A stretch of 64,000 bases of DNA, taken from IMG/VR virus record IMGVR_UViG_3300050166_000025, positions 87,112-151,111 of that record; one strand, 5' to 3'. The number at the start of each line of letters is the position of its first letter. Positions within the stretch are counted from its first letter, which is position 1. Positions 1 through 64,000 of this stretch are shown here, piece after piece. The notes below the pieces were generated by a model. It worked only from the letters and a program-made list of their open reading frames with translations. It was not told the origin of the DNA and ran no database searches. The DNA is from a virus. The position numbers were made by a program, and so were the translations under genes.

Positions 1-28
1 TTAATGTATAGATTTATAATTTTAAAAA

Positions 29-568
29 TTAGGCAATAGTTGCACCATGGCTACCAACGATAAACCATTTAGTTCCAGCAAATTTAAGTGAAACTCCACC
101 ATTTGCACCGATCGTTAATGAAGTTACTCCAGCAATGTTGGTAACACTGACAGCAACAGATACATTATCTGATAATAAAAAGATCTCTTGTCCTTCATCT
201 CCAATATTTAAGTTAACTGAAGAAACTGCAATTTTATAAATGGCATGAACAAAAGCATTTGCGTTTGGTAAGTCACCTGATGCAATGTTTTTAACTGAAA
301 GATTAGAACCAGCGCCTAACGTAAATTTAGCGTTGATCGCGGTTGGAACAGCCGAAGTTAAAGCAGTATTGCTAATTACAACTTTCCCAGCTGCAACGTT
401 AACAGAGCCAAATGCGGCACTGCCAGACAATGCGATAGACTGATTTGTTACGTTTAATAATCCAGCGATGTCTGCTAAATCACTATTAATAGCTGTAAAG
501 TTGTCGTTGATAACAACTCTAGATGATGATACGCTATCAGTACCTAAAATTTGTGTAATGTTTGCCAT
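29..568 (-). CDS. putative virion structural protein
   Basis: ORF ending the baseplate operon; ATG at 568 (MANITQI) preferred over TTG at 577; small-residue, beta-rich composition. Confidence 0.55.
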   Translation of the reverse strand: MANITQILGTDSVSSSRVVINDNFTAINSDLADIAGLLNVTNQSIALSGSAAFGSVNVAAGKVVISNTALTSAVPTAINAKFTLGAGSNLSVKNIASGDLPNANAFVHAIYKIAVSSVNLNIGDEGQEIFLLSDNVSVAVSVTNIAGVTSLTIGANGGVSLKFAGTKWFIVGSHGATIA

Positions 569-577
569 TTTGAACAA

Positions 578-3349
578 TTATTTTATAGTTAAAATATTTC
601 TTTTAATATTATTTGTGTTTCCGTTACAATCGGTTAATTCTAATTCCAATGAGTAATCTCCCCTACTCGAAAATAGGTATGTTAGCCATTGATTATTATA
701 GTATATATCACCGTCATTTTTACTATTATTGGTTAGTTTCCAAGTCTGTTTAGCAATGCCCGGCATTTTAGTTTGATCGAATGAGAAAACAACATGTGTT
801 AATATTGAAATATCTTGATGACCTGTTATAAATCTAACGTCATTATAAGTAGGATTGTATCCTTTATAATTAATCTTTCCATAAACTAGGCCTCCATTGT
901 CCACAAAATAAACATCCGTAAAGTCGTATGATGAAGAATATTCTTTACCAGCTGCCAAAATAAATTCACAAGAATCTTTAATGCCGTCTGAATTACTATC
1001 TTTAAACGCTGGGTTGAATATAAACTTAGTTAGCAAAGGATACTGTTTCTTATCTAATCCGTTTAATTCGCTTGCAACATTCTGCCAAGCTGTCACGTCA
1101 TGCAAATCAGCGGGGTACGTAGATTGAATTAGATAGCTTTCAGTTTCTTCTAAACCACTAGCCTGATTAAACCACTTAATAGTTAGTGCTTTATTAGTGT
1201 GGCCCTGATCTTGTCTTATATCTAATAAGAATGATGAGTTTTGATCAGCGCTAACTCTAGTCATATCCCATGACAAATTATTAGCATCATTCCACGTTGC
1301 CTCCTTCAAGTACTTCCAAACATAAGGGCCTGGAGTTTCTGAATAACCGGTCGGTGAATTAGCGTCAACGTATCTTCTAGTGATTGAGAACTGATGACCA
1401 GCTGATTCGTCAATAGTATAGTTTGCTCTGTCAAGTGTTAGGTACCAAGTTGCAATAGCATCTCTGATTTCCGTTGGATTTTCTTGTGGAAAATCATATG
1501 TTCCACCGGCTCTATTGAATTGAATATTGTAATCATTCCAAGATTGAACCTCCTCTTTCTTCTCATACACTCCATATATGTCAACATTTTTACATTTGAC
1601 TTCTATTGCGTCGTGTTTAATACTCGCGCTTCTAGCATTGTATAGATCATGAAGAGTTAAGATCACATCATATTTACCGGCGTAAGGTAAAATAAATGGA
1701 AACTCATACATTTCTCCAATGGTACCTGAAACGGTTTGCATAAAATCATTAGGTCCAATCACTGTCCATTCTGCCTCGTAAACTCCTTTATACCACCAAT
1801 TATCCATTGATAATAGACTTGAGTCAATGCCAGTGTAATCATTAGATGCAAATCCAGCATCACTCCAAGTGAAGTCAGCTGCATCCCAACTTTGCGGAAA
1901 AGAATTACATTTTAAAATTATAGGACAACCGATAGGTGTCTTGTCTAAAATTGGAAATGTAGTAAGCTCATTATTATAATAAGTATCATAAAATGCAATT
2001 ATTTCATTTTTTGCTAATTCGGCTGACGTATCAATCGTAGACTGACTAAAGTCTATGTTGACAAATCTAAGATCCTCTATAAAAAGAGGTCTCTCTGGCC
2101 AAACTGTAAAATCAACTTCAACTCCAGAATTCTGAACTTGAATGCTGTGCTGGTTGTTCCAGACTGATTGTTTAAACTGAGAAAAGTAATCAGCTTCTCC
2201 AGTAATATCTACAATTTTTGCTTGTAGTGGTAAGTATTCTCTTTGTAATTTTTTCTTTAATCCATAGAGCTTAATTAAAATTTCGTCCGGAGAAAATTGT
2301 GTAATTTCTTTAGTTTGAGGAATATCCCACTCATCTAAGACACCGGTGGCCTCATTTATTCTGTACGATAATGAAAAGCGGCTAGTCTTTTTGTGATTTG
2401 AACTAGGCAATTCAACATTAGCTGACTTTTCAGCTAAAAAACCTTTACTGTTTTGGTTAGGGATAGCAACGGCTTTTAATTTTCCAAAATTAGAAGATTG
2501 CTCGTTGATGTTTAACCAGTATTCTTTAAGAGTTAGGTTATCGTAACCATAAAATTTAATTGCGTTTAAGATGGCTTTATATGTTCCAATAAATGGAGCA
2601 ATATTATGTGCCTCTAATAATAATTCTTTACGCTTGTTATTGATTAGTTGCCAGTCAATTGCCAATTCATTCACATCAGAGTCTCTGAAGATAATCGTGT
2701 CATCCTCGTTAACCGAAAGTCCCATGTTTGATAGTAACACTGCTAATCTTTCGTCTTCCGCTACAGTCTCACCATAAAACTTGATGGCTGCTATAGTGGA
2801 AGTAACTACACCATTCTCGATCTCATAGATATTAAGAGTTCTAACGTGTATAGCTTCATCGCTAGAGTTTATTGCAACGTTACAGTGAAGAGCCTCTTTA
2901 TTATATAAAGAATCAACACTCTTGTATGATATGTTTTTAGTTACATGATTTGCGCTAGAGTTTGATTCTTGATACGATACTATTCCTTGATTAACACTGG
3001 AATTTTGCATATCTAAATCTAGAGAATCCTTGACATTAATCAAGTATGTTCCATCCGCGTTTAACGTAGCGTCATATATAAAGATAGAATCACTAGAGCC
3101 AGATTCTTCTATAAATTCAAATTTTAATGTAGTTGAATTTTCATTTTCAGAAATAGGCCTAATGTATTGTATGTCACCTGATTCAGTGATAACTTCTTCG
3201 AAAATAAAAAGATTAGAGGTTTCATACAGTCCAGTTGAAACCCTAGGCATGTAAACGTGACCAGACCAATATTGTGATGTTTCATCATAATAAAAATCAA
3301 GTTCACCGGAAATACCATCAAAAAATCTTAGGTTTTGATATTTTAACAT
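578..3349 (-). CDS. large baseplate wedge protein (gp7-like), C-terminal PKD/Ig-like segments
   Basis: 923 aa; 'GTYKAILNAIKFYGY..L.LKEYW' wedge-like motif; 'GKYDVILT' and 'GDYSLELELTD' PKD-like strands; downstream of gp6-like gene. Confidence 0.55.
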   Translation of the reverse strand: MLKYQNLRFFDGISGELDFYYDETSQYWSGHVYMPRVSTGLYETSNLFIFEEVITESGDIQYIRPISENENSTTLKFEFIEESGSSDSIFIYDATLNADGTYLINVKDSLDLDMQNSSVNQGIVSYQESNSSANHVTKNISYKSVDSLYNKEALHCNVAINSSDEAIHVRTLNIYEIENGVVTSTIAAIKFYGETVAEDERLAVLLSNMGLSVNEDDTIIFRDSDVNELAIDWQLINNKRKELLLEAHNIAPFIGTYKAILNAIKFYGYDNLTLKEYWLNINEQSSNFGKLKAVAIPNQNSKGFLAEKSANVELPSSNHKKTSRFSLSYRINEATGVLDEWDIPQTKEITQFSPDEILIKLYGLKKKLQREYLPLQAKIVDITGEADYFSQFKQSVWNNQHSIQVQNSGVEVDFTVWPERPLFIEDLRFVNIDFSQSTIDTSAELAKNEIIAFYDTYYNNELTTFPILDKTPIGCPIILKCNSFPQSWDAADFTWSDAGFASNDYTGIDSSLLSMDNWWYKGVYEAEWTVIGPNDFMQTVSGTIGEMYEFPFILPYAGKYDVILTLHDLYNARSASIKHDAIEVKCKNVDIYGVYEKKEEVQSWNDYNIQFNRAGGTYDFPQENPTEIRDAIATWYLTLDRANYTIDESAGHQFSITRRYVDANSPTGYSETPGPYVWKYLKEATWNDANNLSWDMTRVSADQNSSFLLDIRQDQGHTNKALTIKWFNQASGLEETESYLIQSTYPADLHDVTAWQNVASELNGLDKKQYPLLTKFIFNPAFKDSNSDGIKDSCEFILAAGKEYSSSYDFTDVYFVDNGGLVYGKINYKGYNPTYNDVRFITGHQDISILTHVVFSFDQTKMPGIAKQTWKLTNNSKNDGDIYYNNQWLTYLFSSRGDYSLELELTDCNGNTNNIKRNILTIK

Positions 3350-3352
3350 GCG

Positions 3353-3631
3353 TTATTTAACTTTTTTGTACGCCTTACCAACCGTGTATGATTTATAAAT
3401 TTTTAAATATGTAACTGCGTTTATATATTTAACTAAAATATCTTGCAGCAGTATTATAAAATCTTTAACGTACGCATTTCTAGAAATAGAAGAAGAAGTA
3501 TTTCTAAAAATAATATCTTTAGCAAAATTTCGACCTAGGTTCTTTCTATCGTCTTTGATTTGAGATTGAACGTCATATATGCTCTTTTTATTAGCACCAA
3601 ACAAACCATCATGCAAGTTACTATTTGCCAT
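3353..3631 (-). CDS. hypothetical protein (baseplate operon)
   Basis: 92 aa ORF, 1-nt overlap with gp6-like gene. Confidence 0.6.
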   Translation of the reverse strand: MANSNLHDGLFGANKKSIYDVQSQIKDDRKNLGRNFAKDIIFRNTSSSISRNAYVKDFIILLQDILVKYINAVTYLKIYKSYTVGKAYKKVK

Positions 3632-5451
3632 TAAATTGCTTTTCTATTTTGAGTTTGTATCTTTGTAAATATTGTATTAGGTACAGCTGGCTCATCAAAG
3701 TAAACTGAAAGAGCAGCTTGTTCTCCAAGTCTAGCGTCATCATTTACCATAACCGAATCTCTATCTAACCAACCACCTCTGAATATTGCAACTTCTTCCT
3801 TGCCTAAGATAATGTCTCCGAACGAATCCATCGCAACAACTGATTCAGGAAGAGCGTCACCTGGAGCAATATTGATTTTTGTTTGCTTTGTAGTCTTCTT
3901 AAAGAATACATATTTTTGTTTTCCATTACCAATGCTTTCTAATACTGGTGTTGATGGAGTAACAATTGTCGTATCTACTGTGTAGTATCCTAGTCTTCTT
4001 GCTGTTTCTTCGGCCTCTGACACAAATCTCAAGTTGACCGAATCAACTCCTTCAACCGCTTCAATCACTGCAATCAAATCAGATTTAGGCAATCTATCTC
4101 TTCTGGTAATGTTTAATAGGTATTGAGAAACTTTACTTCTAACTTCATTAAATAATTGTGCTTTAGAATAGCCTTCAAAATATCTAAGTTTAATATCAAC
4201 CCTAAATCTCTTAACAATAGGATCTACTATTTTAACTTCAGTAGTGACCATTTGTTGACCAGATTCAGATAAAACTCCTAGTATCGCATTCTTTTGATCT
4301 TGAGAAAAGAAGAATTCTTGTGTTGAAATGCTAAAGTAATCCTGATTAGAAGTCAACTTCTTTTTAATGTCAGGTAGCATGAATAGGTAAATGACATTGT
4401 CATCATCTAAATATCCATCATCTGTTGTATTGTATGCATCTAAATAAGAAAACATTCCATACTTAGATAGAAAGTATTCATAATTTTCAGGTGTTGCTAA
4501 AACAAAAGATTTAGACGCGAGTGGCGCGATTAATTTAGTTAACGCAATATCTTCTACGTCTGCTCCCATTTTTGGAGCTAACGTGCATTTTAATTCTAAT
4601 ATGTCATTTAAGTTGTATGAATTTCCAGAAGAATCATATCCAACATCCTGAAATTTAAAGGTTAAATCTCTCGAATCAACCATATTTCCAGCAGTTCCTC
4701 TAGTAGAAATGTAACTAATATCAATGCTGGCTCCTAATTGCGGCTCTTTTCCTAGTGAATTATTTCCAAAATATATGTCTAGGCCTCCAGTGACAGCAGT
4801 TTTTACTAAGTATCCTTTAGTATCAGGTTGCATGTCATACAGAGATTCATACTTTGTCCACTTCTCACCGTTAACTGAAACTCTAACTGAATCATGATCA
4901 GTTGTTCCATTTGTAATAATATTAAATGATTGCAATGCTTCTCCGGTTCCGGTAACAGTTTGATTCTCTAATTTACCCTGAATAATAGGAATAAACATAT
5001 AAGCAGAATTAGATTTTTCAATTCTAAACTGATCATTATTCGTTCTTAGTAGGTAAGATAATCCGTTTGAATTAGAAACAATTGCAGAATTAGCAGGTAT
5101 TGTGATAGCGTCTCCTGCAATTTCATTGATTGCACCCGTATTTAATCTAATAGCAATTTCACCAATAGCGCTAGCTCCTCTATACGCATCATGGCCAGTC
5201 AATCTTGCCAAACCATAGACCGATTCAGGCTGTTGCGCCGTCAAGATATTTTGCTCAACCGTTGAGTCTTCAATATAGAAAAAGATCAGCTCTCCAAGTT
5301 CATGTATTACCTCTAATACTTGCGCAAAAGGAGACGCAGAAGTAAACATTTCTCCTAAACGGCCATACAGTCTAGAGATATAGGTTCTAGTGTCTGCGAT
5401 CGTCTGAGACGCTAGAATTCTAGATGTTTGTAAAAATTTTAAATCTGCCAT
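3631..5451 (-). CDS. baseplate wedge subunit, T4 gp6-like
   Basis: 'EQNILTAQQPESVYGLARLTG', 'IYFGNNSLGKEP', 'Y.STRGTAGN' motifs; follows gp25-like gene. Confidence 0.8.
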   Translation of the reverse strand: MADLKFLQTSRILASQTIADTRTYISRLYGRLGEMFTSASPFAQVLEVIHELGELIFFYIEDSTVEQNILTAQQPESVYGLARLTGHDAYRGASAIGEIAIRLNTGAINEIAGDAITIPANSAIVSNSNGLSYLLRTNNDQFRIEKSNSAYMFIPIIQGKLENQTVTGTGEALQSFNIITNGTTDHDSVRVSVNGEKWTKYESLYDMQPDTKGYLVKTAVTGGLDIYFGNNSLGKEPQLGASIDISYISTRGTAGNMVDSRDLTFKFQDVGYDSSGNSYNLNDILELKCTLAPKMGADVEDIALTKLIAPLASKSFVLATPENYEYFLSKYGMFSYLDAYNTTDDGYLDDDNVIYLFMLPDIKKKLTSNQDYFSISTQEFFFSQDQKNAILGVLSESGQQMVTTEVKIVDPIVKRFRVDIKLRYFEGYSKAQLFNEVRSKVSQYLLNITRRDRLPKSDLIAVIEAVEGVDSVNLRFVSEAEETARRLGYYTVDTTIVTPSTPVLESIGNGKQKYVFFKKTTKQTKINIAPGDALPESVVAMDSFGDIILGKEEVAIFRGGWLDRDSVMVNDDARLGEQAALSVYFDEPAVPNTIFTKIQTQNRKAI

Positions 5452-5464
5452 TTTCTTTTTTATT

Positions 5465-5818
5465 TTATATTACAACCTGAACCTGATATCTTGAATCAAT
5501 CACGACATCGATAAAAATTGCATCTCTTTGCGTTCCACTTAAAAACTCAACTGTTGTTTTTACATCATACTTTTGAGCTAATGGAACAAACAATAACATC
5601 TGTGTGTTTATTTCGGACTCTATCTGACCAGCGTTATATGTAAATTCATACACTAAATCTTCAAGACTGCATCCAAATTCTGGATTTCCCAGCACATCTC
5701 CTTTATTTGTAAATAATACAAGTTCAATCTGTGCTAGCAGCTGTGCTATTTCACTTTCAGATTGTAATTTGTAAGGATCAAAATTAGGGTCGTCTACTGA
5801 TTTAATATAAAATTCCAT
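5465..5818 (-). CDS. baseplate wedge subunit, gp25/GPW-like
   Basis: 'LFTNKGDVLGNPEFGCSLEDLVYE' matches gp25 family pattern. Confidence 0.85.
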   Translation of the reverse strand: MEFYIKSVDDPNFDPYKLQSESEIAQLLAQIELVLFTNKGDVLGNPEFGCSLEDLVYEFTYNAGQIESEINTQMLLFVPLAQKYDVKTTVEFLSGTQRDAIFIDVVIDSRYQVQVVI

Positions 5819-5833
5819 GGTTTATATATTTTC

Positions 5834-6673
5834 TTACGAGTGCATCATCCAGTCAGTGCCTTCATCTGATTTAATCTCTTCAATTACTTTATCCAGCTCA
5901 TCTTGACCAAGAGATTGTATTGCATCCGCGTTAACTTTAATTCCACCCGGTAGAGTATAGTCAAAAATAGACATTTTATTTCCTAATGAAATTTTAACTT
6001 TTGCCGAAACGTATCTAAAGAATGCTTCGTCATCGAAAAGAGCACACTCTGGAATAGTTTCATATACGTTTAAGATCACATCTTTCTTTGGGTTTAAACC
6101 AGTGAATCTAATCTCATGTGTTAGCTGATTATAGTGATAGCTGATAGGGCTCTCTATGATCTGTCTCGTTAAGTCAAAATAACTTTCATTAATTACATAG
6201 TATTGTAAGTTTTCAGCACCTGCGACTGTTCCTGTGCCACCATATAAACCACCGTATAGCATTCTTTCTAGTGCAAAGTCACCGGTAGTAAATTTAACCG
6301 AGGTTCCAGCTCCATATCTTGAACCGGTTTGTCCAACACCAAATACAGAATACACTTCTCCGCCTCCGGTGGTAGGGTCCATTTTGTCAAGTGTTAAGCT
6401 TCTAGTTCTTTTAAAGTATTCAGTCTCAAAAATAGCGTACGGTAAGTAATAAAAGTTCTCTCTCATGCTATACTCGTAGTTCTTATAGAACCACTTCTTA
6501 GCACGTTGCACTATATTATAAACCTCCTTTTTGGGTAAATTCATTGGGATCATACAAGAACCCGTTACGTCATCGGCTATACTTTTTAAGAAGTCATCTA
6601 GGCACATGCTGTTCCATGATGGCGGAGTTGTCTCCGTTCCCATGTCACCACCTACATTAAAAACATCACTCAT
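5834..6673 (-). CDS. neck protein, T4 gp13-like
   Basis: C-terminal 'LPGGIKVNADAI...G..ELDK' typical of gp13 neck proteins. Confidence 0.7.
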   Translation of the reverse strand: MSDVFNVGGDMGTETTPPSWNSMCLDDFLKSIADDVTGSCMIPMNLPKKEVYNIVQRAKKWFYKNYEYSMRENFYYLPYAIFETEYFKRTRSLTLDKMDPTTGGGEVYSVFGVGQTGSRYGAGTSVKFTTGDFALERMLYGGLYGGTGTVAGAENLQYYVINESYFDLTRQIIESPISYHYNQLTHEIRFTGLNPKKDVILNVYETIPECALFDDEAFFRYVSAKVKISLGNKMSIFDYTLPGGIKVNADAIQSLGQDELDKVIEEIKSDEGTDWMMHS

Positions 6674-7994
6674 ATCTTGCTTGGTTTTTTATTACGTTTA
6701 CTATTTTATTAGAAGTCACTATCTCAACATCATTGAATTTAGCTGTCTTAGGTTCATACATACCCTCTCTGAATATTCCACCTTGCATCTCGCCTTTAAG
6801 AACTGCATCGCTCCCATAGAAGTAGCAATTTTTAAGAACGCAACTCGTTGCAACATGAGAAGATCCAACCTTTGAATTGTTAACCTGTGTACTCTGATAA
6901 AAATTACAATTTCTAATATCAGAAGATTTTACATCACACTTAAAGAAATCACAATGTGTTAATTCACCTTGAATTGAACATGCAACAAACTCATACCCTT
7001 CTAGTTCAAAGCAGTATGGTAAATTACCTTCGTTAATTTGAATTCTTCCAGTGTTAGAGTCATAGTTGATATGTCCTTTTTCCATCTGTCCATGTGTAAA
7101 TAGTCTAGATACTGACTCCTTAATTTGAGGCCAATACAAGTCTATTACATTTGGATCATTGTTTAAATCAACTGTAAATTTACATTTTGGGAAATTTTCA
7201 CTGATTTTTTTCCAGTCAACTCTAAGTTCGATGATCTTCTTGTTTTCAGCCAAGATTCTCTTTAACTCCAGTTTATTTGAAGGGTTAAATGCGTTTTCGG
7301 TGGCTGAGTTCCAGAGCTGAATCATAAAAATGTCGAGCATATTCAAAATCTTTGCTGGCTTTTTATGCCAATCTTCACCGCCTAAGTATCTAAACTCAAG
7401 ATAGTTTTTCTGTAACTTATCAAAGTTTACACCGTAATACTTGGTCTTTGGAAAAATAAAATTATTTTGGCTAATCTGCTCTCCATTATAAGTATAGGTT
7501 TCAACTCTAGGAATAACAAATTTGATTGATTTAGCGTAAGCTGAATCTTTTCTATTCGGAAATGATTTCCAAACAAGATCTTCATTAAAATCCAAGATGA
7601 ACTTTAGTGGGCTCATCTTGGAGATTAGGTTTTTATTGCCTGACAGTTTAGAGTCAAAGCTTAAATTTAAGTGTATTGAAGAACGTTCAGTTGTGTAACC
7701 GTTCTTTTGTATCCATTCGCATACCTTGATAATCATCAGCCTTGCAGCCGAATAAGGCATTGCGCCAGTTACCAACTCTATTAGTCCGGCGCCTCCAGAC
7801 ATATCTGGCTCCATTTTAAATTCGTCAGCTGTTGGCTGAAATGGGCTGTGTGCTTTCTTTTCTACTCTTATCTTCTTATTTAGCATCTCGCCAACGGCTT
7901 TCGCAGTGTCTTCAATACTAGTATTAGAATAGAACTCGAATTCAACTCCTACGAGGCCTTTTGATAAGATTTCAGAATCTTTAAGATTAATCAT
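6666..7994 (-). CDS. putative amidoligase (glutamine-synthetase-like COOH-NH2 ligase) with C-terminal beta-repeat tail
   Basis: GVEFEF, ELVT, SSIHLN, KYYGVN, LEFR motifs; C-terminal Cys-rich pentapeptide-like repeats. Confidence 0.75.
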   Translation of the reverse strand: MINLKDSEILSKGLVGVEFEFYSNTSIEDTAKAVGEMLNKKIRVEKKAHSPFQPTADEFKMEPDMSGGAGLIELVTGAMPYSAARLMIIKVCEWIQKNGYTTERSSIHLNLSFDSKLSGNKNLISKMSPLKFILDFNEDLVWKSFPNRKDSAYAKSIKFVIPRVETYTYNGEQISQNNFIFPKTKYYGVNFDKLQKNYLEFRYLGGEDWHKKPAKILNMLDIFMIQLWNSATENAFNPSNKLELKRILAENKKIIELRVDWKKISENFPKCKFTVDLNNDPNVIDLYWPQIKESVSRLFTHGQMEKGHINYDSNTGRIQINEGNLPYCFELEGYEFVACSIQGELTHCDFFKCDVKSSDIRNCNFYQSTQVNNSKVGSSHVATSCVLKNCYFYGSDAVLKGEMQGGIFREGMYEPKTAKFNDVEIVTSNKIVNVIKNQARYE

Positions 7995-8044
7995 GCGATA
8001 TATACAGTGAATATTTTCTATTTCACTATATATATCACTGATAA

Positions 8045-9259
8045 TTATATTAACTTCAAGAATACTTTTCTTGTAGCCTCATCAATTCTAGTAACGGTTA
8101 CCGTAATTGGATCTCCTTTCTTAATAGAAGCAATATCAATTCCTTCTAATTCTGATACGTGTAATAAGCCAACAATACCCTCTTCGATTGTTACAAAGAT
8201 ACCATAATCTTTAGTGGCTTTAACGCTACCAACTACTTGGCTAGGAACTGTGTATCTTTCTGCGATACCAATCCATGGGTTTGCTTGTTCTACTATCTCG
8301 ACCTGTGTAAGGGTGATCTTCTTTTCAGAGATAATTTCTTTAACCTTAAAGGTAATCTCTTCTCCAGGTTGAATCTGGCCAGCTGACAGACGCTTTGATA
8401 ACTCAACGTTTAAGTCATTCACGTGGATCATACCAGTTAAACATCCGTTAAATTCAACGAAGACACCGAACTTAGCTGTTCCTGTAACAGTTCCAGTATA
8501 TTCTGTCTCTGCAGGAGCTTCATTTAATTTATCAATCGCGACAGGAATCATCGCCTGTAAATATTTTCTATGTGATACTACGATAGTTCCTTTATCAGCT
8601 GAGAAACTAACTGGCACAACATACATTTCTGTTCCGATGATAGATTCAAAGTTAGATAGTTTGTTAGCTCCTGCTAATGAACCTGGCATAAAACAGTCAA
8701 TGCCTTGTACATTAACAATGTATCCGCCACCTGGAATCATTTGAGTTACTGTTCCAGTATATGCAGTTCTACCTGATTCAATTGAATTACGTAATTCTGC
8801 AAAAATAGCTTGTCTAGTTCCTTCGGTTACTGAACCTAAAATAAATCCTTTAGTGATCTTGTCTCCTAAGACTTTAATCATAAACTCTTTACCAGGTTGA
8901 ATTAATTTTCTAAATTGAGGTGATTCTTTTTCTAAATCAATATACGCTAATTCTCTATAACCAATATCGATCATAGCCCATTTTTCAGAGATAGAGTAAA
9001 CTGTTCCAGTATGATGTTCTCCGATTAAAACTTGATTTAATAGAGAATTAGAAGAAACTCCCATAATCATGTTATAGAGCTCTTGTGCATAGTTACTGCG
9101 AGAGTAAACTTTAACGCCTTCTGAAACTTTGATTTTTTTGTTGCCTTGTCTTAAAGCAGAAGGGCAATCTGCTGAATACTGATCCCAGTCAAAATTAGGA
9201 TCGGGTTGTCTCCAAGAAATTTGTGAACTTGTTGACTGATTTTTTTTTGTTTCTAACAT
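8045..9259 (-). CDS. rpsA: 30S ribosomal protein S1-like, about four S1 domains
   Basis: S1 repeats (CFMPGS; FGVFVEF..GMIHVNDL; YGIFVTIEEGIVGLLHVSEL); N-terminal FDWDQY resembles Bacteroidetes bS1. Confidence 0.8.
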   Translation of the reverse strand: MLETKKNQSTSSQISWRQPDPNFDWDQYSADCPSALRQGNKKIKVSEGVKVYSRSNYAQELYNMIMGVSSNSLLNQVLIGEHHTGTVYSISEKWAMIDIGYRELAYIDLEKESPQFRKLIQPGKEFMIKVLGDKITKGFILGSVTEGTRQAIFAELRNSIESGRTAYTGTVTQMIPGGGYIVNVQGIDCFMPGSLAGANKLSNFESIIGTEMYVVPVSFSADKGTIVVSHRKYLQAMIPVAIDKLNEAPAETEYTGTVTGTAKFGVFVEFNGCLTGMIHVNDLNVELSKRLSAGQIQPGEEITFKVKEIISEKKITLTQVEIVEQANPWIGIAERYTVPSQVVGSVKATKDYGIFVTIEEGIVGLLHVSELEGIDIASIKKGDPITVTVTRIDEATRKVFLKLI

Positions 9260-9300
9260 TTTTTGTTAAGTTAAAGTGTGAATATGAATTATATAACTGT

Positions 9301-10851
9301 TTACGAGACTGGTGCTTTGAAAATCAAAAGGTTCCATTTTGTAGCCGGTTTTGAAGCATACGCAAAATAGGTTCTGTAGTTGGTAATGTGATCAGTGATC
9401 CATTTGTGACCATCGGAGCCTGCGTGTAAGCCACCAGTAAACATCTGAGTGTGGCCATATATCTTGCTAACTTCAGTAGAAGGTCCGTCTACTGCCCAGT
9501 AAGATACAACATCTCCTATGTCAAAATCCCGACTCAATAGAGTTTGAATTTCTGATTTGCTCATTTCTTTTCCGCCTGCAACTAGATCATATCCAAGATT
9601 TTTTAAGGCTTGAATATATCCAATACCATTTGCGTTTCCACCGGCATTGAAATTAGCACCTTTAGTCATCTGTTTACCGGATAAACCTTGAACGTAATTT
9701 CTGGCTGTGTTATAAGTATATCTTGCGCATTTACCGTTTGATCCACCAAAGGCATGAGTAGCTTGTACTGCTTTTATGATAGAATTTTTAGCTTTATCGC
9801 TAGCATTTCCGTTGTAGAATGAAGTAGAATTATCGTTACCGTTGAATTTTCCACCATCATCATCCAATGTAGCTTCTGCATCAGTAGTAACTCCAGTATA
9901 AGAAACCGGGGCATCATTTTCATTCAATATCAATTCGTCTGTTGTACTATAAGTAGAAGAAGATTGAGTAGAATTAGCGTCTGCAATAACTGAACCAGCG
10001 CTTTTATTACTTGATGTTGGTTTTTCAGGCTGACCTTTTTGAGGATTTGTGCTAGGTGCAACTGGAGATGATGTCTTACTTGAATTATTTGAGGCATTTT
10101 CGCTTACAGTGGTAGGCGCTCCACCACTAGATTGGCCACTAGATGAGCTGGTACTTGGCGCAGCTTTAGATTTAAACTGTTTAATAGATTCAAGTTTTGA
10201 CTTATCGGAGCTAATATTAATTACCTCGGGTGGTATTGGAGCTGACGTAGGAGATCCATTTGGGGTTAAATGCTTGTGTGTAATAACAGATTGCATGAAT
10301 CTATCTAATATCTTTCTTAGCGTTTCTCCCTTTACGGCCGGCTCACTCTCATCATTCCAGTTAGATGCGATAAAGATGTTATCTGAATTTAAGAAAATTT
10401 TACCGTCATGAAAACGTAACATTGGCGCGGAAGACTTGCCTTCTCCCGTAGTCAATACTAAGCCGTCTTCTTTACTCACATAGAATCTAAAATTTCTAAG
10501 TGCGTCATACGCTAGTGCAATGGTATTTTCGGGTTCAGTAGAACCAGCCAATACTTCATTTTTTAATTCTAAATTTTGATTAATTTGACAAGAGTATAGG
10601 GGTAGGTATATGTTACCGTTGTCGAATGTGATAGCAACTATGTCTCCTTTTCTAGGCACAAAATGCTGACCTGCTCCCATTGAATTAGCAGGACTAGCCC
10701 ATGGAATAGCCTCTATGGGTAATATATCGAATTTTCCAAAGACGTTGACCTTACATCTGCCATTATTAAGAGGGTCTTTGTTATCAACCACTTGACCAAT
10801 CCAATGAGTGTCTCTGATATTGTCAGAACCTAATTCGTATTCAGTTGCCAT
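9301..10851 (-). CDS. baseplate spike/hub, gp5/VgrG OB-fold, with C-terminal CHAP/NlpC-P60-like amidase
   Basis: 'GQVVDNKDPLNNGRCKV...IPWA...VP.KGD.V.I.FDNG'; HKH spike-tip motif; S/T-rich linker; C-terminal CARY...GHTQ...WITD. Confidence 0.8.
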   Translation of the reverse strand: MATEYELGSDNIRDTHWIGQVVDNKDPLNNGRCKVNVFGKFDILPIEAIPWASPANSMGAGQHFVPRKGDIVAITFDNGNIYLPLYSCQINQNLELKNEVLAGSTEPENTIALAYDALRNFRFYVSKEDGLVLTTGEGKSSAPMLRFHDGKIFLNSDNIFIASNWNDESEPAVKGETLRKILDRFMQSVITHKHLTPNGSPTSAPIPPEVINISSDKSKLESIKQFKSKAAPSTSSSSGQSSGGAPTTVSENASNNSSKTSSPVAPSTNPQKGQPEKPTSSNKSAGSVIADANSTQSSSTYSTTDELILNENDAPVSYTGVTTDAEATLDDDGGKFNGNDNSTSFYNGNASDKAKNSIIKAVQATHAFGGSNGKCARYTYNTARNYVQGLSGKQMTKGANFNAGGNANGIGYIQALKNLGYDLVAGGKEMSKSEIQTLLSRDFDIGDVVSYWAVDGPSTEVSKIYGHTQMFTGGLHAGSDGHKWITDHITNYRTYFAYASKPATKWNLLIFKAPVS

Positions 10852-10854
10852 GTT

Positions 10855-12027
10855 TTATTTATAAACATTTCCTAGACCATTGATTCCGCCTCTCTGTAAA
10901 GCTTCTATAATTTTATCTCCGGGATTGGCTCCGTACACGTTTCCCAAAATAGCCTCTTCTATTCCTTTCTGGGTAATCTTAGTTGCTTCATCTAGTCCCC
11001 TAACTGCATTCATTATTACGTTTTCAGGGGTTGGAATTCTATCGTTGATGGCGCCGGTAACTGCTCCTAATATTTCTTGCTTTTTTGATTCAGAGAAATT
11101 TTTCAATGATGTTGAAGCCTGATCCGCTATTCCATTCAATCTTGACTGCAATCCAGATGCGGGTACTTCTACTTCAACAGTTGGAATATTTCTTTCAGTT
11201 ATTTTATCAGGTACTTGTGTAATGACACCGTTTAAATATACGCCATTTACCTCTTGCATTTTTTCATACTTTATTACGATTTCTTGCTTAGCATGTTCAG
11301 GCGAAGTTGCAGATAAATCAGATATGGCCATACTTCCAGAAGACATATCGAATTCACAAAAGTCGAGTCTAAATAGGATCTGTGGGATATTTTTAGCTGC
11401 TATGTCAACGTTTATATTTTCATCTTTTTCATAAGATTGATCATTAAAGTTGGGATTATTTACGTATGAGCCAATGTCAATATTTCTAATTTCGCTGACA
11501 TAAACATACATTGAAAACTTTCTAAGATTTGCAGGTATAATGTAAGACCATTTTTCTTCATCAAACACAGCTTTCTTATATAGAGACATTAATCCAGTGA
11601 TTGCTAGATTAATTGATTCTAAACATTCGATCGTTAATTTAGCTTCATCTCCTCCCCAATATGGTCTATTCGGATCATATTGCTGTAATCTATCTAAACC
11701 TTTTAAAGATTGCCAATACCATGGCATCTCTTTGTTAATTTTCATTAGCGCTGATTTAAAGTCTTTAAGATTCTGTAATCTAAGCGCATATTTTTCAGGA
11801 GCGCTAGCAGTATTCTTTAATTTTTCTAAAAATCTTTCTGCTGCGCCAGCTAGTAGTGGAGAAGAATCCCTGGAATCAGTCTGCATCTCGCTTTCAACGA
11901 ACATAAATCCAAACGTTAAATACGTAGGATCCTGATATGGCAATTTAATATTACCACCTAAAGAGCCTTTGGTATAAAGACCAGATTTTCTAAAATCGTT
12001 CCAACCTGCAGAATTATTTATTGCCAT
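10855..12027 (-). CDS. tail-tube-fold baseplate protein (gp54-like, tentative)
   Basis: position between hub and spike genes; late-type motif upstream. Confidence 0.4.
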   Translation of the reverse strand: MAINNSAGWNDFRKSGLYTKGSLGGNIKLPYQDPTYLTFGFMFVESEMQTDSRDSSPLLAGAAERFLEKLKNTASAPEKYALRLQNLKDFKSALMKINKEMPWYWQSLKGLDRLQQYDPNRPYWGGDEAKLTIECLESINLAITGLMSLYKKAVFDEEKWSYIIPANLRKFSMYVYVSEIRNIDIGSYVNNPNFNDQSYEKDENINVDIAAKNIPQILFRLDFCEFDMSSGSMAISDLSATSPEHAKQEIVIKYEKMQEVNGVYLNGVITQVPDKITERNIPTVEVEVPASGLQSRLNGIADQASTSLKNFSESKKQEILGAVTGAINDRIPTPENVIMNAVRGLDEATKITQKGIEEAILGNVYGANPGDKIIEALQRGGINGLGNVYK

Positions 12028-12047
12028 ACTGTATATATTAACTTAAA

Positions 12048-13625
12048 TTATCTGGTCTTGTTTATGACCGCCGTTGTTTTTTTAGGCGAAGTCGAAGATT
12101 CCATAGTCTCAAGCTTAACATTATTAATTCTAGTTGGCCATTCTCTTCTAAGAAGAACCAGCTTCTGATATAATATTGAATTTGTGTTATAATGATAAGA
12201 TATTTCATCTATTACATAGTAACCAGATAAAAAATCATCTATTGTTTGTATGTTTTCTGGGTCTGATACGTCTTCTCCGTATTCTTTTCCTACAGTGTCA
12301 AAACCTTTCTCCTCTTTGAATTTTTTTGCAAATTTATTCATTGTATTTGCAGTGTACTCATGGTGAAACATAATCACCGGGATTTTCATGTATCTATATA
12401 AACCAGGATTAACGGTCTCTAACGTAATTTCCAATTTCATTTTATCAACCTCCTCTCGGTTAATTCTATTATGAACAGACGAATAAAAATAGTTAGGATG
12501 TAAATTTCCATGAACAGGATGTGAATCTATTCGGCCAACGTATTTTTGTTTAACTTCGTTTTCAAAACGGGATTCATCTCTTCTACCACGTAAAGGTTCT
12601 TCTATGTCTTTCATTTTATCGGAAGTCAATGCCTTTAAATCAAATGAAACTAGATTTTCACGAGAATTATTTTCAAAATATTGCAATTTTCTAATATATC
12701 CATTAGAGATGCTGATTGCGTTTGCGTTATTAATTATTCTATGTGAGGTTACATATTGTGAACTTCCGGCTAGATTGGTGTGGTTAGTTAAAAGCAATTT
12801 AGATTTAATTTTGTTAATTTCATTTCCATTTTCAGGATTCATATTAAAATCTGTCCCAAATACATGAATCAGAGTCTCTTCCATTTCGTTTGGTGCATTA
12901 AACACCTGATTTAGATTAACAAAGTTTAAATAATAATAAGGGTCTATAGAACCTACCTGGAATGATTTATCATCAACGTATGAATGAGAAACCGTATCTT
13001 GTATAAAATTAAGATTAGACATATACGGATTAAACCTTACCATTTTGTCGTCGCACGATTCCAAGTTACTTGCAAAACCTAATTCTAATTTAGTTGCAAC
13101 CATTCTAAGATGCTCGAACGAATTATCAAGTCCATAACTGGAACACTCTTCCGCCATCAGCATTGGTATTTTCATGATGCCTGACACATTATATGTTGAT
13201 CTTGCTGCTGGATTGTAATTTGAACCAGCTGTTCCCCTAATCGAGGTAATATCGAAATCAGCTCTAATATCTTTAAATGTATCTTCTTGTCTAGCACTAA
13301 TTCTCATATTGACCGCATCTCCATCTCTAGGAAGTGAATCAATATTAAAAAAGTTTTTAGAATCTATAAAAGAAAAAGATATGCTTGGTATGAATCCTGC
13401 ACAGTTTAATGTAAACGAAACTATGTCGGTATCTGGGATATTAAAATTATTGATTCTAACATGAGGAGCCCAACTACCATTTTCTCTAGATATCTTAGGT
13501 CCCCCATTAGTCTCATCTAGATCCTGAAATTGCATAAGATCTAGTTTAATTTTAGGTTCAGTGATAGCAAATACATGTCTATCTAATGAAACCTTAGAAT
13601 TTGATTGAATGATTTCTTCAGCCAT
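12048..13625 (-). CDS. baseplate hub, gp27-like
   Basis: 'IDPYYYLNFVN'; C-terminal 'DDFLSGYYVIDEISYHY...QKLVL.RREWP' hub pattern. Confidence 0.65.
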   Translation of the reverse strand: MAEEIIQSNSKVSLDRHVFAITEPKIKLDLMQFQDLDETNGGPKISRENGSWAPHVRINNFNIPDTDIVSFTLNCAGFIPSISFSFIDSKNFFNIDSLPRDGDAVNMRISARQEDTFKDIRADFDITSIRGTAGSNYNPAARSTYNVSGIMKIPMLMAEECSSYGLDNSFEHLRMVATKLELGFASNLESCDDKMVRFNPYMSNLNFIQDTVSHSYVDDKSFQVGSIDPYYYLNFVNLNQVFNAPNEMEETLIHVFGTDFNMNPENGNEINKIKSKLLLTNHTNLAGSSQYVTSHRIINNANAISISNGYIRKLQYFENNSRENLVSFDLKALTSDKMKDIEEPLRGRRDESRFENEVKQKYVGRIDSHPVHGNLHPNYFYSSVHNRINREEVDKMKLEITLETVNPGLYRYMKIPVIMFHHEYTANTMNKFAKKFKEEKGFDTVGKEYGEDVSDPENIQTIDDFLSGYYVIDEISYHYNTNSILYQKLVLLRREWPTRINNVKLETMESSTSPKKTTAVINKTR

Positions 13626-13627
13626 GC

Positions 13628-14137
13628 TTATTTTTGACTAGGTCCGTTAATAGTAAGAATTCCGTTTTTGATAACCACGTTTGTTTTTCCAGTCTTTAAG
13701 ACATTAGGTGGCAGCATTTCAGAAGCTCCATTTTCATATCCAGCTGCTTTTCTTTGCAAATATTCTATTCTCTTTTGATCCTGGACCGTTAATCTTTTTG
13801 TACTTAAGAATTTATTTCTAATTATATTACCATCTTCTGTTTTAGAAGCTGGCTTATTTTTCCAGGTTTGTAAAATTGCATCATGATAAGGAATCATTAG
13901 AACATCACCCTCTTCAATCGAGAAAGGATTAGAAATTCCATTGTATTTTAATATGTAATCAGCTTTCGAGGCGGTACCGTATAACTGCAGAGCTATCAGG
14001 TCAATTCTGCCAGCATATTCAGAATCTACCGTAAAGGTTCCTATTATGCTAGTTGAATTTGCAAATAGAACAGTAGGTTCAGTCATTATAACCTTTCCGT
14101 TTTCTATTCTTTTATTATTAAGTGTAGTTAAGTCCAT
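13628..14137 (-). CDS. LysM-domain baseplate protein, gp53-like
   Basis: 'GRIDLIALQLYG....DYILKYNGISNPFSIEEGDVLMIP'. Confidence 0.8.
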   Translation of the reverse strand: MDLTTLNNKRIENGKVIMTEPTVLFANSTSIIGTFTVDSEYAGRIDLIALQLYGTASKADYILKYNGISNPFSIEEGDVLMIPYHDAILQTWKNKPASKTEDGNIIRNKFLSTKRLTVQDQKRIEYLQRKAAGYENGASEMLPPNVLKTGKTNVVIKNGILTINGPSQK

Positions 14138-16071
14138 TATCCGTTAGTGAATTTTCTCATTTCTTCTTGCATGAAAGTTGTCATGTTTAAATGACCAGTT
14201 TCTCCAGTGCTAGAGTATCTAGCTTTTCCGTATGCATCTATGTTTTTCTCATTGTCTAGATCTTTTCCAGAATAAGGTTTAATGTAAAATCTACCCCTAC
14301 CAGCGTTAAACATGGTTTCAATTTCAGCCTTATCTCTTGGCCTAGCTGGCTTCAGAGTAATTTTTAATTCTAATTCTTCAGGAAAATCTTGAATTCCAAG
14401 CGGACCTTTTAAATTTAATTCAGTTTTGGTACACGCTAAGTTTCCTATCACTGCCATAGGATTTAATGGATTTCCAACCGTAACATGCCATTGTCCAGTA
14501 GAATCACCTGTTAAGAGTGCGTTGGCAACTTGTCCGCCTTGTGGAGTATTAAATAACTTAAGTAATGAACCTCCTAATAGATTATTAACTAAATTGCTAC
14601 CTGCAATTCCTTTAGAGCTAATGTCTCCGATCAAATTTTTAGCTAATCCTGCAATATCTCCAATAACGCTACCTAAGAAGTCTTTGTATCTGCCTTCTCT
14701 AATTAAATCCGCGTTTCCAAGAGGTCTACCAATAGTTCCCTGTCCACCGCCAATGTATCTAACAGCTCCTCCCCAAAATGGAGCGGTAGAATAAGTTAGT
14801 GCCAGCAATTGACCCATTAAATCTAGAAACATTAATTTTGGATTGGCTCCATCTAGAGAACGCATCTCATAATTAAACGTCAACGTAAATTCATGGTTAA
14901 AATCCATTCCTCCTTCACGCTGTAACATGTTTCTTATCGAATTATAAGGGCCAAATACGTGATTAGGATACGTTGATTTGATAGGATCAAATGAAGAATC
15001 TCTAGTTGCCATTGCAATATTTTGGTTAGCTCCAATTCCATTGGCAGCTGCAAAAATAGCCTGTGCTGTTGAATTTCCATCTATAAAACTACCGATCTTA
15101 CCTCTTCTTTCTGCATTTTGATTTTGTAATTCCTGGACTTCCGCCTTAACATCTTCCCATCTATATCCAAAATCAAAATTTAATATTTCTTCTATTTTAT
15201 TGTTTGTCTCATCTGACATCCATGTAATAGCTCTTGCAATATCTGGTGTGGGCTTGATGAATTTCTTTCCAGCTTTACCTATTGAAAACGGAGTGATGAT
15301 ATCGTCCTCGATAGGAAATGCAAATCTTCTAAGTGTGACCATTCTATTATTTGGAATTCTGCCTAAGTATTTGCATAACGCAAAATCAGAATATGCGTAT
15401 CTATATCCAAGACCTCCACTTTCTGCAGTTCGCTCTATGATAGTTGCTACTGTTGGATTTTTTAAAACGTCAGGGTTGAAGTCAAGATTGTTATATTCTC
15501 CATACTTAACACCCTTCGGAGTTCCTTGTAGTGGAGTTCCTCTATAATTAAATAGAGTATACATGTTAAAGGCAGAATGAACCATTTTACCCTCGTGGAT
15601 ATCTCTTTGTTTTGTTGCGATTGCGGGGCCTGTTGGTTTAATACCCCTTTCCCTAGCAACATCTGATGTAGTTTGATCCGCAATTTTGTAAACTTCGGAT
15701 TGAGCTATTCTATCGTAATATGTTTTCTTTTCGGGTGAACTTATTGCAGCTAAATTATCTTTGGTCAAATTCAGGCTTTCAGAAGTATTAGCAGAACCAA
15801 TTACACCATTATTAGTTGGCGCCATCGCAACCATTGAAGTGCTAGAAGTTAATTGATCTGCCTCTAATGCAGGTGCTGAATTTACAAGTTGTTCTGCCTC
15901 ATATACTGAAACGGGATCCTCACTTGGTAAATATTTAGAGGAATCTGTTTTGATAGAAATTGTTGAGCCTTCCGCCGCAGCGTTCTTACCAACAGTAGTC
16001 GCCTTACCAGAAGAAATAACTCCCTTTGGCTTAACTACCGGTTTAACTTTAGGTTTGTGATTTTTACCCAT
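14137..16071 (-). CDS. baseplate/tail tube initiator, gp48-like (tentative)
   Basis: 644 aa; tube-fold-like 'FTLTFNYEMRS' and 'ELKITLKPARPRD'; adjacent to gp53-like gene. Confidence 0.5.
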   Translation of the reverse strand: MGKNHKPKVKPVVKPKGVISSGKATTVGKNAAAEGSTISIKTDSSKYLPSEDPVSVYEAEQLVNSAPALEADQLTSSTSMVAMAPTNNGVIGSANTSESLNLTKDNLAAISSPEKKTYYDRIAQSEVYKIADQTTSDVARERGIKPTGPAIATKQRDIHEGKMVHSAFNMYTLFNYRGTPLQGTPKGVKYGEYNNLDFNPDVLKNPTVATIIERTAESGGLGYRYAYSDFALCKYLGRIPNNRMVTLRRFAFPIEDDIITPFSIGKAGKKFIKPTPDIARAITWMSDETNNKIEEILNFDFGYRWEDVKAEVQELQNQNAERRGKIGSFIDGNSTAQAIFAAANGIGANQNIAMATRDSSFDPIKSTYPNHVFGPYNSIRNMLQREGGMDFNHEFTLTFNYEMRSLDGANPKLMFLDLMGQLLALTYSTAPFWGGAVRYIGGGQGTIGRPLGNADLIREGRYKDFLGSVIGDIAGLAKNLIGDISSKGIAGSNLVNNLLGGSLLKLFNTPQGGQVANALLTGDSTGQWHVTVGNPLNPMAVIGNLACTKTELNLKGPLGIQDFPEELELKITLKPARPRDKAEIETMFNAGRGRFYIKPYSGKDLDNEKNIDAYGKARYSSTGETGHLNMTTFMQEEMRKFTNG

Positions 16072-16124
16072 CAAATATAATTATGTTTAAGCAGAATGAT
16101 TCTATCTAAACATATATATCAATG

Positions 16125-16718
16125 TTAAATACTTTCTATATTGTCTAGCTCGTTTGAATCGGGTCTAAACAATAATTTATCAAAGTATCCTTTTTCGTTA
16201 GGCACTCTATCACCTAAGAATTTTTTAAGAGAGGCTTCAAAATCTCCTTTCACGTGGTAGTAATACTGCCCTTTTGAATAGAAGTTTCGGTTTGTAATCT
16301 CATATAGTTCTTTCATTGTCTTTTCGGCAAAGAAATCCTGTAATGAGTTAAATAAGGTTTGTAATTCAACTTTAGTTTTAGTGCAATATACGGAGTCGAC
16401 TACAATCAAGTAACTTTCCCACTTCTCGGCAAAATGACGTTCAATCTCCTCGATGTTAGTATATTTTAAGCGCTTAAGATTAATCTTTACTTGCCTATCA
16501 TTAAAGTCTCCTTTAAACGTTAGACCAAAAAAGTATCTTTTTAAGAAGGCCGCGTCATCATAGAAATTTTGAATCTTTACCTGATACTGCGGCATTACAG
16601 TATCAAACTTTACATCGTAGATAATGCAACGCACTGGAAACAGGATATTAGGATGCCTAAAATTAGACAGTAAAGCGTAAACCGTTTCTCCTTTAGTAAA
16701 TAGTTGATGACGAACCAT
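16125..16718 (-). CDS. hypothetical protein
   Basis: 197 aa ORF in tight operon. Confidence 0.7.
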   Translation of the reverse strand: MVRHQLFTKGETVYALLSNFRHPNILFPVRCIIYDVKFDTVMPQYQVKIQNFYDDAAFLKRYFFGLTFKGDFNDRQVKINLKRLKYTNIEEIERHFAEKWESYLIVVDSVYCTKTKVELQTLFNSLQDFFAEKTMKELYEITNRNFYSKGQYYYHVKGDFEASLKKFLGDRVPNEKGYFDKLLFRPDSNELDNIESI

Positions 16719-17143
16719 TAAATATCGATGAATCTAACGTTGCTGAATGATGTTAATACTTTTCGTTTAGGAAGATCTTCCCTGTTTAAGACAATAAGAT
16801 TAAATCCATACTCTGCTCCATGAGAAGCCGTAATGAATTTTTGAATAGCAGTAATGGTCTCTTGATCCAGGTTCTTTAAAAGATATAAGATCTTCATCTC
16901 CGTTACATCCTCTTCATTCTCGTGAAGTTCCTTGAATTTGTTTAATGAGTTATTAAAGGATTTCATAATGTGAAGACCTATCACCGAATCGCCAGGTTCC
17001 TCACCTCTGACATCTGACTTGGATAACTTAGTCATAATGGCATAATAATCGATCACGTACGAGTATTCTCCAGTCGTAGACTTATTGAACTTAACAAAGT
17101 CCTTTCTATTTAAACACCATACGCAATCGATTATTAATTCCAT
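16718..17143 (-). CDS. hypothetical protein
   Basis: 141 aa ORF, 1-nt overlaps with both neighbours. Confidence 0.7.
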   Translation of the reverse strand: MELIIDCVWCLNRKDFVKFNKSTTGEYSYVIDYYAIMTKLSKSDVRGEEPGDSVIGLHIMKSFNNSLNKFKELHENEEDVTEMKILYLLKNLDQETITAIQKFITASHGAEYGFNLIVLNREDLPKRKVLTSFSNVRFIDI

Positions 17144-17466
17144 TAATTAGTTAACATTGCTTCAAGTCTAGCTGCAGCCAATTTATGTTCTGCGATCTTG
17201 ACCTGTATTTCTTCATTGGTTGGGGCATAAGCTGTGCCCCAATCCTGAATAATTTTAATCTGTATTTTATCTTTAGGATTCCCTAACTCTAAGCCTGCAT
17301 CCATTGCAAGGTCTGTTAAAAACTTAATTTTTGTCTCGATTGCTTCTTTCGATTCAAAATCATAAACAACCGTTGCCTCATAACGCTCTCCAGCCGCATT
17401 GATGTTATCGTCAATGACACTCTTAATTACTCCGTTATCAGCTAGTGCTAGGGTTATAGTTTGCAT
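17143..17466 (-). CDS. hypothetical protein
   Basis: 107 aa ORF in operon. Confidence 0.7.
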   Translation of the reverse strand: MQTITLALADNGVIKSVIDDNINAAGERYEATVVYDFESKEAIETKIKFLTDLAMDAGLELGNPKDKIQIKIIQDWGTAYAPTNEEIQVKIAEHKLAAARLEAMLTN

Positions 17467-17472
17467 ATAATG

Positions 17473-17853
17473 CTATTTAGACGCTAAAGATTGATTTGCT
17501 TCTTTTAATAATTTTTTTGCTAATTTGCGATCCTCTGTTAAAGTCTCTCTGTTCTTGATAGCAGTTAAAGTAAAAGCCTCCTCTAATTTTGAGATTGCTT
17601 CAGTGTTGTAACCAACTTGAGCCCATGTTTCTTTGCATGAATTTAAGATTGTTTGCACTTGATTCTCAACAGAGTCTTGTGTATCTTGAACCTGCTTAGC
17701 GTGAGATGTTCTACCCTCTTCAGCATTCTTTGCGTACCAGTTGGTTCTAACTTCCCCAAACATTGGGTAGTTGTTCTTAATCTTTAAGAAGCCCGCTTGC
17801 TTGTACATTCCTCTTTTGTTTCTTCTGTTTCCAGATAACTTTTTTCTACTCAT
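17473..17853 (-). CDS. hypothetical protein with basic N-terminus
   Basis: 126 aa ORF in operon. Confidence 0.7.
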   Translation of the reverse strand: MSRKKLSGNRRNKRGMYKQAGFLKIKNNYPMFGEVRTNWYAKNAEEGRTSHAKQVQDTQDSVENQVQTILNSCKETWAQVGYNTEAISKLEEAFTLTAIKNRETLTEDRKLAKKLLKEANQSLASK

Positions 17854-18439
17854 TATAGTATTTGTTTAGGTGTGAATTTACTTCTTCAGTTATAAAATCT
17901 TGTAACTTATCTATTGTTATTTGCGCGACAGCCATTTTCGTAATTGATTCTAAGATCTCATCTCTGCTCTCATCTGAATTTTCAATTAGCATCTCTACGA
18001 CTTCTCTTTTAGGAATATTAATACCTAACTTTACATTGATAGATTCCACATTCTTTTGAGAAAGCTTTAAGATTAGTTTTTCAAGTGGAGTCTCGTTGAC
18101 TGCTTTAGTCTCTTGGGGTGTGGAAGCAACATGATCAACTGGGATTCTAACAATTGTAGGAGTTTCATTTGCAACCGGAAGAGGCAGTTCTGCACCCTGA
18201 ACAGGCATTAAAAATTCTCTATGAATAGATTTGTAGATCTGGGATCCATTTGTGAAATAATAGAATTCAGTATCTTCAGTAGAAACTTCTACCACGTCAC
18301 CAAAGTTATCGCCTTTGATCCATTGGAATCTTTTTACCTCGTTAGCTTCATCTTGTGTTGCCATTGTCAATTCTTCTTGTTTCATATTCTTTTTACGCTT
18401 TAGGGGATTCATTGACCTGATTTGATTCCAAATTCCCAT
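17846..18439 (-). CDS. hypothetical protein
   Basis: 197 aa ORF; true start may be the downstream MKQEE. Confidence 0.65.
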   Translation of the reverse strand: MGIWNQIRSMNPLKRKKNMKQEELTMATQDEANEVKRFQWIKGDNFGDVVEVSTEDTEFYYFTNGSQIYKSIHREFLMPVQGAELPLPVANETPTIVRIPVDHVASTPQETKAVNETPLEKLILKLSQKNVESINVKLGINIPKREVVEMLIENSDESRDEILESITKMAVAQITIDKLQDFITEEVNSHLNKYYNE

Positions 18440-18602
18440 TGTTATAATTATTTATGAAGTGTTCTATGTAATCTATTGCGTCTGCATTACCTCTGAGTGA
18501 ATCGCTCTTTTTCAGGCTTTCATAAAACCAGGGTCTACCTTTTTCTTTAATCAGCTCTTCAATCTCGTTGACTGATGTGACGTATCTTACATTAAATCCC
18601 AT
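18393..18602 (-). CDS. hypothetical protein
   Basis: 69 aa ORF filling the gap after dCMP deaminase. Confidence 0.55.
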   Translation of the reverse strand: MGFNVRYVTSVNEIEELIKEKGRPWFYESLKKSDSLRGNADAIDYIEHFINNYNNGNLESNQVNESPKA

Positions 18603-18613
18603 TTATATCGTAT

Positions 18614-19066
18614 TTAGTCGTTATTCCAAACAATTACTTGATTCACTTCAATGCCAGCTCTTTTTAACAGATCAACGCCAGACATATCTCTATAGTCTTC
18701 ACAGTAGAAGACTTCTTTTACGCCGGCCTGAATAATCAATTTAGCGCACTCAAAACATGGCAGCGTTGTAGTGTATAGAATAGAATCTTTACACGTCATT
18801 GTTGACTTTGCAAGTTTCATCAGCGCGTTTGATTCAGCATGTAATACTTCTCGCTTAGTGTGACAACCGCATGAGTCAGAGTGTTCATCCTTGTCCCATA
18901 CCTCACACTCATTTTCAAAACCATGTGGTGTTCCATTATAACCGAAAGAAATAATCTGTTCGTCTTTAACAATCACACAGCCTACCTTTCTGCGTTCGGC
19001 ATAACTAAGCTTTGCAACCTGGTATGCTATTTGCATGTAAATAATTTGTATAGGAATTCTGGGCAT
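18614..19066 (-). CDS. dCMP deaminase
   Basis: VGCVIV, GYNGTP, HAESNA, PCFEC zinc motifs. Confidence 0.92.
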   Translation of the reverse strand: MPRIPIQIIYMQIAYQVAKLSYAERRKVGCVIVKDEQIISFGYNGTPHGFENECEVWDKDEHSDSCGCHTKREVLHAESNALMKLAKSTMTCKDSILYTTTLPCFECAKLIIQAGVKEVFYCEDYRDMSGVDLLKRAGIEVNQVIVWNND

Positions 19067-19084
19067 ATAACTTAATTTAGTTAT

Positions 19085-19111
19085 TTATACAGATTATTAT
19101 GGGATAGTTTC
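19085..19111 (-). promoter_or_regulatory. class II promoter GAAAC-N16-GTATAA (phage or ECF sigma-like)
   Basis: same -35/-10 pattern recurs at 26280-26306, 58029-58055, 62111-62137 and 62705-62732. Confidence 0.6.
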
Positions 19112-19115
19112 TAAA

Positions 19116-19143
19116 ATAAAAAAGGGACCCATTGGGTCCCTTA
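19116..19143 (-). terminator. intrinsic terminator
   Basis: AAGGGACCC-att-GGGTCCCTT hairpin with T-run on minus strand. Confidence 0.8.
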
Positions 19144-19165
19144 GTGTATTAAGTGGTTAAATTTA

Positions 19166-19636
19166 TTAAGCCTTAGCTGAAGGTTCTAGATCTTCAGGAG
19201 CTTGTGGAGCCATGTTAGAATCCTTTGCTTCATCTATTTTCTTACAGAATGATTCTTTCATCGAGTTGCAAGCAGCTTCATACGCTTCTAACGCATACTC
19301 TTCTTTCATTTCTTTTAGAGTGTTAGCGCAATAGTTACCCATTAAAGAGGCAGCTTCGCACATATAAGATTCGATTGTATGCTCATCGTGCGCATCCTCT
19401 TCCCAAACCTTAGCCTCAGCCATCATCATCTCACAACATTCTTTTAATAGGTCAGATGCTGACTTCTTCTCTTCTTCTTTCGGCTCTTCTTTGATAGAGT
19501 CTGTTGGATTTTCAGCAGCCTCTTCTTTTTCCTCTTCGGGTTTAACTTCAGATTGTTGTTGAACCTTTGGTTCGTCTTCGTTTAATGCTGCCGCATTTTC
19601 TAAAACAAATTCGTTAAATGATTTTAATGTCTTCAT
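19166..19636 (-). CDS. acidic putative internal head/scaffold protein
   Basis: N-terminal MKTLKSFNEFVLE resembles T4 capsid targeting sequence MKTYQEFIAE; Glu-rich. Confidence 0.55.
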   Translation of the reverse strand: MKTLKSFNEFVLENAAALNEDEPKVQQQSEVKPEEEKEEAAENPTDSIKEEPKEEEKKSASDLLKECCEMMMAEAKVWEEDAHDEHTIESYMCEAASLMGNYCANTLKEMKEEYALEAYEAACNSMKESFCKKIDEAKDSNMAPQAPEDLEPSAKA

Positions 19637-19640
19637 CGTA

Positions 19641-20189
19641 TTAAAACTTTCCTGCTAATTTATCGTCAATTTTAAATGCTACATAATCAACAGCTTCTTC
19701 ATACTCAAAACCATCATCTGTTAGGTCAGCAATAACGCCAGAAATACCATCTAACATTTTCTTAAGATTTGACTGTGAAACAACACCTTCCATTCTTTTG
19801 ATGGTTGCTTTATCCATTCCTTCGCTTACTTCTACAGCTTCTTCTCCTTCAACAACAACCTTAGCGATAACTTCTCCGTTAGCTGTTTTAGCTAAGTCTG
19901 CTTCTAATTCTTTAGAACCATCTTCAGCTCTGTCTTCGGCTTTAGCATATTTTTTTCCATCAGCATCAACTACCGGAGGAGTAACGTCCTTTGAATCATC
20001 TTTTAATTCATCAGCTTGAATGCCTGTTACGTCAGCAGCTTCATTAGTTTCTTGACCCTGAGATTGAACTACATCTGCTTCTTCAGCATCATGTTCTTCT
20101 GGAGTTCCTTGATCTACAATGTCTTTTTCAATTTCTTCAGCTCTATCCATTTCTGTTACGAACTGCTCAAATGATTTTAAATTTGCCAT
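19641..20189 (-). CDS. acidic putative internal head/scaffold protein
   Basis: N-terminal MANLKSFEQFVTE; late motif at 20222-20229. Confidence 0.55.
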   Translation of the reverse strand: MANLKSFEQFVTEMDRAEEIEKDIVDQGTPEEHDAEEADVVQSQGQETNEAADVTGIQADELKDDSKDVTPPVVDADGKKYAKAEDRAEDGSKELEADLAKTANGEVIAKVVVEGEEAVEVSEGMDKATIKRMEGVVSQSNLKKMLDGISGVIADLTDDGFEYEEAVDYVAFKIDDKLAGKF

Positions 20190-20233
20190 AATTATTTATT
20201 ATTTTAATATGTTAGTAATTCTATATATCTAAT

Positions 20234-20632
20234 TTATTTGGATTTAGATTTTAAAATAAAAGATTCAAACGTCATTACAAATCTCTCGTTAGTCTCTTCT
20301 TTTTTAATCTGGTCCATAGTTTTCATAGCCCAATCAACTCCTTCATCTCCACCCCAAATTAACCAGGCCACATAGCCTCTGTCTTTCCATGGAGTGTCTT
20401 TAAATTTAGGATCGATTGTTGAATTTTTTCTGTGTCTGTTAAATTGCGCCATTCTTGACACAACATCATAGGATAAGGCTTCTCCCTTTGCAAGTTGATT
20501 TGCTCGTTGCCAGCCTACTGGTGTTCCTGCGTCTACCTCTTCTCTGCCATATTTGTCTCTCCATTCAAGAGCCTTCTTAGCATTTTCGGTTGCCGCTTTA
20601 GGATAATCTGAAAATTTATCTGATTTATTCAT
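20234..20632 (-). CDS. conserved phage head-associated protein
   Basis: 'GTPVGWQRANQLAKGE.LS...RM..F.RH...GYVAWLIWGGD.G..WA' domain recalled from phage head proteins; C-terminal MTFESF tag. Confidence 0.55.
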   Translation of the reverse strand: MNKSDKFSDYPKAATENAKKALEWRDKYGREEVDAGTPVGWQRANQLAKGEALSYDVVSRMAQFNRHRKNSTIDPKFKDTPWKDRGYVAWLIWGGDEGVDWAMKTMDQIKKEETNERFVMTFESFILKSKSK

Positions 20633-20635
20633 AGC

Positions 20636-21370
20636 TTATATATTCAATAAAAAATCGATAGCGTTTGATAGCAGACCTCTCTCCTCAGTCGTCTTTTCAA
20701 TGTGAGGACTCATCGCAATGATATTACCTTTGCCGTACGATGAAAAAACACCGGCTATCTTGCCAATAGAATAATTTTCGCCTGGTAATTGCATAGGAAC
20801 ACCCTCTTTAAATTTTAATATGACGTTTATATTCTTATCTAATGATTCTCCTATTGGACCGCCATGATAATCTAATGTAACGCTATTCCTTGAAGTAGAA
20901 AAAATATCTTTTCCCGTCGGCGTTATTTCAAATTCTACTAAAACTTTGTCATCAGTCACTCTGTGCATTGGCATATATGCAGGTTCTGGCAGATTTGCGT
21001 TAGAACTTTTAACGTTAATCATTTTTAAGGACCAGTCATGTCCATAAGATATTAAGTGAAAGCCTGCGCAAACTGCTAATAGTTTGCCACCAGATTTAAC
21101 CCATTCCTTTAACTCTATCGTGCTCTGTTCTTTCATACCGAGTCTTTCCTGAAATGAATCTCCGCCCGGGATAATTAATAGGTCAAGTTTCTCAAAGTTT
21201 TTAAGTTCAAAAGAATCTGAATCTAATTTTACAGGTTCAACCCCTAAATATGTTTCAAAGAAATCATCCCACGCCGAAATAGTAGAGTCTACTACACCGT
21301 TATCATGGTATAAGCCTATTTTCAATTTTGAGTTGGCATTGAATTCCTCGAAAAGTTTAATCTTTTTCAT
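20636..21370 (-). CDS. class I glutamine-amidotransferase-like (BPL_N-type) hydrolase
   Basis: IIPGG, VCAG nucleophile elbow, SPHIE His-x-Glu; N-terminal MKKIKLFEEF tag. Confidence 0.8.
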   Translation of the reverse strand: MKKIKLFEEFNANSKLKIGLYHDNGVVDSTISAWDDFFETYLGVEPVKLDSDSFELKNFEKLDLLIIPGGDSFQERLGMKEQSTIELKEWVKSGGKLLAVCAGFHLISYGHDWSLKMINVKSSNANLPEPAYMPMHRVTDDKVLVEFEITPTGKDIFSTSRNSVTLDYHGGPIGESLDKNINVILKFKEGVPMQLPGENYSIGKIAGVFSSYGKGNIIAMSPHIEKTTEERGLLSNAIDFLLNI

Positions 21371-21384
21371 TACTTTATATATTG

Positions 21385-21416
21385 AAAAAAGAAAAGGACC
21401 TTAAAAAGGTCCTCTC
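21385..21416 (-). terminator. intrinsic terminator
   Basis: AGGACCT-taaaa-AGGTCCT hairpin with T-run on minus strand. Confidence 0.7.
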
Positions 21417-21442
21417 TATATCAATCAAACAAACAATTATCT

Positions 21443-21679
21443 TTATGATTTTTTAGTTTCTTCGACAACCGGCTTAACGGTTGAGAATAAGTTATCAACT
21501 AAACTGATCAATGAATTTGCTTCTTCTACTTTACGAAGCTGTTCATCTAGAATATCGATAATACCGGGATGTTCTCCGACACCAACCGCGTTATTCATAT
21601 AAACATCAATAGTAGCTAGAGCTTCTAGTTTTTGTGCTTCGTATCTGGCTCTAAGAGCATTGATTTTAAGTTGTGACAT
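21443..21679 (-). CDS. hypothetical phage protein
   Basis: 78 aa, VGVGEHP motif; GAAAC-type promoter variant upstream. Confidence 0.7.
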   Translation of the reverse strand: MSQLKINALRARYEAQKLEALATIDVYMNNAVGVGEHPGIIDILDEQLRKVEEANSLISLVDNLFSTVKPVVEETKKS

Positions 21680-21720
21680 ATCTTTTATTTTTATATAAAT
21701 TAAATTAAAAATTGTTTCAA

Positions 21721-23133
21721 TTACATTTGAGATATTAGATCATCAATCTGTTTTAACTTGTCTAATAGTTCAGCTTTAGTTGTGCCGCCGCGCTCTTCAA
21801 TGTACCACTTTGTAGTTAGTAGTGCCTCTAGAGAATATTTTTTGTCTGTGCCAACAACTGTCATTGTCGTTGGAGAATTCTTCAACTTGTTTAGGACAAA
21901 TGTTAAGGCAAAGTCTACGCTCTTCTCATACATTCCTGAGTTGGCTTTAACGAATCTTGCAATAGATCTAATATCGTCGTAGATAGCTAGGCTATTATCA
22001 GGTCGGTTAACCATTGATTTCAGGATGACAGCTGCCGCTAAATTATTGTAGCCCTTATCGGTTAAAGCGGTTCCAATATACTGGGACTCAAAGGTTACCG
22101 TCTTGCCATAATTACCAATCCATCCCATATATAACCAGGTTGCTTTAATTTCATCTCTGTTTGGCAAGACTGTTGCTAGGGTTCCATTGTCTAGGCTTCT
22201 TCTTGCCGTATTACCTGCTAACCAGATTGGATCCATTACGCTTTCATATCGAGTATCCGATGGTTTTCCGTCTACTATCATATCGAAAGGGCCATATTTT
22301 CCACCTCGGTATCTAATTACATGTTGCATATAAGCACTGGACATCCATCTCATTGTGTTATATGACTCTTCAAAGTCATTTCCTCCATGCTCACCTGGAT
22401 GTTTATCTGCTTCAGTGAGGGTATTAAAGACTATTCTCTTAAATCTTACAAAGTTAGCGTCTGTCGGGCTATCAAGATACATCTTATAAGCATTCTTGAA
22501 TGACTCATCACCTTTTTTCATTAATTGAATTGGTCTGTCTGGCATCCAGTCTGTATTGTCTTCAATAGTAAACCAACCCGGAAGCTTCATCGGCACTTTA
22601 ATTTTCTTAAAGTCCCATGAATTGATCTGCTCTACGGTGTAAGCCGGATTCGTTAAACCAAGCTCAATAGCTAAAGCACTTTCAGTTGTGGTCTCAAAAC
22701 CCGGTTGAAAGACATTTTGAGTTGAATTTCTAGGAGCGATAGCATCGGTTTTAGTTAAGCTCTTAATATAATTCATTACATCGGTAGATTCCTTGACAGG
22801 AACGTGGTTTAGAGCTCGTTGAAAAACACGATTCATTGCCGGAATAGTATCGGAGTTATTAAACAATGCAATATCGAAACCGTCTCGCGAAATGTGGCAA
22901 TTCATACATGCGTTACCGTTTGCATCCAAAGAATTAGCATACACCTGTTTTCCATCAATGATAGACTTCTCTAAATTGACAGATAAAACTCGAGAATCTA
23001 ATTGATCAGCCGGATTAGTGTTGTTAGTTTTCACTAGTTCCGGTTTAAAATCAACTACCGGTACGATTTCTTCCGGTTTTGAACACGCGGTTAAAATCGA
23101 GAGAGATGTTGCGAAGATTAATAATTTTTTCAT
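21721..23133 (-). CDS. lipoprotein with a CxxCH heme-c motif
   Basis: signal peptide with lipobox LTA-C; CMNCH near residue 77; class I promoter upstream. Confidence 0.65.
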   Translation of the reverse strand: MKKLLIFATSLSILTACSKPEEIVPVVDFKPELVKTNNTNPADQLDSRVLSVNLEKSIIDGKQVYANSLDANGNACMNCHISRDGFDIALFNNSDTIPAMNRVFQRALNHVPVKESTDVMNYIKSLTKTDAIAPRNSTQNVFQPGFETTTESALAIELGLTNPAYTVEQINSWDFKKIKVPMKLPGWFTIEDNTDWMPDRPIQLMKKGDESFKNAYKMYLDSPTDANFVRFKRIVFNTLTEADKHPGEHGGNDFEESYNTMRWMSSAYMQHVIRYRGGKYGPFDMIVDGKPSDTRYESVMDPIWLAGNTARRSLDNGTLATVLPNRDEIKATWLYMGWIGNYGKTVTFESQYIGTALTDKGYNNLAAAVILKSMVNRPDNSLAIYDDIRSIARFVKANSGMYEKSVDFALTFVLNKLKNSPTTMTVVGTDKKYSLEALLTTKWYIEERGGTTKAELLDKLKQIDDLISQM

Positions 23134-23152
23134 TGTTTGTTATTTTTATTGA

Positions 23153-23190
23153 TAGGTAAATATAACAATAATTTCCGAAATAAAAAAATA
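23153..23190 (-). promoter_or_regulatory. class I promoter (Bacteroidetes primary-sigma type)
   Basis: TTTT..TCGG..N..GTTATATTTACCTA on minus strand; 8 copies in window. Confidence 0.75.
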
Positions 23191-23205
23191 TTTTAAAGAT
23201 TATTT

Positions 23206-24135
23206 TCAAACAAAACCATAATCTTTTGTATATTTAATTAGAGATCTCTCCTTAGCTTTAGCCTCCAGTTCAATGTCTAGATCTAGGCCGTAGGTGTTAA
23301 TCTCTTCATATATATAGTCTGCATGTGCTCTAATAATTGAAGTTGCATCCTCGTGTAGTTTCTTAGAAGAGGAGTAGTGTGTTAGCTGATTAACGTTTTC
23401 AGGCCATGTTTTAGCCGCAAGCTTAATGGCCTGCTCCTCACTTAAGTCTCCTGGATTGCATGAATGATGAAGATAGTCAAAGGTGATTGGTAATCTGGCA
23501 CCGCCTAAGTGCATTCCGTCATACAAGTCCTGTACTGTATACTGAGCCGGCTTGTCATCATTCTCAATCACTAGTCTATTAGCTGCATTTTCTGGAAGTC
23601 GCTTGAAGTTTTCACAGAAGCGTTGTAAGGTAGTTACCTTATCGCCGTATGTGCCACCTATGTGAATATTAATCGCCGCATAAGGAGTGCGTGGTTGCCC
23701 TAAAAGATCCATGATTTCACCATGCTGTCGCAAGTCTTTAATTGCTTTTACGACAATCAGTTCCGATGGAGAGGCTAGAACATTATATGGACCTGGATGA
23801 AAGGTTAAGCGCTGCCCATACTCCTTGGCTAATTGACCCACCTTCTTGGCCTGAGCCTTAATCAGTTCGTAACCTGGCAAGTCTACTATTTCATACTCTG
23901 ACATCCATGGAAACATATCACTTGACATTCGGTACAGCGTAATGCCTCTGCGATGGTTCCATTCCAGGATTTGCTCCATATCGGTTAGGTTTTTAAGCGC
24001 TAGTTCCGACGCGTATGCAATACCTTTCAACAAGAAAGTCTTTTTAACCATTGACCGGTTACACGTTATTTTCTGGGTTTCCTGTAGATCTAGGTTGATG
24101 CAGCAATAGCCTAGGGTTGAGCCTTTTCTTTTCAT
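23206..24135 (-). CDS. uvsE: UV damage endonuclease
   Basis: GYCCIN, YRMSSDMFPW, TFHPG, IENDD, TFDYLHH, HADY, ELEAKAKE; ATG at 24135. Confidence 0.93.
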   Translation of the reverse strand: MKRKGSTLGYCCINLDLQETQKITCNRSMVKKTFLLKGIAYASELALKNLTDMEQILEWNHRRGITLYRMSSDMFPWMSEYEIVDLPGYELIKAQAKKVGQLAKEYGQRLTFHPGPYNVLASPSELIVVKAIKDLRQHGEIMDLLGQPRTPYAAINIHIGGTYGDKVTTLQRFCENFKRLPENAANRLVIENDDKPAQYTVQDLYDGMHLGGARLPITFDYLHHSCNPGDLSEEQAIKLAAKTWPENVNQLTHYSSSKKLHEDATSIIRAHADYIYEEINTYGLDLDIELEAKAKERSLIKYTKDYGFV

Positions 24136-24136
24136 A

Positions 24137-24559
24137 TTAATATTCTTTTTCAAATGTGTACCAGTGGTCAGCACTAGCGCACTCACGCATAGCATCTGAG
24201 ATTAAGCCGTTTAAATCTGTGCCAGATAGAGTGCTCATGAAATGGTCACCTAGAGCAATTGCATCTTTCGTCGCAGTATTATCTTCATTGTATGGCTCGA
24301 TGCCAGCTTCACGTAGTGCTTGATTGACCGCACCTGAGACAGCTGATAATAAACGAGCAGCTACATCTTCGTTGTTTTGAAAGCGGCGGCCTTCATAGTA
24401 ATCATCCTGTGGCCAGGTCTTCACTAATTCATTATATGAATAGCGTAATCTAAATACTGAAACTGCGTTCTCGATGAATGCTATGTGTTTACGAACTGAA
24501 CCGTAATAGGAGATACCGTTGGCTTTGATAGACTTAGGATCGATTGTTAATATTGTCAT
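24137..24559 (-). CDS. hypothetical protein (class I promoter)
   Basis: 140 aa ORF directly after the promoter at 24580. Confidence 0.7.
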   Translation of the reverse strand: MTILTIDPKSIKANGISYYGSVRKHIAFIENAVSVFRLRYSYNELVKTWPQDDYYEGRRFQNNEDVAARLLSAVSGAVNQALREAGIEPYNEDNTATKDAIALGDHFMSTLSGTDLNGLISDAMRECASADHWYTFEKEY

Positions 24560-24579
24560 ATTTGTTTGATTATTTAAGA

Positions 24580-24616
24580 TAGGTAAATCTAACTATTTTT
24601 TCTGAATAAAAAAAAT
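24580..24616 (-). promoter_or_regulatory. class I promoter
   Basis: GTTAGATTTACCTA plus upstream T-tract. Confidence 0.7.
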
Positions 24617-24632
24617 TATTTACTGATTATTT

Positions 24633-25208
24633 TTAAAATCTTTTCCAGTGCTTAAAGGCCAGCTGGATCTCTTCGTCGACTGGGCCTTTGTGTGATGTAG
24701 TTGGTTTTGGGTTGTAATTGATCCGGGTTTGCACGGGTTCTGGTTTAGGCTGCAGGATAACTTTAATCATTCTAATGATTTTATCTGCGTGTAAACGAGT
24801 GATGGTGCCGGCTTCCACTTTTGCGTTTAACCAACGTTCTGCTCTTGCCTGGCCTAAGCTTTCCCATAAATCTGTAGCACGCTTGCCTATCTCCTCGATC
24901 TGTTCTGGAGTCACATATAACGAGTGAGTTGAAACGCTAGCGGTCAGCTTTACCTTTTCAGTAGAAGACTTGCCCATTCTTAAGCCTCGTAGTGTGCCAA
25001 AACCAGCACGACTTGATAGCTTATGAAACTCAGCCGCTACTTCAGGGTCTTTCACCACCTCAATAGTGTTACCGGTCTTATGGTTGATGATAGGCACTGA
25101 GCTCCATCTTGATTCGGAGGTGCAGCTAACACAGTGCTCGGTGTTAGGAATAATCAGGAGGCGGGCTTCAGAGATAGATTGGCCACATGATTTACAAGGT
25201 TTACTCAT
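24633..25208 (-). CDS. TraR/DksA C4-type zinc finger protein
   Basis: CKSCGQSISEARLLIIPNTEHCVSC; ATG at 25208 (the ORF-track extension is promoter DNA). Confidence 0.75.
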   Translation of the reverse strand: MSKPCKSCGQSISEARLLIIPNTEHCVSCTSESRWSSVPIINHKTGNTIEVVKDPEVAAEFHKLSSRAGFGTLRGLRMGKSSTEKVKLTASVSTHSLYVTPEQIEEIGKRATDLWESLGQARAERWLNAKVEAGTITRLHADKIIRMIKVILQPKPEPVQTRINYNPKPTTSHKGPVDEEIQLAFKHWKRF

Positions 25209-25220
25209 ATTCTTTTGATA

Positions 25221-25290
25221 TAGGTAAATATAAACAAAAAACCCGAGACTAAAAAATCTCGGGTCATTTATTTTCAAAAAAAGTTTAATT
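25221..25290 (-). repeat. fused terminator/class I promoter module, copy 1
   Basis: about 70 bp near-identical to 31727-31796; ACCCGAGA-N8-TCTCGGGT inverted repeat + T-run + TATATTTACC. Confidence 0.85.
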
Positions 25291-25631
25291 TATTTCCAGA
25301 ACAGCTGAACACATAAGAGTGTTACAGACAACCCTAATGAAATCAAGGTTTTGGTGTTTATTCCCTCATCCATCATAAACCAGGTTAACAGGGCAAACAC
25401 CACCATTCCTGCAGCAAAACCAATGAACCTTCCTGGCCATAAGGCTCCATAATAAGAGGCCAATTCCTTTGTGCCCAAGATAAAGGTATAGGACACAATA
25501 CTACCTCCGATCAATGCTACCCACCCTGGATTTCTATTAAATACCGGCCAGATGAATTGACCGTTGGTTTGAAACCAGACCAGTGACTGCCCAGCTGCGA
25601 GCAATAAGATGCCGTTAATTAGATTTTTCAA
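25290..25631 (-). CDS. small 4-TM membrane protein (SMR/DMT-like)
   Basis: four hydrophobic segments in 113 aa. Confidence 0.6.
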   Translation of the reverse strand: MKNLINGILLLAAGQSLVWFQTNGQFIWPVFNRNPGWVALIGGSIVSYTFILGTKELASYYGALWPGRFIGFAAGMVVFALLTWFMMDEGINTKTLISLGLSVTLLCVQLFWK

Positions 25632-26260
25632 AATAGTTCTGCTGTTTTTGTCACAATATGAGAGATGAAACTCATTCTGTGTTGTTCACATGGTCCATGC
25701 TCTTGAATGGCCTTGATGTGTTGCGCGGTACCATAGCCCTTATTTGAAGGCCAGCCATACTTTTTACCAGCTTCATACTCTCTCATCCATTGGTCACGCT
25801 TTACCTTTGCAATAATCGAAGCCGCTGCAATCGAAGTATATTTGTTATCGCCGCCGACCACAGTCGTAAAGTTCTTGCCATTGTAGCCATGAAACTGGTC
25901 TCCATCTACCAGGATAAAATCAAAGTCCGTTTGCTCTTCAACACCGCTTAGTGACAGCATCATACCATGTAAAGTGGCCTTCAAGATGTTCTGCTCCTCA
26001 ATAATCTGGGGCTCTACGTGAACACAATACCAAGCAATAGCGTTCTCCATCACAATCTTATAGGCCTCTTCTTTCTGTTTCTCAGACAGGATTTTAGAGT
26101 CCTTAACTAACGGGTGTTGAAAGTCTGCCGGCATAATACAGGCTGCAACCGTAACCGGACCAGCCAATGCTCCTCGGCCTGCCTCATCAACGCCAACCTC
26201 AATGATTGAAGTGTCCTGATTGTAATGTGATTTTAATAATACGTGTCTCGCTTGGTCCAT
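25628..26260 (-). CDS. rnhB: ribonuclease HII
   Basis: GVDEAGRGALAGPV, DSK, VDG, SIAAASIIAKV.RD, NKGYGT..H. Confidence 0.95.
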   Translation of the reverse strand: MDQARHVLLKSHYNQDTSIIEVGVDEAGRGALAGPVTVAACIMPADFQHPLVKDSKILSEKQKEEAYKIVMENAIAWYCVHVEPQIIEEQNILKATLHGMMLSLSGVEEQTDFDFILVDGDQFHGYNGKNFTTVVGGDNKYTSIAAASIIAKVKRDQWMREYEAGKKYGWPSNKGYGTAQHIKAIQEHGPCEQHRMSFISHIVTKTAELF

Positions 26261-26303
26261 TCTCTGTATAGTTTAGAGATTATACAGAGAATGGCTTAAA
26301 AGT

Positions 26304-27119
26304 TTACAGATTGTGCTTGTCTTTCCATTTACAATTATTGAAATGAGATTGCTTCATTGCGGAAACGCCTCCTATTTTTCCACAATGAGGGCATTCAATC
26401 TTTTCTTGTGGTTTACGTAATTTAATTTTAGTAGACTCAGGAAGAGGTCTTCCTTTTTTCCAAGCATGCATCTTGTCCTTTTGCTCTTGAGTCATATTTT
26501 TCTTAGCCTCTGACATCTTACGCTTAGATTCATCGGAATATACTTCACTTTTACCTTTATTCCATGGAGTTTGCCCCTTATGTGATTCTGAATTTTTTGC
26601 TCTAGATTCAGCCGTGTGCTTTACACCTAAACATCTCTTATTACCTAGCATTTGAAGTCTACATCTTTCTCTGAATTCAGCGTCGTGCTTTATTCCGGTA
26701 TTAGCTTTAGATATCTTCAATCTAGTTTCTTCACTGCATTTTCTACCAGTTCTTGATTCTGACATTTTTTTACGCGTTTCTTCGGATAGTGTAGTTCCTG
26801 TAATATCGAATTTGTTTGACGATGCTTTACTTCTATTGTAGAACGCTGGATTTTTACCGACATCAAATTTATGGTGCAGCTTAATTTCAAAATCAATAGC
26901 TTCCTTTTTAGAATCAAACAGTGAAACTACCTTATAAGAATAATTAGTTGGATTTTGCTTTTGATCTAATATAAAATCTTTGTCCATACTAGAAGAAAAA
27001 TAGTGAATTCCTATGTCTTCTGAAGGAATTCTATTACATGACCTGGATCCGTAATAGAATTTACGTAATAACGTGTTAGTTATGCGGTATACGTAGTGGT
27101 ATCGATATTCGTTTTTCAT
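26304..27119 (-). mobile_element. free-standing GIY-YIG homing endonuclease (Seg-like) with NUMOD3 repeats
   Basis: YVYRITN..FYYGSR; repeated SEETRKKMSE-type motifs; C-terminal CPHC..HFNNC; lies between intact phoH and rnhB. Confidence 0.88.
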
Positions 27120-27254
27120 GAAAAAGATATATGTTTGTGGTTACTCTATATATCTTTTAAAAAATAAAAAATTAAAGGGATGCCGACATTGTGCAATTGA
27201 ATAACCACAAACAATATTCACGAAAATTGTCGAAAATCCCTTTAATTTATATCT

Positions 27255-27956
27255 TTATTTATCGTTCTTATCTTTCCAAGCTTCGTATCTCTTTACGACC
27301 TCTTGTAAGATTTTAGCTCTAACGATATCCTTGTCAGTAAAGATGTGAGTTCCAATTCCCTTGATACCCTTTAGCATTTCCATAAATGAAGGAAGAGATA
27401 CTTTATTTCTAGCGATGTCGTGTTGTGAAACGTCTCCAGCTACAATTACTTTAGTGTTCCTGCCCATCCTGGTGACAAAAAGTGCAAGTTGTCGAAAATC
27501 CGCATTTTGTGCCTCGTCAAGAATCATCAGGCAATTATCATAGGTGTCACCTCTCATATAGGCTAAAGGTTGAAACTCGATAATGCCATCTCCGAAAAGT
27601 TGTTCAGTTTTATTCCAGCCAATAATCTTTTCAATATTAGATTTATATGACTTCATGTAAGGGTCTACCTTTTCATCGATTGAACCGGGCAAGAAGCCCA
27701 GTTTTTCGCCGGCCTCTTGAATAGGCTTGCATAGGATAATTTTAGTGATTTCTTTGTCTTTTAATAATTCCAGCGCAATATAACATGCAGTGAAAGTTTT
27801 TGAGGTTCCTGCTGGACCGTAGCAGAATGTAATATCGTTTTGAAGAACTGTGTTTACGTAATCGTTTTGTGATTGTCTTAACTGAACGGTTGGTTGAATT
27901 TCCGCCTTTGGTTTAGATTGTTGTTGACTCTTTTGATTGTTTCGAGTAGATCCCAT
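27255..27956 (-). CDS. phoH: PhoH-family ATPase
   Basis: GPAGTSKT, LGFLPG, YMRG.T, ILDEAQN, GDVSQ.D, DIVR. Confidence 0.95.
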   Translation of the reverse strand: MGSTRNNQKSQQQSKPKAEIQPTVQLRQSQNDYVNTVLQNDITFCYGPAGTSKTFTACYIALELLKDKEITKIILCKPIQEAGEKLGFLPGSIDEKVDPYMKSYKSNIEKIIGWNKTEQLFGDGIIEFQPLAYMRGDTYDNCLMILDEAQNADFRQLALFVTRMGRNTKVIVAGDVSQHDIARNKVSLPSFMEMLKGIKGIGTHIFTDKDIVRAKILQEVVKRYEAWKDKNDK

Positions 27957-27975
27957 GCTTATGTTTATTTTTAAC

Positions 27976-28260
27976 TTAATCCCCAGCCATTATTACAAGC
28001 TCCTTTAGTTTCATTAAGGTATCACACTTCTCATACTCTTCCAGTTCTACAAAGTATTCGATTAATAATTGAATAAACTTTGAGCGTTGGCCTAAGCCAT
28101 GTGGAATTTCAATAGTGTTCTTACCGTCTTGAAACGCAATAAACCTGTTAACAGTTTTCGTAAAATTTCTTGTAATGATAGAATAGCTTGAACGCATCAG
28201 CTGGTCTTTTTCATCACCTGTTAAATAACCCATTCTGTTTGTTTGAATGTTTTTTATCAT
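27976..28260 (-). CDS. small protein with C-terminal UVR-like motif (paralogue 1)
   Basis: LLIEYFVELEEYEKCDTLMKLKEL. Confidence 0.7.
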   Translation of the reverse strand: MIKNIQTNRMGYLTGDEKDQLMRSSYSIITRNFTKTVNRFIAFQDGKNTIEIPHGLGQRSKFIQLLIEYFVELEEYEKCDTLMKLKELVIMAGD

Positions 28261-28370
28261 GTTGAATTTTCAACAGTTTATATATTTTAACCAGTAATGA
28301 ATCGGTGTGGTTTGGACAATTTTAATAATGTAATATATTTTAGGATGTGAGCCCTGTATCACCGAAGTGT

Positions 28371-28556
28371 TTATTGATTGGTATTCTTCTGTTGCTTATA
28401 TTCAGCTTTTTGTTTTTGTAATCGCTTCATCGCACTCTTTTTCTTGAACTCTTTTTTCTCTTGTAAGGCTTGCATCTGCTTGATTTTGATAGTTTTACGC
28501 TTAAACTCCTTTAGAGCCTTCTCAATGTTGCCGTCCTTTACATTAATAATAATCAT
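28371..28556 (-). CDS. rpsU: 30S ribosomal protein bS21
   Basis: MIIINVKDGNIEKALKEFKRK...EFKKKS..KR...KAEY; Bacteroidetes-type. Confidence 0.88.
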   Translation of the reverse strand: MIIINVKDGNIEKALKEFKRKTIKIKQMQALQEKKEFKKKSAMKRLQKQKAEYKQQKNTNQ

Positions 28557-28807
28557 AACTCTTGAATTATTTTTTTAAGATTGTGACATTTTTCATACTC
28601 TTCTAAGCCTTCGAACCACTTAACCATTAATTCTAAGGCCTCTATCTTGTTTTCTTTGGTGGCGCTGGATTCTGAGAGCGCTCCCATCTTCTTCGTCATC
28701 AAGGCCCGATATGTTAGTTCCATTATCTGACCCTTGTTCAAGGTTAGAAGTTGATTAAAGAAGGAAGTGTGGTCGTCACTCGAGAGTATGCCGTCGTAGT
28801 CAATCAA
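28553..28807 (-). CDS. small protein with C-terminal UVR-like motif (paralogue 2)
   Basis: LMVKWFEGLEEYEKCHNLKKIIQEL; overlaps dnaJ and rpsU by 4 nt; TTG start. Confidence 0.7.
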   Translation of the reverse strand: MIDYDGILSSDDHTSFFNQLLTLNKGQIMELTYRALMTKKMGALSESSATKENKIEALELMVKWFEGLEEYEKCHNLKKIIQEL

Positions 28808-29619
28808 TTTTCAAGTTGCTTTATTCTATTTATCAACTCAAGTTGATCGGCATTTATACCCGCAAAACTCGTAAGTAATTTTATTAAGATGGCTCCAGCT
28901 TCATTAGTGCCCATGATAGGCAAGCCTTTACCGGCTAACCTGAGAACTTTTCCAGGATTTGAGCCCGGTGGAACGGTGAAGGCTAATTTACCCGAAGGAG
29001 TGTCAATCTCTGTTTTAGTGCCAAGTATCATGTCATACCATCTCAGGCTCACCTCCATCCAAACATCATCGCCCTGAATAATCCAGTTCACGTTGGGTAA
29101 GATAGTGACTTGCACTAATAGGTCACCTCTGGGAGCCTCTCTATTCCATGGGTTCCAGGAGCCTCTGCCTCTAACCCTTAAAGTCATGCCCTCCTTTGCT
29201 CCCTTTGGAATCTCCACTGGCACCTGATCGATTCTGGTGTTAAGAGTTGTCTTGAAGCCGTTATAGATGTGATGTATATCTAATTGAACTGTGACACGCT
29301 GGTCCTGCCCTTTTCTCGAAGAGTCTGCCCGGTTGCCAAAGTGCACGTTGAAATCGTTGGACCAGTTTGTATTGCCCTGATTCCATTGCTGAAACAGGTT
29401 TTCCCAGTCCATTTCACCACCCTTTGACCTATCATACTGTCTACGCTTCTCCTCATCGCCAAGAGTTTGATAAGCCTCCTGTACGGTTTGAAAACGCTGC
29501 TTCGTATCAGTGTCCGGGTTCTTATCAGGATGCAATTCCTTAGCCAGTTTTCTGTACGCTTGTTTAATCTCCTCTTGACTAGCTGTCTCGCTTACTTTTA
29601 ATGTTTGATAATAGCTCAT
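28804..29619 (-). CDS. dnaJ: DnaJ-family co-chaperone (CbpA-type, no zinc finger)
   Basis: J domain with HPD; C-terminal DnaJ_C (GDLLV; LRLAGKGLP). Confidence 0.92.
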   Translation of the reverse strand: MSYYQTLKVSETASQEEIKQAYRKLAKELHPDKNPDTDTKQRFQTVQEAYQTLGDEEKRRQYDRSKGGEMDWENLFQQWNQGNTNWSNDFNVHFGNRADSSRKGQDQRVTVQLDIHHIYNGFKTTLNTRIDQVPVEIPKGAKEGMTLRVRGRGSWNPWNREAPRGDLLVQVTILPNVNWIIQGDDVWMEVSLRWYDMILGTKTEIDTPSGKLAFTVPPGSNPGKVLRLAGKGLPIMGTNEAGAILIKLLTSFAGINADQLELINRIKQLEN

Positions 29620-29755
29620 CCTTGCGAGTTTTAATAGCCTCCTTAATTTTCTCTACTCCGCCTGTCAATAAGTCTGCCTTCTGTTGACGCTCCATTGAGT
29701 CAGCAATTCGTTTTAATTGTTTTGCGATTTCGGCTAGTGATTTTGAATCATCCAT
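29579..29755 (-). CDS. 58-aa helical hypothetical protein absent from the ORF track
   Basis: MDDSKSLAEIAKQLKRIADSMERQQ...KRDS*; late motif at 29781-29788; overlaps dnaJ start. Confidence 0.6.
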   Translation of the reverse strand: MDDSKSLAEIAKQLKRIADSMERQQKADLLTGGVEKIKEAIKTRKDELLSNIKSKRDS

Positions 29756-29810
29756 AATAAGATATTATTTTAATCTATTCTATATATTTTTCACATTTTG
29801 TTTATAGATG

Positions 29811-29834
29811 AAAAAAGGGAGCCAGGGCTCCCTT
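29811..29834 (-). terminator. intrinsic terminator
   Basis: AAGGGAGCC-ag-GGCTCCCTT inverted repeat with T-run on minus strand. Confidence 0.75.
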
Positions 29835-29853
29835 AATCAATCAAACAATTAAA

Positions 29854-30180
29854 CTATTTTATCTCAATGTCTTCCAACTCTGGCAGATACTTGTTTAAGA
29901 CTGCACACTTCTCATACTCTTCTCGCTCAACAAAATACTGAATCATATAACAGATAGTGCTCTTTAGTTGAGACAGGACCTTATTGTCGATTGAAATAAG
30001 TCTTAAGCCTTGAATGTCGATGCCTTTGCGCTCGATCGCTTCATAGTTGGTTCTGACATATCGGTCAATCATTCTATCGTAGATTTGTTGTGACATCTCT
30101 TCAGTTGTTTCATCGGGTTGAAAGTCATCTTCGGAGCCAAAAAAATCTTCATCTTCGTCATTAATGTCGTCAAAAAACAT
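29854..30180 (-). CDS. small protein with acidic N-terminus and C-terminal UVR-like motif (paralogue 3)
   Basis: YMIQYFVEREEYEKCAVLNKYLPEL; has its own class I promoter and terminator. Confidence 0.7.
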   Translation of the reverse strand: MFFDDINDEDEDFFGSEDDFQPDETTEEMSQQIYDRMIDRYVRTNYEAIERKGIDIQGLRLISIDNKVLSQLKSTICYMIQYFVEREEYEKCAVLNKYLPELEDIEIK

Positions 30181-30198
30181 AGTAAGTATCTTTAAGTT

Positions 30199-30235
30199 TA
30201 GGTAAATATAACTAATTTATCCGAATTAAAAAAAT
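30199..30235 (-). promoter_or_regulatory. class I promoter
   Basis: TTTTTTAATTCGGA..GTTATATTTACCTA. Confidence 0.75.
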
Positions 30236-30633
30236 TATTCTTCAACTATTTTTACTTTTGTTGATTTTGATTCCTCATCACATGTCCAGGATACAGTTAA
30301 AATACCCGCCTTTAATTTTGCAGAGATTGAATCGGCATTCACCGTGCTGCCTAATGTAAATGACTTCTTAAAAGAGCTGATAAATTTATTAGTATTTCCA
30401 GCAGGCACATTGGCGCTAACGGTTAAGACTCTGCATTCAACATGCACGTCAATCTCCTTAAGAGTTAAGCCCGGTGCTAAAAAATGAATTTGTCTATTTT
30501 CATAATCAATGTCTACGAGTTCATCTTCTAAGTCGTTATATCTAACTAATGAAGTGGTTGACCATGTTGGCAAATCATTATTTAGAGAGAACATGTCTTT
30601 AATAGTTTGGTAGTGTCTTTGTGTAAAATTCAT
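30235..30633 (-). CDS. small heat-shock protein (Hsp20/alpha-crystallin)
   Basis: APGL..KEIDV; FKKSFTL; ISAKLKAGILTV. Confidence 0.85.
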   Translation of the reverse strand: MNFTQRHYQTIKDMFSLNNDLPTWSTTSLVRYNDLEDELVDIDYENRQIHFLAPGLTLKEIDVHVECRVLTVSANVPAGNTNKFISSFKKSFTLGSTVNADSISAKLKAGILTVSWTCDEESKSTKVKIVEE

Positions 30634-30680
30634 TGTATTTAAGTTTATTTTCTCTGGATTATTCCATTAACTAATATACT

Positions 30681-30722
30681 ATCAATTTGTGTGCCATTAT
30701 GCTAAAATTGGACACATTGTCA
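30681..30722 (-). promoter_or_regulatory. sigma54-like promoter with upstream imperfect palindrome
   Basis: TGGCAC-N5-TTGAT (30696-30681) and TGACA-atg-TGTCC (30722-30710) upstream of hsp20. Confidence 0.55.
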
Positions 30723-30725
30723 CTG

Positions 30726-31460
30726 TTATGGTATAATTGTCATTCCACTTAACTTCAACATCACATCGGCGGTTGCCTTAATGTCTCTCTCGCAATACTC
30801 CATGATTTGTTGAATGTTGCCTTTATAGAATTCAGCGCTCACTTGTCCACCTTCCATCTGCTCTTTTGGTGAAGGAATTCCTAACATCTCACAGATAACA
30901 CCAAGTTTAGCTCCATTCCAGCCACCAAATTTCCAAACATCAGCTGTATCTAATAAGCAGCTGTCCCATGGTTTCACTTTCTGCATGTGAAGTTGCTTTG
31001 GCAGTTCAATCCCATGAATCATCGCTCGTTTACAGATATAAGGCACGTCAAAGCCTTTAATATTATGACCAACTAATTTGACACCAGGTGCCTTAAAGAA
31101 GATGGCGGTGAGCACTTGTAAAAATTCTTTAAGCAACTCTTTCTCATCATCTCCATAGAACGAGCGGGCTTTGAAATCACTCGCGGGACCTTCTTCATCA
31201 AACTTAACTTGTCCCATTGAGATACAGACTATCCGGCCCCATTCTGGGAATAGAGCAGCCTGAATGTTATAGATTTCAGCTTCATTCTTATCCTCTAATT
31301 CAGGCCTGTCTTTACGAATAAACATGCACTTTTCTGCCCACCAAGAAGCCATTTGAGAATTAGCAGATAGTGACAGCTTAAACTCCTCGTAATCTGAATG
31401 CGAAGCAGACGTTTCAATGTCTATGAATAACATCTGTTTTAATTCATCTTGTCTATACAT
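30726..31460 (-). CDS. DEDDy 3'-5' exonuclease (PolB-exo-like)
   Basis: DIET, GHNIKGFD, YCERD. Confidence 0.9.
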   Translation of the reverse strand: MYRQDELKQMLFIDIETSASHSDYEEFKLSLSANSQMASWWAEKCMFIRKDRPELEDKNEAEIYNIQAALFPEWGRIVCISMGQVKFDEEGPASDFKARSFYGDDEKELLKEFLQVLTAIFFKAPGVKLVGHNIKGFDVPYICKRAMIHGIELPKQLHMQKVKPWDSCLLDTADVWKFGGWNGAKLGVICEMLGIPSPKEQMEGGQVSAEFYKGNIQQIMEYCERDIKATADVMLKLSGMTIIP

Positions 31461-31711
31461 TATTTTTCTTCTTTAGTGATATCGAAAATTGAAATTGGGT
31501 AGAACATTTCTGGCTTACCCATTCGGTCTGCCATTTGCTGATCTAGCTTAACGCTAAACTTATACCATTTATACCCATATTGTTTTGTCAAGTCCTTTAA
31601 CTCCTCTACCAGGACTCCGGTTTTGGTCATAAACCCAGCGTGTAAGAATTGATAGGTCTTACCAACCTTTGGATTTGGGACCGTGATAACTTTGGTTTGC
31701 TTCTTTGACAT
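31460..31711 (-). CDS. hypothetical protein (class I promoter)
   Basis: ATG at 31711 (MSKKQTK). Confidence 0.65.
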   Translation of the reverse strand: MSKKQTKVITVPNPKVGKTYQFLHAGFMTKTGVLVEELKDLTKQYGYKWYKFSVKLDQQMADRMGKPEMFYPISIFDITKEEK

Positions 31712-31726
31712 ATTGCTGTTGTTTAT

Positions 31727-31796
31727 AAGGTAAATATAACTAAAAAACCCGAGACTAAAAAATCTCGGGTCATTTATTTTCAAAAAAATTTAATTT
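31727..31796 (-). repeat. fused terminator/class I promoter module, copy 2
   Basis: near-identical to 25221-25290. Confidence 0.85.
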
Positions 31797-32031
31797 ATTT
31801 TATGGAGTGTAAGGGATCGTTCCAGCTCCTGGCTCTTCTAACCTTTGCGTAAGACTCATAGTTAAGATGAACCGCCGCATATCCACCGGTTACCGAGTAT
31901 GGAACATCGTGTTCTGAATACCAGTACGCCGGTGCCTCGCTGATTCTGTCATTTAGAAAGTCAAACAGCTCATCAATCTGCATGTGATGCACATAAATAG
32001 TTACAGTCATATTTGAGTTAGGGTATGCCAT
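31795..32031 (-). CDS. hypothetical protein, possible paralogue of 55859-56089
   Basis: 78 aa; V.IY...L...LN...V.L..E.Y.K pattern. Confidence 0.6.
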   Translation of the reverse strand: MAYPNSNMTVTIYVHHMQIDELFDFLNDRISEAPAYWYSEHDVPYSVTGGYAAVHLNYESYAKVRRARSWNDPLHSIK

Positions 32032-32984
32032 TATTTTTTAACCTGCCAGTTAGGATTTTGTTTTTGATTCTGTTTAATATCTTGCTGTCTAAATTCTTGT
32101 AGGAGCTTAGAGGTCTCGTCGGATAGTTGTGTCTCGTACCAGTCCTCGTAAATTCTCTCATATACCAGAGCCATTACTCCGAATAGAGCACCAGGCTCTG
32201 AATTAATCTCGAACACATAGACTTTATCGTCCTCTGTCTTTGCAATATCGATCGCATAGAAGTCCAGGTCCGAGTGGTAGTCTCCAAAGTATGCAATGCA
32301 TTTTAAGAAATCATCCCCTGGGGTCTCTTCTCTTAAAATATAAGCGAAATTAGTCTCCTTGTCCTCGGCCTTCTTAGCAATATCCTTTGTCTCATCATCC
32401 ATTGGCTTTCTCTCTGCCCATTGAATTACTTCACTTCTCCACACAAAGAACCTATGCTCCTCTTTAATCTTAATCTTTTCAGAAAAGGATGAGAATTGAG
32501 ACAGGTCTACGCTATCCATGCTCTCTGGTGTTTCAAATACTTTAATACCTAAACCGCTATGATTATTATCTGGTTTTGCAACCACCGGAAAGTTAAGGTC
32601 TTTAACTGCTTTAGGATCTAAGACCGTAGGAATAATAAAACCTGATTTAGCGTGAGCCTTGTAAAACTCAGCCTTCGAGCTAACCTTCTCTCTTGCTTGC
32701 AGTTTATTATAAACCTGATTGTCTCTGATAGCGCCAGCCTTGATCATTTTCTCAAGCGTCTTTCTATCGTAGTTTAAGACAGGAAGATCTTTCGGCACCG
32801 TAATAGGCTCATCTCCGCGGGTAATAATAGTCCAGTACTCATGAGTTGAATACTCTGGGCCCGTGATAAACGAGTCATCCAGATCAGCTCTACGAGTAAT
32901 CATTACTTTCTGGAACTCTGATCTTACAAATGCTTCATTCACAAATTGGTCAAATGATAATATCTTAGTATTGAGTGCTCTCAT
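32031..32984 (-). CDS. ATP-grasp ligase, RimK-like
   Basis: FPVVAKP...SGLGI, EEHRFFV, DFYAID, FEINSEPG; N-terminal LSFDQFVNE tag. Confidence 0.8.
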   Translation of the reverse strand: MRALNTKILSFDQFVNEAFVRSEFQKVMITRRADLDDSFITGPEYSTHEYWTIITRGDEPITVPKDLPVLNYDRKTLEKMIKAGAIRDNQVYNKLQAREKVSSKAEFYKAHAKSGFIIPTVLDPKAVKDLNFPVVAKPDNNHSGLGIKVFETPESMDSVDLSQFSSFSEKIKIKEEHRFFVWRSEVIQWAERKPMDDETKDIAKKAEDKETNFAYILREETPGDDFLKCIAYFGDYHSDLDFYAIDIAKTEDDKVYVFEINSEPGALFGVMALVYERIYEDWYETQLSDETSKLLQEFRQQDIKQNQKQNPNWQVKK

Positions 32985-33019
32985 AGTCTATATATTAAAA
33001 AATAAAATACCTTATCTCT

Positions 33020-34885
33020 TTAGGAGTTTAATTGTATTTTTTTAATTGTATTTTTCAATTCTTCTATTTGCGCCTGTTGTTCTTTAATAGCCTCAACTAA
33101 AACTGCAACCATATTTTGATATTTAACAGACTTATTGCCGCTCTCATCAGTTACAACCAATTCAGGTATGTTTAATTCCAATTCTTGTGCAATAAATCCA
33201 ATGTTATTTTTAGTGCCAGTATCTATTCTATCATAGACCACACCTCTTGATTTTAATATTTTATCTAAAGAACTTTCAATTGGTTTTATGTTTTCTTTTA
33301 CTCTAGCATCTGAAAAAGCAGTAATATCGCCAGAAGCATAAACTTCACCAAATGAAACTTTACCTTGAGCAGAACTCCACACGTCATTAAAAGTAGATGT
33401 AGTAGGAGACACTGAAGCACCATATATAGAATATGTGCTTGTTCTTAGTTGTGGGCTAATTCCATAGTTACAATACATATAATAGATTCCGCCGCCTCTT
33501 ACCCACACTACTTCATCAGATGAGTTTGACATTTGCGTGATACCACCAATGGGCGACATTCCAGATACGAATCTATAGTTGTATGATTCAATAAATCTTA
33601 TATTATCATTTGTTCCCCATCCGTTACCATTTGCAAACCATATTAATTTAACTGAAAAACCGGCCGGGTGAGATGACCAAGATGGAACATTTGAATTCAA
33701 GGCAACTCTGATCGATAATTTATATAAAGTATTAGTTCCTAAACCAATTGTAACTGGATAATAAGTATTTACGTCTAATCCTGTAGTGTTAATAGTATAT
33801 GAATATTCTATATCTCCATTTACACCGGCTGCTCCATTAGCTCCACTTGAACCTGAGCTTCCCGATGTTCCGTTTAAACCGCTTGAACCCGAGCTTCCTG
33901 AACTACCAGAATTACCAGATGAACCTGAACTACCAGAATTACCAGATGAACCTGAAGTGCCAGATGTTCCTGTTAAACCCGATGAACCACTAAATCCTGA
34001 AGAACCAGAAGTTCCTGATGAACCTGATGAGCCAGAAGAACCAGATGTACCTGAAGTTCCTGATGAACCACTTGAGCCGGATGTACCAGATGTTCCTGTT
34101 GTACCAGAAGTACCAGAAGTTCCTGATGAACCACTTGAGCCTGAAGTTCCTGATGAACCAGAAGAACCATTAGTTCCTGAAGAACCTGATGTTCCTGCAG
34201 TACCATTAGTTCCTGATGAACCGCTTGAACCAGAAGTCCCAGATGTGCCTGTTGTTCCAGAAGTACCTGATGAACCGCTTGAACCAGAAGTCCCAGATGT
34301 GCCTGTTGTTCCAGAAGTACCTGATGAACCGCTTGAACCTGAAGTTCCTGCTGTACCTGATGAGCCAGATGAACCTGGTGTACCACTTGAACCTGATGTT
34401 CCAGAAGTACCTGTTGTACCCGATGTTCCAGAAGAACCATTGGTTCCGCTTGAACCAGAAGTCCCAGATATGCCTGATGTTCCAGTAGTTCCTGAAGAAC
34501 CTGAAGTCCCAGATATGCCTGATGTTCCAGTAGTTCCTGAAGAACCTGAAGTTCCGCCTGTACCACTTGATCCAGAAGTTCCTGTTATACCTGAAGTCCC
34601 ATCTGTACCTGAAAAGCCCGATGAACCGGAAGTTCCGGAAGTACCATGCGTACCATGCTCGCCTGTAGTTCCTGAAGAACCTGAAGTACCATCAGTACCG
34701 CTTGTTCCTGTTAAGCCAGAGCTACCAGATGTACCGCTTGAGCCAGAAGCACCTATTATTCCATCAATACCAGACGTTCCACTGGTACCTGAACTGCCAT
34801 TAGCTCCAGAAATAGCAGCTTTATTTTTTAAATTATCTAATTCGGCTTTAAGTCCATCTATTTGATTTATACTAACTCTTGGCAT
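33020..34885 (-). CDS. Gly-X-Y (GTS/GSS) fibre protein with C-terminal intramolecular chaperone (peptidase S74)
   Basis: about 110 Gly-X-Y triplets; SDARVKENI...GFIAQEL...coiled coil; ATG 34885 preferred because a late motif lies at 34910-34917. Confidence 0.85.
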   Translation of the reverse strand: MPRVSINQIDGLKAELDNLKNKAAISGANGSSGTSGTSGIDGIIGASGSSGTSGSSGLTGTSGTDGTSGSSGTTGEHGTHGTSGTSGSSGFSGTDGTSGITGTSGSSGTGGTSGSSGTTGTSGISGTSGSSGTTGTSGISGTSGSSGTNGSSGTSGTTGTSGTSGSSGTPGSSGSSGTAGTSGSSGSSGTSGTTGTSGTSGSSGSSGTSGTTGTSGTSGSSGSSGTNGTAGTSGSSGTNGSSGSSGTSGSSGSSGTSGTSGTTGTSGTSGSSGSSGTSGTSGSSGSSGSSGTSGSSGFSGSSGLTGTSGTSGSSGNSGSSGSSGNSGSSGSSGSSGLNGTSGSSGSSGANGAAGVNGDIEYSYTINTTGLDVNTYYPVTIGLGTNTLYKLSIRVALNSNVPSWSSHPAGFSVKLIWFANGNGWGTNDNIRFIESYNYRFVSGMSPIGGITQMSNSSDEVVWVRGGGIYYMYCNYGISPQLRTSTYSIYGASVSPTTSTFNDVWSSAQGKVSFGEVYASGDITAFSDARVKENIKPIESSLDKILKSRGVVYDRIDTGTKNNIGFIAQELELNIPELVVTDESGNKSVKYQNMVAVLVEAIKEQQAQIEELKNTIKKIQLNS

Positions 34886-34949
34886 AACTCGGGATATATT
34901 TGTTTCTTCTATATATTTCCGCATTTGTACTCAATAAAATATATAACCT

Positions 34950-35828
34950 ATGACAAAACGAGCGATATGGGTTCTGGAAAATGTGGATAAAAATCCGGCT
35001 TTTTATAGTAGCGTGAATACATTAATGCTCATGTCGAGTGTCATTAATTGGAAGAGATGGAATAATACGGCTACTGTTTTATATGTTGACAAGTTGACGC
35101 ATAACCACTTACGCGACCTAGACCTATTATCTCACTGGGATCATGTTAATGTTACTCTTCTAGAGCAGCCGACTACAATTGATAAGGTTGCGTTCTGGAG
35201 TTCTTCAAAACTACGTGTCCTATTACAACAGGAAGAGCCAGTAATCATGGTCGACTATGACTTTATTACCTTTACTAATTTAACTGATCCTTCGCCAGCT
35301 TCAAACTTTGTCTACTCGCATGATGAGGATGGAGATTTTGCATACCCTGGAGCAGCGGATCAATTTATCAAATCATGTAAATGGTCTATACCCGATTATT
35401 TAAAGTGGTCTATTAATAATGACGCCATTAACGTATCTTACTTATGCTTTAACGATATTAATTTTCAGAAAGAGTATGCAACGCATAGCCTAAACTCTAT
35501 GGAAGAATTGTCGAGCTTAAAGGCTCCGAAAGGAAATTATGTTTGTTTCGCAGAGCAAAAGATATTGAAGCAACTTGCTCTACACAAAGAGATTGAGCAT
35601 ACACCTCTAATTAAGAACAGGTTTCATGCAGTGAAAGGTGTTTGGCATGAAGACCAGTTTATAGAAACAGGGCTCTGGAGTAAAGATGAAATGCATACTA
35701 AATTTATTCATTATGGACAAACCAAGCATGCTATACAAAAAGATGGAATTGAATTTAGATTTCTATGCAATAGCGTAAAGTCTAAAATCAATTCCACCAC
35801 ACTAGATAGAATTATTGCTATTCAGTAA
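34950..35828 (+). CDS. nucleotide-sugar transferase-like protein (DUF6734-like)
   Basis: FWSSSKL...QEEPVIMVDYD (DxD); AEQ; HY. Confidence 0.6.
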   Translation: MTKRAIWVLENVDKNPAFYSSVNTLMLMSSVINWKRWNNTATVLYVDKLTHNHLRDLDLLSHWDHVNVTLLEQPTTIDKVAFWSSSKLRVLLQQEEPVIMVDYDFITFTNLTDPSPASNFVYSHDEDGDFAYPGAADQFIKSCKWSIPDYLKWSINNDAINVSYLCFNDINFQKEYATHSLNSMEELSSLKAPKGNYVCFAEQKILKQLALHKEIEHTPLIKNRFHAVKGVWHEDQFIETGLWSKDEMHTKFIHYGQTKHAIQKDGIEFRFLCNSVKSKINSTTLDRIIAIQ

Positions 35829-37614
35829 AAGTTAAATTTACTCTACCTTCCTGAGCACCATATCTACAAGGAGCATCTATTGGATAAGAAGGATTAAAGT
35901 TATAAGCCCAATCCTCGATGCCGAAATCAATTTCAAATCTTTTCTTAATGTCTTCGTTATAATATTGAGCAATAGTTTTAACTCTTCTCTGAATGTCAGC
36001 TCTGGTTAAGTCCTGTGTATTCATTTCATATCCATCATTATATAAAAATTGAACATATAAAGTTCTAGGAATATGAACCATTGTCGTGTTTAAGAACGTT
36101 CTAACAATTAATTCATAATCATCGGCAATAGTTAAGCCTCTTGCGTGACCACCGATCGCAAAATAAGTGGATCTTCTCCATGCTCTAATATGATTAGGAA
36201 CTCCAACGATGTGTCTAATTGTTTTTGGATTAACTCCAACCGTAACTGAAGATTGAACCTCTTTTCCGAATACATTATCGGTTCTATATGAACCATATCC
36301 TAGGGCGAATCCTTCTCCATATATGTTAGAATTCCAGTTTAGATCTACTTCAGGCGCATCTGAGTAAAAGAAGCCTGCCTTTGGAAATTTAACAGAAGCT
36401 TTATATAAATATTCTGCGCAATCCGTTGTAACTATATCGTCATGATCAAGTTCGGCTAAAATTTCACCTCGACTCATACAACATGCTCTATACTTAGCTT
36501 CGCCTATCAGACCATTCGATTTTTCTCTGAAATCATAAACTTTAACACGTGGATCGAGAGCTGCAATTTCTTCAGCTATCTTTAGAGTTAAACCCTCGTC
36601 AGATGAGTCATTAACTAGAATCCACTCCCAATTTGTATAAGTTTGATTCTTTAATGATTCATAAGTAAACTTTAATTTATCACCTGTATTGTGCATTGGC
36701 GTAAAGAAAGAGACTAGATTTGCTCTATTAACGCTTAGCATATTCTTCATCGCTAAAGCATACGCCTTTTGTCCAAGAGATTCATCAATTGATTCAGCGT
36801 TAAGCCACTTTGATTTTATTTCGGATGTTGCATTCCATAAATTTGAAAAAGAACCAGACTGTTTAGAAATAGTTACTATTGCATCTGGATTCCAATCTAA
36901 TAAAATTTCATTAAGGTCGTTATCATTCTTTTCGTATCTGACTTCTAATTCCGAGGATTCCCAGTCCCATGGGTTATCGGTTGTTAATGTGGGTTCTTCT
37001 TTGCCGATGAATAGGATTCGTGGAAGCCTCGCTTTTTTCATAGGTCTTAATGATTCGTGATTAGAAAGAACCTCTTTGCAAAATACAATCTCATTGACTA
37101 ATTCCTTTGCGATCTGCTGAATTAAAATTCCATCGGCGTTAAATTCATTAACGAATTGATATGTGTCGAATAGATCGGTCTTTAAAATATACTGTGAACC
37201 ATCTACATGGCCTGGTCTTAAATTTTGCAAGAATGCATTTCTAAAAGATTTGCCTCCATTGTACGTCTGTGAAAATACAAAGACAGATTTGTCTTCTATT
37301 CTTTCGATAAAGGTGTTATATAATTCTGGATGAAGTTCAGCGTCACCGCTTAACAAGTATATAAAACCTCCTAAGATACCGTTTATGACCTCATTGATTG
37401 CAATGTACGTGCTACCTCCTTTAATAAAGTGCAGCTTAATATCCGGATGATTCAATTCGTCTAAAACTATTGCTGGAATATCTTTTAGAACTGATGTGTC
37501 AAAAATTACATGCCACTCGACATTCTTGTCTTCATCTGTAAAAATAGACTTTTTAATTTTAGATAGATCAGCTGTTTTTTTACAGCGGGTAATTATGTGT
37601 AGTTTGTGTTTCAT
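35818..37614 (-). CDS. glycosyltransferase family 2 (degenerate N-terminal plus intact C-terminal GT-A)
   Basis: VSFFTP.HN, SLKNQTYTNWEWILVND, ELDHDD, DDYELI. Confidence 0.9.
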   Translation of the reverse strand: MKHKLHIITRCKKTADLSKIKKSIFTDEDKNVEWHVIFDTSVLKDIPAIVLDELNHPDIKLHFIKGGSTYIAINEVINGILGGFIYLLSGDAELHPELYNTFIERIEDKSVFVFSQTYNGGKSFRNAFLQNLRPGHVDGSQYILKTDLFDTYQFVNEFNADGILIQQIAKELVNEIVFCKEVLSNHESLRPMKKARLPRILFIGKEEPTLTTDNPWDWESSELEVRYEKNDNDLNEILLDWNPDAIVTISKQSGSFSNLWNATSEIKSKWLNAESIDESLGQKAYALAMKNMLSVNRANLVSFFTPMHNTGDKLKFTYESLKNQTYTNWEWILVNDSSDEGLTLKIAEEIAALDPRVKVYDFREKSNGLIGEAKYRACCMSRGEILAELDHDDIVTTDCAEYLYKASVKFPKAGFFYSDAPEVDLNWNSNIYGEGFALGYGSYRTDNVFGKEVQSSVTVGVNPKTIRHIVGVPNHIRAWRRSTYFAIGGHARGLTIADDYELIVRTFLNTTMVHIPRTLYVQFLYNDGYEMNTQDLTRADIQRRVKTIAQYYNEDIKKRFEIDFGIEDWAYNFNPSYPIDAPCRYGAQEGRVNLTFTE

Positions 37615-38543
37615 TATTCTACGTCAAAGAAAAAAAGTTGAAAAAATCTGGCGTTCTCAATAGAATCACCAAAATATTTTGTCGCAGCATGGATTCTCTT
37701 TGCATTAAAAAGAACTAGTCTATTATAGACATTTGCTGCAGTATCCATTAATTCATACTGAGTTGAATCATAGAAATTAAGATCTTTGCTTAAGCCCTTA
37801 AAGGTTTTATTAAATACTTCATCTGAGTGTGTTCCATCAAACTCTGTTGATCCCGTGTACTTGCTCTTATAGAATGCAGTTCCAGTTTCTAAAGGTGCAT
37901 CAGGTGTTAAGAATACCATCGCAGCGTAAGTCTGTGTATCTACGTGGTATACGATCGGATCTAAAGGAGTGCAATATTGAAAGACTCCATTTGCGTAATT
38001 AACATGATTCCAATTAGTTACTTTTCTACCTATAATTTGTTCGAATCTTTCTTTTGTGCCTTCTACAATAAATCTATCCTGTGTTCTTTTGCCCTTGTGA
38101 TAATTCGAGTTAGCGTAATTCATGTTATTGATAGCATGAGTTCTAACTAAATCAGGATCACTGTAAAAATTATCGACAATGATTAAATCCTTGTGTGTTC
38201 GATTAAAACCAGTGTACATTACTGCCCACACTATAAAATTTTCTAGTATCTTTCTCTTTGATCTGTCAGAGAAAGTGACATACATTGGCATCGATAATTG
38301 TTCTTTAGTTATTTTAAATGAAAAGCCTACACTATCGCTCTTCAATTCAGGATATACTAATTTTACGTCAGGTCTGCTGATAACTGTATGCTCTACTCTA
38401 TCTTCTTCGTTTTCTCCAACCTGAATAGATAAAGCTGAAAGGGATTCACAATGTAACCACCCGGTCACCAGATATGTGGATCCTTCTAACTCAACATTAT
38501 CAATATACATTTTTGTATTGGGATCTAATGTAGTATGATTCAT
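37614..38543 (-). CDS. DUF6445-like 2OG-Fe(II) oxygenase
   Basis: IIVDNFYSDPD.VR, YHVD, YNRLVLF...IH, R.FQLFFF. Confidence 0.7.
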   Translation of the reverse strand: MNHTTLDPNTKMYIDNVELEGSTYLVTGWLHCESLSALSIQVGENEEDRVEHTVISRPDVKLVYPELKSDSVGFSFKITKEQLSMPMYVTFSDRSKRKILENFIVWAVMYTGFNRTHKDLIIVDNFYSDPDLVRTHAINNMNYANSNYHKGKRTQDRFIVEGTKERFEQIIGRKVTNWNHVNYANGVFQYCTPLDPIVYHVDTQTYAAMVFLTPDAPLETGTAFYKSKYTGSTEFDGTHSDEVFNKTFKGLSKDLNFYDSTQYELMDTAANVYNRLVLFNAKRIHAATKYFGDSIENARFFQLFFFDVE

Positions 38544-38550
38544 TATAAAT

Positions 38551-39135
38551 TTATTTGAAATGTGAACCGCCAACCCAAAGAACTAAAGATTTTCTAATTC
38601 CTTTGGTTACGGGAGAAACTCTGTGTAACATGTATGATGGAAATAATACAGCAACTCCTTTTCCTCGAGGTGCTCTAAGAGGTGAATTTCCTCCTGTCCA
38701 TAGTTCTAAATCTCCTCCTTCATATTCATCTGATTCGCTCAGTTGAACAGTGATTGAAATTTTTCGATGAGACATGTAATCTGATCCACAGTCCATGTGC
38801 CAAGTGTAATGCCCTGCTTCAGTTGAATGATATTCCGTATATTGTATTAGCTCATTAGCACTATGAAGATCAAAATTCCAAATGGCTTTGTTTGCTTCCG
38901 AAGAAGCTGTTATTATTTTAGAATATAACCAGCTCCACTTATCTTCGTTTGGAATCCAATTGACGCGGGAAGATCTAACACTGACATCACTTTCTTGTCC
39001 ATCGTTTCCAACTCTCGCCGTTTCGACTTTTAAATTTGCTAAATCTTCTTCTAGTTTAGAAATTTCTTCTGGCGTAAAAATATTCTGATACCAGTAATAA
39101 TTATCGGGTGTATTAAACGGCTGATTGTAATTCAT
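38551..39135 (-). CDS. 2OG-Fe(II) oxygenase (PKHD/prolyl-4-hydroxylase-like)
   Basis: WHMD, RKIS.TVQL, YEGG.L, FPSY.LH.V.PV..G.R.SLV.W; ATG at 39135. Confidence 0.9.
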   Translation of the reverse strand: MNYNQPFNTPDNYYWYQNIFTPEEISKLEEDLANLKVETARVGNDGQESDVSVRSSRVNWIPNEDKWSWLYSKIITASSEANKAIWNFDLHSANELIQYTEYHSTEAGHYTWHMDCGSDYMSHRKISITVQLSESDEYEGGDLELWTGGNSPLRAPRGKGVAVLFPSYMLHRVSPVTKGIRKSLVLWVGGSHFK

Positions 39136-39166
39136 ATTTATTAAATGGTGTACTATATTTATCAAA

Positions 39167-39198
39167 CAAAAAAAGCTCGGCCTTTCGACCGAGCTTTT
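39167..39198 (-). terminator. intrinsic terminator
   Basis: AAGCTCGGTC-GAAA-GGCCGAGCTT plus T-run on minus strand. Confidence 0.8.
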
Positions 39199-39227
39199 CA
39201 AGCTTTGGCTTATTTCTTATATAGAAA

Positions 39228-41141
39228 TTAAGCGTTTAGTTTATTTTCAAGAGCTTCTACTTTAGCAGCTAAAGCCTTGATACCTTCAATTAATAAAGGA
39301 ACTATTTTCTCATATTGAACAGTGATGTAGTTTTCACCTGAAATTGAGTTACCATTTTCATCGATATCGAATGGAGCTGGTTTGATAATTTCTGGTAAAA
39401 CTGCTTCAATTTCTTGAGCAATTACACCGACTTGCTTATCAAAGTTCTCATAGCCAAACTTGGCAGCTAATTCATTCTGAGTATAGTAGATACCATTAAT
39501 TTGTGCAATTTTAGATAATGCGTCATTAATGTTTCCTAAGTTATCCTTTAATCTTGCATCTGAATAATATGCGATGATATCACCAGTTGCTACGATTTGA
39601 CCTGCTGAACCAGTAGCGCCAGTACCTACACCAAGCGAGTTAACTTGTGCGTTAGAACCTGTTGAGAAGCCACCTGTAGGACCTGTAGGACCTGTAGGAC
39701 CAACAGGACCTGTACCACCTGGAGTACCTGCTGAACCTTGAGCACCTGTAGGACCTGTAGGACCAACTGGACCTGTAGGACCTGTACCACCTGGAGTACC
39801 TACTGAACCTTGAGCACCTTGAGGGCCAGTAGGACCAGTAGCACCTTGAGCACCTTGAGCACCGTTAGCACCGTTAGCGCCTTGAGCACCTTGAGCACCT
39901 TGAGCACCTTTAGCGCCAGAAGTACCTGAAGTACCAGTTGTACCGCTTGAACCAATGAGACCTTGCGCACCTGTAGCACCTTGAGCACCATTTATACCAG
40001 ATGTTCCTGAAGTTCCAGTTGTACCTGAAGTACCTGCTGTTCCAGAAGAACCTGAAGTTCCTGATGAGCCAGATGAACCTGAAGTTCCTGATGAGCCAGA
40101 TGAACCTGAAGTTCCTGAAGTACCTGTTGTACCTGAAGTTCCAGATGAACCGCTTGAGCCTGAAGTTCCTGATGAACCAGAAGAACCTGAAGTTCCTGAT
40201 GAACCGCTTGAGCCTGAAGTTCCTGATGAACCAGAAGAACCATTAGAACCGCTTGAGCCAGAAGTTCCAGTTGTACCTGAAGTACCTGCTGTTCCAGAAG
40301 AACCTGAAGTTCCTGATGAGCCAGATGAACCGTCAGTTCCTGATGAACCTGATGAACCTGAAGTTCCTGCTGTTCCAGAAGAACCCGAAGTTCCTGATGA
40401 TCCAGAAGAACCATTAGAACCGCTTGAACCTGATGTACCAGTTGTGCCTGAAGTTCCTGAAGATCCAGATGAACCGCTTGAACCTGAACTACCGGAAGTT
40501 CCAGCTGAACCGCTTGAACCAGAAGTACCTGCTGTACCGCTTGAACCTGAAGTTCCTGATGAACCGCTTGATCCTGATGAACCAGAAGATCCGTCTGTTC
40601 CCGATGAACCGTTAGTACCAGAAGAACCGTTAGATCCGTCTGTTCCTGATGTACCAGCTGTACCTGAAGTACCCGCTGTACCGCTTGAACCAGAAGATCC
40701 AGATGAACCGCTTGAGCCTGAAGTACCTGTAGTACCTGAAGTTCCTGAAGATCCAGATGAACCACTTGAACCTGAAGTACCTGCTGTTCCTGATGAACCT
40801 GAAGTACCTGCTGTTCCTGATGAACCGCTTGAACCTGATGTACCGCTTGAACCAGATGAACCATCTGTTCCTGCTGTTCCTGAAGAACCAGATGAGCCTG
40901 AAGAACCTGATGTACCAGCTGTTCCTGATGAACCTGAAGTTCCAGATGAGCCTGAAGAACCACTTGAGCCAGAAGAACCAGAAGTTCCAGTAGTACCTGA
41001 AGTACCAGCTGTTCCTGAAGTTCCGTCTACACCTGAAGTTCCATTTAAGCCATCAATACCAGAAGTACCATTTAAACCATTTATGCCAGATGAACCAGAA
41101 GTTCCTGATGTACCTGTCGTTTTAATAATTGGAGTTGACAT
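39228..41141 (-). CDS. Gly-X-Y fibre protein (GTS/GSS, then GAQ/GPT collagen) with S74 chaperone
   Basis: about 160 triplets; SDARLKDN...[14 protein letters not shown]...[13 protein letters not shown]. Confidence 0.88.
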
Positions 41142-41175
41142 TGTATATAACTTTTATTGTTTTTTATTTATTGGT

Positions 41176-41934
41176 TTATGCTAAAGAAGATCTTTGGTAT
41201 TCGATGTCGATTTTATCGTCAGATGTTAAGTCAAAGCCTGCAACAACACCGTTCCAGATTAACTGATCACCTGCTGTAATGTCTGCAATTGCTTTAGCAG
41301 TTGCTCCACCATCGGCTGAGAAGTAAACCTCAGATGTTTTAACACCATCGCCTTCTAATACTGAGATACCATTAACTAATACGTTAATTGCACCATCGGA
41401 GTATGGAGTGTGTTGGATTGTAATACCTGTTGCGCCATAATTACCAGAAGTTGCAGCTGGAATTAAGTTTTGCTGAACTGTTTGAATTGGTAGATCGAAA
41501 GCAACAACACCAACAGAAGGTCTCCATGGTAAAACATGGGCTGTTGTTGAAGTAATAGCTTGCATTACTGGATTGCTAAATGGATAAGCTTCATTTGTTG
41601 TGAATTCTGCAAGGTGTCCTGTTCCTAAAGTATCTACTACGTAGTATTTACCTGGGGTTAAATCCCAAGCAGAAACTGTAATAGTACCAACTTGAACACC
41701 AACGAATGTGTTAGCCGTAGGCGTGCTCTCGATAATTAGTCTACCTAATGTATCTTCCGAAGAAGCGTCAGCTGGTATCCAAGTACCGTCTGAGTAGGAA
41801 ACTGCAATACCAGGAGTAAAACCGTGATTAGCTTGCGTGTATACTGATTTCACCGAACCAGCCGTAACGCTTGCGATTAACGAGTCTAAAATGACTTGTA
41901 AACCTTCAACTTGTTTAATTTTAATCTGAGACAT
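41176..41934 (-). CDS. putative virion protein sharing its C-terminal domain with 50133-51359
   Basis: VNGI.V..G.G..T...YFS.DGG.TAK.I..I.AGD.L.WNG..AG..L...D.ID.EY present in both. Confidence 0.65.
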   Translation of the reverse strand: MSQIKIKQVEGLQVILDSLIASVTAGSVKSVYTQANHGFTPGIAVSYSDGTWIPADASSEDTLGRLIIESTPTANTFVGVQVGTITVSAWDLTPGKYYVVDTLGTGHLAEFTTNEAYPFSNPVMQAITSTTAHVLPWRPSVGVVAFDLPIQTVQQNLIPAATSGNYGATGITIQHTPYSDGAINVLVNGISVLEGDGVKTSEVYFSADGGATAKAIADITAGDQLIWNGVVAGFDLTSDDKIDIEYQRSSLA

Positions 41935-42030
41935 TGATTATTAGTTTTTTTTGTGTTTTAATTTTGATTAGAGACTTAATCTCTTAATTGAAATATATAT
42001 CTGTAACAAATACTGTTTAGATCCTTTTAT

Positions 42031-42624
42031 ATGGCAAAAAATCCTCAATTAAGTAAAATATTAAGAGACTATAACTACTTGTATGAATCTCTTATTGACG
42101 TAAAAGAGATTTCTGAAATCGCGGAAGTTCAATTTAGAGAAGCAATGATCAAGTCTGGGGATCAAGAAGCCCTGAACGCCCTGGTTCCAACTGAGCAGGA
42201 CAGTCAGCGAATACAGGAAGCGAAAGTCGTAGAGGAAGAGGCCGTTAATCATAATGATGCTGAGTTTAAGAAGTTATTTAGAAAAGTCGTAATTAAGTGC
42301 CATCCAGATAAGCTTAGTATGTTATCTGAACATGAAGCTGAAATAATGAAAGAGGCATATAACACGGCGGTTAAAGCCAATGATAAGTATGACTGGGGTC
42401 TATTGCTCAGGGTTGCTAGTGGTCTATCTATTGACTGTGATTTTGTTAGTGTTGAGCAAATTGAAATCATCAAGCGGAGGAACGAGGAGTTGAAGGAAGA
42501 GATAGAGAGGTATGAAGGTTCTATGGCGTATCGATGGTATGCTCAAACAGAAGAAGAGGCTAGAAATAATTTCCTAGCCTTCTGTCTTGGTGTTTTTAGA
42601 GATAGCGTTAAGAATAGACTATAA
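42031..42624 (+). CDS. J-domain-containing protein
   Basis: FKKLFRKVVIKCHPDK..., internal HPD motif. Confidence 0.7.
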   Translation: MAKNPQLSKILRDYNYLYESLIDVKEISEIAEVQFREAMIKSGDQEALNALVPTEQDSQRIQEAKVVEEEAVNHNDAEFKKLFRKVVIKCHPDKLSMLSEHEAEIMKEAYNTAVKANDKYDWGLLLRVASGLSIDCDFVSVEQIEIIKRRNEELKEEIERYEGSMAYRWYAQTEEEARNNFLAFCLGVFRDSVKNRL

Positions 42625-44883
42625 TTAATTATTAATCTTTACTCTTAATATTGTTGTATAAGTACCCCACATATCTATTGAAATAGGATTGTTAGGAGTA
42701 AGCATTATATTAGTAGTTGTCTTTGTGTATCCGTTATTGAATGGATTAATTGATAATATTAAAGCTTCTTTACCATCTATTGAAAATTTAGCAACTACTA
42801 AAGGTCTTTTAAATACATAATTTACAAATGGATAATTTTCGGTACCGGTTGTATATTGCCCGCCACCTTTATCTTGAGAAATATAAGACCAATTGGTATT
42901 AGCTTCGATAATATCTTTATTTTGATACAGATTTGCAATTGTTGCAAAATACCAATCGGCACCTGCAAAATCATTTTTAAATATTTCTGATGGATTGCTA
43001 CCATTTGTCGCATCCCATACATAATCTGCATAATCTTCTACTCTAAATTTACCAACGTCCCATATAAAGCATCCATCTCCATATCCAAAAGACCAGGCTG
43101 CAAGAGATTGCCAAAAATCTGGAGAAATGTCTGGTTTTGCACTACCCGGCTGTCCATCTGGTCCTATCGCTTTACGTTTAGCTTGCATATTTGAGCCTGC
43201 AACTGTTTCATATACACTAAACATAAGAGAAGTAAACATTATATTATGATTAGATCCTAGTTTTTCAGTTACTAATTTATTTCCAATATCATATTGATGG
43301 ACTAATTTATAAAAATAATCAGTAGAACCATAATCATTATGATAATTACTTATTGAAAATTGGTGAAACAATTCTGCATAATTATAAAAAATAGGACGAA
43401 ATACGCTAGATAACGTACTTTTATCTGCATTGTTTACATAATAATTATGATAATCAAGATAATATGGGTTGCTAGTATAATTATTTACAGTTGGCGCAGA
43501 ACCACCAGAATCTAGAAAATGGCCATCACTTCTATATACACTACCAGAATACCAGTTTATTCTAGTATTTCTAACAGCTAAATTATTAGATGTTACATAA
43601 TCTTTTGCATATTTATAACATTTGAAAACACCATCCAGTGCTATTGAATCTTCCATTAAATACCAATACCATTCCATGTCCCAGAACCACTCTATCGGTG
43701 AATCAATAAGCGCATCTCTCATTTCACTAGTTGCTGGATTATTGAAGCCTGTTGTCGTCCATTGATATGGATTTGCTTGCGCAAAATTTATTGTAGTGCC
43801 ATTATGTGTATAACTTCCAGTAAAATCACCTAAAGCAATACTTTGCCATGTTGCAACTAATTTAATTTGATGAGATTCTATATTTGGATTAAAACCATGA
43901 CCCCATGCATTTCCAAATACAGTACCGCTTAATAACAACGGTTGGTCAAACCAATAACCTTCATTCTTTGAAGTCGCGTAATCAGCGTTCGCATAATTAC
44001 CAAGCAAATAGCCTCTTGATATATTTTGCGTTGTATTATAAAGAGCTGGGTCACTTTGATATAATTCTAAATTTAAACCTCTTTGTTTTCTAGTAGAAGT
44101 TCTTACTGTTGTTTTATTGTGTTGAACAATGTCGTGGATGTATCTATCGCTACCGGTGCTTAACTTAGTAAGTCCTCTTTTATTTTTTATAAAATTATCT
44201 AAAAAAAGATTTCTTTTAAAAAACGTTGGACAATTAATATCTTGTCTAGCGTACCAATAATCTGGTTTGAAGAAATACATTTTCGTATATACTCCTTCAC
44301 TGAAAATGGTAGGTTTATTAATGTCCTGTTTTACGTGAACAAATGCAGTATTTGCAGCAAAATCATCGAATATACCCCAGGGTCCATATCCTCCAATATA
44401 CATCATTAAGTCATAGCCTGCCATGGCCGATATATCAATATTAGATAGCGGTGTAGTTTTTCTATCACTGGCACCCACGACCCATTGTTTTGGTTTACCA
44501 CTCGGCGAATTCTGTTCCCAAGCTGTATCTGTTAAAATGCTATCGGTAAGAGTAAGTTTTGATTCTGAATAATCGCTTATTCTAGTATTAGTTTGTTTAG
44601 AAAATAATGATTCATCTACAAAAGAAGTGTCTGGTGCAGATGAAAATAAGTATTCTGCCAATTGTGTAAGTTTACCGTTGCTGCCGATAACAAGCCAAAG
44701 TGTTCTATAATTTGTTGGAAGAACATAATTTCCAGCAGGTAAAAGACTAGTTTTCGTAGAATTAACATAGTATATTGTATTCAGATTATGATTATTATCT
44801 GAATAATATATTGAAACACTATTATTATCGTCTCTTCCACTCGTTAACTTCGAGATTGCGTCGGATTTGCTAGAATATGCCAT
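42625..44883 (-). CDS. large aromatic-rich protein, possible glycan-binding/hydrolase virion protein
   Basis: 752 aa, Y/W/N-rich; located in the fibre module; no confident family. Confidence 0.45.
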   Translation of the reverse strand: MAYSSKSDAISKLTSGRDDNNSVSIYYSDNNHNLNTIYYVNSTKTSLLPAGNYVLPTNYRTLWLVIGSNGKLTQLAEYLFSSAPDTSFVDESLFSKQTNTRISDYSESKLTLTDSILTDTAWEQNSPSGKPKQWVVGASDRKTTPLSNIDISAMAGYDLMMYIGGYGPWGIFDDFAANTAFVHVKQDINKPTIFSEGVYTKMYFFKPDYWYARQDINCPTFFKRNLFLDNFIKNKRGLTKLSTGSDRYIHDIVQHNKTTVRTSTRKQRGLNLELYQSDPALYNTTQNISRGYLLGNYANADYATSKNEGYWFDQPLLLSGTVFGNAWGHGFNPNIESHQIKLVATWQSIALGDFTGSYTHNGTTINFAQANPYQWTTTGFNNPATSEMRDALIDSPIEWFWDMEWYWYLMEDSIALDGVFKCYKYAKDYVTSNNLAVRNTRINWYSGSVYRSDGHFLDSGGSAPTVNNYTSNPYYLDYHNYYVNNADKSTLSSVFRPIFYNYAELFHQFSISNYHNDYGSTDYFYKLVHQYDIGNKLVTEKLGSNHNIMFTSLMFSVYETVAGSNMQAKRKAIGPDGQPGSAKPDISPDFWQSLAAWSFGYGDGCFIWDVGKFRVEDYADYVWDATNGSNPSEIFKNDFAGADWYFATIANLYQNKDIIEANTNWSYISQDKGGGQYTTGTENYPFVNYVFKRPLVVAKFSIDGKEALILSINPFNNGYTKTTTNIMLTPNNPISIDMWGTYTTILRVKINN

Positions 44884-45608
44884 TATGAAAATATTGAATT
44901 TTTTGTAGGTATGTAATAGTTAGTAAATATTCCACTAGAAGTTCCGCTGGTTCCTGAAGTTGATGAAGTTCCGCTTGTTCCGCTGGTTCCTGACGTTGCC
45001 GAGGTTCCGCTAGTTCCACTTGAACCTGATGTTCCAGTTGTACCGGAAGTTGCTGAAGTTCCACTGGTTCCTGACGTTCCTGAAGTTGCTGACGTTCCTG
45101 AAGTTGCTGAGGTGCCAGAAGTTGCTGAAGTTCCACTGGTTCCTGACGTTGCCGAGGTTCCGCTAGTTCCACTGGTTCCTGACGTTGCCGAGGTTCCACT
45201 AGTTCCTGAAGTTCCGTTAGATTCTATAGTTTGATTGACAACTTCTATTTTAGTACAGGTCCAATCTATTCTTAGATTATATCCTAAAATATTTACGTCA
45301 ACATAAATTCTAAATCCAGTTTCTGTTTTATTGCTAGTTATCATATTGAAGGAATATAATTGAGTTATTGATGACCTAAGGTCTACTACAGTGGTATTAA
45401 CCGCGTAATTCGTGTCAGAAAATGGACTATAAAATATGACGTCATAATAATAAAGAGACCCTTCTATTTTAAAATCTATATCTGAAACTGAACCAGACCT
45501 AATAGTGCCAGGAATAGAAGATTTAATTTGGTTATTCAAATATACTATTCTTTTTTGAGCTAGTTCAATTTGAGCTTTCAGTATTTTGGTTTCTTTATCT
45601 AAAGCCAT
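44883..45608 (-). CDS. lectin-like domain plus short (G/A)TS repeat
   Basis: 'IF.SPF.DTNYAV...KTETGF.I...IDWT' H-lectin/fibre-like fold; about 30 triplets. Confidence 0.55.
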
Positions 45609-46792
45609 TATTTATATGAATTGGTTAGCCAGTCGTATTCAAAATCTTGAACAGGTGATTCTGTCCATAGGTTATCAATTAATAAGTCATACGCTTCAAT
45701 CATGGGTTGGTGATTAGGTTGGTATCTTTCTAAGGCCGTGCGATTTTTTTCTTTTTCTGCTTCTATGTTTTTATCATATTCAGTAAGTGCGGCCTTTAAT
45801 TGCTGAGCTCCGGTTTCGTAATCAAAGAATGGAAAATAGTATCCTGCATCCTTGATAAATTGAGCGTTGTGAACTAATGGGTATCCGTAATACATTGCAT
45901 CCAGATACAAGTAGTTCAGATCATTACCCCATTGATGGCAAAGCACAACATCTGTAAAGTTTGAAAGATAGTGAACAATAGGGTATCTAGAATCGAAGAA
46001 GATCTTTTTGTCTCTTTGTAAATCAAAACCGCTCTTTACAAACTTAATGAATTCAGGATTCTCTTTTAGCTTATTTGAATTAGTAACGAGTACTTTGTCA
46101 ATTAATTCCGGATTAGAGTGATACAGTCTTTCTGCAACTAGCATCGGTGCAATCGCATTTTTGAGAACGCTTAAGTTGGGTTCAAAGACTCCAATGTTTT
46201 TAGGACCTGCTTTCGGCGCATACTCAATTACTCTACCTCTTTCTGATAAAAGTTTAGCGTGTAAGTCAACGAACATAGGATCCCATACAAATGGAACTAG
46301 TCTTGCGTTGGTTCTATATAGCGTAGAATAGAAATGCTTGTTGTTGAAGTCTTGTTGCGGAATATGCCACACCTCATCATATAATCCAGCACCAAATTCC
46401 TTTGATGTAGGTTGATCTAAGCCATAGATAACTTCCTCTACGAAATTAACGTAGTTGTTACCACCCTTGTAAGAAACGATTTTAACGTTAGGATTTAATT
46501 GTCTAAATATAGCTAAGTCATTGACTGGCGGAACAACGGCTAATATGATCCATAAATCGTACTGTTTTATATCTTCATTTGTTAGGCTAAGATAGTCTAC
46601 GGTTTTGATTACGTTAATATCCCATTCAAAAGTTTCCGGCTTATTTTTAGCATCTACAATATTGACAACGTTTACGTCATATTTTCTAGAACTATTCATT
46701 AGAACTTTTGCAAGGTTCATAACGTTTTGTCTAATTCCGTTTGTAAAAAGTGAATCGCCTTTTTTATAGCTAATCGTAATTCCTATTTTCAT
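45608..46792 (-). CDS. DUF2827-family putative glycosyltransferase
   Basis: MKIGIT...SLFTNGI.QN, VPFVWDP.F, IGVFEPN...K, HQW.N.LNY.Y.DA...YPLVHN. Confidence 0.8.
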
Positions 46793-46824
46793 TTAAGTAT
46801 ATTTGTTTTATGGTATATTTATCT

Positions 46825-46858
46825 AAAAAAGAAAGGGATCCCATTGGGATCCCTTTCT
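46825..46858 (-). terminator. intrinsic terminator
   Basis: AGAAAGGGATCCC-att-GGGATCCCTTTCT plus T-run. Confidence 0.85.
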
Positions 46859-46886
46859 AAGATAATCAATAAAGTTTAATTAAAAA

Positions 46887-49800
46887 TTAAGCTTTGTTTT
46901 TCTCGTATTGGAATACAACTGTATCAGTTGAATCTACAGAGTAGCCTGGATCAGCAATGCTAACCGCTGCGCCAGAGATTGAAGAAACTTCAACTCTTAC
47001 ACCGTTAACGAATGCATATACTAAACCAATGTTATCATCTTCGATAGCGTTAGCTAAAGTGTAAGATAAACCAGCACCTGGTACAGATTCAACTACCATT
47101 AGAGATTCTGTTGCAAATGCTTCTTCAATTGAAGAAACTTTACCAGCAACGTAAGTTGCTAATGAACCTTCAGCAGCAGTAGCTCTTGAAACTTCAGAAA
47201 CTAATGAAGAAGAGATAGAGTCAGCGTATGAAGATAATGAACCTTCAGCAGCAGTAGCTCTAGCCACTTCAGTAGAAACTGATGCAGTGAATTTAGAATC
47301 TAATGAACCGTCAGCTGCAACTCTTGAAGAAGCTTCAGAAACGATTGCGTTAGAGTAAACTGTGTTTAATGAACCTTCAGCAGCAATAGCTCTAGCAGTT
47401 TCAACAGAAACTTTAGAATCTAATGAACCTTCAGCTGTAGTAGCTCTTGAAGTCTCAGCAACAACTTTAGAATCTAAAGAAGAATCAGCAGAAACTCTTG
47501 CAGCTAATTCAGTAGATAATGCAGTTGAGTAGAATAAATCTAAAGATGCTTCAGCAGAAGTAGCTCTTGCAACTTCAGTTGAGTTAGCAGCAGAAGCAAT
47601 ACCTGATAAGTTAGTGATTGCATTGTTGATGTTACCATCAGCAGATTGGAATGCACCAACGATTTCAGTTAATGAATCTAAAGCAACTGGATCAACGTTA
47701 GTTTTGATGAAGTCGATTTGAGATTGTAATGAAGAGTCAGCGTTAGACATCTTAGTCTCTAATGAAGCGTCAGCTGTAGAGAATTTAGTGTTTAACGAAC
47801 CTTCAGCGTTCTCAGCTCTTGTAACTTCAGAAACTAAAGAAGAAGAGATTGAATCAGCGTATGAAGATAATGAACCTTCAGCAGCAGTAGCTCTTGAAGT
47901 TTCAGCAACAACTTTAGAATCTAATGAAGAATCACCAGCAATTCTGTTTGAAACCTCAGTTGAAACTGAAGCAGTAAACTTAGAATCTAATGAACCGTCA
48001 GCAGCTAATCTAATAGAAGCTTCGTTGTTCATTGCTGTATCGATAGAACCTTTAGCAGTAGCTAAATCAGCAGAAGCTAAAGTTCCGATAGAACCTTCAG
48101 CAGCGATAGCTCTAGCAGTTTCAGTAGAAACTTTAGAATCTAAAGAAGAATCAGATGCTAATCTTGAAGAAGCTTCAGCAGAAACTGATGAAGTGAACTT
48201 AGAATCTAAAGAAGAATCAGCAGAAACTCTTAAAGATGCTTCATTGTTAACAGCAGTAGTTCTGTTAGTGATCTCAGATACTAAACCAGAAGAGATAGAA
48301 TCAGCGTATGAAGATAAATTAGCTTCAGCTGCTTCAGCTCTTGATTGCTCAGACATGATTTGACCATGTAAGATAGAATCTTGTGATGTTCTGTCTGCTT
48401 GCTCTTGGGAAAGATCAGAAGATAAACCAGCTTCAGCATTCATAGCTCTAGCTTCTTCAGAAGATAAGTCTGCAGATAAGTTGTTATCACCAGCAATTCT
48501 TGAAGAAACCTCAGAAGATAATGCACCGTCGATAGATGTATTAGCAGCTAAGATATCTGCCGCCATTTTAGTAGCTAAAGAAGCATCACCTGCGATTCTT
48601 GAAGAAGTCTCAGAAGATAATTCACCAGTAAATTTAACATCTAATGATAAGTCTGCTGAAGTAGCTCTAACAACCTCAGAAGATAAGTTAGCAGAAACAA
48701 CAGTTGTTACATAAGTGTTTAATGAACCTTCAGCAGCGATAGCTCTTGAAGTCTCAGTAGAAACTTGTGAAGTAAACTTAGAATCTAAAGAAGAATCAGC
48801 GTTGTCCATCTTAGTAGCTAATGAAGCATCAGCAGAAGAGAACTTAGTGTTTAATGAACCTTCAGCAGAGCTAGCTCTAACAGTCTCAGAAGATAAATCA
48901 GCAGAGATAGAGTTTTCTTTTCCAGTAGCTCTTAAGATTTCACCAGCTAAGTCAGAAGAAATACCATCAGCGTAAGTAGCTAATGAACCTTCAGCTGCTG
49001 TAGCTCTAGCAACTTCAGTAGATAAACCAGCAGAAGCAGCGTTACCTAAGTTAGTGATAGCGTTGTTTAAGTTACCATCAGCAGAGTTGAATGCAGAAAC
49101 TACTTCAGTTAATGAATCGATAGCAGCTGGATCAACGTTAGAGATAACGAAATCAACTTTAGTGTTTAATGAACCTTCAGCAGCTAAAGCTCTTGAAGTC
49201 TCAGAAGAGATAGAAGCTGTAAACTTAGAATCTAATGAAGAATCACCAGCAATTCTGTTTGAAACCTCAGTTGAAACTGAAGCAGTAAACTTAGAATCTA
49301 ATGAACCGTCACCAGAAATTCTTGAAGAAACTTCGTTAGCAATTTCGTTAGAGAATTTAACCTCTAATGAACCATCACCAGCAACTCTTGAAGAAGCTTC
49401 AGAAACGATTGCGTTAGAGAATTTAACGTCTAATGAACCATCAGCTTGGAATCTGATAGAAGCTTCGTTAGAAACTGCAGAAACTCTGTTAGAGATTTCA
49501 GAAGTTAAGTCAGCAGCAATACCGTCAGCGTAGTTTTGTAAACCTTGCTCAGCATTCTCAGCTCTTAATTGCTCAGCATCAACATCAGCGATTCTGTTAT
49601 TGATTTCAGACTGTAAGTCTTCAGCAATAGCAGCTTCAGCGCCAGTAGCTCTACCAATTTCAGATTGTAAATCTGTGATAATGCCGTCAGCTTTAACGTT
49701 TGATGATAAATCACCTGCGATTCTTGAAGAAATCTCAGATGAGATCGCGCTATCAGTAGAAGATTTAGCAGAAGCTAAAGCTAAAGAAGCTGCAGCTGCA

Positions 49801-49970
49801 ACTGAACCTTCAGCAGAAGAAGCTCTAACTACTTCAGATGATAACGATGCTTCGTCTGCCGAGAACTTTGCATATAACGCAGCACCACCGATGATATCAG
49901 TTGTTTTTACGTTTGCCCAGTTTACCGTCGATAAGAAGTCTTGGATTTGTTTTGATCTAATTTGTGCCAT
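46887..49970 (-). CDS. long trimeric coiled-coil repeat fibre protein
   Basis: dozens of E(V/T)(S/A)RA.AAEGSL / SRIAGD.SL repeats; two 'P.A.DSLTE(I/V)V.AF.SADG' nodes; ATG at 49970. Confidence 0.75.
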   Translation of the reverse strand: MAQIRSKQIQDFLSTVNWANVKTTDIIGGAALYAKFSADEASLSSEVVRASSAEGSVAAAASLALASAKSSTDSAISSEISSRIAGDLSSNVKADGIITDLQSEIGRATGAEAAIAEDLQSEINNRIADVDAEQLRAENAEQGLQNYADGIAADLTSEISNRVSAVSNEASIRFQADGSLDVKFSNAIVSEASSRVAGDGSLEVKFSNEIANEVSSRISGDGSLDSKFTASVSTEVSNRIAGDSSLDSKFTASISSETSRALAAEGSLNTKVDFVISNVDPAAIDSLTEVVSAFNSADGNLNNAITNLGNAASAGLSTEVARATAAEGSLATYADGISSDLAGEILRATGKENSISADLSSETVRASSAEGSLNTKFSSADASLATKMDNADSSLDSKFTSQVSTETSRAIAAEGSLNTYVTTVVSANLSSEVVRATSADLSLDVKFTGELSSETSSRIAGDASLATKMAADILAANTSIDGALSSEVSSRIAGDNNLSADLSSEEARAMNAEAGLSSDLSQEQADRTSQDSILHGQIMSEQSRAEAAEANLSSYADSISSGLVSEITNRTTAVNNEASLRVSADSSLDSKFTSSVSAEASSRLASDSSLDSKVSTETARAIAAEGSIGTLASADLATAKGSIDTAMNNEASIRLAADGSLDSKFTASVSTEVSNRIAGDSSLDSKVVAETSRATAAEGSLSSYADSISSSLVSEVTRAENAEGSLNTKFSTADASLETKMSNADSSLQSQIDFIKTNVDPVALDSLTEIVGAFQSADGNINNAITNLSGIASAANSTEVARATSAEASLDLFYSTALSTELAARVSADSSLDSKVVAETSRATTAEGSLDSKVSVETARAIAAEGSLNTVYSNAIVSEASSRVAADGSLDSKFTASVSTEVARATAAEGSLSSYADSISSSLVSEVSRATAAEGSLATYVAGKVSSIEEAFATESLMVVESVPGAGLSYTLANAIEDDNIGLVYAFVNGVRVEVSSISGAAVSIADPGYSVDSTDTVVFQYEKNKA

Positions 49971-50132
49971 TAATTTTATATTTGTTTTTTTATGGCAGAC
50001 AAACGTTATGCTTGTCTTCAATACTATATATTAAAATTATATCGTAAATCTTACACAATTTGCATAAAGTTTACGATATTATAGTAGTAAAGAAATAAAT
50101 GATTATGTGCCCGAAAGGGTTATTTAATGGTA

Positions 50133-51359
50133 TTATGCACTAGGAATATCTAGGTTCGCCGCATCATATTCAAAATCTATGTCGTCGGATGGATCTAGCT
50201 CATATCCAGCGATTCCACCGTTCCAGAATAGCTCATCTCCAGCCGCGATATTCTTGATGCCTTTAGCGGTTAAGCCACCATCATTAGAGAAATAACAGTC
50301 CTTTGTTCTAGCACCGTTACCCAGGTTTACCTCAATTCCGTTGATCTTCACGTGAACCATTGAATCTAAGAATGGAGTGTATTCTATTGTTACTCCCGTA
50401 GGCGAGTAATTACCATTAGTATCGCCAACTGTAGTTTGATCTAAATCAGCTAGCGTATCTACTGGAAGAACTTCAATCTGGATATTTGAGCTCGGGTGAT
50501 TGCTTAACAATAAGGCAGTATCTTCTGTCATTTTAATATACACTGGAAAAGCGTTTGTTGTAGGCTTATCAGTTGATAAGCTGCTTGTTCCGTTAGGATC
50601 AAAATATAACAGGTCTCCAGTTACGCCTGGCATCGTTGGCAGGTTGCTTGTAATCTTACCGAAAGGTCTCAATGAAATTTTAGATGGATCTACTGAATCA
50701 ATATGAGTAATGATACCGAAAGCTTTGAAAATGTCCTGATCTTTATTGTCGTTGTCTATCTTAATAAACTTTCCGTTTGAGCCCATGAAAACAAAATCAC
50801 CAACTACACAGCTTGACCACGATAATATCTCTTGATCGAGATCTAAATAGCTGCCTAAGAAGTTTTTGTATCTGAATCTACCTTCGACATCTTGAACCCA
50901 GTACGAACTGATAGAGAATGAGCCCGAGGTTACCGTTAAACCAGTAATGATCGGCATGCCGTCAAAACCCAATTCAAAGATGCCACCATACTGATCTTCA
51001 TCTGGATAGTTATTTCCCTGTTGAGTATTATCGAAACTTAAGTTGTATAGATCCTCGTCCTCGAGCACAACTGATAAATGGTTCTGATCATGAACCTGAA
51101 CAATTTCTCTAATCTTATATGTTTTACCAGAAGGCTGGGCGATCCAGTCATTTGATTTAACGTCGTATGCGTCATACATCATCGGCGTCTTTGTAGCCGG
51201 ATTCGAGTGGTATTGTATATCTAATTCAAGTTCAACTGTAAAGGATAATGGATACCCATCATATTGACTATTCACGCCGGCATAATTATCGAGAACTGTT
51301 GTCGAGCCCGAGATAACTTTAGTTACTAAAAATTTTGCAGGATTAGATATATTTGGCAT
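50133..51359 (-). CDS. putative virion protein
   Basis: 408 aa; C-terminal domain paralogous to 41176-41934. Confidence 0.6.
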   Translation of the reverse strand: MPNISNPAKFLVTKVISGSTTVLDNYAGVNSQYDGYPLSFTVELELDIQYHSNPATKTPMMYDAYDVKSNDWIAQPSGKTYKIREIVQVHDQNHLSVVLEDEDLYNLSFDNTQQGNNYPDEDQYGGIFELGFDGMPIITGLTVTSGSFSISSYWVQDVEGRFRYKNFLGSYLDLDQEILSWSSCVVGDFVFMGSNGKFIKIDNDNKDQDIFKAFGIITHIDSVDPSKISLRPFGKITSNLPTMPGVTGDLLYFDPNGTSSLSTDKPTTNAFPVYIKMTEDTALLLSNHPSSNIQIEVLPVDTLADLDQTTVGDTNGNYSPTGVTIEYTPFLDSMVHVKINGIEVNLGNGARTKDCYFSNDGGLTAKGIKNIAAGDELFWNGGIAGYELDPSDDIDFEYDAANLDIPSA

Positions 51360-51390
51360 ATTAGTATTCTTATATTATATTATTATGGTA

Positions 51391-54300
51391 TTACGATTCA
51401 ACTTGGAATGTAATTACAACTTCGGCTGTTCCAGATGTTGGAGCACCTGTATTAGCACCAGTGATAGCGTTAAAAGTTACTTGTGTAAATCCAGCGGAAG
51501 GTTGTAAGCATGAGAATGTTGAAGCTGTTTTACCAATGAATGCAGTTGTAAAAATGTTAGCCGCATTGATTGCGTGACAAGCAGGATTTAAGACTCTTTT
51601 TCCAAGCGGATGCTGTATTGACAAGTTATTAACTGAAAGTGAATTGCTCCAGCCTGAGATCCATGAAGTTCCATCGTGTAAGATTTGACCTCCTGGACCA
51701 GTTGCACCTAAGATAGGAGCAGCTCCATTTACACCACCACCTGTCATCGCAACTCTAATTGAGTAATTAACTAAGGCTCCAGATCCAGTGATACTCGCGC
51801 TACCAGCAGGGCCGGCAGGACCTTGAGGACCCATAGGACCAGTATTACCCTGTGGACCAGTGATTGAAACACCATTGATACCGCTTGAACCAGAGCTACC
51901 TGAAGTTCCGCTTACACCAGAACTACCTGAAGTTCCTGATGAACCACTTACGCCTGAGGTTCCGCTTGTTCCACTGATACCTGAAGTTCCATTTTGTCCA
52001 TTAGCTCCTGAAGTTCCAGAAGTTCCATTTTGACCATTAGCTCCTGAAGTTCCAGAAGTTCCATTAATACCCGAGGTTCCGTTTACACCTGAAGTTCCAT
52101 TAACTCCCGAGGTTCCGTTTACACCTGAAGTTCCATTCTGACCGTTGACACCTGATGTTCCATTTATGCCAGAAGTTCCGCTTAAGCCAGAGCTACCAGA
52201 GGTTCCATTGATACCCGAAGTTCCACTTGCGCCAGAACTACCTGAAGTTCCATTAACGCCAGAGGTTCCGTTTACACCAGAAGTTCCATTTACACCAGAA
52301 GTTCCGCTTTGTCCGTTAGCTCCAGAGGTTCCGCTTGAACCGCTTGTACCCGTAGTACCTGAAGAACCATTAGTTCCACTTACACCAGAGCTACCAGAAG
52401 TTCCATTTTGTCCGTTAAGACCAGAGCTACCAGAAGTTCCGTTTTGTCCGTTAAGACCAGAGCTACCAGAAGTTCCGTTTTGCCCGTTAACACCGGATGT
52501 TCCGTTTTGACCATTTACACCAGATGTTCCATCTTGTCCGCTAAGACCAGAAGTTCCAGAAGAACCATTAGTTCCGCTTACACCTGAAGTTCCATTTTGT
52601 CCGTTGACACCAGAAGTTCCGCTTACGCCTGAAGTTCCATTTATGCCAGAGGTTCCGTTTTGTCCATCAAGACCTGAAGTTCCAGATTGACCATCTAACC
52701 CCGACGTTCCGTTTTGTCCATTTACACCAGAAGTTCCGTTTTGTCCATTTACACCAGAAGTTCCGTTTTGTCCGTTAGCTCCAGAAGTACCAGTTAAACC
52801 GCTTGTGCCTGAAACACCAGAAGTACCGTCTGTTCCGCTTACACCAGAGCTACCAGAAGTTCCGTTTATTCCACTTGAACCCGAAGTTCCATTTTGACCG
52901 TTAATGCCAGATGTTCCGTTCTGACCATCAAGACCAGAAGTTCCATTTTGTCCATTGACACCAGAAGTTCCAGATTGACCATCTAAACCAGATGTTCCAT
53001 TTTGTCCATCGATACCTGAAGTACCACTTACACCAGAAGAACCGTTAGTTCCACTTATTCCACTTGAACCAGAAGTTCCATCTTGACCATTAAGACCAGA
53101 TGTTCCGTTCTGTCCATCAATGCCTGAAGTTCCAGATTGACCATCAATACCGGAAGTTCCGTTAACACCAGATGTTCCATCTTGTCCATTAACTCCAGAA
53201 GTTCCATCGACACCAGAAGTACCAGTTAAACCGCTTGTTCCGCTTACGCCAGAAGAACCGTTAGTTCCACTTACGCCAGAAGAACCAGAAGTTCCATTTT
53301 GTCCATCAATGCCTGAAGTTCCATTTTGTCCATCAAGACCAGAAGTTCCGTTAACACCTGAGGTTCCATCAACGCCAGAAGTTCCAGATTGGCCGTCTAT
53401 ACCAGAAGTACCAGTTAAACCGCTTGTGCCTGAAACACCAGAAGTACCGTCTGTTCCGCTTACACCAGAAGTTCCAGAGGTTCCATCTTGTCCATCAAGA
53501 CCACTGGTTCCATTAATGCCCGAAGTACCATCGATACCAGAAGTTCCAGATTGACCGTCGATACCAGAAGTTCCGCTAACTCCGTCAATACCAGAGGTTC
53601 CATGCTGTCCATTAAGACCAGAGGTTCCATTGATACCGGAAGTTCCGTTAACACCTGAGGTTCCATTGACACCCGAAGTTCCATTAACTCCAGAGGTTCC
53701 AGCCGTACCTGAAGTACCGCTTACGCCGGAAGAGCTGTTGTTTCCATTTCCAGCGCCGTAAGCATCTAAGTTATATGCAATAACTTGTCCTACTTTCCAG
53801 TTGGGGAATGTAATTACCGGAGACTCGGAATGATCTTCGTGTAAAACATCAACTATTAAACCATCGGTGTCATTATCGTTTCCGTTACCGAATGCGATGT
53901 CCTGTCTTGACCAACCAATGATCTTGTATATTGCATAATGATTAGGCTGATTTACGTTAACAACAGTAATGATACCGCTAGCCTGATCATTTGTAATTCT
54001 ATTGATTAAGAAGTTTTCTAACTGAGTGTTTCTCGCGTTATTAACGTCTATATTTCTAAATCTAATTTGAGTAACGTTCGTTGCTAACTCAGAGTTAAAC
54101 GTTGCTGCTCCTGCCTTTGAAGGTGTAGCTCCAGCAATATCTTCAACCTGAAATCTATTAATTGGAAAAGATCCAGTTCCAAGCGGATACTGTGCAGTGC
54201 TACCAGAACCAGAAGTTCCAGAAGTTCCACCTGATGCAGCTAAGATACTTCCAATTTTTAATTTAGGAAGAATGTATGTTCTTGGAGTTGGATAGTAATC

Positions 54301-54642
54301 GTTGAAAGTAAGAGTTACTTCAGCAAATAGATCTCCAGTAAAAATATTAGAGCTCTGCTCAGAAGTTAAAGTAAAGAATACGTATCCTGGTTGTGAATTT
54401 GCAGCGGTTCCTAATTGTAAAGCTGAAGTTGAACCAAAGATTTGTGGATATGCATATTGATAGACTTTTCTACCTAATGAATCGTATAAAGCAACTGTAA
54501 CCGAATCAGCTGTTGTTAAGTCCCATTGATTATTTAAGTAATCTTTGAAAATTATTAAAGTAATATCTTGAGTCGTTCCCTGTGTGACAGTGTTCAATGA
54601 ATCAATATAAGCTATTACGTTGTCCTGTGATACGTATGGCAT
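51391..54642 (-). CDS. very long Gly-X-Y fibre protein with BppU-like N-terminal attachment domain
   Basis: about 200 triplets (GTS, GQN, GVN, GID); N-terminal 'WDLT.A.SVTVAL...G.V.F.LT...L.AEV'. Confidence 0.75.
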
Positions 54643-54693
54643 TTTATAATTTCTTTTTTTGTTTAGGTATATATCGAACTTTCTGGCTTGGGG

Positions 54694-55380
54694 TTATCCG
54701 TGCTTAAGTTTATGAAATAGAGAAAATTTAGCGATTGGAAATGCACACTCATCAAGCGGCATTGCACTTTCAAAATCGCATCTAATAACAGCCTTATCCG
54801 GTTCTGCGATTCCTATCTGAGTTACATAGTCAGTTAGATTCTTCATATTGAAATCCAAAGTTTCTACGTAAGTTAATTGAAACTTCTTCCAGTTATCGTT
54901 CATTGAAGAAGGCTTATTGAAGCTGTAAATTATTAAGTTGTTATTGTAATCTATTATTATGAAATAGCCTGAGTCAAACACTAATTTCTTTTCAGGAATA
55001 TATGTTAAGTGAATCTTTTTCTCGTGATCTCTCCATCTTTCTCTTAATGTCTTATATAACTTTTCAAATAGATACACTGCGTCACTTGCAATTTTAACCA
55101 TGTCCTCCATTTCTCCAGAGTTCTCTGGATACTCATACTCTAACTGCATGTTATCTATATCAATTCCAACAAGAACTTTCATCTTGTCATCCAATAAGTC
55201 TTTTTGATGTTGAAATCTGTAAAGATTTTCTAAGTGAATCTCTATCTCTTCCAGAACTGGAGCTAAGATATTTTGCTTTATTAGAGATTCATACTTGTTT
55301 ATGGCTGCTAAAAGCTTATAACGCTTGAACTCATAATCGTGAGGTTCAGAATCAAGCCAATTTTTGTTTAGAATATCCAT
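54694..55380 (-). CDS. conserved hypothetical protein
   Basis: 228 aa; W...P.DYEFKRYKLLA motif. Confidence 0.65.
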   Translation of the reverse strand: MDILNKNWLDSEPHDYEFKRYKLLAAINKYESLIKQNILAPVLEEIEIHLENLYRFQHQKDLLDDKMKVLVGIDIDNMQLEYEYPENSGEMEDMVKIASDAVYLFEKLYKTLRERWRDHEKKIHLTYIPEKKLVFDSGYFIIIDYNNNLIIYSFNKPSSMNDNWKKFQLTYVETLDFNMKNLTDYVTQIGIAEPDKAVIRCDFESAMPLDECAFPIAKFSLFHKLKHG

Positions 55381-55514
55381 GGTGTATTTATCTACACCCG
55401 CGATAAATTATGTTAAATTTAGCCTTTTAATAAATCTTTCGGGATAATACGATACTCTTTTAATAAGAAAACATCTTACTACTTTGATACTTGAATACAA
55501 TAATATTAAAATAC

Positions 55515-55539
55515 AAAAGCCCAGATTAATCTGGGCTTT
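55515..55539. terminator. possible terminator hairpin
   Basis: AAAGCCCAGA-ttaa-TCTGGGCTTT. Confidence 0.7.
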
Positions 55540-55542
55540 CAT

Positions 55543-55857
55543 TTACTTCTTTGCTAATTTCTTTCCTGTCTTAAATAAGTTCAGGTCTTTTCCTCTATAT
55601 TCTGCATCATCACATGATAATCCCCATTGTAGAATAAACCAGCTCACCTCGTTCTCTGCCATCTTTGAGTTTAGACCTAACACCTTCATAACTCTTTTCT
55701 TTGCGTACTCTGCAAATTCTCTCTCCTTTTCGTAAGTTGTCTTATATTGCATATACCAGTTAGGTACATCTATGACATCTTCGAAGGTTTTGCCGAACGG
55801 TTCTAACTGTTTATTGATAAGTTCAACGAACAATTCTTTCTGCTTTTCTCTTCTCAT
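55543..55857 (-). CDS. hypothetical protein
   Basis: 104 aa ORF at end of clpP operon. Confidence 0.7.
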   Translation of the reverse strand: MRREKQKELFVELINKQLEPFGKTFEDVIDVPNWYMQYKTTYEKEREFAEYAKKRVMKVLGLNSKMAENEVSWFILQWGLSCDDAEYRGKDLNLFKTGKKLAKK

Positions 55858-55858
55858 T

Positions 55859-56089
55859 TTAATTCTGAATTAATTGAATTTTCTTAAGTACATCACTATC
55901 AGTAAGCTTTATAAAATCTTCAGACGATAAGCTAACTTCGATTATATTATCTTGTAATTTATATGCTTTTGGTGATGTGTAATATTGAACTACAGTATCT
56001 TCACTCGGGTAAAGATTTGCATGCAATTCATTTATTAATTTATTTAATTGCATTAAATCTTCAGTATCAATATAAATGTGAACTCTCAT
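55859..56089 (-). CDS. hypothetical protein, possible paralogue of 31795-32031
   Basis: 76 aa; 1-nt overlap with clpP. Confidence 0.65.
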   Translation of the reverse strand: MRVHIYIDTEDLMQLNKLINELHANLYPSEDTVVQYYTSPKAYKLQDNIIEVSLSSEDFIKLTDSDVLKKIQLIQN

Positions 56090-56790
56090 TATTTTTTAGA
56101 TTTAGTAGGTTTAGACTTAGCTCCAACGATTGAGTCAATGATACCATATTTCTTTGCTGCTTCAGCATCTAACCAAAAATCACGAGTTGCATCTTGCATT
56201 ACTTGATCGGCTGATTTGCCGCAGTATTCTCCTAACAACTTAAATAATATCTTATTAACTTTTTGCCATTCTGCCCAGTCAATTTGAGCGTCTTGGATGT
56301 TTCCACTAAATCCACCAGATGATTGATGTAACATGGTAGTGCTGAAACGGAGTGAGTGTCTTTTCCCTTTAGTTCCTGCGCCAAGAAGCACAGAACCCAT
56401 TGAAGCGGCCATACCGGTGTTGACTGTGATGATGTCAGAATTGATGTAATCCATAACATCGACCATTGAAAGTCCTGACTTTACACTTCCACCCGGAGAG
56501 TCAATATGCATTTTAATGTCGTCTTGATTAATAGAGTCAAGATACATTAACTGAGCCTGTACTACAGTTGACATGTTATCGTTTACTGGACCTGCAACCC
56601 ATAGTAATCTGTCTGCCATTAATCTTGAGAAAATGTCCATCTGAACAGCTCTCATTTCACGCTCTTCTAAAATATATGGTGTTAAAGAAGAATGAACCTG
56701 CTTATTATAATAATCTAAACCCGTAGAAGGCAACCCAAATTCTGATTGAGCAAAGCGCTGAAACTCGGTTTCTTTTGGAAAGTAATTCAT
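56089..56790 (-). CDS. clpP: ATP-dependent Clp protease proteolytic subunit
   Basis: DIFSRL, IDSPGGSV, GMAASMG (Ser), MLHQ (His), RDFWL (Asp); catalytic triad intact. Confidence 0.96.
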   Translation of the reverse strand: MNYFPKETEFQRFAQSEFGLPSTGLDYYNKQVHSSLTPYILEEREMRAVQMDIFSRLMADRLLWVAGPVNDNMSTVVQAQLMYLDSINQDDIKMHIDSPGGSVKSGLSMVDVMDYINSDIITVNTGMAASMGSVLLGAGTKGKRHSLRFSTTMLHQSSGGFSGNIQDAQIDWAEWQKVNKILFKLLGEYCGKSADQVMQDATRDFWLDAEAAKKYGIIDSIVGAKSKPTKSKK

Positions 56791-57107
56791 ATTGTTTCTT
56801 TTAGTTGTTTAATTAATTCGCACGTTTCATATTCTTCAATTTTTGCAAAATATTCAAGTGCTTTGTCTAGTGATTTGAGCCAACCTTCTTTTTCAAGAAC
56901 GAATGTGCTACGATGTAATTTATTGTTAGTGTCTTGGATAATATAACAAAGTATTGATTCTGTTTCAACACCTTCTATTCTATTCATTACATATTGCACG
57001 ATTCTTCTAAAAAATAAATCGGGCTCGTCCATGTATTTGGTGATGTCGTTTCCATCTACATCGGGTTTAATAGTGAACGTTGGAATTAGGCTCATTCTTG
57101 GTATCAT
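56787..57107 (-). CDS. small protein with C-terminal UVR-like motif (paralogue 4)
   Basis: KALEYFAKIEEYETCELIKQLKETI; ATGA overlap with clpP. Confidence 0.7.
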   Translation of the reverse strand: MIPRMSLIPTFTIKPDVDGNDITKYMDEPDLFFRRIVQYVMNRIEGVETESILCYIIQDTNNKLHRSTFVLEKEGWLKSLDKALEYFAKIEEYETCELIKQLKETI

Positions 57108-57982
57108 ACTAATTCAGCAAAGGTTCTGATATTAAGATAATCCGATAATAACTTTTCGTATTCTGTCTGCTTTGCTCCAGCTTCTACTAATTCATTTACT
57201 CTATCAATATATTGTGAACCTGCTAAACTTAACGTAGGTAATAACTTATTATCTTTTTCGATATAGAAGAAGAATGGTTTTAATAGATGCATCTTGTACT
57301 GTGTCGAGTCTTGACCATTTTGCTTGATGCTATCTGCTAAAACAAAGTGATGCTCGTAGAAGTGAATATTGTCTGCGAAGTGAGTGTATGTTCCTAACTT
57401 AAGTGCAGGATACGTATCTTTTAGCCACAAGTACATGTGTTGATGAACGAATGCAAAGAAAGGAGCGTCGAAGGTTAAACCGTAAAAGATGTCGTTTGAC
57501 CGCATCTGAACCTTCATGTTCAATTTGTTATCTCTAACAAAAAAGTTAAGATACATTGTGCACACAAAATCTTTATTGCCTTCAAACTGAAACTTTGGTT
57601 GATTAAGAAAAGCAATAGCTTGTCGAGTATTAATGTCTTGCTTTAGAGAAGTTAAGCACCATGCTAACTGATCGCCGAATAAGAGACTACCATAGTTTGA
57701 ATTGATTTCGTTAGTTCCTGGATTTGTAATGTTTTTCCAGAATCCAGAAAACTTATTAATATAATCTATGTCGTTGTCTCTATTAAGATACCACGCTAAC
57801 TCGCCTGCAAAATATTTATGGTTGAACTTACGATCTTTGAAATTTGCGAATGGTCGAGTTGGATCAACTTGAATTTGACCATAGATTAATTCCTTAACCC
57901 TTAAGTCTCTTGGTTGAGAGATAGAACCTTTCGATTCTATCTCTTTAATTATATTTATGAACGATTCAGAAAAGTTATTCAT
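57104..57982 (-). CDS. thymidylate-synthase-fold enzyme, T4 gp42-like dCMP hydroxymethylase/methylase
   Basis: EINSNYG, KDFVCT, MRSNDIFYGLTFD (Asp at the ThyA Asn177 position), HFYE.HF. Confidence 0.75.
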   Translation of the reverse strand: MNNFSESFINIIKEIESKGSISQPRDLRVKELIYGQIQVDPTRPFANFKDRKFNHKYFAGELAWYLNRDNDIDYINKFSGFWKNITNPGTNEINSNYGSLLFGDQLAWCLTSLKQDINTRQAIAFLNQPKFQFEGNKDFVCTMYLNFFVRDNKLNMKVQMRSNDIFYGLTFDAPFFAFVHQHMYLWLKDTYPALKLGTYTHFADNIHFYEHHFVLADSIKQNGQDSTQYKMHLLKPFFFYIEKDNKLLPTLSLAGSQYIDRVNELVEAGAKQTEYEKLLSDYLNIRTFAELV

Positions 57983-58036
57983 GTATTATGTTATTACGAG
58001 AATATTAAATTATTTTACTACTTTAATATTATACTC

Positions 58037-60049
58037 CTATTTTAAGGAAAGTTTATCTTCTCCTTTAATGTGATTAATAGTGTAAACCTTATCTCCTTGA
58101 GTCATGACTCCATCGATGATTGCGTCAGCTAATAAGTCTTCAACGAAATTTTGAACAGCTCTCTTTAAGGGTCTTGCTCCGTAAGCTGGATCATAACCTT
58201 CTTTAACTAAGAGTAACTTTGCTTGCTTAGTAAATTTCAAATTGTATCCTTGTTCATACATTCTTACCAAGACCTCGCCTAATTCGATGTCTACGATTTT
58301 TAAGATGTCCTCTTCGCTTAACTGATCAAAGATAATGATGTCATCTAAACGATTTAAGAATTCTGGAGCAAACTTGTTCTTTAATTCTTTTCTAACTATC
58401 GCTTCTACTTTAGCCTTTTGCATTACGCTACCTTCAGTCGAGTCGAATCCAATTCCAGTGCCAAAGTCTGCGACTTTACGAGCACCGATATTCGAAGTCA
58501 TGATGATAATTGTATTTGTGAAATCGACAGTTCTTCCTAAAGAATCCGTTAATCTGCCATCATCTAAAACTTGTAATAATGTGTTGAAAATATCAGGGTG
58601 CGCTTTTTCAATCTCGTCAAATAGGATAATTGAGTAGGGCTTGCGGCGAACTGCTTCGGTTAATTGACCACCACCCTCATAACCAACATATCCTGGAGGT
58701 GGGCCGATTAAACGAGATACGTTGAATTTTTCTTGATATTCGGACATATCAATTCTTACCATCGACTCTTCAGAACCAAAGTAGTGCTTCGCGAGTGCTT
58801 TAACAGTTTCAGTTTTACCTACGCCGGTAGGGCCTAAGAATACAAATGAACCGATTGGCTTGTCTGCTGATGAGACACCTGCTCTTGAGCGTCTAATTAC
58901 TCTACATAACGCGTCAACTGCCGAGTCCTGTCCAATGATAAGCTTTTTCAACTCACCTGCCATTCCTGCGATCATTCTATTCTCATCGCCCGTTAATCGC
59001 GTAACTGGAATACCTGTAATGTCTGCGATTGTTGCGGCTACATCCTCTTCCGTGACATGCGTTCTATTATTCTTAATGTTCGATTCCCACTCTGCTAATT
59101 TAGTTTCAATCTCCTCTTTCTTCTTCATCTCTAAATCACGGAAATTTGCAGCTTGTTCGTAATCCTGTTTGTTTACTGCATCTAACTTCGCCTCCTTTAA
59201 TTCTTCGGCCTCGGTTTCCATCTTCTTCATGAAAGTTGGAACTTTAACCTCTTGCATGTGAATTTTAGAACCAGCTTCATCCATTACGTCAATAGCTTTA
59301 TCAGGCAACTCACGCTGGGTGATATATCTCTCGCTTAATTTAACACATGCTTCTAAAGCCTCATCAGTATATTGAACAGAGTGATGATCTTCATACTGTC
59401 CTTTAATTCTCTTTAAGATCTCAATCGTATCTTCGATTGAAGGCGGATCAATAAAGACCTCTTGAAATCTACGTGTTAATGCTCCATCATCTTCAATATG
59501 TTCTCTATACTCATCTAAAGTTGTAGCTCCAATACATTGAACTTGACCACGGGCTAATGCAGGCTTTAAGATATTAGAAGCATCTAAACTACCGCTGACG
59601 CCGCCGGCTCCAACTAGAGTGTGAATCTCATCGATGAAGATGATAATCTGCTTATTCTCTTTGAGTTCTTCTACGATATTCTTCATTCGCTCTTCAAACT
59701 CTCCTCGGTATTTAGTGCCCGCTACAATGTTATTAATATTTAGTGAGACAATTCTTTTGTTGAAAAGAGTTCTAGCAACTTTCTTATCGTTAATTCTTTG
59801 TGCAATCGCTTCGATGATAGCCGTCTTACCAACACCTGGATCTCCAAGTATGATTGGGTTATTCTTCTTTCTACGTGAAAGAATTTGACAAATGCGGTAT
59901 ACTTCCTTTTCTCTACCGATGATTGGATCAAGTTTACCTTCAGCTGCCATCTGTGTAAGATCTTCTCCGAACTGATCAATCATTGGTGTTGACTTGGGTT
60001 TTTTATTGCCCTTATCTCTTTTATCCTCGTTATCTGGATATGTAGCCAT
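58037..60049 (-). CDS. clpC: ClpC-type AAA+ unfoldase lacking the N-terminal Clp-repeat domain
   Basis: GDPGVGKT and GPTGVGKT, both Walker B motifs, UVR M-domain QDYEQAANFRD, IGF loop; only about 20 aa precede AAA-1. Confidence 0.93.
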   Translation of the reverse strand: MATYPDNEDKRDKGNKKPKSTPMIDQFGEDLTQMAAEGKLDPIIGREKEVYRICQILSRRKKNNPIILGDPGVGKTAIIEAIAQRINDKKVARTLFNKRIVSLNINNIVAGTKYRGEFEERMKNIVEELKENKQIIIFIDEIHTLVGAGGVSGSLDASNILKPALARGQVQCIGATTLDEYREHIEDDGALTRRFQEVFIDPPSIEDTIEILKRIKGQYEDHHSVQYTDEALEACVKLSERYITQRELPDKAIDVMDEAGSKIHMQEVKVPTFMKKMETEAEELKEAKLDAVNKQDYEQAANFRDLEMKKKEEIETKLAEWESNIKNNRTHVTEEDVAATIADITGIPVTRLTGDENRMIAGMAGELKKLIIGQDSAVDALCRVIRRSRAGVSSADKPIGSFVFLGPTGVGKTETVKALAKHYFGSEESMVRIDMSEYQEKFNVSRLIGPPPGYVGYEGGGQLTEAVRRKPYSIILFDEIEKAHPDIFNTLLQVLDDGRLTDSLGRTVDFTNTIIIMTSNIGARKVADFGTGIGFDSTEGSVMQKAKVEAIVRKELKNKFAPEFLNRLDDIIIFDQLSEEDILKIVDIELGEVLVRMYEQGYNLKFTKQAKLLLVKEGYDPAYGARPLKRAVQNFVEDLLADAIIDGVMTQGDKVYTINHIKGEDKLSLK

Positions 60050-60066
60050 TTCTTGTTGTGTTTAAT

Positions 60067-60525
60067 TTATATTTTAGAAAGGTTATCTGCAGCGTGAACT
60101 GCCGGTAATAAATCTGGTTTAATTCTCGGTTTAATACCCAGTGACTGAACATATCCTTTAGCGGCTGCAACTAGTTTATTAGATGCATAGGCCTCGTCAT
60201 CATTTAAGTCTAGGTCTATATTATGTATATTTATTCCGTTTTCTCGTAGATACATTGCCAGTTCCACTGAAAACTCAACCTCTTTCCACAATCTGGTCCA
60301 TAGATCGTTAATTCTTTTAACCTTTTCCTTATTAAAAAGAACGTGGCAACCAGTATCGCCAATATGAATGACCAATGTTGTAACGTAGGTTGTGAATTCT
60401 CCTTTGTTATGTGAATCACAGCCAACATAGATACGCAAGTTGTTAAATTTGTGATCTAAGATATATTGCTTAACATACTCAGCAATTTCTATGGTATTGT
60501 TATCCATTAATTTTTTAAATTTCAT
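60067..60525 (-). CDS. RNase H-like YkuK family protein
   Basis: IYVGCDS, RLW.EV..S, IDLDLN, AAD. Confidence 0.8.
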   Translation of the reverse strand: MKFKKLMDNNTIEIAEYVKQYILDHKFNNLRIYVGCDSHNKGEFTTYVTTLVIHIGDTGCHVLFNKEKVKRINDLWTRLWKEVEFSVELAMYLRENGINIHNIDLDLNDDEAYASNKLVAAAKGYVQSLGIKPRIKPDLLPAVHAADNLSKI

Positions 60526-60528
60526 ACC

Positions 60529-61200
60529 TTAGAAGTTTGTAATGTTATGTTGTCTATATTTTTCGTGATATTCACATATTTTTGAAACGGCCTCAGCTCC
60601 AGTATCGACTATTCTAAACAAGTCCAGATCTTTTTCACTCATTTTACCTTCGGCCAATACTGTTTTCTTAATCCATTCAATTAAGCCGCTCCAATATTCA
60701 ACTCCAACCAGTACGATTGGAAATTTAGGAGCATGACCAGTCTGTGCAAGTGTTAGGGCTTCAAATAATTCATCTAAAGTACCTAAACCTCCTGGAAAAA
60801 CAATAAATCCTTGTGAATATTTTAAGAATGCAACTTTTCTAGTGAAAAAATAGCGGCATGTGATACCTAATTGAACTCCAGGGTTCATTCCGGCTTCAAA
60901 GGGCAGTTCAATGCCTACCCCGATTGACTTTTTTCCTAAATCTACTGCCTTTGCTCCTTTATTAGCCGCTTCCATAATACCCGGACCACCTCCTGTAATG
61001 ACATTGAACCCTGATTGTGCCAATAAGCCTCCGGCAATGTATGCATGCGTATACATTGGATCATCTACGCTGGTTCTTGCAGAGCCAAAGACCGAAATAC
61101 TGGCATCTAAATCAGATAACTCATCGAAGGCTCTTGTAAATTCACTTTGAATGCGTAAAATTTGCCAAGCGTCCGTTGATTTTTGTATATGTTTGTCCAT
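60529..61200 (-). CDS. LOG-family nucleotide monophosphate nucleosidase (TIGR00730)
   Basis: SVFGSAR, TGGGPGIMEAANKGA, FFTRK, PGGLGTLDE; ATG at 61200. Confidence 0.92.
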   Translation of the reverse strand: MDKHIQKSTDAWQILRIQSEFTRAFDELSDLDASISVFGSARTSVDDPMYTHAYIAGGLLAQSGFNVITGGGPGIMEAANKGAKAVDLGKKSIGVGIELPFEAGMNPGVQLGITCRYFFTRKVAFLKYSQGFIVFPGGLGTLDELFEALTLAQTGHAPKFPIVLVGVEYWSGLIEWIKKTVLAEGKMSEKDLDLFRIVDTGAEAVSKICEYHEKYRQHNITNF

Positions 61201-61256
61201 TAAGGATTTATTAAAAGGTTTTAGATATTCTATACGTAAAGCTAAACTTGTTTCAA

Positions 61257-61285
61257 TAAAAAATGGGACCCATGTGAGTCCCATC
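61257..61285 (-). terminator. intrinsic terminator
   Basis: ATGGGAC...GTCCCAT hairpin plus T-run on minus strand. Confidence 0.7.
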
Positions 61286-61320
61286 TTAATCTTATATTAA
61301 AATATTACGATACTCTATAT

Positions 61321-61554
61321 TTATTCATCTTCTATTTTAACAATCGGGCTCTTAGACATGGCACGTTGAACACACTTATCACAGAGCGTCATTACCACAT
61401 CTTCATTAACTGCAACCCACTCATCACAAACTCCTTCTTCCGGAGCATACTGTGGATACTTGCCCATAGAGGGTAGAGAATTCATGCATTGCATCATCAA
61501 CCTCTTGTTCTCAACTCGGGTTCTATACTTAAAGTTCTTTAATTCCTTTGCCAT
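61321..61554 (-). CDS. small Cys-containing (possible Zn-binding) protein
   Basis: C..C..CxxC pattern in 77 aa. Confidence 0.55.
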   Translation of the reverse strand: MAKELKNFKYRTRVENKRLMMQCMNSLPSMGKYPQYAPEEGVCDEWVAVNEDVVMTLCDKCVQRAMSKSPIVKIEDE

Positions 61555-61556
61555 CT

Positions 61557-61805
61557 TTATACGTCTAAATCTTCATCATCCCAGTCCATGTCTAGACTCT
61601 CAATTTTAATAGCGTCATACGCCAACTTAGTGGTGCAAACCAACAATAACATTTCGCCTCCTAAGGTAATAGTGAATGGAATATTCGTGGCCAATGTGAT
61701 AAACCAGGCGATTAATACTACTGAAACCAGAATTCCAATCGCAGCAAATGCACAAAGCGTTGCGCATGCAGCCAAGCCGGCCGCTTTAGAGGTCATGAAC
61801 ATCAT
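61557..61805 (-). CDS. small membrane protein
   Basis: two hydrophobic segments and an acidic tail. Confidence 0.55.
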   Translation of the reverse strand: MMFMTSKAAGLAACATLCAFAAIGILVSVVLIAWFITLATNIPFTITLGGEMLLLVCTTKLAYDAIKIESLDMDWDDEDLDV

Positions 61806-62083
61806 TATTCAGGTGACTGTGTAATTGAGTCATCCTCGTCATTTTCTGGAAACACTTCCTCCTCATCTAATTTAATAGTCTCAAATTGACCACCTTTAAT
61901 GAATTGGTTCAGTGCTGCTCCTTGTGAATCGGCTGCAGCAAATTGTGCGTAGACCTCAACCGGAACATTCAGATAGCGATAGGCACCATTCTCAAATAGA
62001 ATGTCTAGAGTTTCACTTGCAAATTCATATTTACTTGCAAGAACTGTCGAAGAGTTGTATTCGTTTACTTGTAATGTAATCAT
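61805..62083 (-). CDS. KTSC-domain protein
   Basis: SSTV...Y...L.I.F.NG.YRY.NVP..VY..F..A.S.G...NQFIK. Confidence 0.85.
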   Translation of the reverse strand: MITLQVNEYNSSTVLASKYEFASETLDILFENGAYRYLNVPVEVYAQFAAADSQGAALNQFIKGGQFETIKLDEEEVFPENDEDDSITQSPE

Positions 62084-62199
62084 TGTGCTTTGATTTTTAT
62101 GTTATGATTATTATACTCTGTTATTACTATTAGTTTCTTTTTGTTGGGGAAAAATTGGGGAAATTTTTAGAAAGCCAACACCACCCTATATCCACATTA

Positions 62200-62312
62200 G
62201 TTTTATAACCTTTTCACTAATATCAAGGGCCCTGCTCAACCCTGGGCCCCTGGAGCACTTTAAGCACTCTAATACTCCAAGGTCCCCTTAAAATCCATAC
62301 CGTGGTCAAAAG
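62200..62312 (-). ncRNA. candidate structured small RNA A
   Basis: follows AGAGTATAA -10 at 62317-62325; G-U-containing stem CCTTGGAGTATT/AGTGCTCCAGGG on minus strand; no ORF. Confidence 0.3.
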
Positions 62313-62504
62313 GTTATTATACTCTGTTAATCCCTGGGCGTGTGCACAAATTAGCCTCTGGTCTCCAAGCGGTTTGAAGGCTCACTGCCTCTTTACTAGT
62401 ACTGTGATACTCAAATCTAGTGTGAGTGCTCAAATCTCTGTTAGCTCTCTAATACTAAGATAGAAGCTCCATAACCTTTATTAGTTTTATAAATTACTAT
62501 AAGA

Positions 62505-62698
62505 ACTCTAAGTGCTTAGACAGCGCTCCCGCTCTGTGCTCGCCGCCGATAAGATGATGGCGTAGCCATCCATCCTTCGAGGACTAGCGGCCTTCAGGTA
62601 CTCCGGGTTTCTTGGGTAGTGAGGGCTTCAATGGCCCGGAGCGCTTTAAGGCTAAGAGTGTGGGTACCCCCTCCCTAGTCTCCTTCGAGCCACGGAAC
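62505..62698 (-). ncRNA. candidate structured RNA B (about 190 nt)
   Basis: starts after GAAAC-N17-GTATAA; nested stems GCTCG/CGAGC, GACTAG/CTAGTC, CTCCGGG/CCCGGAG, GATGG/CCATC; no ORF. Confidence 0.4.
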
Positions 62699-62759
62699 CA
62701 AATCTTATACTCTGGGGTCGGGAAAAGGTTTCACTCTGGGTGAAGTATTTCATACTCTT

Positions 62760-63230
62760 TTTCTCAGAGGGCCCAGAGGGCTCCGAGGTGATCAGTGACC
62801 TTGAGGGCTACTGGTTTCCCGGGTCCCGGTTTTTGCGTACCGGGCTACTCCGGCTTTTGTAACGTGTCAATAGGTCTCAGAGTGCTACTCGGCTATTATT
62901 ATATTATGCGGGGGTAGGAGTGGCTGCCCGCCCCGGGCCCGGGTTTTTGAGTCTCGGGTACTTAAGCGGTGGTTGGAGCGCTTAGAGAGCTTAGAGGGCT
63001 CGGTGACCTGGAGGAGTAGCCATTTTCACGGGCCTGGTTGTGCATGCCTTTCGGGCAATTGCGTTTGCTATACTGCTAATTATTGGCGCATGCCCTCAAG
63101 CCTCTCACCATCAGAGCCCCCGTGTATTGGCGCCTCTGGCCTCTAAGCCATGCCCCCGGCCACCAGGCCCAGAGGCCTCCGTGTATTAGGCGCACTCAGA
63201 GGCCAGATGACCCAGAGGCCCAGAGGCCTA
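62760..63230. repeat. GC-rich repeat block at the strand switch (origin or terminus candidate)
   Basis: CAGAGG(C/G)C repeated at least 5 times; TATT(A)GGCGC x3; CCGTGTATT x2. Confidence 0.5.
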
Positions 63231-63290
63231 TAGCGAAAATAAATGGCTAAATGTTTCCTTTTGTCGGGAATTATAGTTATATTTGCCTAT
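63229..63290 (+). promoter_or_regulatory. class I promoter, near-duplicated at 63914-63973
   Basis: TAAATGGCTAAAT..TTT..TCGGGAATTAT.GTTA.ATTT.CCTAT. Confidence 0.75.
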
Positions 63291-63321
63291 CTTCTATTAT
63301 AACTCTTTAACTGATACTACT

Positions 63322-63606
63322 ATGGCTAAAAAGAAACCTTTCTACTTTAACTGGCTAGATGAGAAAGGCCTCCCTACCGGTTGGAATTATGTCTGGGCTA
63401 AGGATAAGATAAAGGCTATTAAGGCGGCCAGGGCTAAGGAGCAGCTAGCTAAGGATTTTGAGTATCAGGTTAGATTAGAGGATGGCTCTATAGCTACCAG
63501 GGTGGGCCGGTTCTCTGGCCTACGGGTTAATATCGGCTCTATCCGGCAAATCACTCTGGATGAATTGATGGAGCTGGAGCGGTTGGCTAATCAGATGTGT
63601 AACTAG
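63322..63606 (+). CDS. hypothetical protein (class I promoter, likely early)
   Basis: ATG at 63322 (MAKKKPFYFNW) after class I promoter. Confidence 0.7.
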   Translation: MAKKKPFYFNWLDEKGLPTGWNYVWAKDKIKAIKAARAKEQLAKDFEYQVRLEDGSIATRVGRFSGLRVNIGSIRQITLDELMELERLANQMCN

Positions 63607-63715
63607 TTGACGGCACAGGTAGCCCCGGTAGGGGGCCCTGGAGCCTTCCCTGGAGGGCACCTGGGCAAAGCCCCTCAGGTGCCCTGGAGACCTAATAGAA
63701 AATAAAGCCCTCCAG

Positions 63716-63752
63716 ATTTTTATTTGTCGCGTATTATGCTTATATTTACCTA
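63716..63752 (+). promoter_or_regulatory. class I promoter
   Basis: TTTGTCGCG..TTATATTTACCTA. Confidence 0.65.
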
Positions 63753-63913
63753 TAACAATAAAAAATAGCCCATGACCAATTAGCGCCACGTGCAATCTAG
63801 ACCTTAAATGCGTCACCAAGGGCCGGCCTGTTCTTTTACGGGGTGGGAGAGTGGACTCCAGAGCGCTTTTTATTTTTTTAAAATGCCAAAGTAGGTAATA
63901 AAATAGTGCCAAT

Positions 63914-63973
63914 ATAGGAAATTAAATGGCTAAATATTTTTTTTATTCGGGAATTATTGTTAGATTTACCTAT
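63914..63973 (+). promoter_or_regulatory. class I promoter for a gene starting at 63994 (runs off the window)
   Basis: GTTAGATTTACCTA; ATG at 63994. Confidence 0.7.
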
Positions 63974-64000
63974 ACCAATTAAACAAGCACAATATGTCTT

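Follow-up and report, generated by a model that had tools for sequence, protein, structure and literature searches.

ClpC unfoldases are restrained by their N- and M-domains and, to our knowledge, every characterised ClpC adaptor makes use of the N-domain. The viral locus described here, which encodes a ClpC devoid of this domain, a ClpP and four small proteins (U1–U4) sharing a C-terminal motif, therefore raises the question of how such a motor may be switched on and whether the small proteins take part in the process. The window analysed is a stretch of 64,000 nucleotides (positions 87,112 to 151,111 of the IMG/VR record IMGVR_UViG_3300050166_000025), and the source, an uncultured phage, is a member of a lineage of roughly 250-kb T4-like phages. 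The unfoldase is encoded as follows:

58037..60049, minus strand, ClpC-type unfoldase without N-domain, 670 aa (domain searches, alignment to S. aureus ClpC)
59114..59215, minus strand, UVR motif of the ClpC M-domain (…AVNKQDYEQAANFRD…), with Y297 and R304 as the counterparts of F436 and R443 in S. aureus

The first-pass annotation had described a ClpC keeping both ATPase modules and the IGF loop and lacking the N-domain, and this description is confirmed: the protein displays the AAA, AAA_lid_9, AAA_2 and D2-small domains, a UVR M-domain (23.5–24.8 bits) and the GIGF sequence, its alignment to S. aureus ClpC (residues 149–799) starts only at residue 149, and Clp_N (PF02861) finds no match anywhere in the genome at E ≤ 1. 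The best PDB matches are the ClpC proteins of S. aureus and B. subtilis. N-domain-less ClpC is carried by a whole, abundant phage lineage, the best 120 listed homologues, all metagenomic, measuring 637–682 aa, and Y297 and R304 are invariant in 20 phage ClpCs. As judged from its sequence, the phage protein is a natural ΔN ClpC which keeps the residues of the M-domain tip.

In S. aureus ClpC, R443 matters for M-domain function. F436 is required both for the M-domain contacts and for the binding of MecA (PMC5699869). The engineered S. aureus ΔN ClpC associates with itself head-to-head via F436 and R443; its M-domains hold it in ring dimers and rods, and it shows no activity as long as F436 is intact (PMC12583610). 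The phage protein starts at the same point as this engineered variant and keeps the equivalents of both residues; like it, phage ClpC would self-associate head-to-head via the F436/R443 equivalents and would be proteolytically inactive until the contact is broken. What a ΔN ClpC misses is exactly an activator occupying the M-domain tip. A concrete and cheaply testable candidate for this task is U4, a protein with an M-domain-like hairpin which is apparently co-translated with ClpP in the following operon:

60067..60525, minus strand, conserved gene encoding 151 aa, immediately 5' of clpC in most related operons
57104..57982, minus strand, thymidylate-synthase-family (TS-like) gene (PF00303, E 1e-17), always separating clpC from U4 in the eight operons
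56787..57107, minus strand, U4, 106 aa, EEYETC subtype, sharing 4 nt with clpP at its 3' end and 4 nt with the TS-like gene at its 5' end
56089..56790, minus strand, ClpP peptidase with an N-terminal extension of about 45 aa (PF00574, 184.6 bits; Ser/His/Asp motifs present)

The ClpP has the Clp protease fold and the Ser-His-Asp triad, the profile match covering positions 5–180 of the 182 of PF00574 and the motifs GMAASMG, MLHQ and RDFW being readable in its sequence. The overlaps of U4 (56787–56790 with clpP; 57104–57107 with the TS-like gene) are the gene arrangement expected from the translational coupling to clpP proposed at the outset, and the order clpC / TS-like / U4 / clpP recurs in 8/8 records carrying clpC and clpP, with U4 abutting or overlapping clpP. 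By gene position, U4 is the only one of the four paralogues firmly tied to the phage ClpC–ClpP pair, and it should be regarded as a candidate regulator, not as a proven adaptor.

UVR hairpins dimerise, and U4 is coupled to clpP and to the TS-like gene, not directly to clpC. A different explanation, to which we give a rather low probability, is that the hairpin is an association module of general use, for contacts with itself or with other partners, in proteins whose functions have nothing to do with ClpC; U4 would then assist ClpP (its assembly, its gating or the processing of its N-terminus) or the TS-like enzyme, and U1–U3 would assist DnaJ, Hsp20 or the ribosome. It is favoured by the coupling just described, but it has to face the conservation of the operon with clpC in all eight records, the fact that phage ClpC is of the type expected to need a binder of the M-domain tip, and the outcome of the co-folding of ClpC with U4 (ipSAE 0.33, against 0.00 for the best control). 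In this co-fold, agreement between runs covers at least 89% of contacts and the partner pLDDT is at least 75, while no interface was reported by the tool; 58 of 80 solved complexes and 2 of 110 mismatches attain the mark used, those doing so at 0.60 or below comprising only 7 of the 80 solved complexes and both mismatches. The prediction lends weak support to an association between ClpC and U4.

The other three proteins are encoded far from this operon, in a conserved block of chaperone genes:

30235..30633, minus strand, Hsp20 / alpha-crystallin small heat-shock protein (domain search)
29854..30180, minus strand, U3, 108 aa, with an acidic disordered N-terminal tail, a long helix and the hairpin ...IQYFVEREEYEKCAVLNKYL...
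29811..29832, minus strand, GC-rich hairpin followed by a T-run, just 3' of U3 (read directly from the sequence)
28804..29619, minus strand, DnaJ-like co-chaperone (J domain and DnaJ_C)
28553..28807, minus strand, U2, 84 aa, with a TTG start overlapping the dnaJ stop and ending in ...VKWFEGLEEYEKCHNLKKIIQEL
28371..28556, minus strand, bS21 ribosomal protein gene (rpsU; PF01165, 36 bits), its start overlapping the U2 stop (ATGA)
27976..28260, minus strand, U1, small hairpin protein of 94 aa as an ORF, ending in ...IEYFVELEEYEKCDTLMKLKEL..., with nearly identical orthologues in the related loci L001 and L003
27255..27956, minus strand, PhoH-like ATPase (PF02562 on an orthologue), at the downstream end of the block

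The coordinates of the four ORFs, all on the minus strand, are unchanged from those first reported; judging from the orthologues, translation of U1 probably starts at the second ATG, at 28233 (27976–28233, 85 aa). The order Hsp20-U3-DnaJ-U2-bS21-U1-PhoH is conserved, as indicated by synteny with related loci, and related phages keep all of U1–U4 at the same positions. U2 is indeed wedged between dnaJ and rpsU, overlapping the stop of the former and the start of the latter, which fits an association module serving these neighbours. U3, having a 54-nt spacer upstream and the GC hairpin and T-run behind it, looks monocistronic, and the element at 29811–29832 looks like an intrinsic terminator. 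The tie of U1–U3 to ClpC would come only from their position among chaperone genes (Hsp20, DnaJ, bS21).

When all 151,111 bases of the genome are scanned in six frames, exactly four ORFs, all small, end in [YW]F-x3-EEYE[KT]C, with the motif 10–20 residues ahead of the C-terminus; by chance the core EEYE[KT]C would be expected 0.0015 times, and the common C-terminal motif noticed initially stands up to a genome-wide count. The claim that the N-termini are unrelated fares less simply: the N-terminal parts have no BLAST similarity to one another, but an N-terminal helix signature, [MY]..N..[YFW]..[IL], is common to about 90% of 100 family members. The conservation of this helix across subfamilies weakens the picture of interchangeable substrate binders carrying a tag, and an N-terminal helix common to the whole family is what an ordinary single-domain family, such as an association module, would display. 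The family core may be described in three parts: a helix at the N-terminus bearing a conserved aromatic, a variable insert, and the helix-turn-helix at the C-terminus.

The hairpin shared by U1–U4 is helical and bears a cysteine. The expectation that the motif folds as a helix-turn-helix is met in the AlphaFold2 models of U3 (pLDDT 78; helices 24–52, 56–62, 67–85 and 89–96) and U4 (pLDDT 84; a strand, helix 29–45, a β-hairpin at 52–70 and the helical hairpin 73–89/93–105), where it spans two antiparallel helices (67–85 and 89–96 in U3, 73–89 and 93–105 in U4) forming a hairpin of about 35 residues, as in UVR domains (PF02151; UvrB/UvrC, the ClpC M-domain and the nuclease-UVR proteins of Bacteroidota). 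The first-pass annotation had also aligned the motif with UVR; the alignment holds, since the hydrophobic positions, the acidic pair, the aromatic and the following Glu coincide without gaps, although the Pfam UVR model finds no match in U1–U4 even at E ≤ 10 and matched 0/100 family members. Comparison of 149 hairpins with 38 UVR domains by hhalign scored 15.5 (P 0.0013, at a probability of only 18%), a value reached by 0/769 column shuffles (mean 6.5, sd 1.4, max 13.1), while the reversed profile scored 9.8. Within the signature [DE][YF]E-x-A-A-x-x-R-D, the phage hairpin keeps the acidic pair, the aromatic and the Glu; A-A becomes C-A, the Cys being present in 100% of 222 motif windows, R-D, invariant in canonical UVR, is replaced mostly by K-K, otherwise by other residues, in about 97% of them, and an invariant Phe takes the place of Ala(-6). 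Both the loss of Arg-Asp and the importance of R443 in S. aureus ClpC count against the docking proposed below. The minority retaining Arg-Asp does match PF02151, with one ORF (L104) at 21.6 bits, against a gathering cut-off of 21.5 bits, and another three scoring about 17 bits. Searching PDB sequences by profile yielded nothing, and fold searches returned only generic helical matches; among the Atlas neighbours of U4 are viral clusters in which 39% and 13% of members carry UVR, to be taken as leads only. Taken together, the profile comparisons point to remote kinship, and the C-terminal hairpin is probably a UVR motif that has diverged; the invariant Cys and Phe, foreign to UVR, speak for the association module.

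Neither U1–U4 nor 100 relatives match any Pfam or PHROG family, and none has sequence homology to the known adaptor families MecA, McsB and ClpS. What the hairpin delineates is a large and unannotated family of phage proteins, with about 490 clusters (488 at 50% identity, E ≤ 1e-3), which current domain libraries overlook; nearly all of its members are small and end in the motif. A search for the exact DNA motif led to 80 viral loci in which it is encoded by 92 ORFs, 57–154 aa long, the Cys lying 10–19 aa before the end in 76 of the 92. Unlike UVR, the family is confined almost wholly to viruses (185,579 species genomes yielded a single bacterial match), and U1–U4 appear to be paralogues within this large, almost virus-only family of proteins of about 60–150 aa.

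As to its distribution, of eight complete phage genomes harbouring a family gene, six lack both ClpC and ClpP; therefore, phage ClpC is not the general partner of the family. This goes against the co-occurrence with phage clpC expected initially, distribution independent of clpC having been named beforehand as an outcome contradicting the proposal, though a host ClpC target is still allowed; it also favours an association module. Of two huge phages with an N-less ClpC, one (642 kb) also encodes a 73-aa protein with EEYEKC as well as two small proteins of the canonical UVR type, while the other is devoid of family genes. A further phage has a family gene 111 nt away from a phage clpS, an adjacency which counts against a mere association module.

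Small proteins reprogramming a Clp unfoldase have precedents in phages. SPO1 Gp53, which has no UVR-like motif, competes with MecA on the N-domain and linker of host ClpC (PMC6873191), and the ClpS of jumbo phages has another fold and binds the N-domain (PMC7824862), whereas the unfoldase in the present case is encoded by the phage itself and lacks the N-domain; MecA, too, differs in fold and also needs the N-domain (PMC5699869). A closer parallel is found in plants, where CLPF and the UVR-domain proteins EXE1/2 and UVR2–4 have been trapped on chloroplast CLPC1 and proposed as adaptors or regulators (PMC8889267): in both cases several unrelated small or medium proteins share a UVR hairpin and the ClpC-type unfoldase itself has a UVR M-domain. 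The plant proteins, however, are canonical UVR proteins physically trapped on CLPC1, an unfoldase with an N-domain, whereas the phage proteins are candidate partners of a ClpC which has no such domain.

On this background, the best explanation as a whole, which we favour tentatively and with somewhat less than even confidence, is that of a family of UVR-like hairpins docking on the tip of the ClpC M-domain, with U4 as the releaser of ClpC–ClpP. The hairpin would dock on the UVR coiled-coil tip; U4, co-translated with ClpP, would cap it, release active ClpC–ClpP hexamers and perhaps bring cargo, while U1–U3 and the single-copy relatives of ClpC-less phages would employ the same hairpin on phage ClpC or host ClpC. 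An elaborated version, which we consider unlikely, sees the EEYEKC hairpins as mimics of the M-domain tip unlocking head-to-head ClpC dimers, U4 as a general activator stoichiometric with ClpP, U1–U3 as cargo-specific adaptors expressed with the chaperone genes, and the ClpC-less relatives as acting on host ClpC, the whole being a virus-specific system which works through the M-domain only and bypasses the host N-domain adaptors. Should the link to ClpC fail, the family would still need a partner and its invariant Cys an explanation.

The single-copy members, found in complete phages of 59–120 kb without ClpC, bring in a further reading, in our judgement quite improbable, whereby the family acts on the host, either binding the M-domain of host ClpC and redirecting or blocking proteolysis, for which SPO1 Gp53 is a precedent (PMC6873191), or mimicking the UvrB/UvrC or nuclease-UVR hairpin to disturb DNA repair, phage ClpCP being incidental. 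The phage leaders are almost without Shine-Dalgarno sequences and the phage carries its own bS21 gene, which together suggest a Bacteroidota host; Bacteroidota genomes offer suitable targets, with 3–5 UVR proteins each (UvrB, UvrC, an approximately 850-aa ClpC and approximately 210-aa nuclease-UVR proteins). Nothing, however, links the genes to repair genes, and action on the host leaves unexplained both the fixation of one subtype inside the clpC–clpP operon and the rise in copy number, which reaches four only in the lineage carrying ClpCP.

The hairpin proteins of this genome belong to a family of small, mostly viral proteins with a C-terminal EEYE[KT]C hairpin; its four paralogues and the neighbouring Clp genes are located as follows (window positions):

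27976-28260, minus strand: U1, small hairpin protein
28553-28807, minus strand: U2, small hairpin protein
29854-30180, minus strand: U3, small hairpin protein
56089-56790: ClpP
56787-57107, minus strand: U4, small hairpin protein
57104-57982: thymidylate-synthase-like (TS-like) protein
58037-60049: ClpC

All four ORFs are present as the first-pass annotation described them. The window corresponds to bases 87112-151111 of an IMG/VR virus record that is 47% complete by CheckV; in a six-frame scan of all 151,111 bases of this record, [YW]F-x3-EEYE[KT]C occurs exactly four times, each time close to the C-terminal end of a small ORF on the minus strand, 0.0015 occurrences of the motif core being expected from residue frequencies. 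A 36-column hairpin profile run on 1.84 billion representatives collected, at E<=1e-3, 488 clusters defined by 50% identity; nearly all the matches are small (45-150 aa) and carry the motif C-terminally. Viral contigs scanned for the exact DNA motif gave at least 120 stretches, and the 80 loci analysed among them contain, among the matches listed, 92 ORFs of 57-154 aa, in 76 of which the Cys lies 10-19 residues before the end. Two positions never vary (the Cys and the first Glu), and conservation is 92% or more at F, E, Y, E and K. The hairpin family itself is solid. Pfam and PHROG scans of U1-U4, of their C-terminal pieces and of 100 relatives returned noise only and no family; among GenBank phages there is no tblastn match to U1 or U4 and no blastn match to the locus, the profile search of PDB sequences is empty at E<=10, and the hairpin motif was not found in the literature. 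A metal site at the invariant Cys was considered and rejected, there being no second conserved Cys or His in the family.

The N-termini had been described as unrelated, a view that holds only in part: the N-terminal portions of U1-U4 display no mutual BLAST similarity and the inserts differ in the AF2 models (that of U3 entirely helical, that of U4 a beta-hairpin), but the signature [MY]..N..[YFW]..[IL] of an N-terminal helix is common to about 90% of 100 members. A helix, a variable insert and a hairpin therefore describe the family better than does a shared tag borne by unrelated heads. Among the profile matches, the hairpin terminates much longer proteins in P0107 (289 aa) and P0066 (235 aa); P0126 (314 aa), which carries six tandem LQEFEKCATLWG repeats, is probably unrelated.

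The four genes are embedded in their surroundings in different ways. U4 is coupled to clpP by an ATGA overlap, as had been noticed, and overlaps by 4 nt the upstream TS-like gene; U2, correctly reported as wedged between dnaJ and rpsU, has a TTG start overlapping the dnaJ stop and an ATGA overlap with rpsU at its end; U3 stands singly, with hsp20 on one side and a hairpin followed by a T-run on the other. The gene order Hsp20-U3-x-DnaJ-U2-bS21-U1-PhoH is kept, with near-identical hairpins, in a 247-kb NCBI metagenomic contig and in a JGI contig. Motifs of the form AAATATAT(A/T), at 28278-28337 and 29780-29795, lie upstream of U1 (two copies) and upstream of a 58-aa ORF heading the dnaJ-U2-rpsU unit, whereas the U3 leader carries TTATATTTA instead; judging from these leaders, U3 may belong to a different promoter class from U1 and the dnaJ-U2-rpsU unit.

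The likeness of the hairpin to the UVR motif (PF02151), proposed in the first-pass annotation, does not show in direct Pfam scoring: PF02151 matches in this genome only the M-domain of ClpC and is silent on the hairpins of U1-U4; as it stands, the subfamily falls outside Pfam UVR by that family's membership criteria. When the family is anchored on the aromatic residue and compared with 38 UVR sequences (Bacteroidota UvrB, nuclease-UVR proteins, ClpC and phage ClpCs), the hydrophobic positions -13, -9, -6, 0, +3, +4, +6 and +13 and the acidic positions -2, -1 and +1 coincide without a gap. The hhalign score of the hairpin against UVR is 15.5 (P 0.0013, probability 18%); shuffling the columns of the UVR profile 769 times never gave as high a value (mean 6.5, sd 1.4, max 13.1), and the reversed profile scored 9.8. 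With Pfam UVR, whose cut-off is 21.5 bits, the few members retaining Arg-Asp after EEYEKC score 21.6 bits and about 17 bits; among them is a U3-type protein of a related phage fragment, on which the same gene cluster is present. Atlas neighbours of U4 by features and shape, to be taken as leads only, include viral clusters with UVR on 39% and 13% of their members. Foldseek of the U3 model against the PDB gives nothing below E=1, and its weak rows do not discriminate: ferritins and designed helices stand there beside ClpC chains and the C-terminal domain of UvrB (1qoj; rmsd 1.6, 41 columns). A wide VIA-align search with the U4 model (best Z 5.4) returned only generic helical or TPR-like matches; a TPR-type hairpin was rejected, because none of 100 members matches any TPR family at E<=10 and the register is that of UVR. 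Taken together, the comparison points to remote kinship, the hairpin being apparently a diverged, cysteine-bearing UVR subfamily.

The distribution of the family is difficult to reconcile with the proposal that it constitutes a private adaptor set of the phage ClpCP, co-distributed with clpC: of eight family-bearing genomes that are complete or nearly so, six (G019, G022, G059, G064, G066 and G080; 59-120 kb) encode neither ClpC nor ClpP. All six have one copy each, and the subtype concerned shows NNAY, or a sequence close to it, in its N-terminal helix. In five ClpC-less phages no recurrent neighbour of the single-copy gene was found, bar one clpS. A possible tie to Clp is seen on a phage contig (L039 9923-10504, IMGVR_UViG_3300032011_000034; 23% complete, no ClpC or ClpP on the contig), where a 79-aa family member is followed, after 111 nt, by a 76-aa ClpS (PF02617, 40.7 bits). 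Independence from clpC, which the first-pass annotation had named as a ground for refutation, thus applies to the family as a whole, but not to the U4 subtype.

As to the single-copy members, a possible target is the ClpC of the host, since the latter is probably a member of the Bacteroidota, whose genomes encode a ClpC with a UVR M-domain. In the present genome (G000), Shine-Dalgarno-like 4-mers precede 3 of 138 ORFs (2%, versus a background of 8%) and leaders are A-rich and G-poor; these features, and the presence of a bS21 gene in the phage itself, are typical of the way in which Bacteroidota initiate translation. A hint in the same direction is the one match in 185,579 bacterial and archaeal species genomes, a chromosomal, non-prophage gene of Telluribacter (Bacteroidota). 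This gene (Telluribacter sp. SYSU D00476, L056 7818-8135) encodes a 105-aa protein with QYFEDREEYEACA and adjoins a large AAA+ ATPase gene, probably of rarA type from its sequence; it may represent a relative of cellular origin or a gene acquired from a phage.

The case for U4 is different. ClpC and ClpP co-occur in 8 of 31 hairpin-bearing viral records, and all eight share the order clpC, TS-like gene, U4-type gene, clpP, in which the last two genes abut or overlap; every U4-type protein reads EE[YF]ETC. The other records with three copies are 12-50% complete fragments covering the chaperone block only. As had been stated, the phage ClpC has both AAA+ modules and the GIGF loop, with a UVR M-domain and without the N-domain; its alignment to S. 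aureus ClpC begins at residue 149, and its best 120 metagenomic homologues among those listed measure 637-682 aa. Y297 and R304, corresponding to S. aureus F436 and R443, are invariant in 20 phage ClpCs. Two-chain folding of ClpC with U4 gave an ipSAE of 0.33 in three runs versus 0.00 in three controls (contact agreement at least 89%, partner pLDDT at least 75), graded as weak support by the tool. Of 80 solved complexes, 58 attain its mark, as do 2 of 110 mismatches, but values up to 0.60 account for only 7 of the 80 and for both mismatches. Conserved gene order and a weak fold pass tie U4 to ClpCP. The first-pass interpretation is supported in part, and the adaptor reading may stand for this subtype, the family at large residing mostly in phages without ClpC.

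A possible role for U4 is suggested by studies of ClpC: the head-to-head contact that represses the enzyme and the binding of MecA are both mediated by F436, at the tip of the M-domain (PMC5699869). Delta-N ClpC assembles, in a manner dependent on the M-domain, into ring dimers and ClpP rods; it degrades no substrate unless F436 is mutated, delta-N F436A being hyperactive (PMC12583610). One would therefore expect a ClpC that naturally lacks its N-domain but has an intact tip to need a factor binding there, and the U4-type protein, in which the aromatic and acidic residues of the tip are retained and which is co-made with ClpP, would be the obvious candidate. Precedents exist for each half of the idea, namely the plant UVR proteins trapped on CLPC1 (PMC8889267) and Gp53 of SPO1 (PMC6873191); the roles suggested here for U1-U3, like the docking site and the direction of the effect, are put forward as proposals.

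The TS-family gene (57104-57982; loci L090-L096), of about 290 aa and with a partial PF00303 match, overlaps U4 and always lies between clpC and the U4 gene (8/8 operons). Related phages keep, downstream of clpP, conserved ORFs of 68-76 aa and about 104 aa (window 55543-56089) and, upstream of clpC, a 151-aa ORF and one of about 220-250 aa (window 60067-61284). Two huge GenBank phages encode an N-less ClpC, one with a family protein and the other without; the former, LR756502.1 (a 642-kb uncultured phage; L220, L223, L226), encodes a 73-aa EEYEKC protein, and also 138-aa and 196-aa proteins each ending in a canonical UVR motif, the 196-aa one looking like the Bacteroidota nuclease-UVR proteins.
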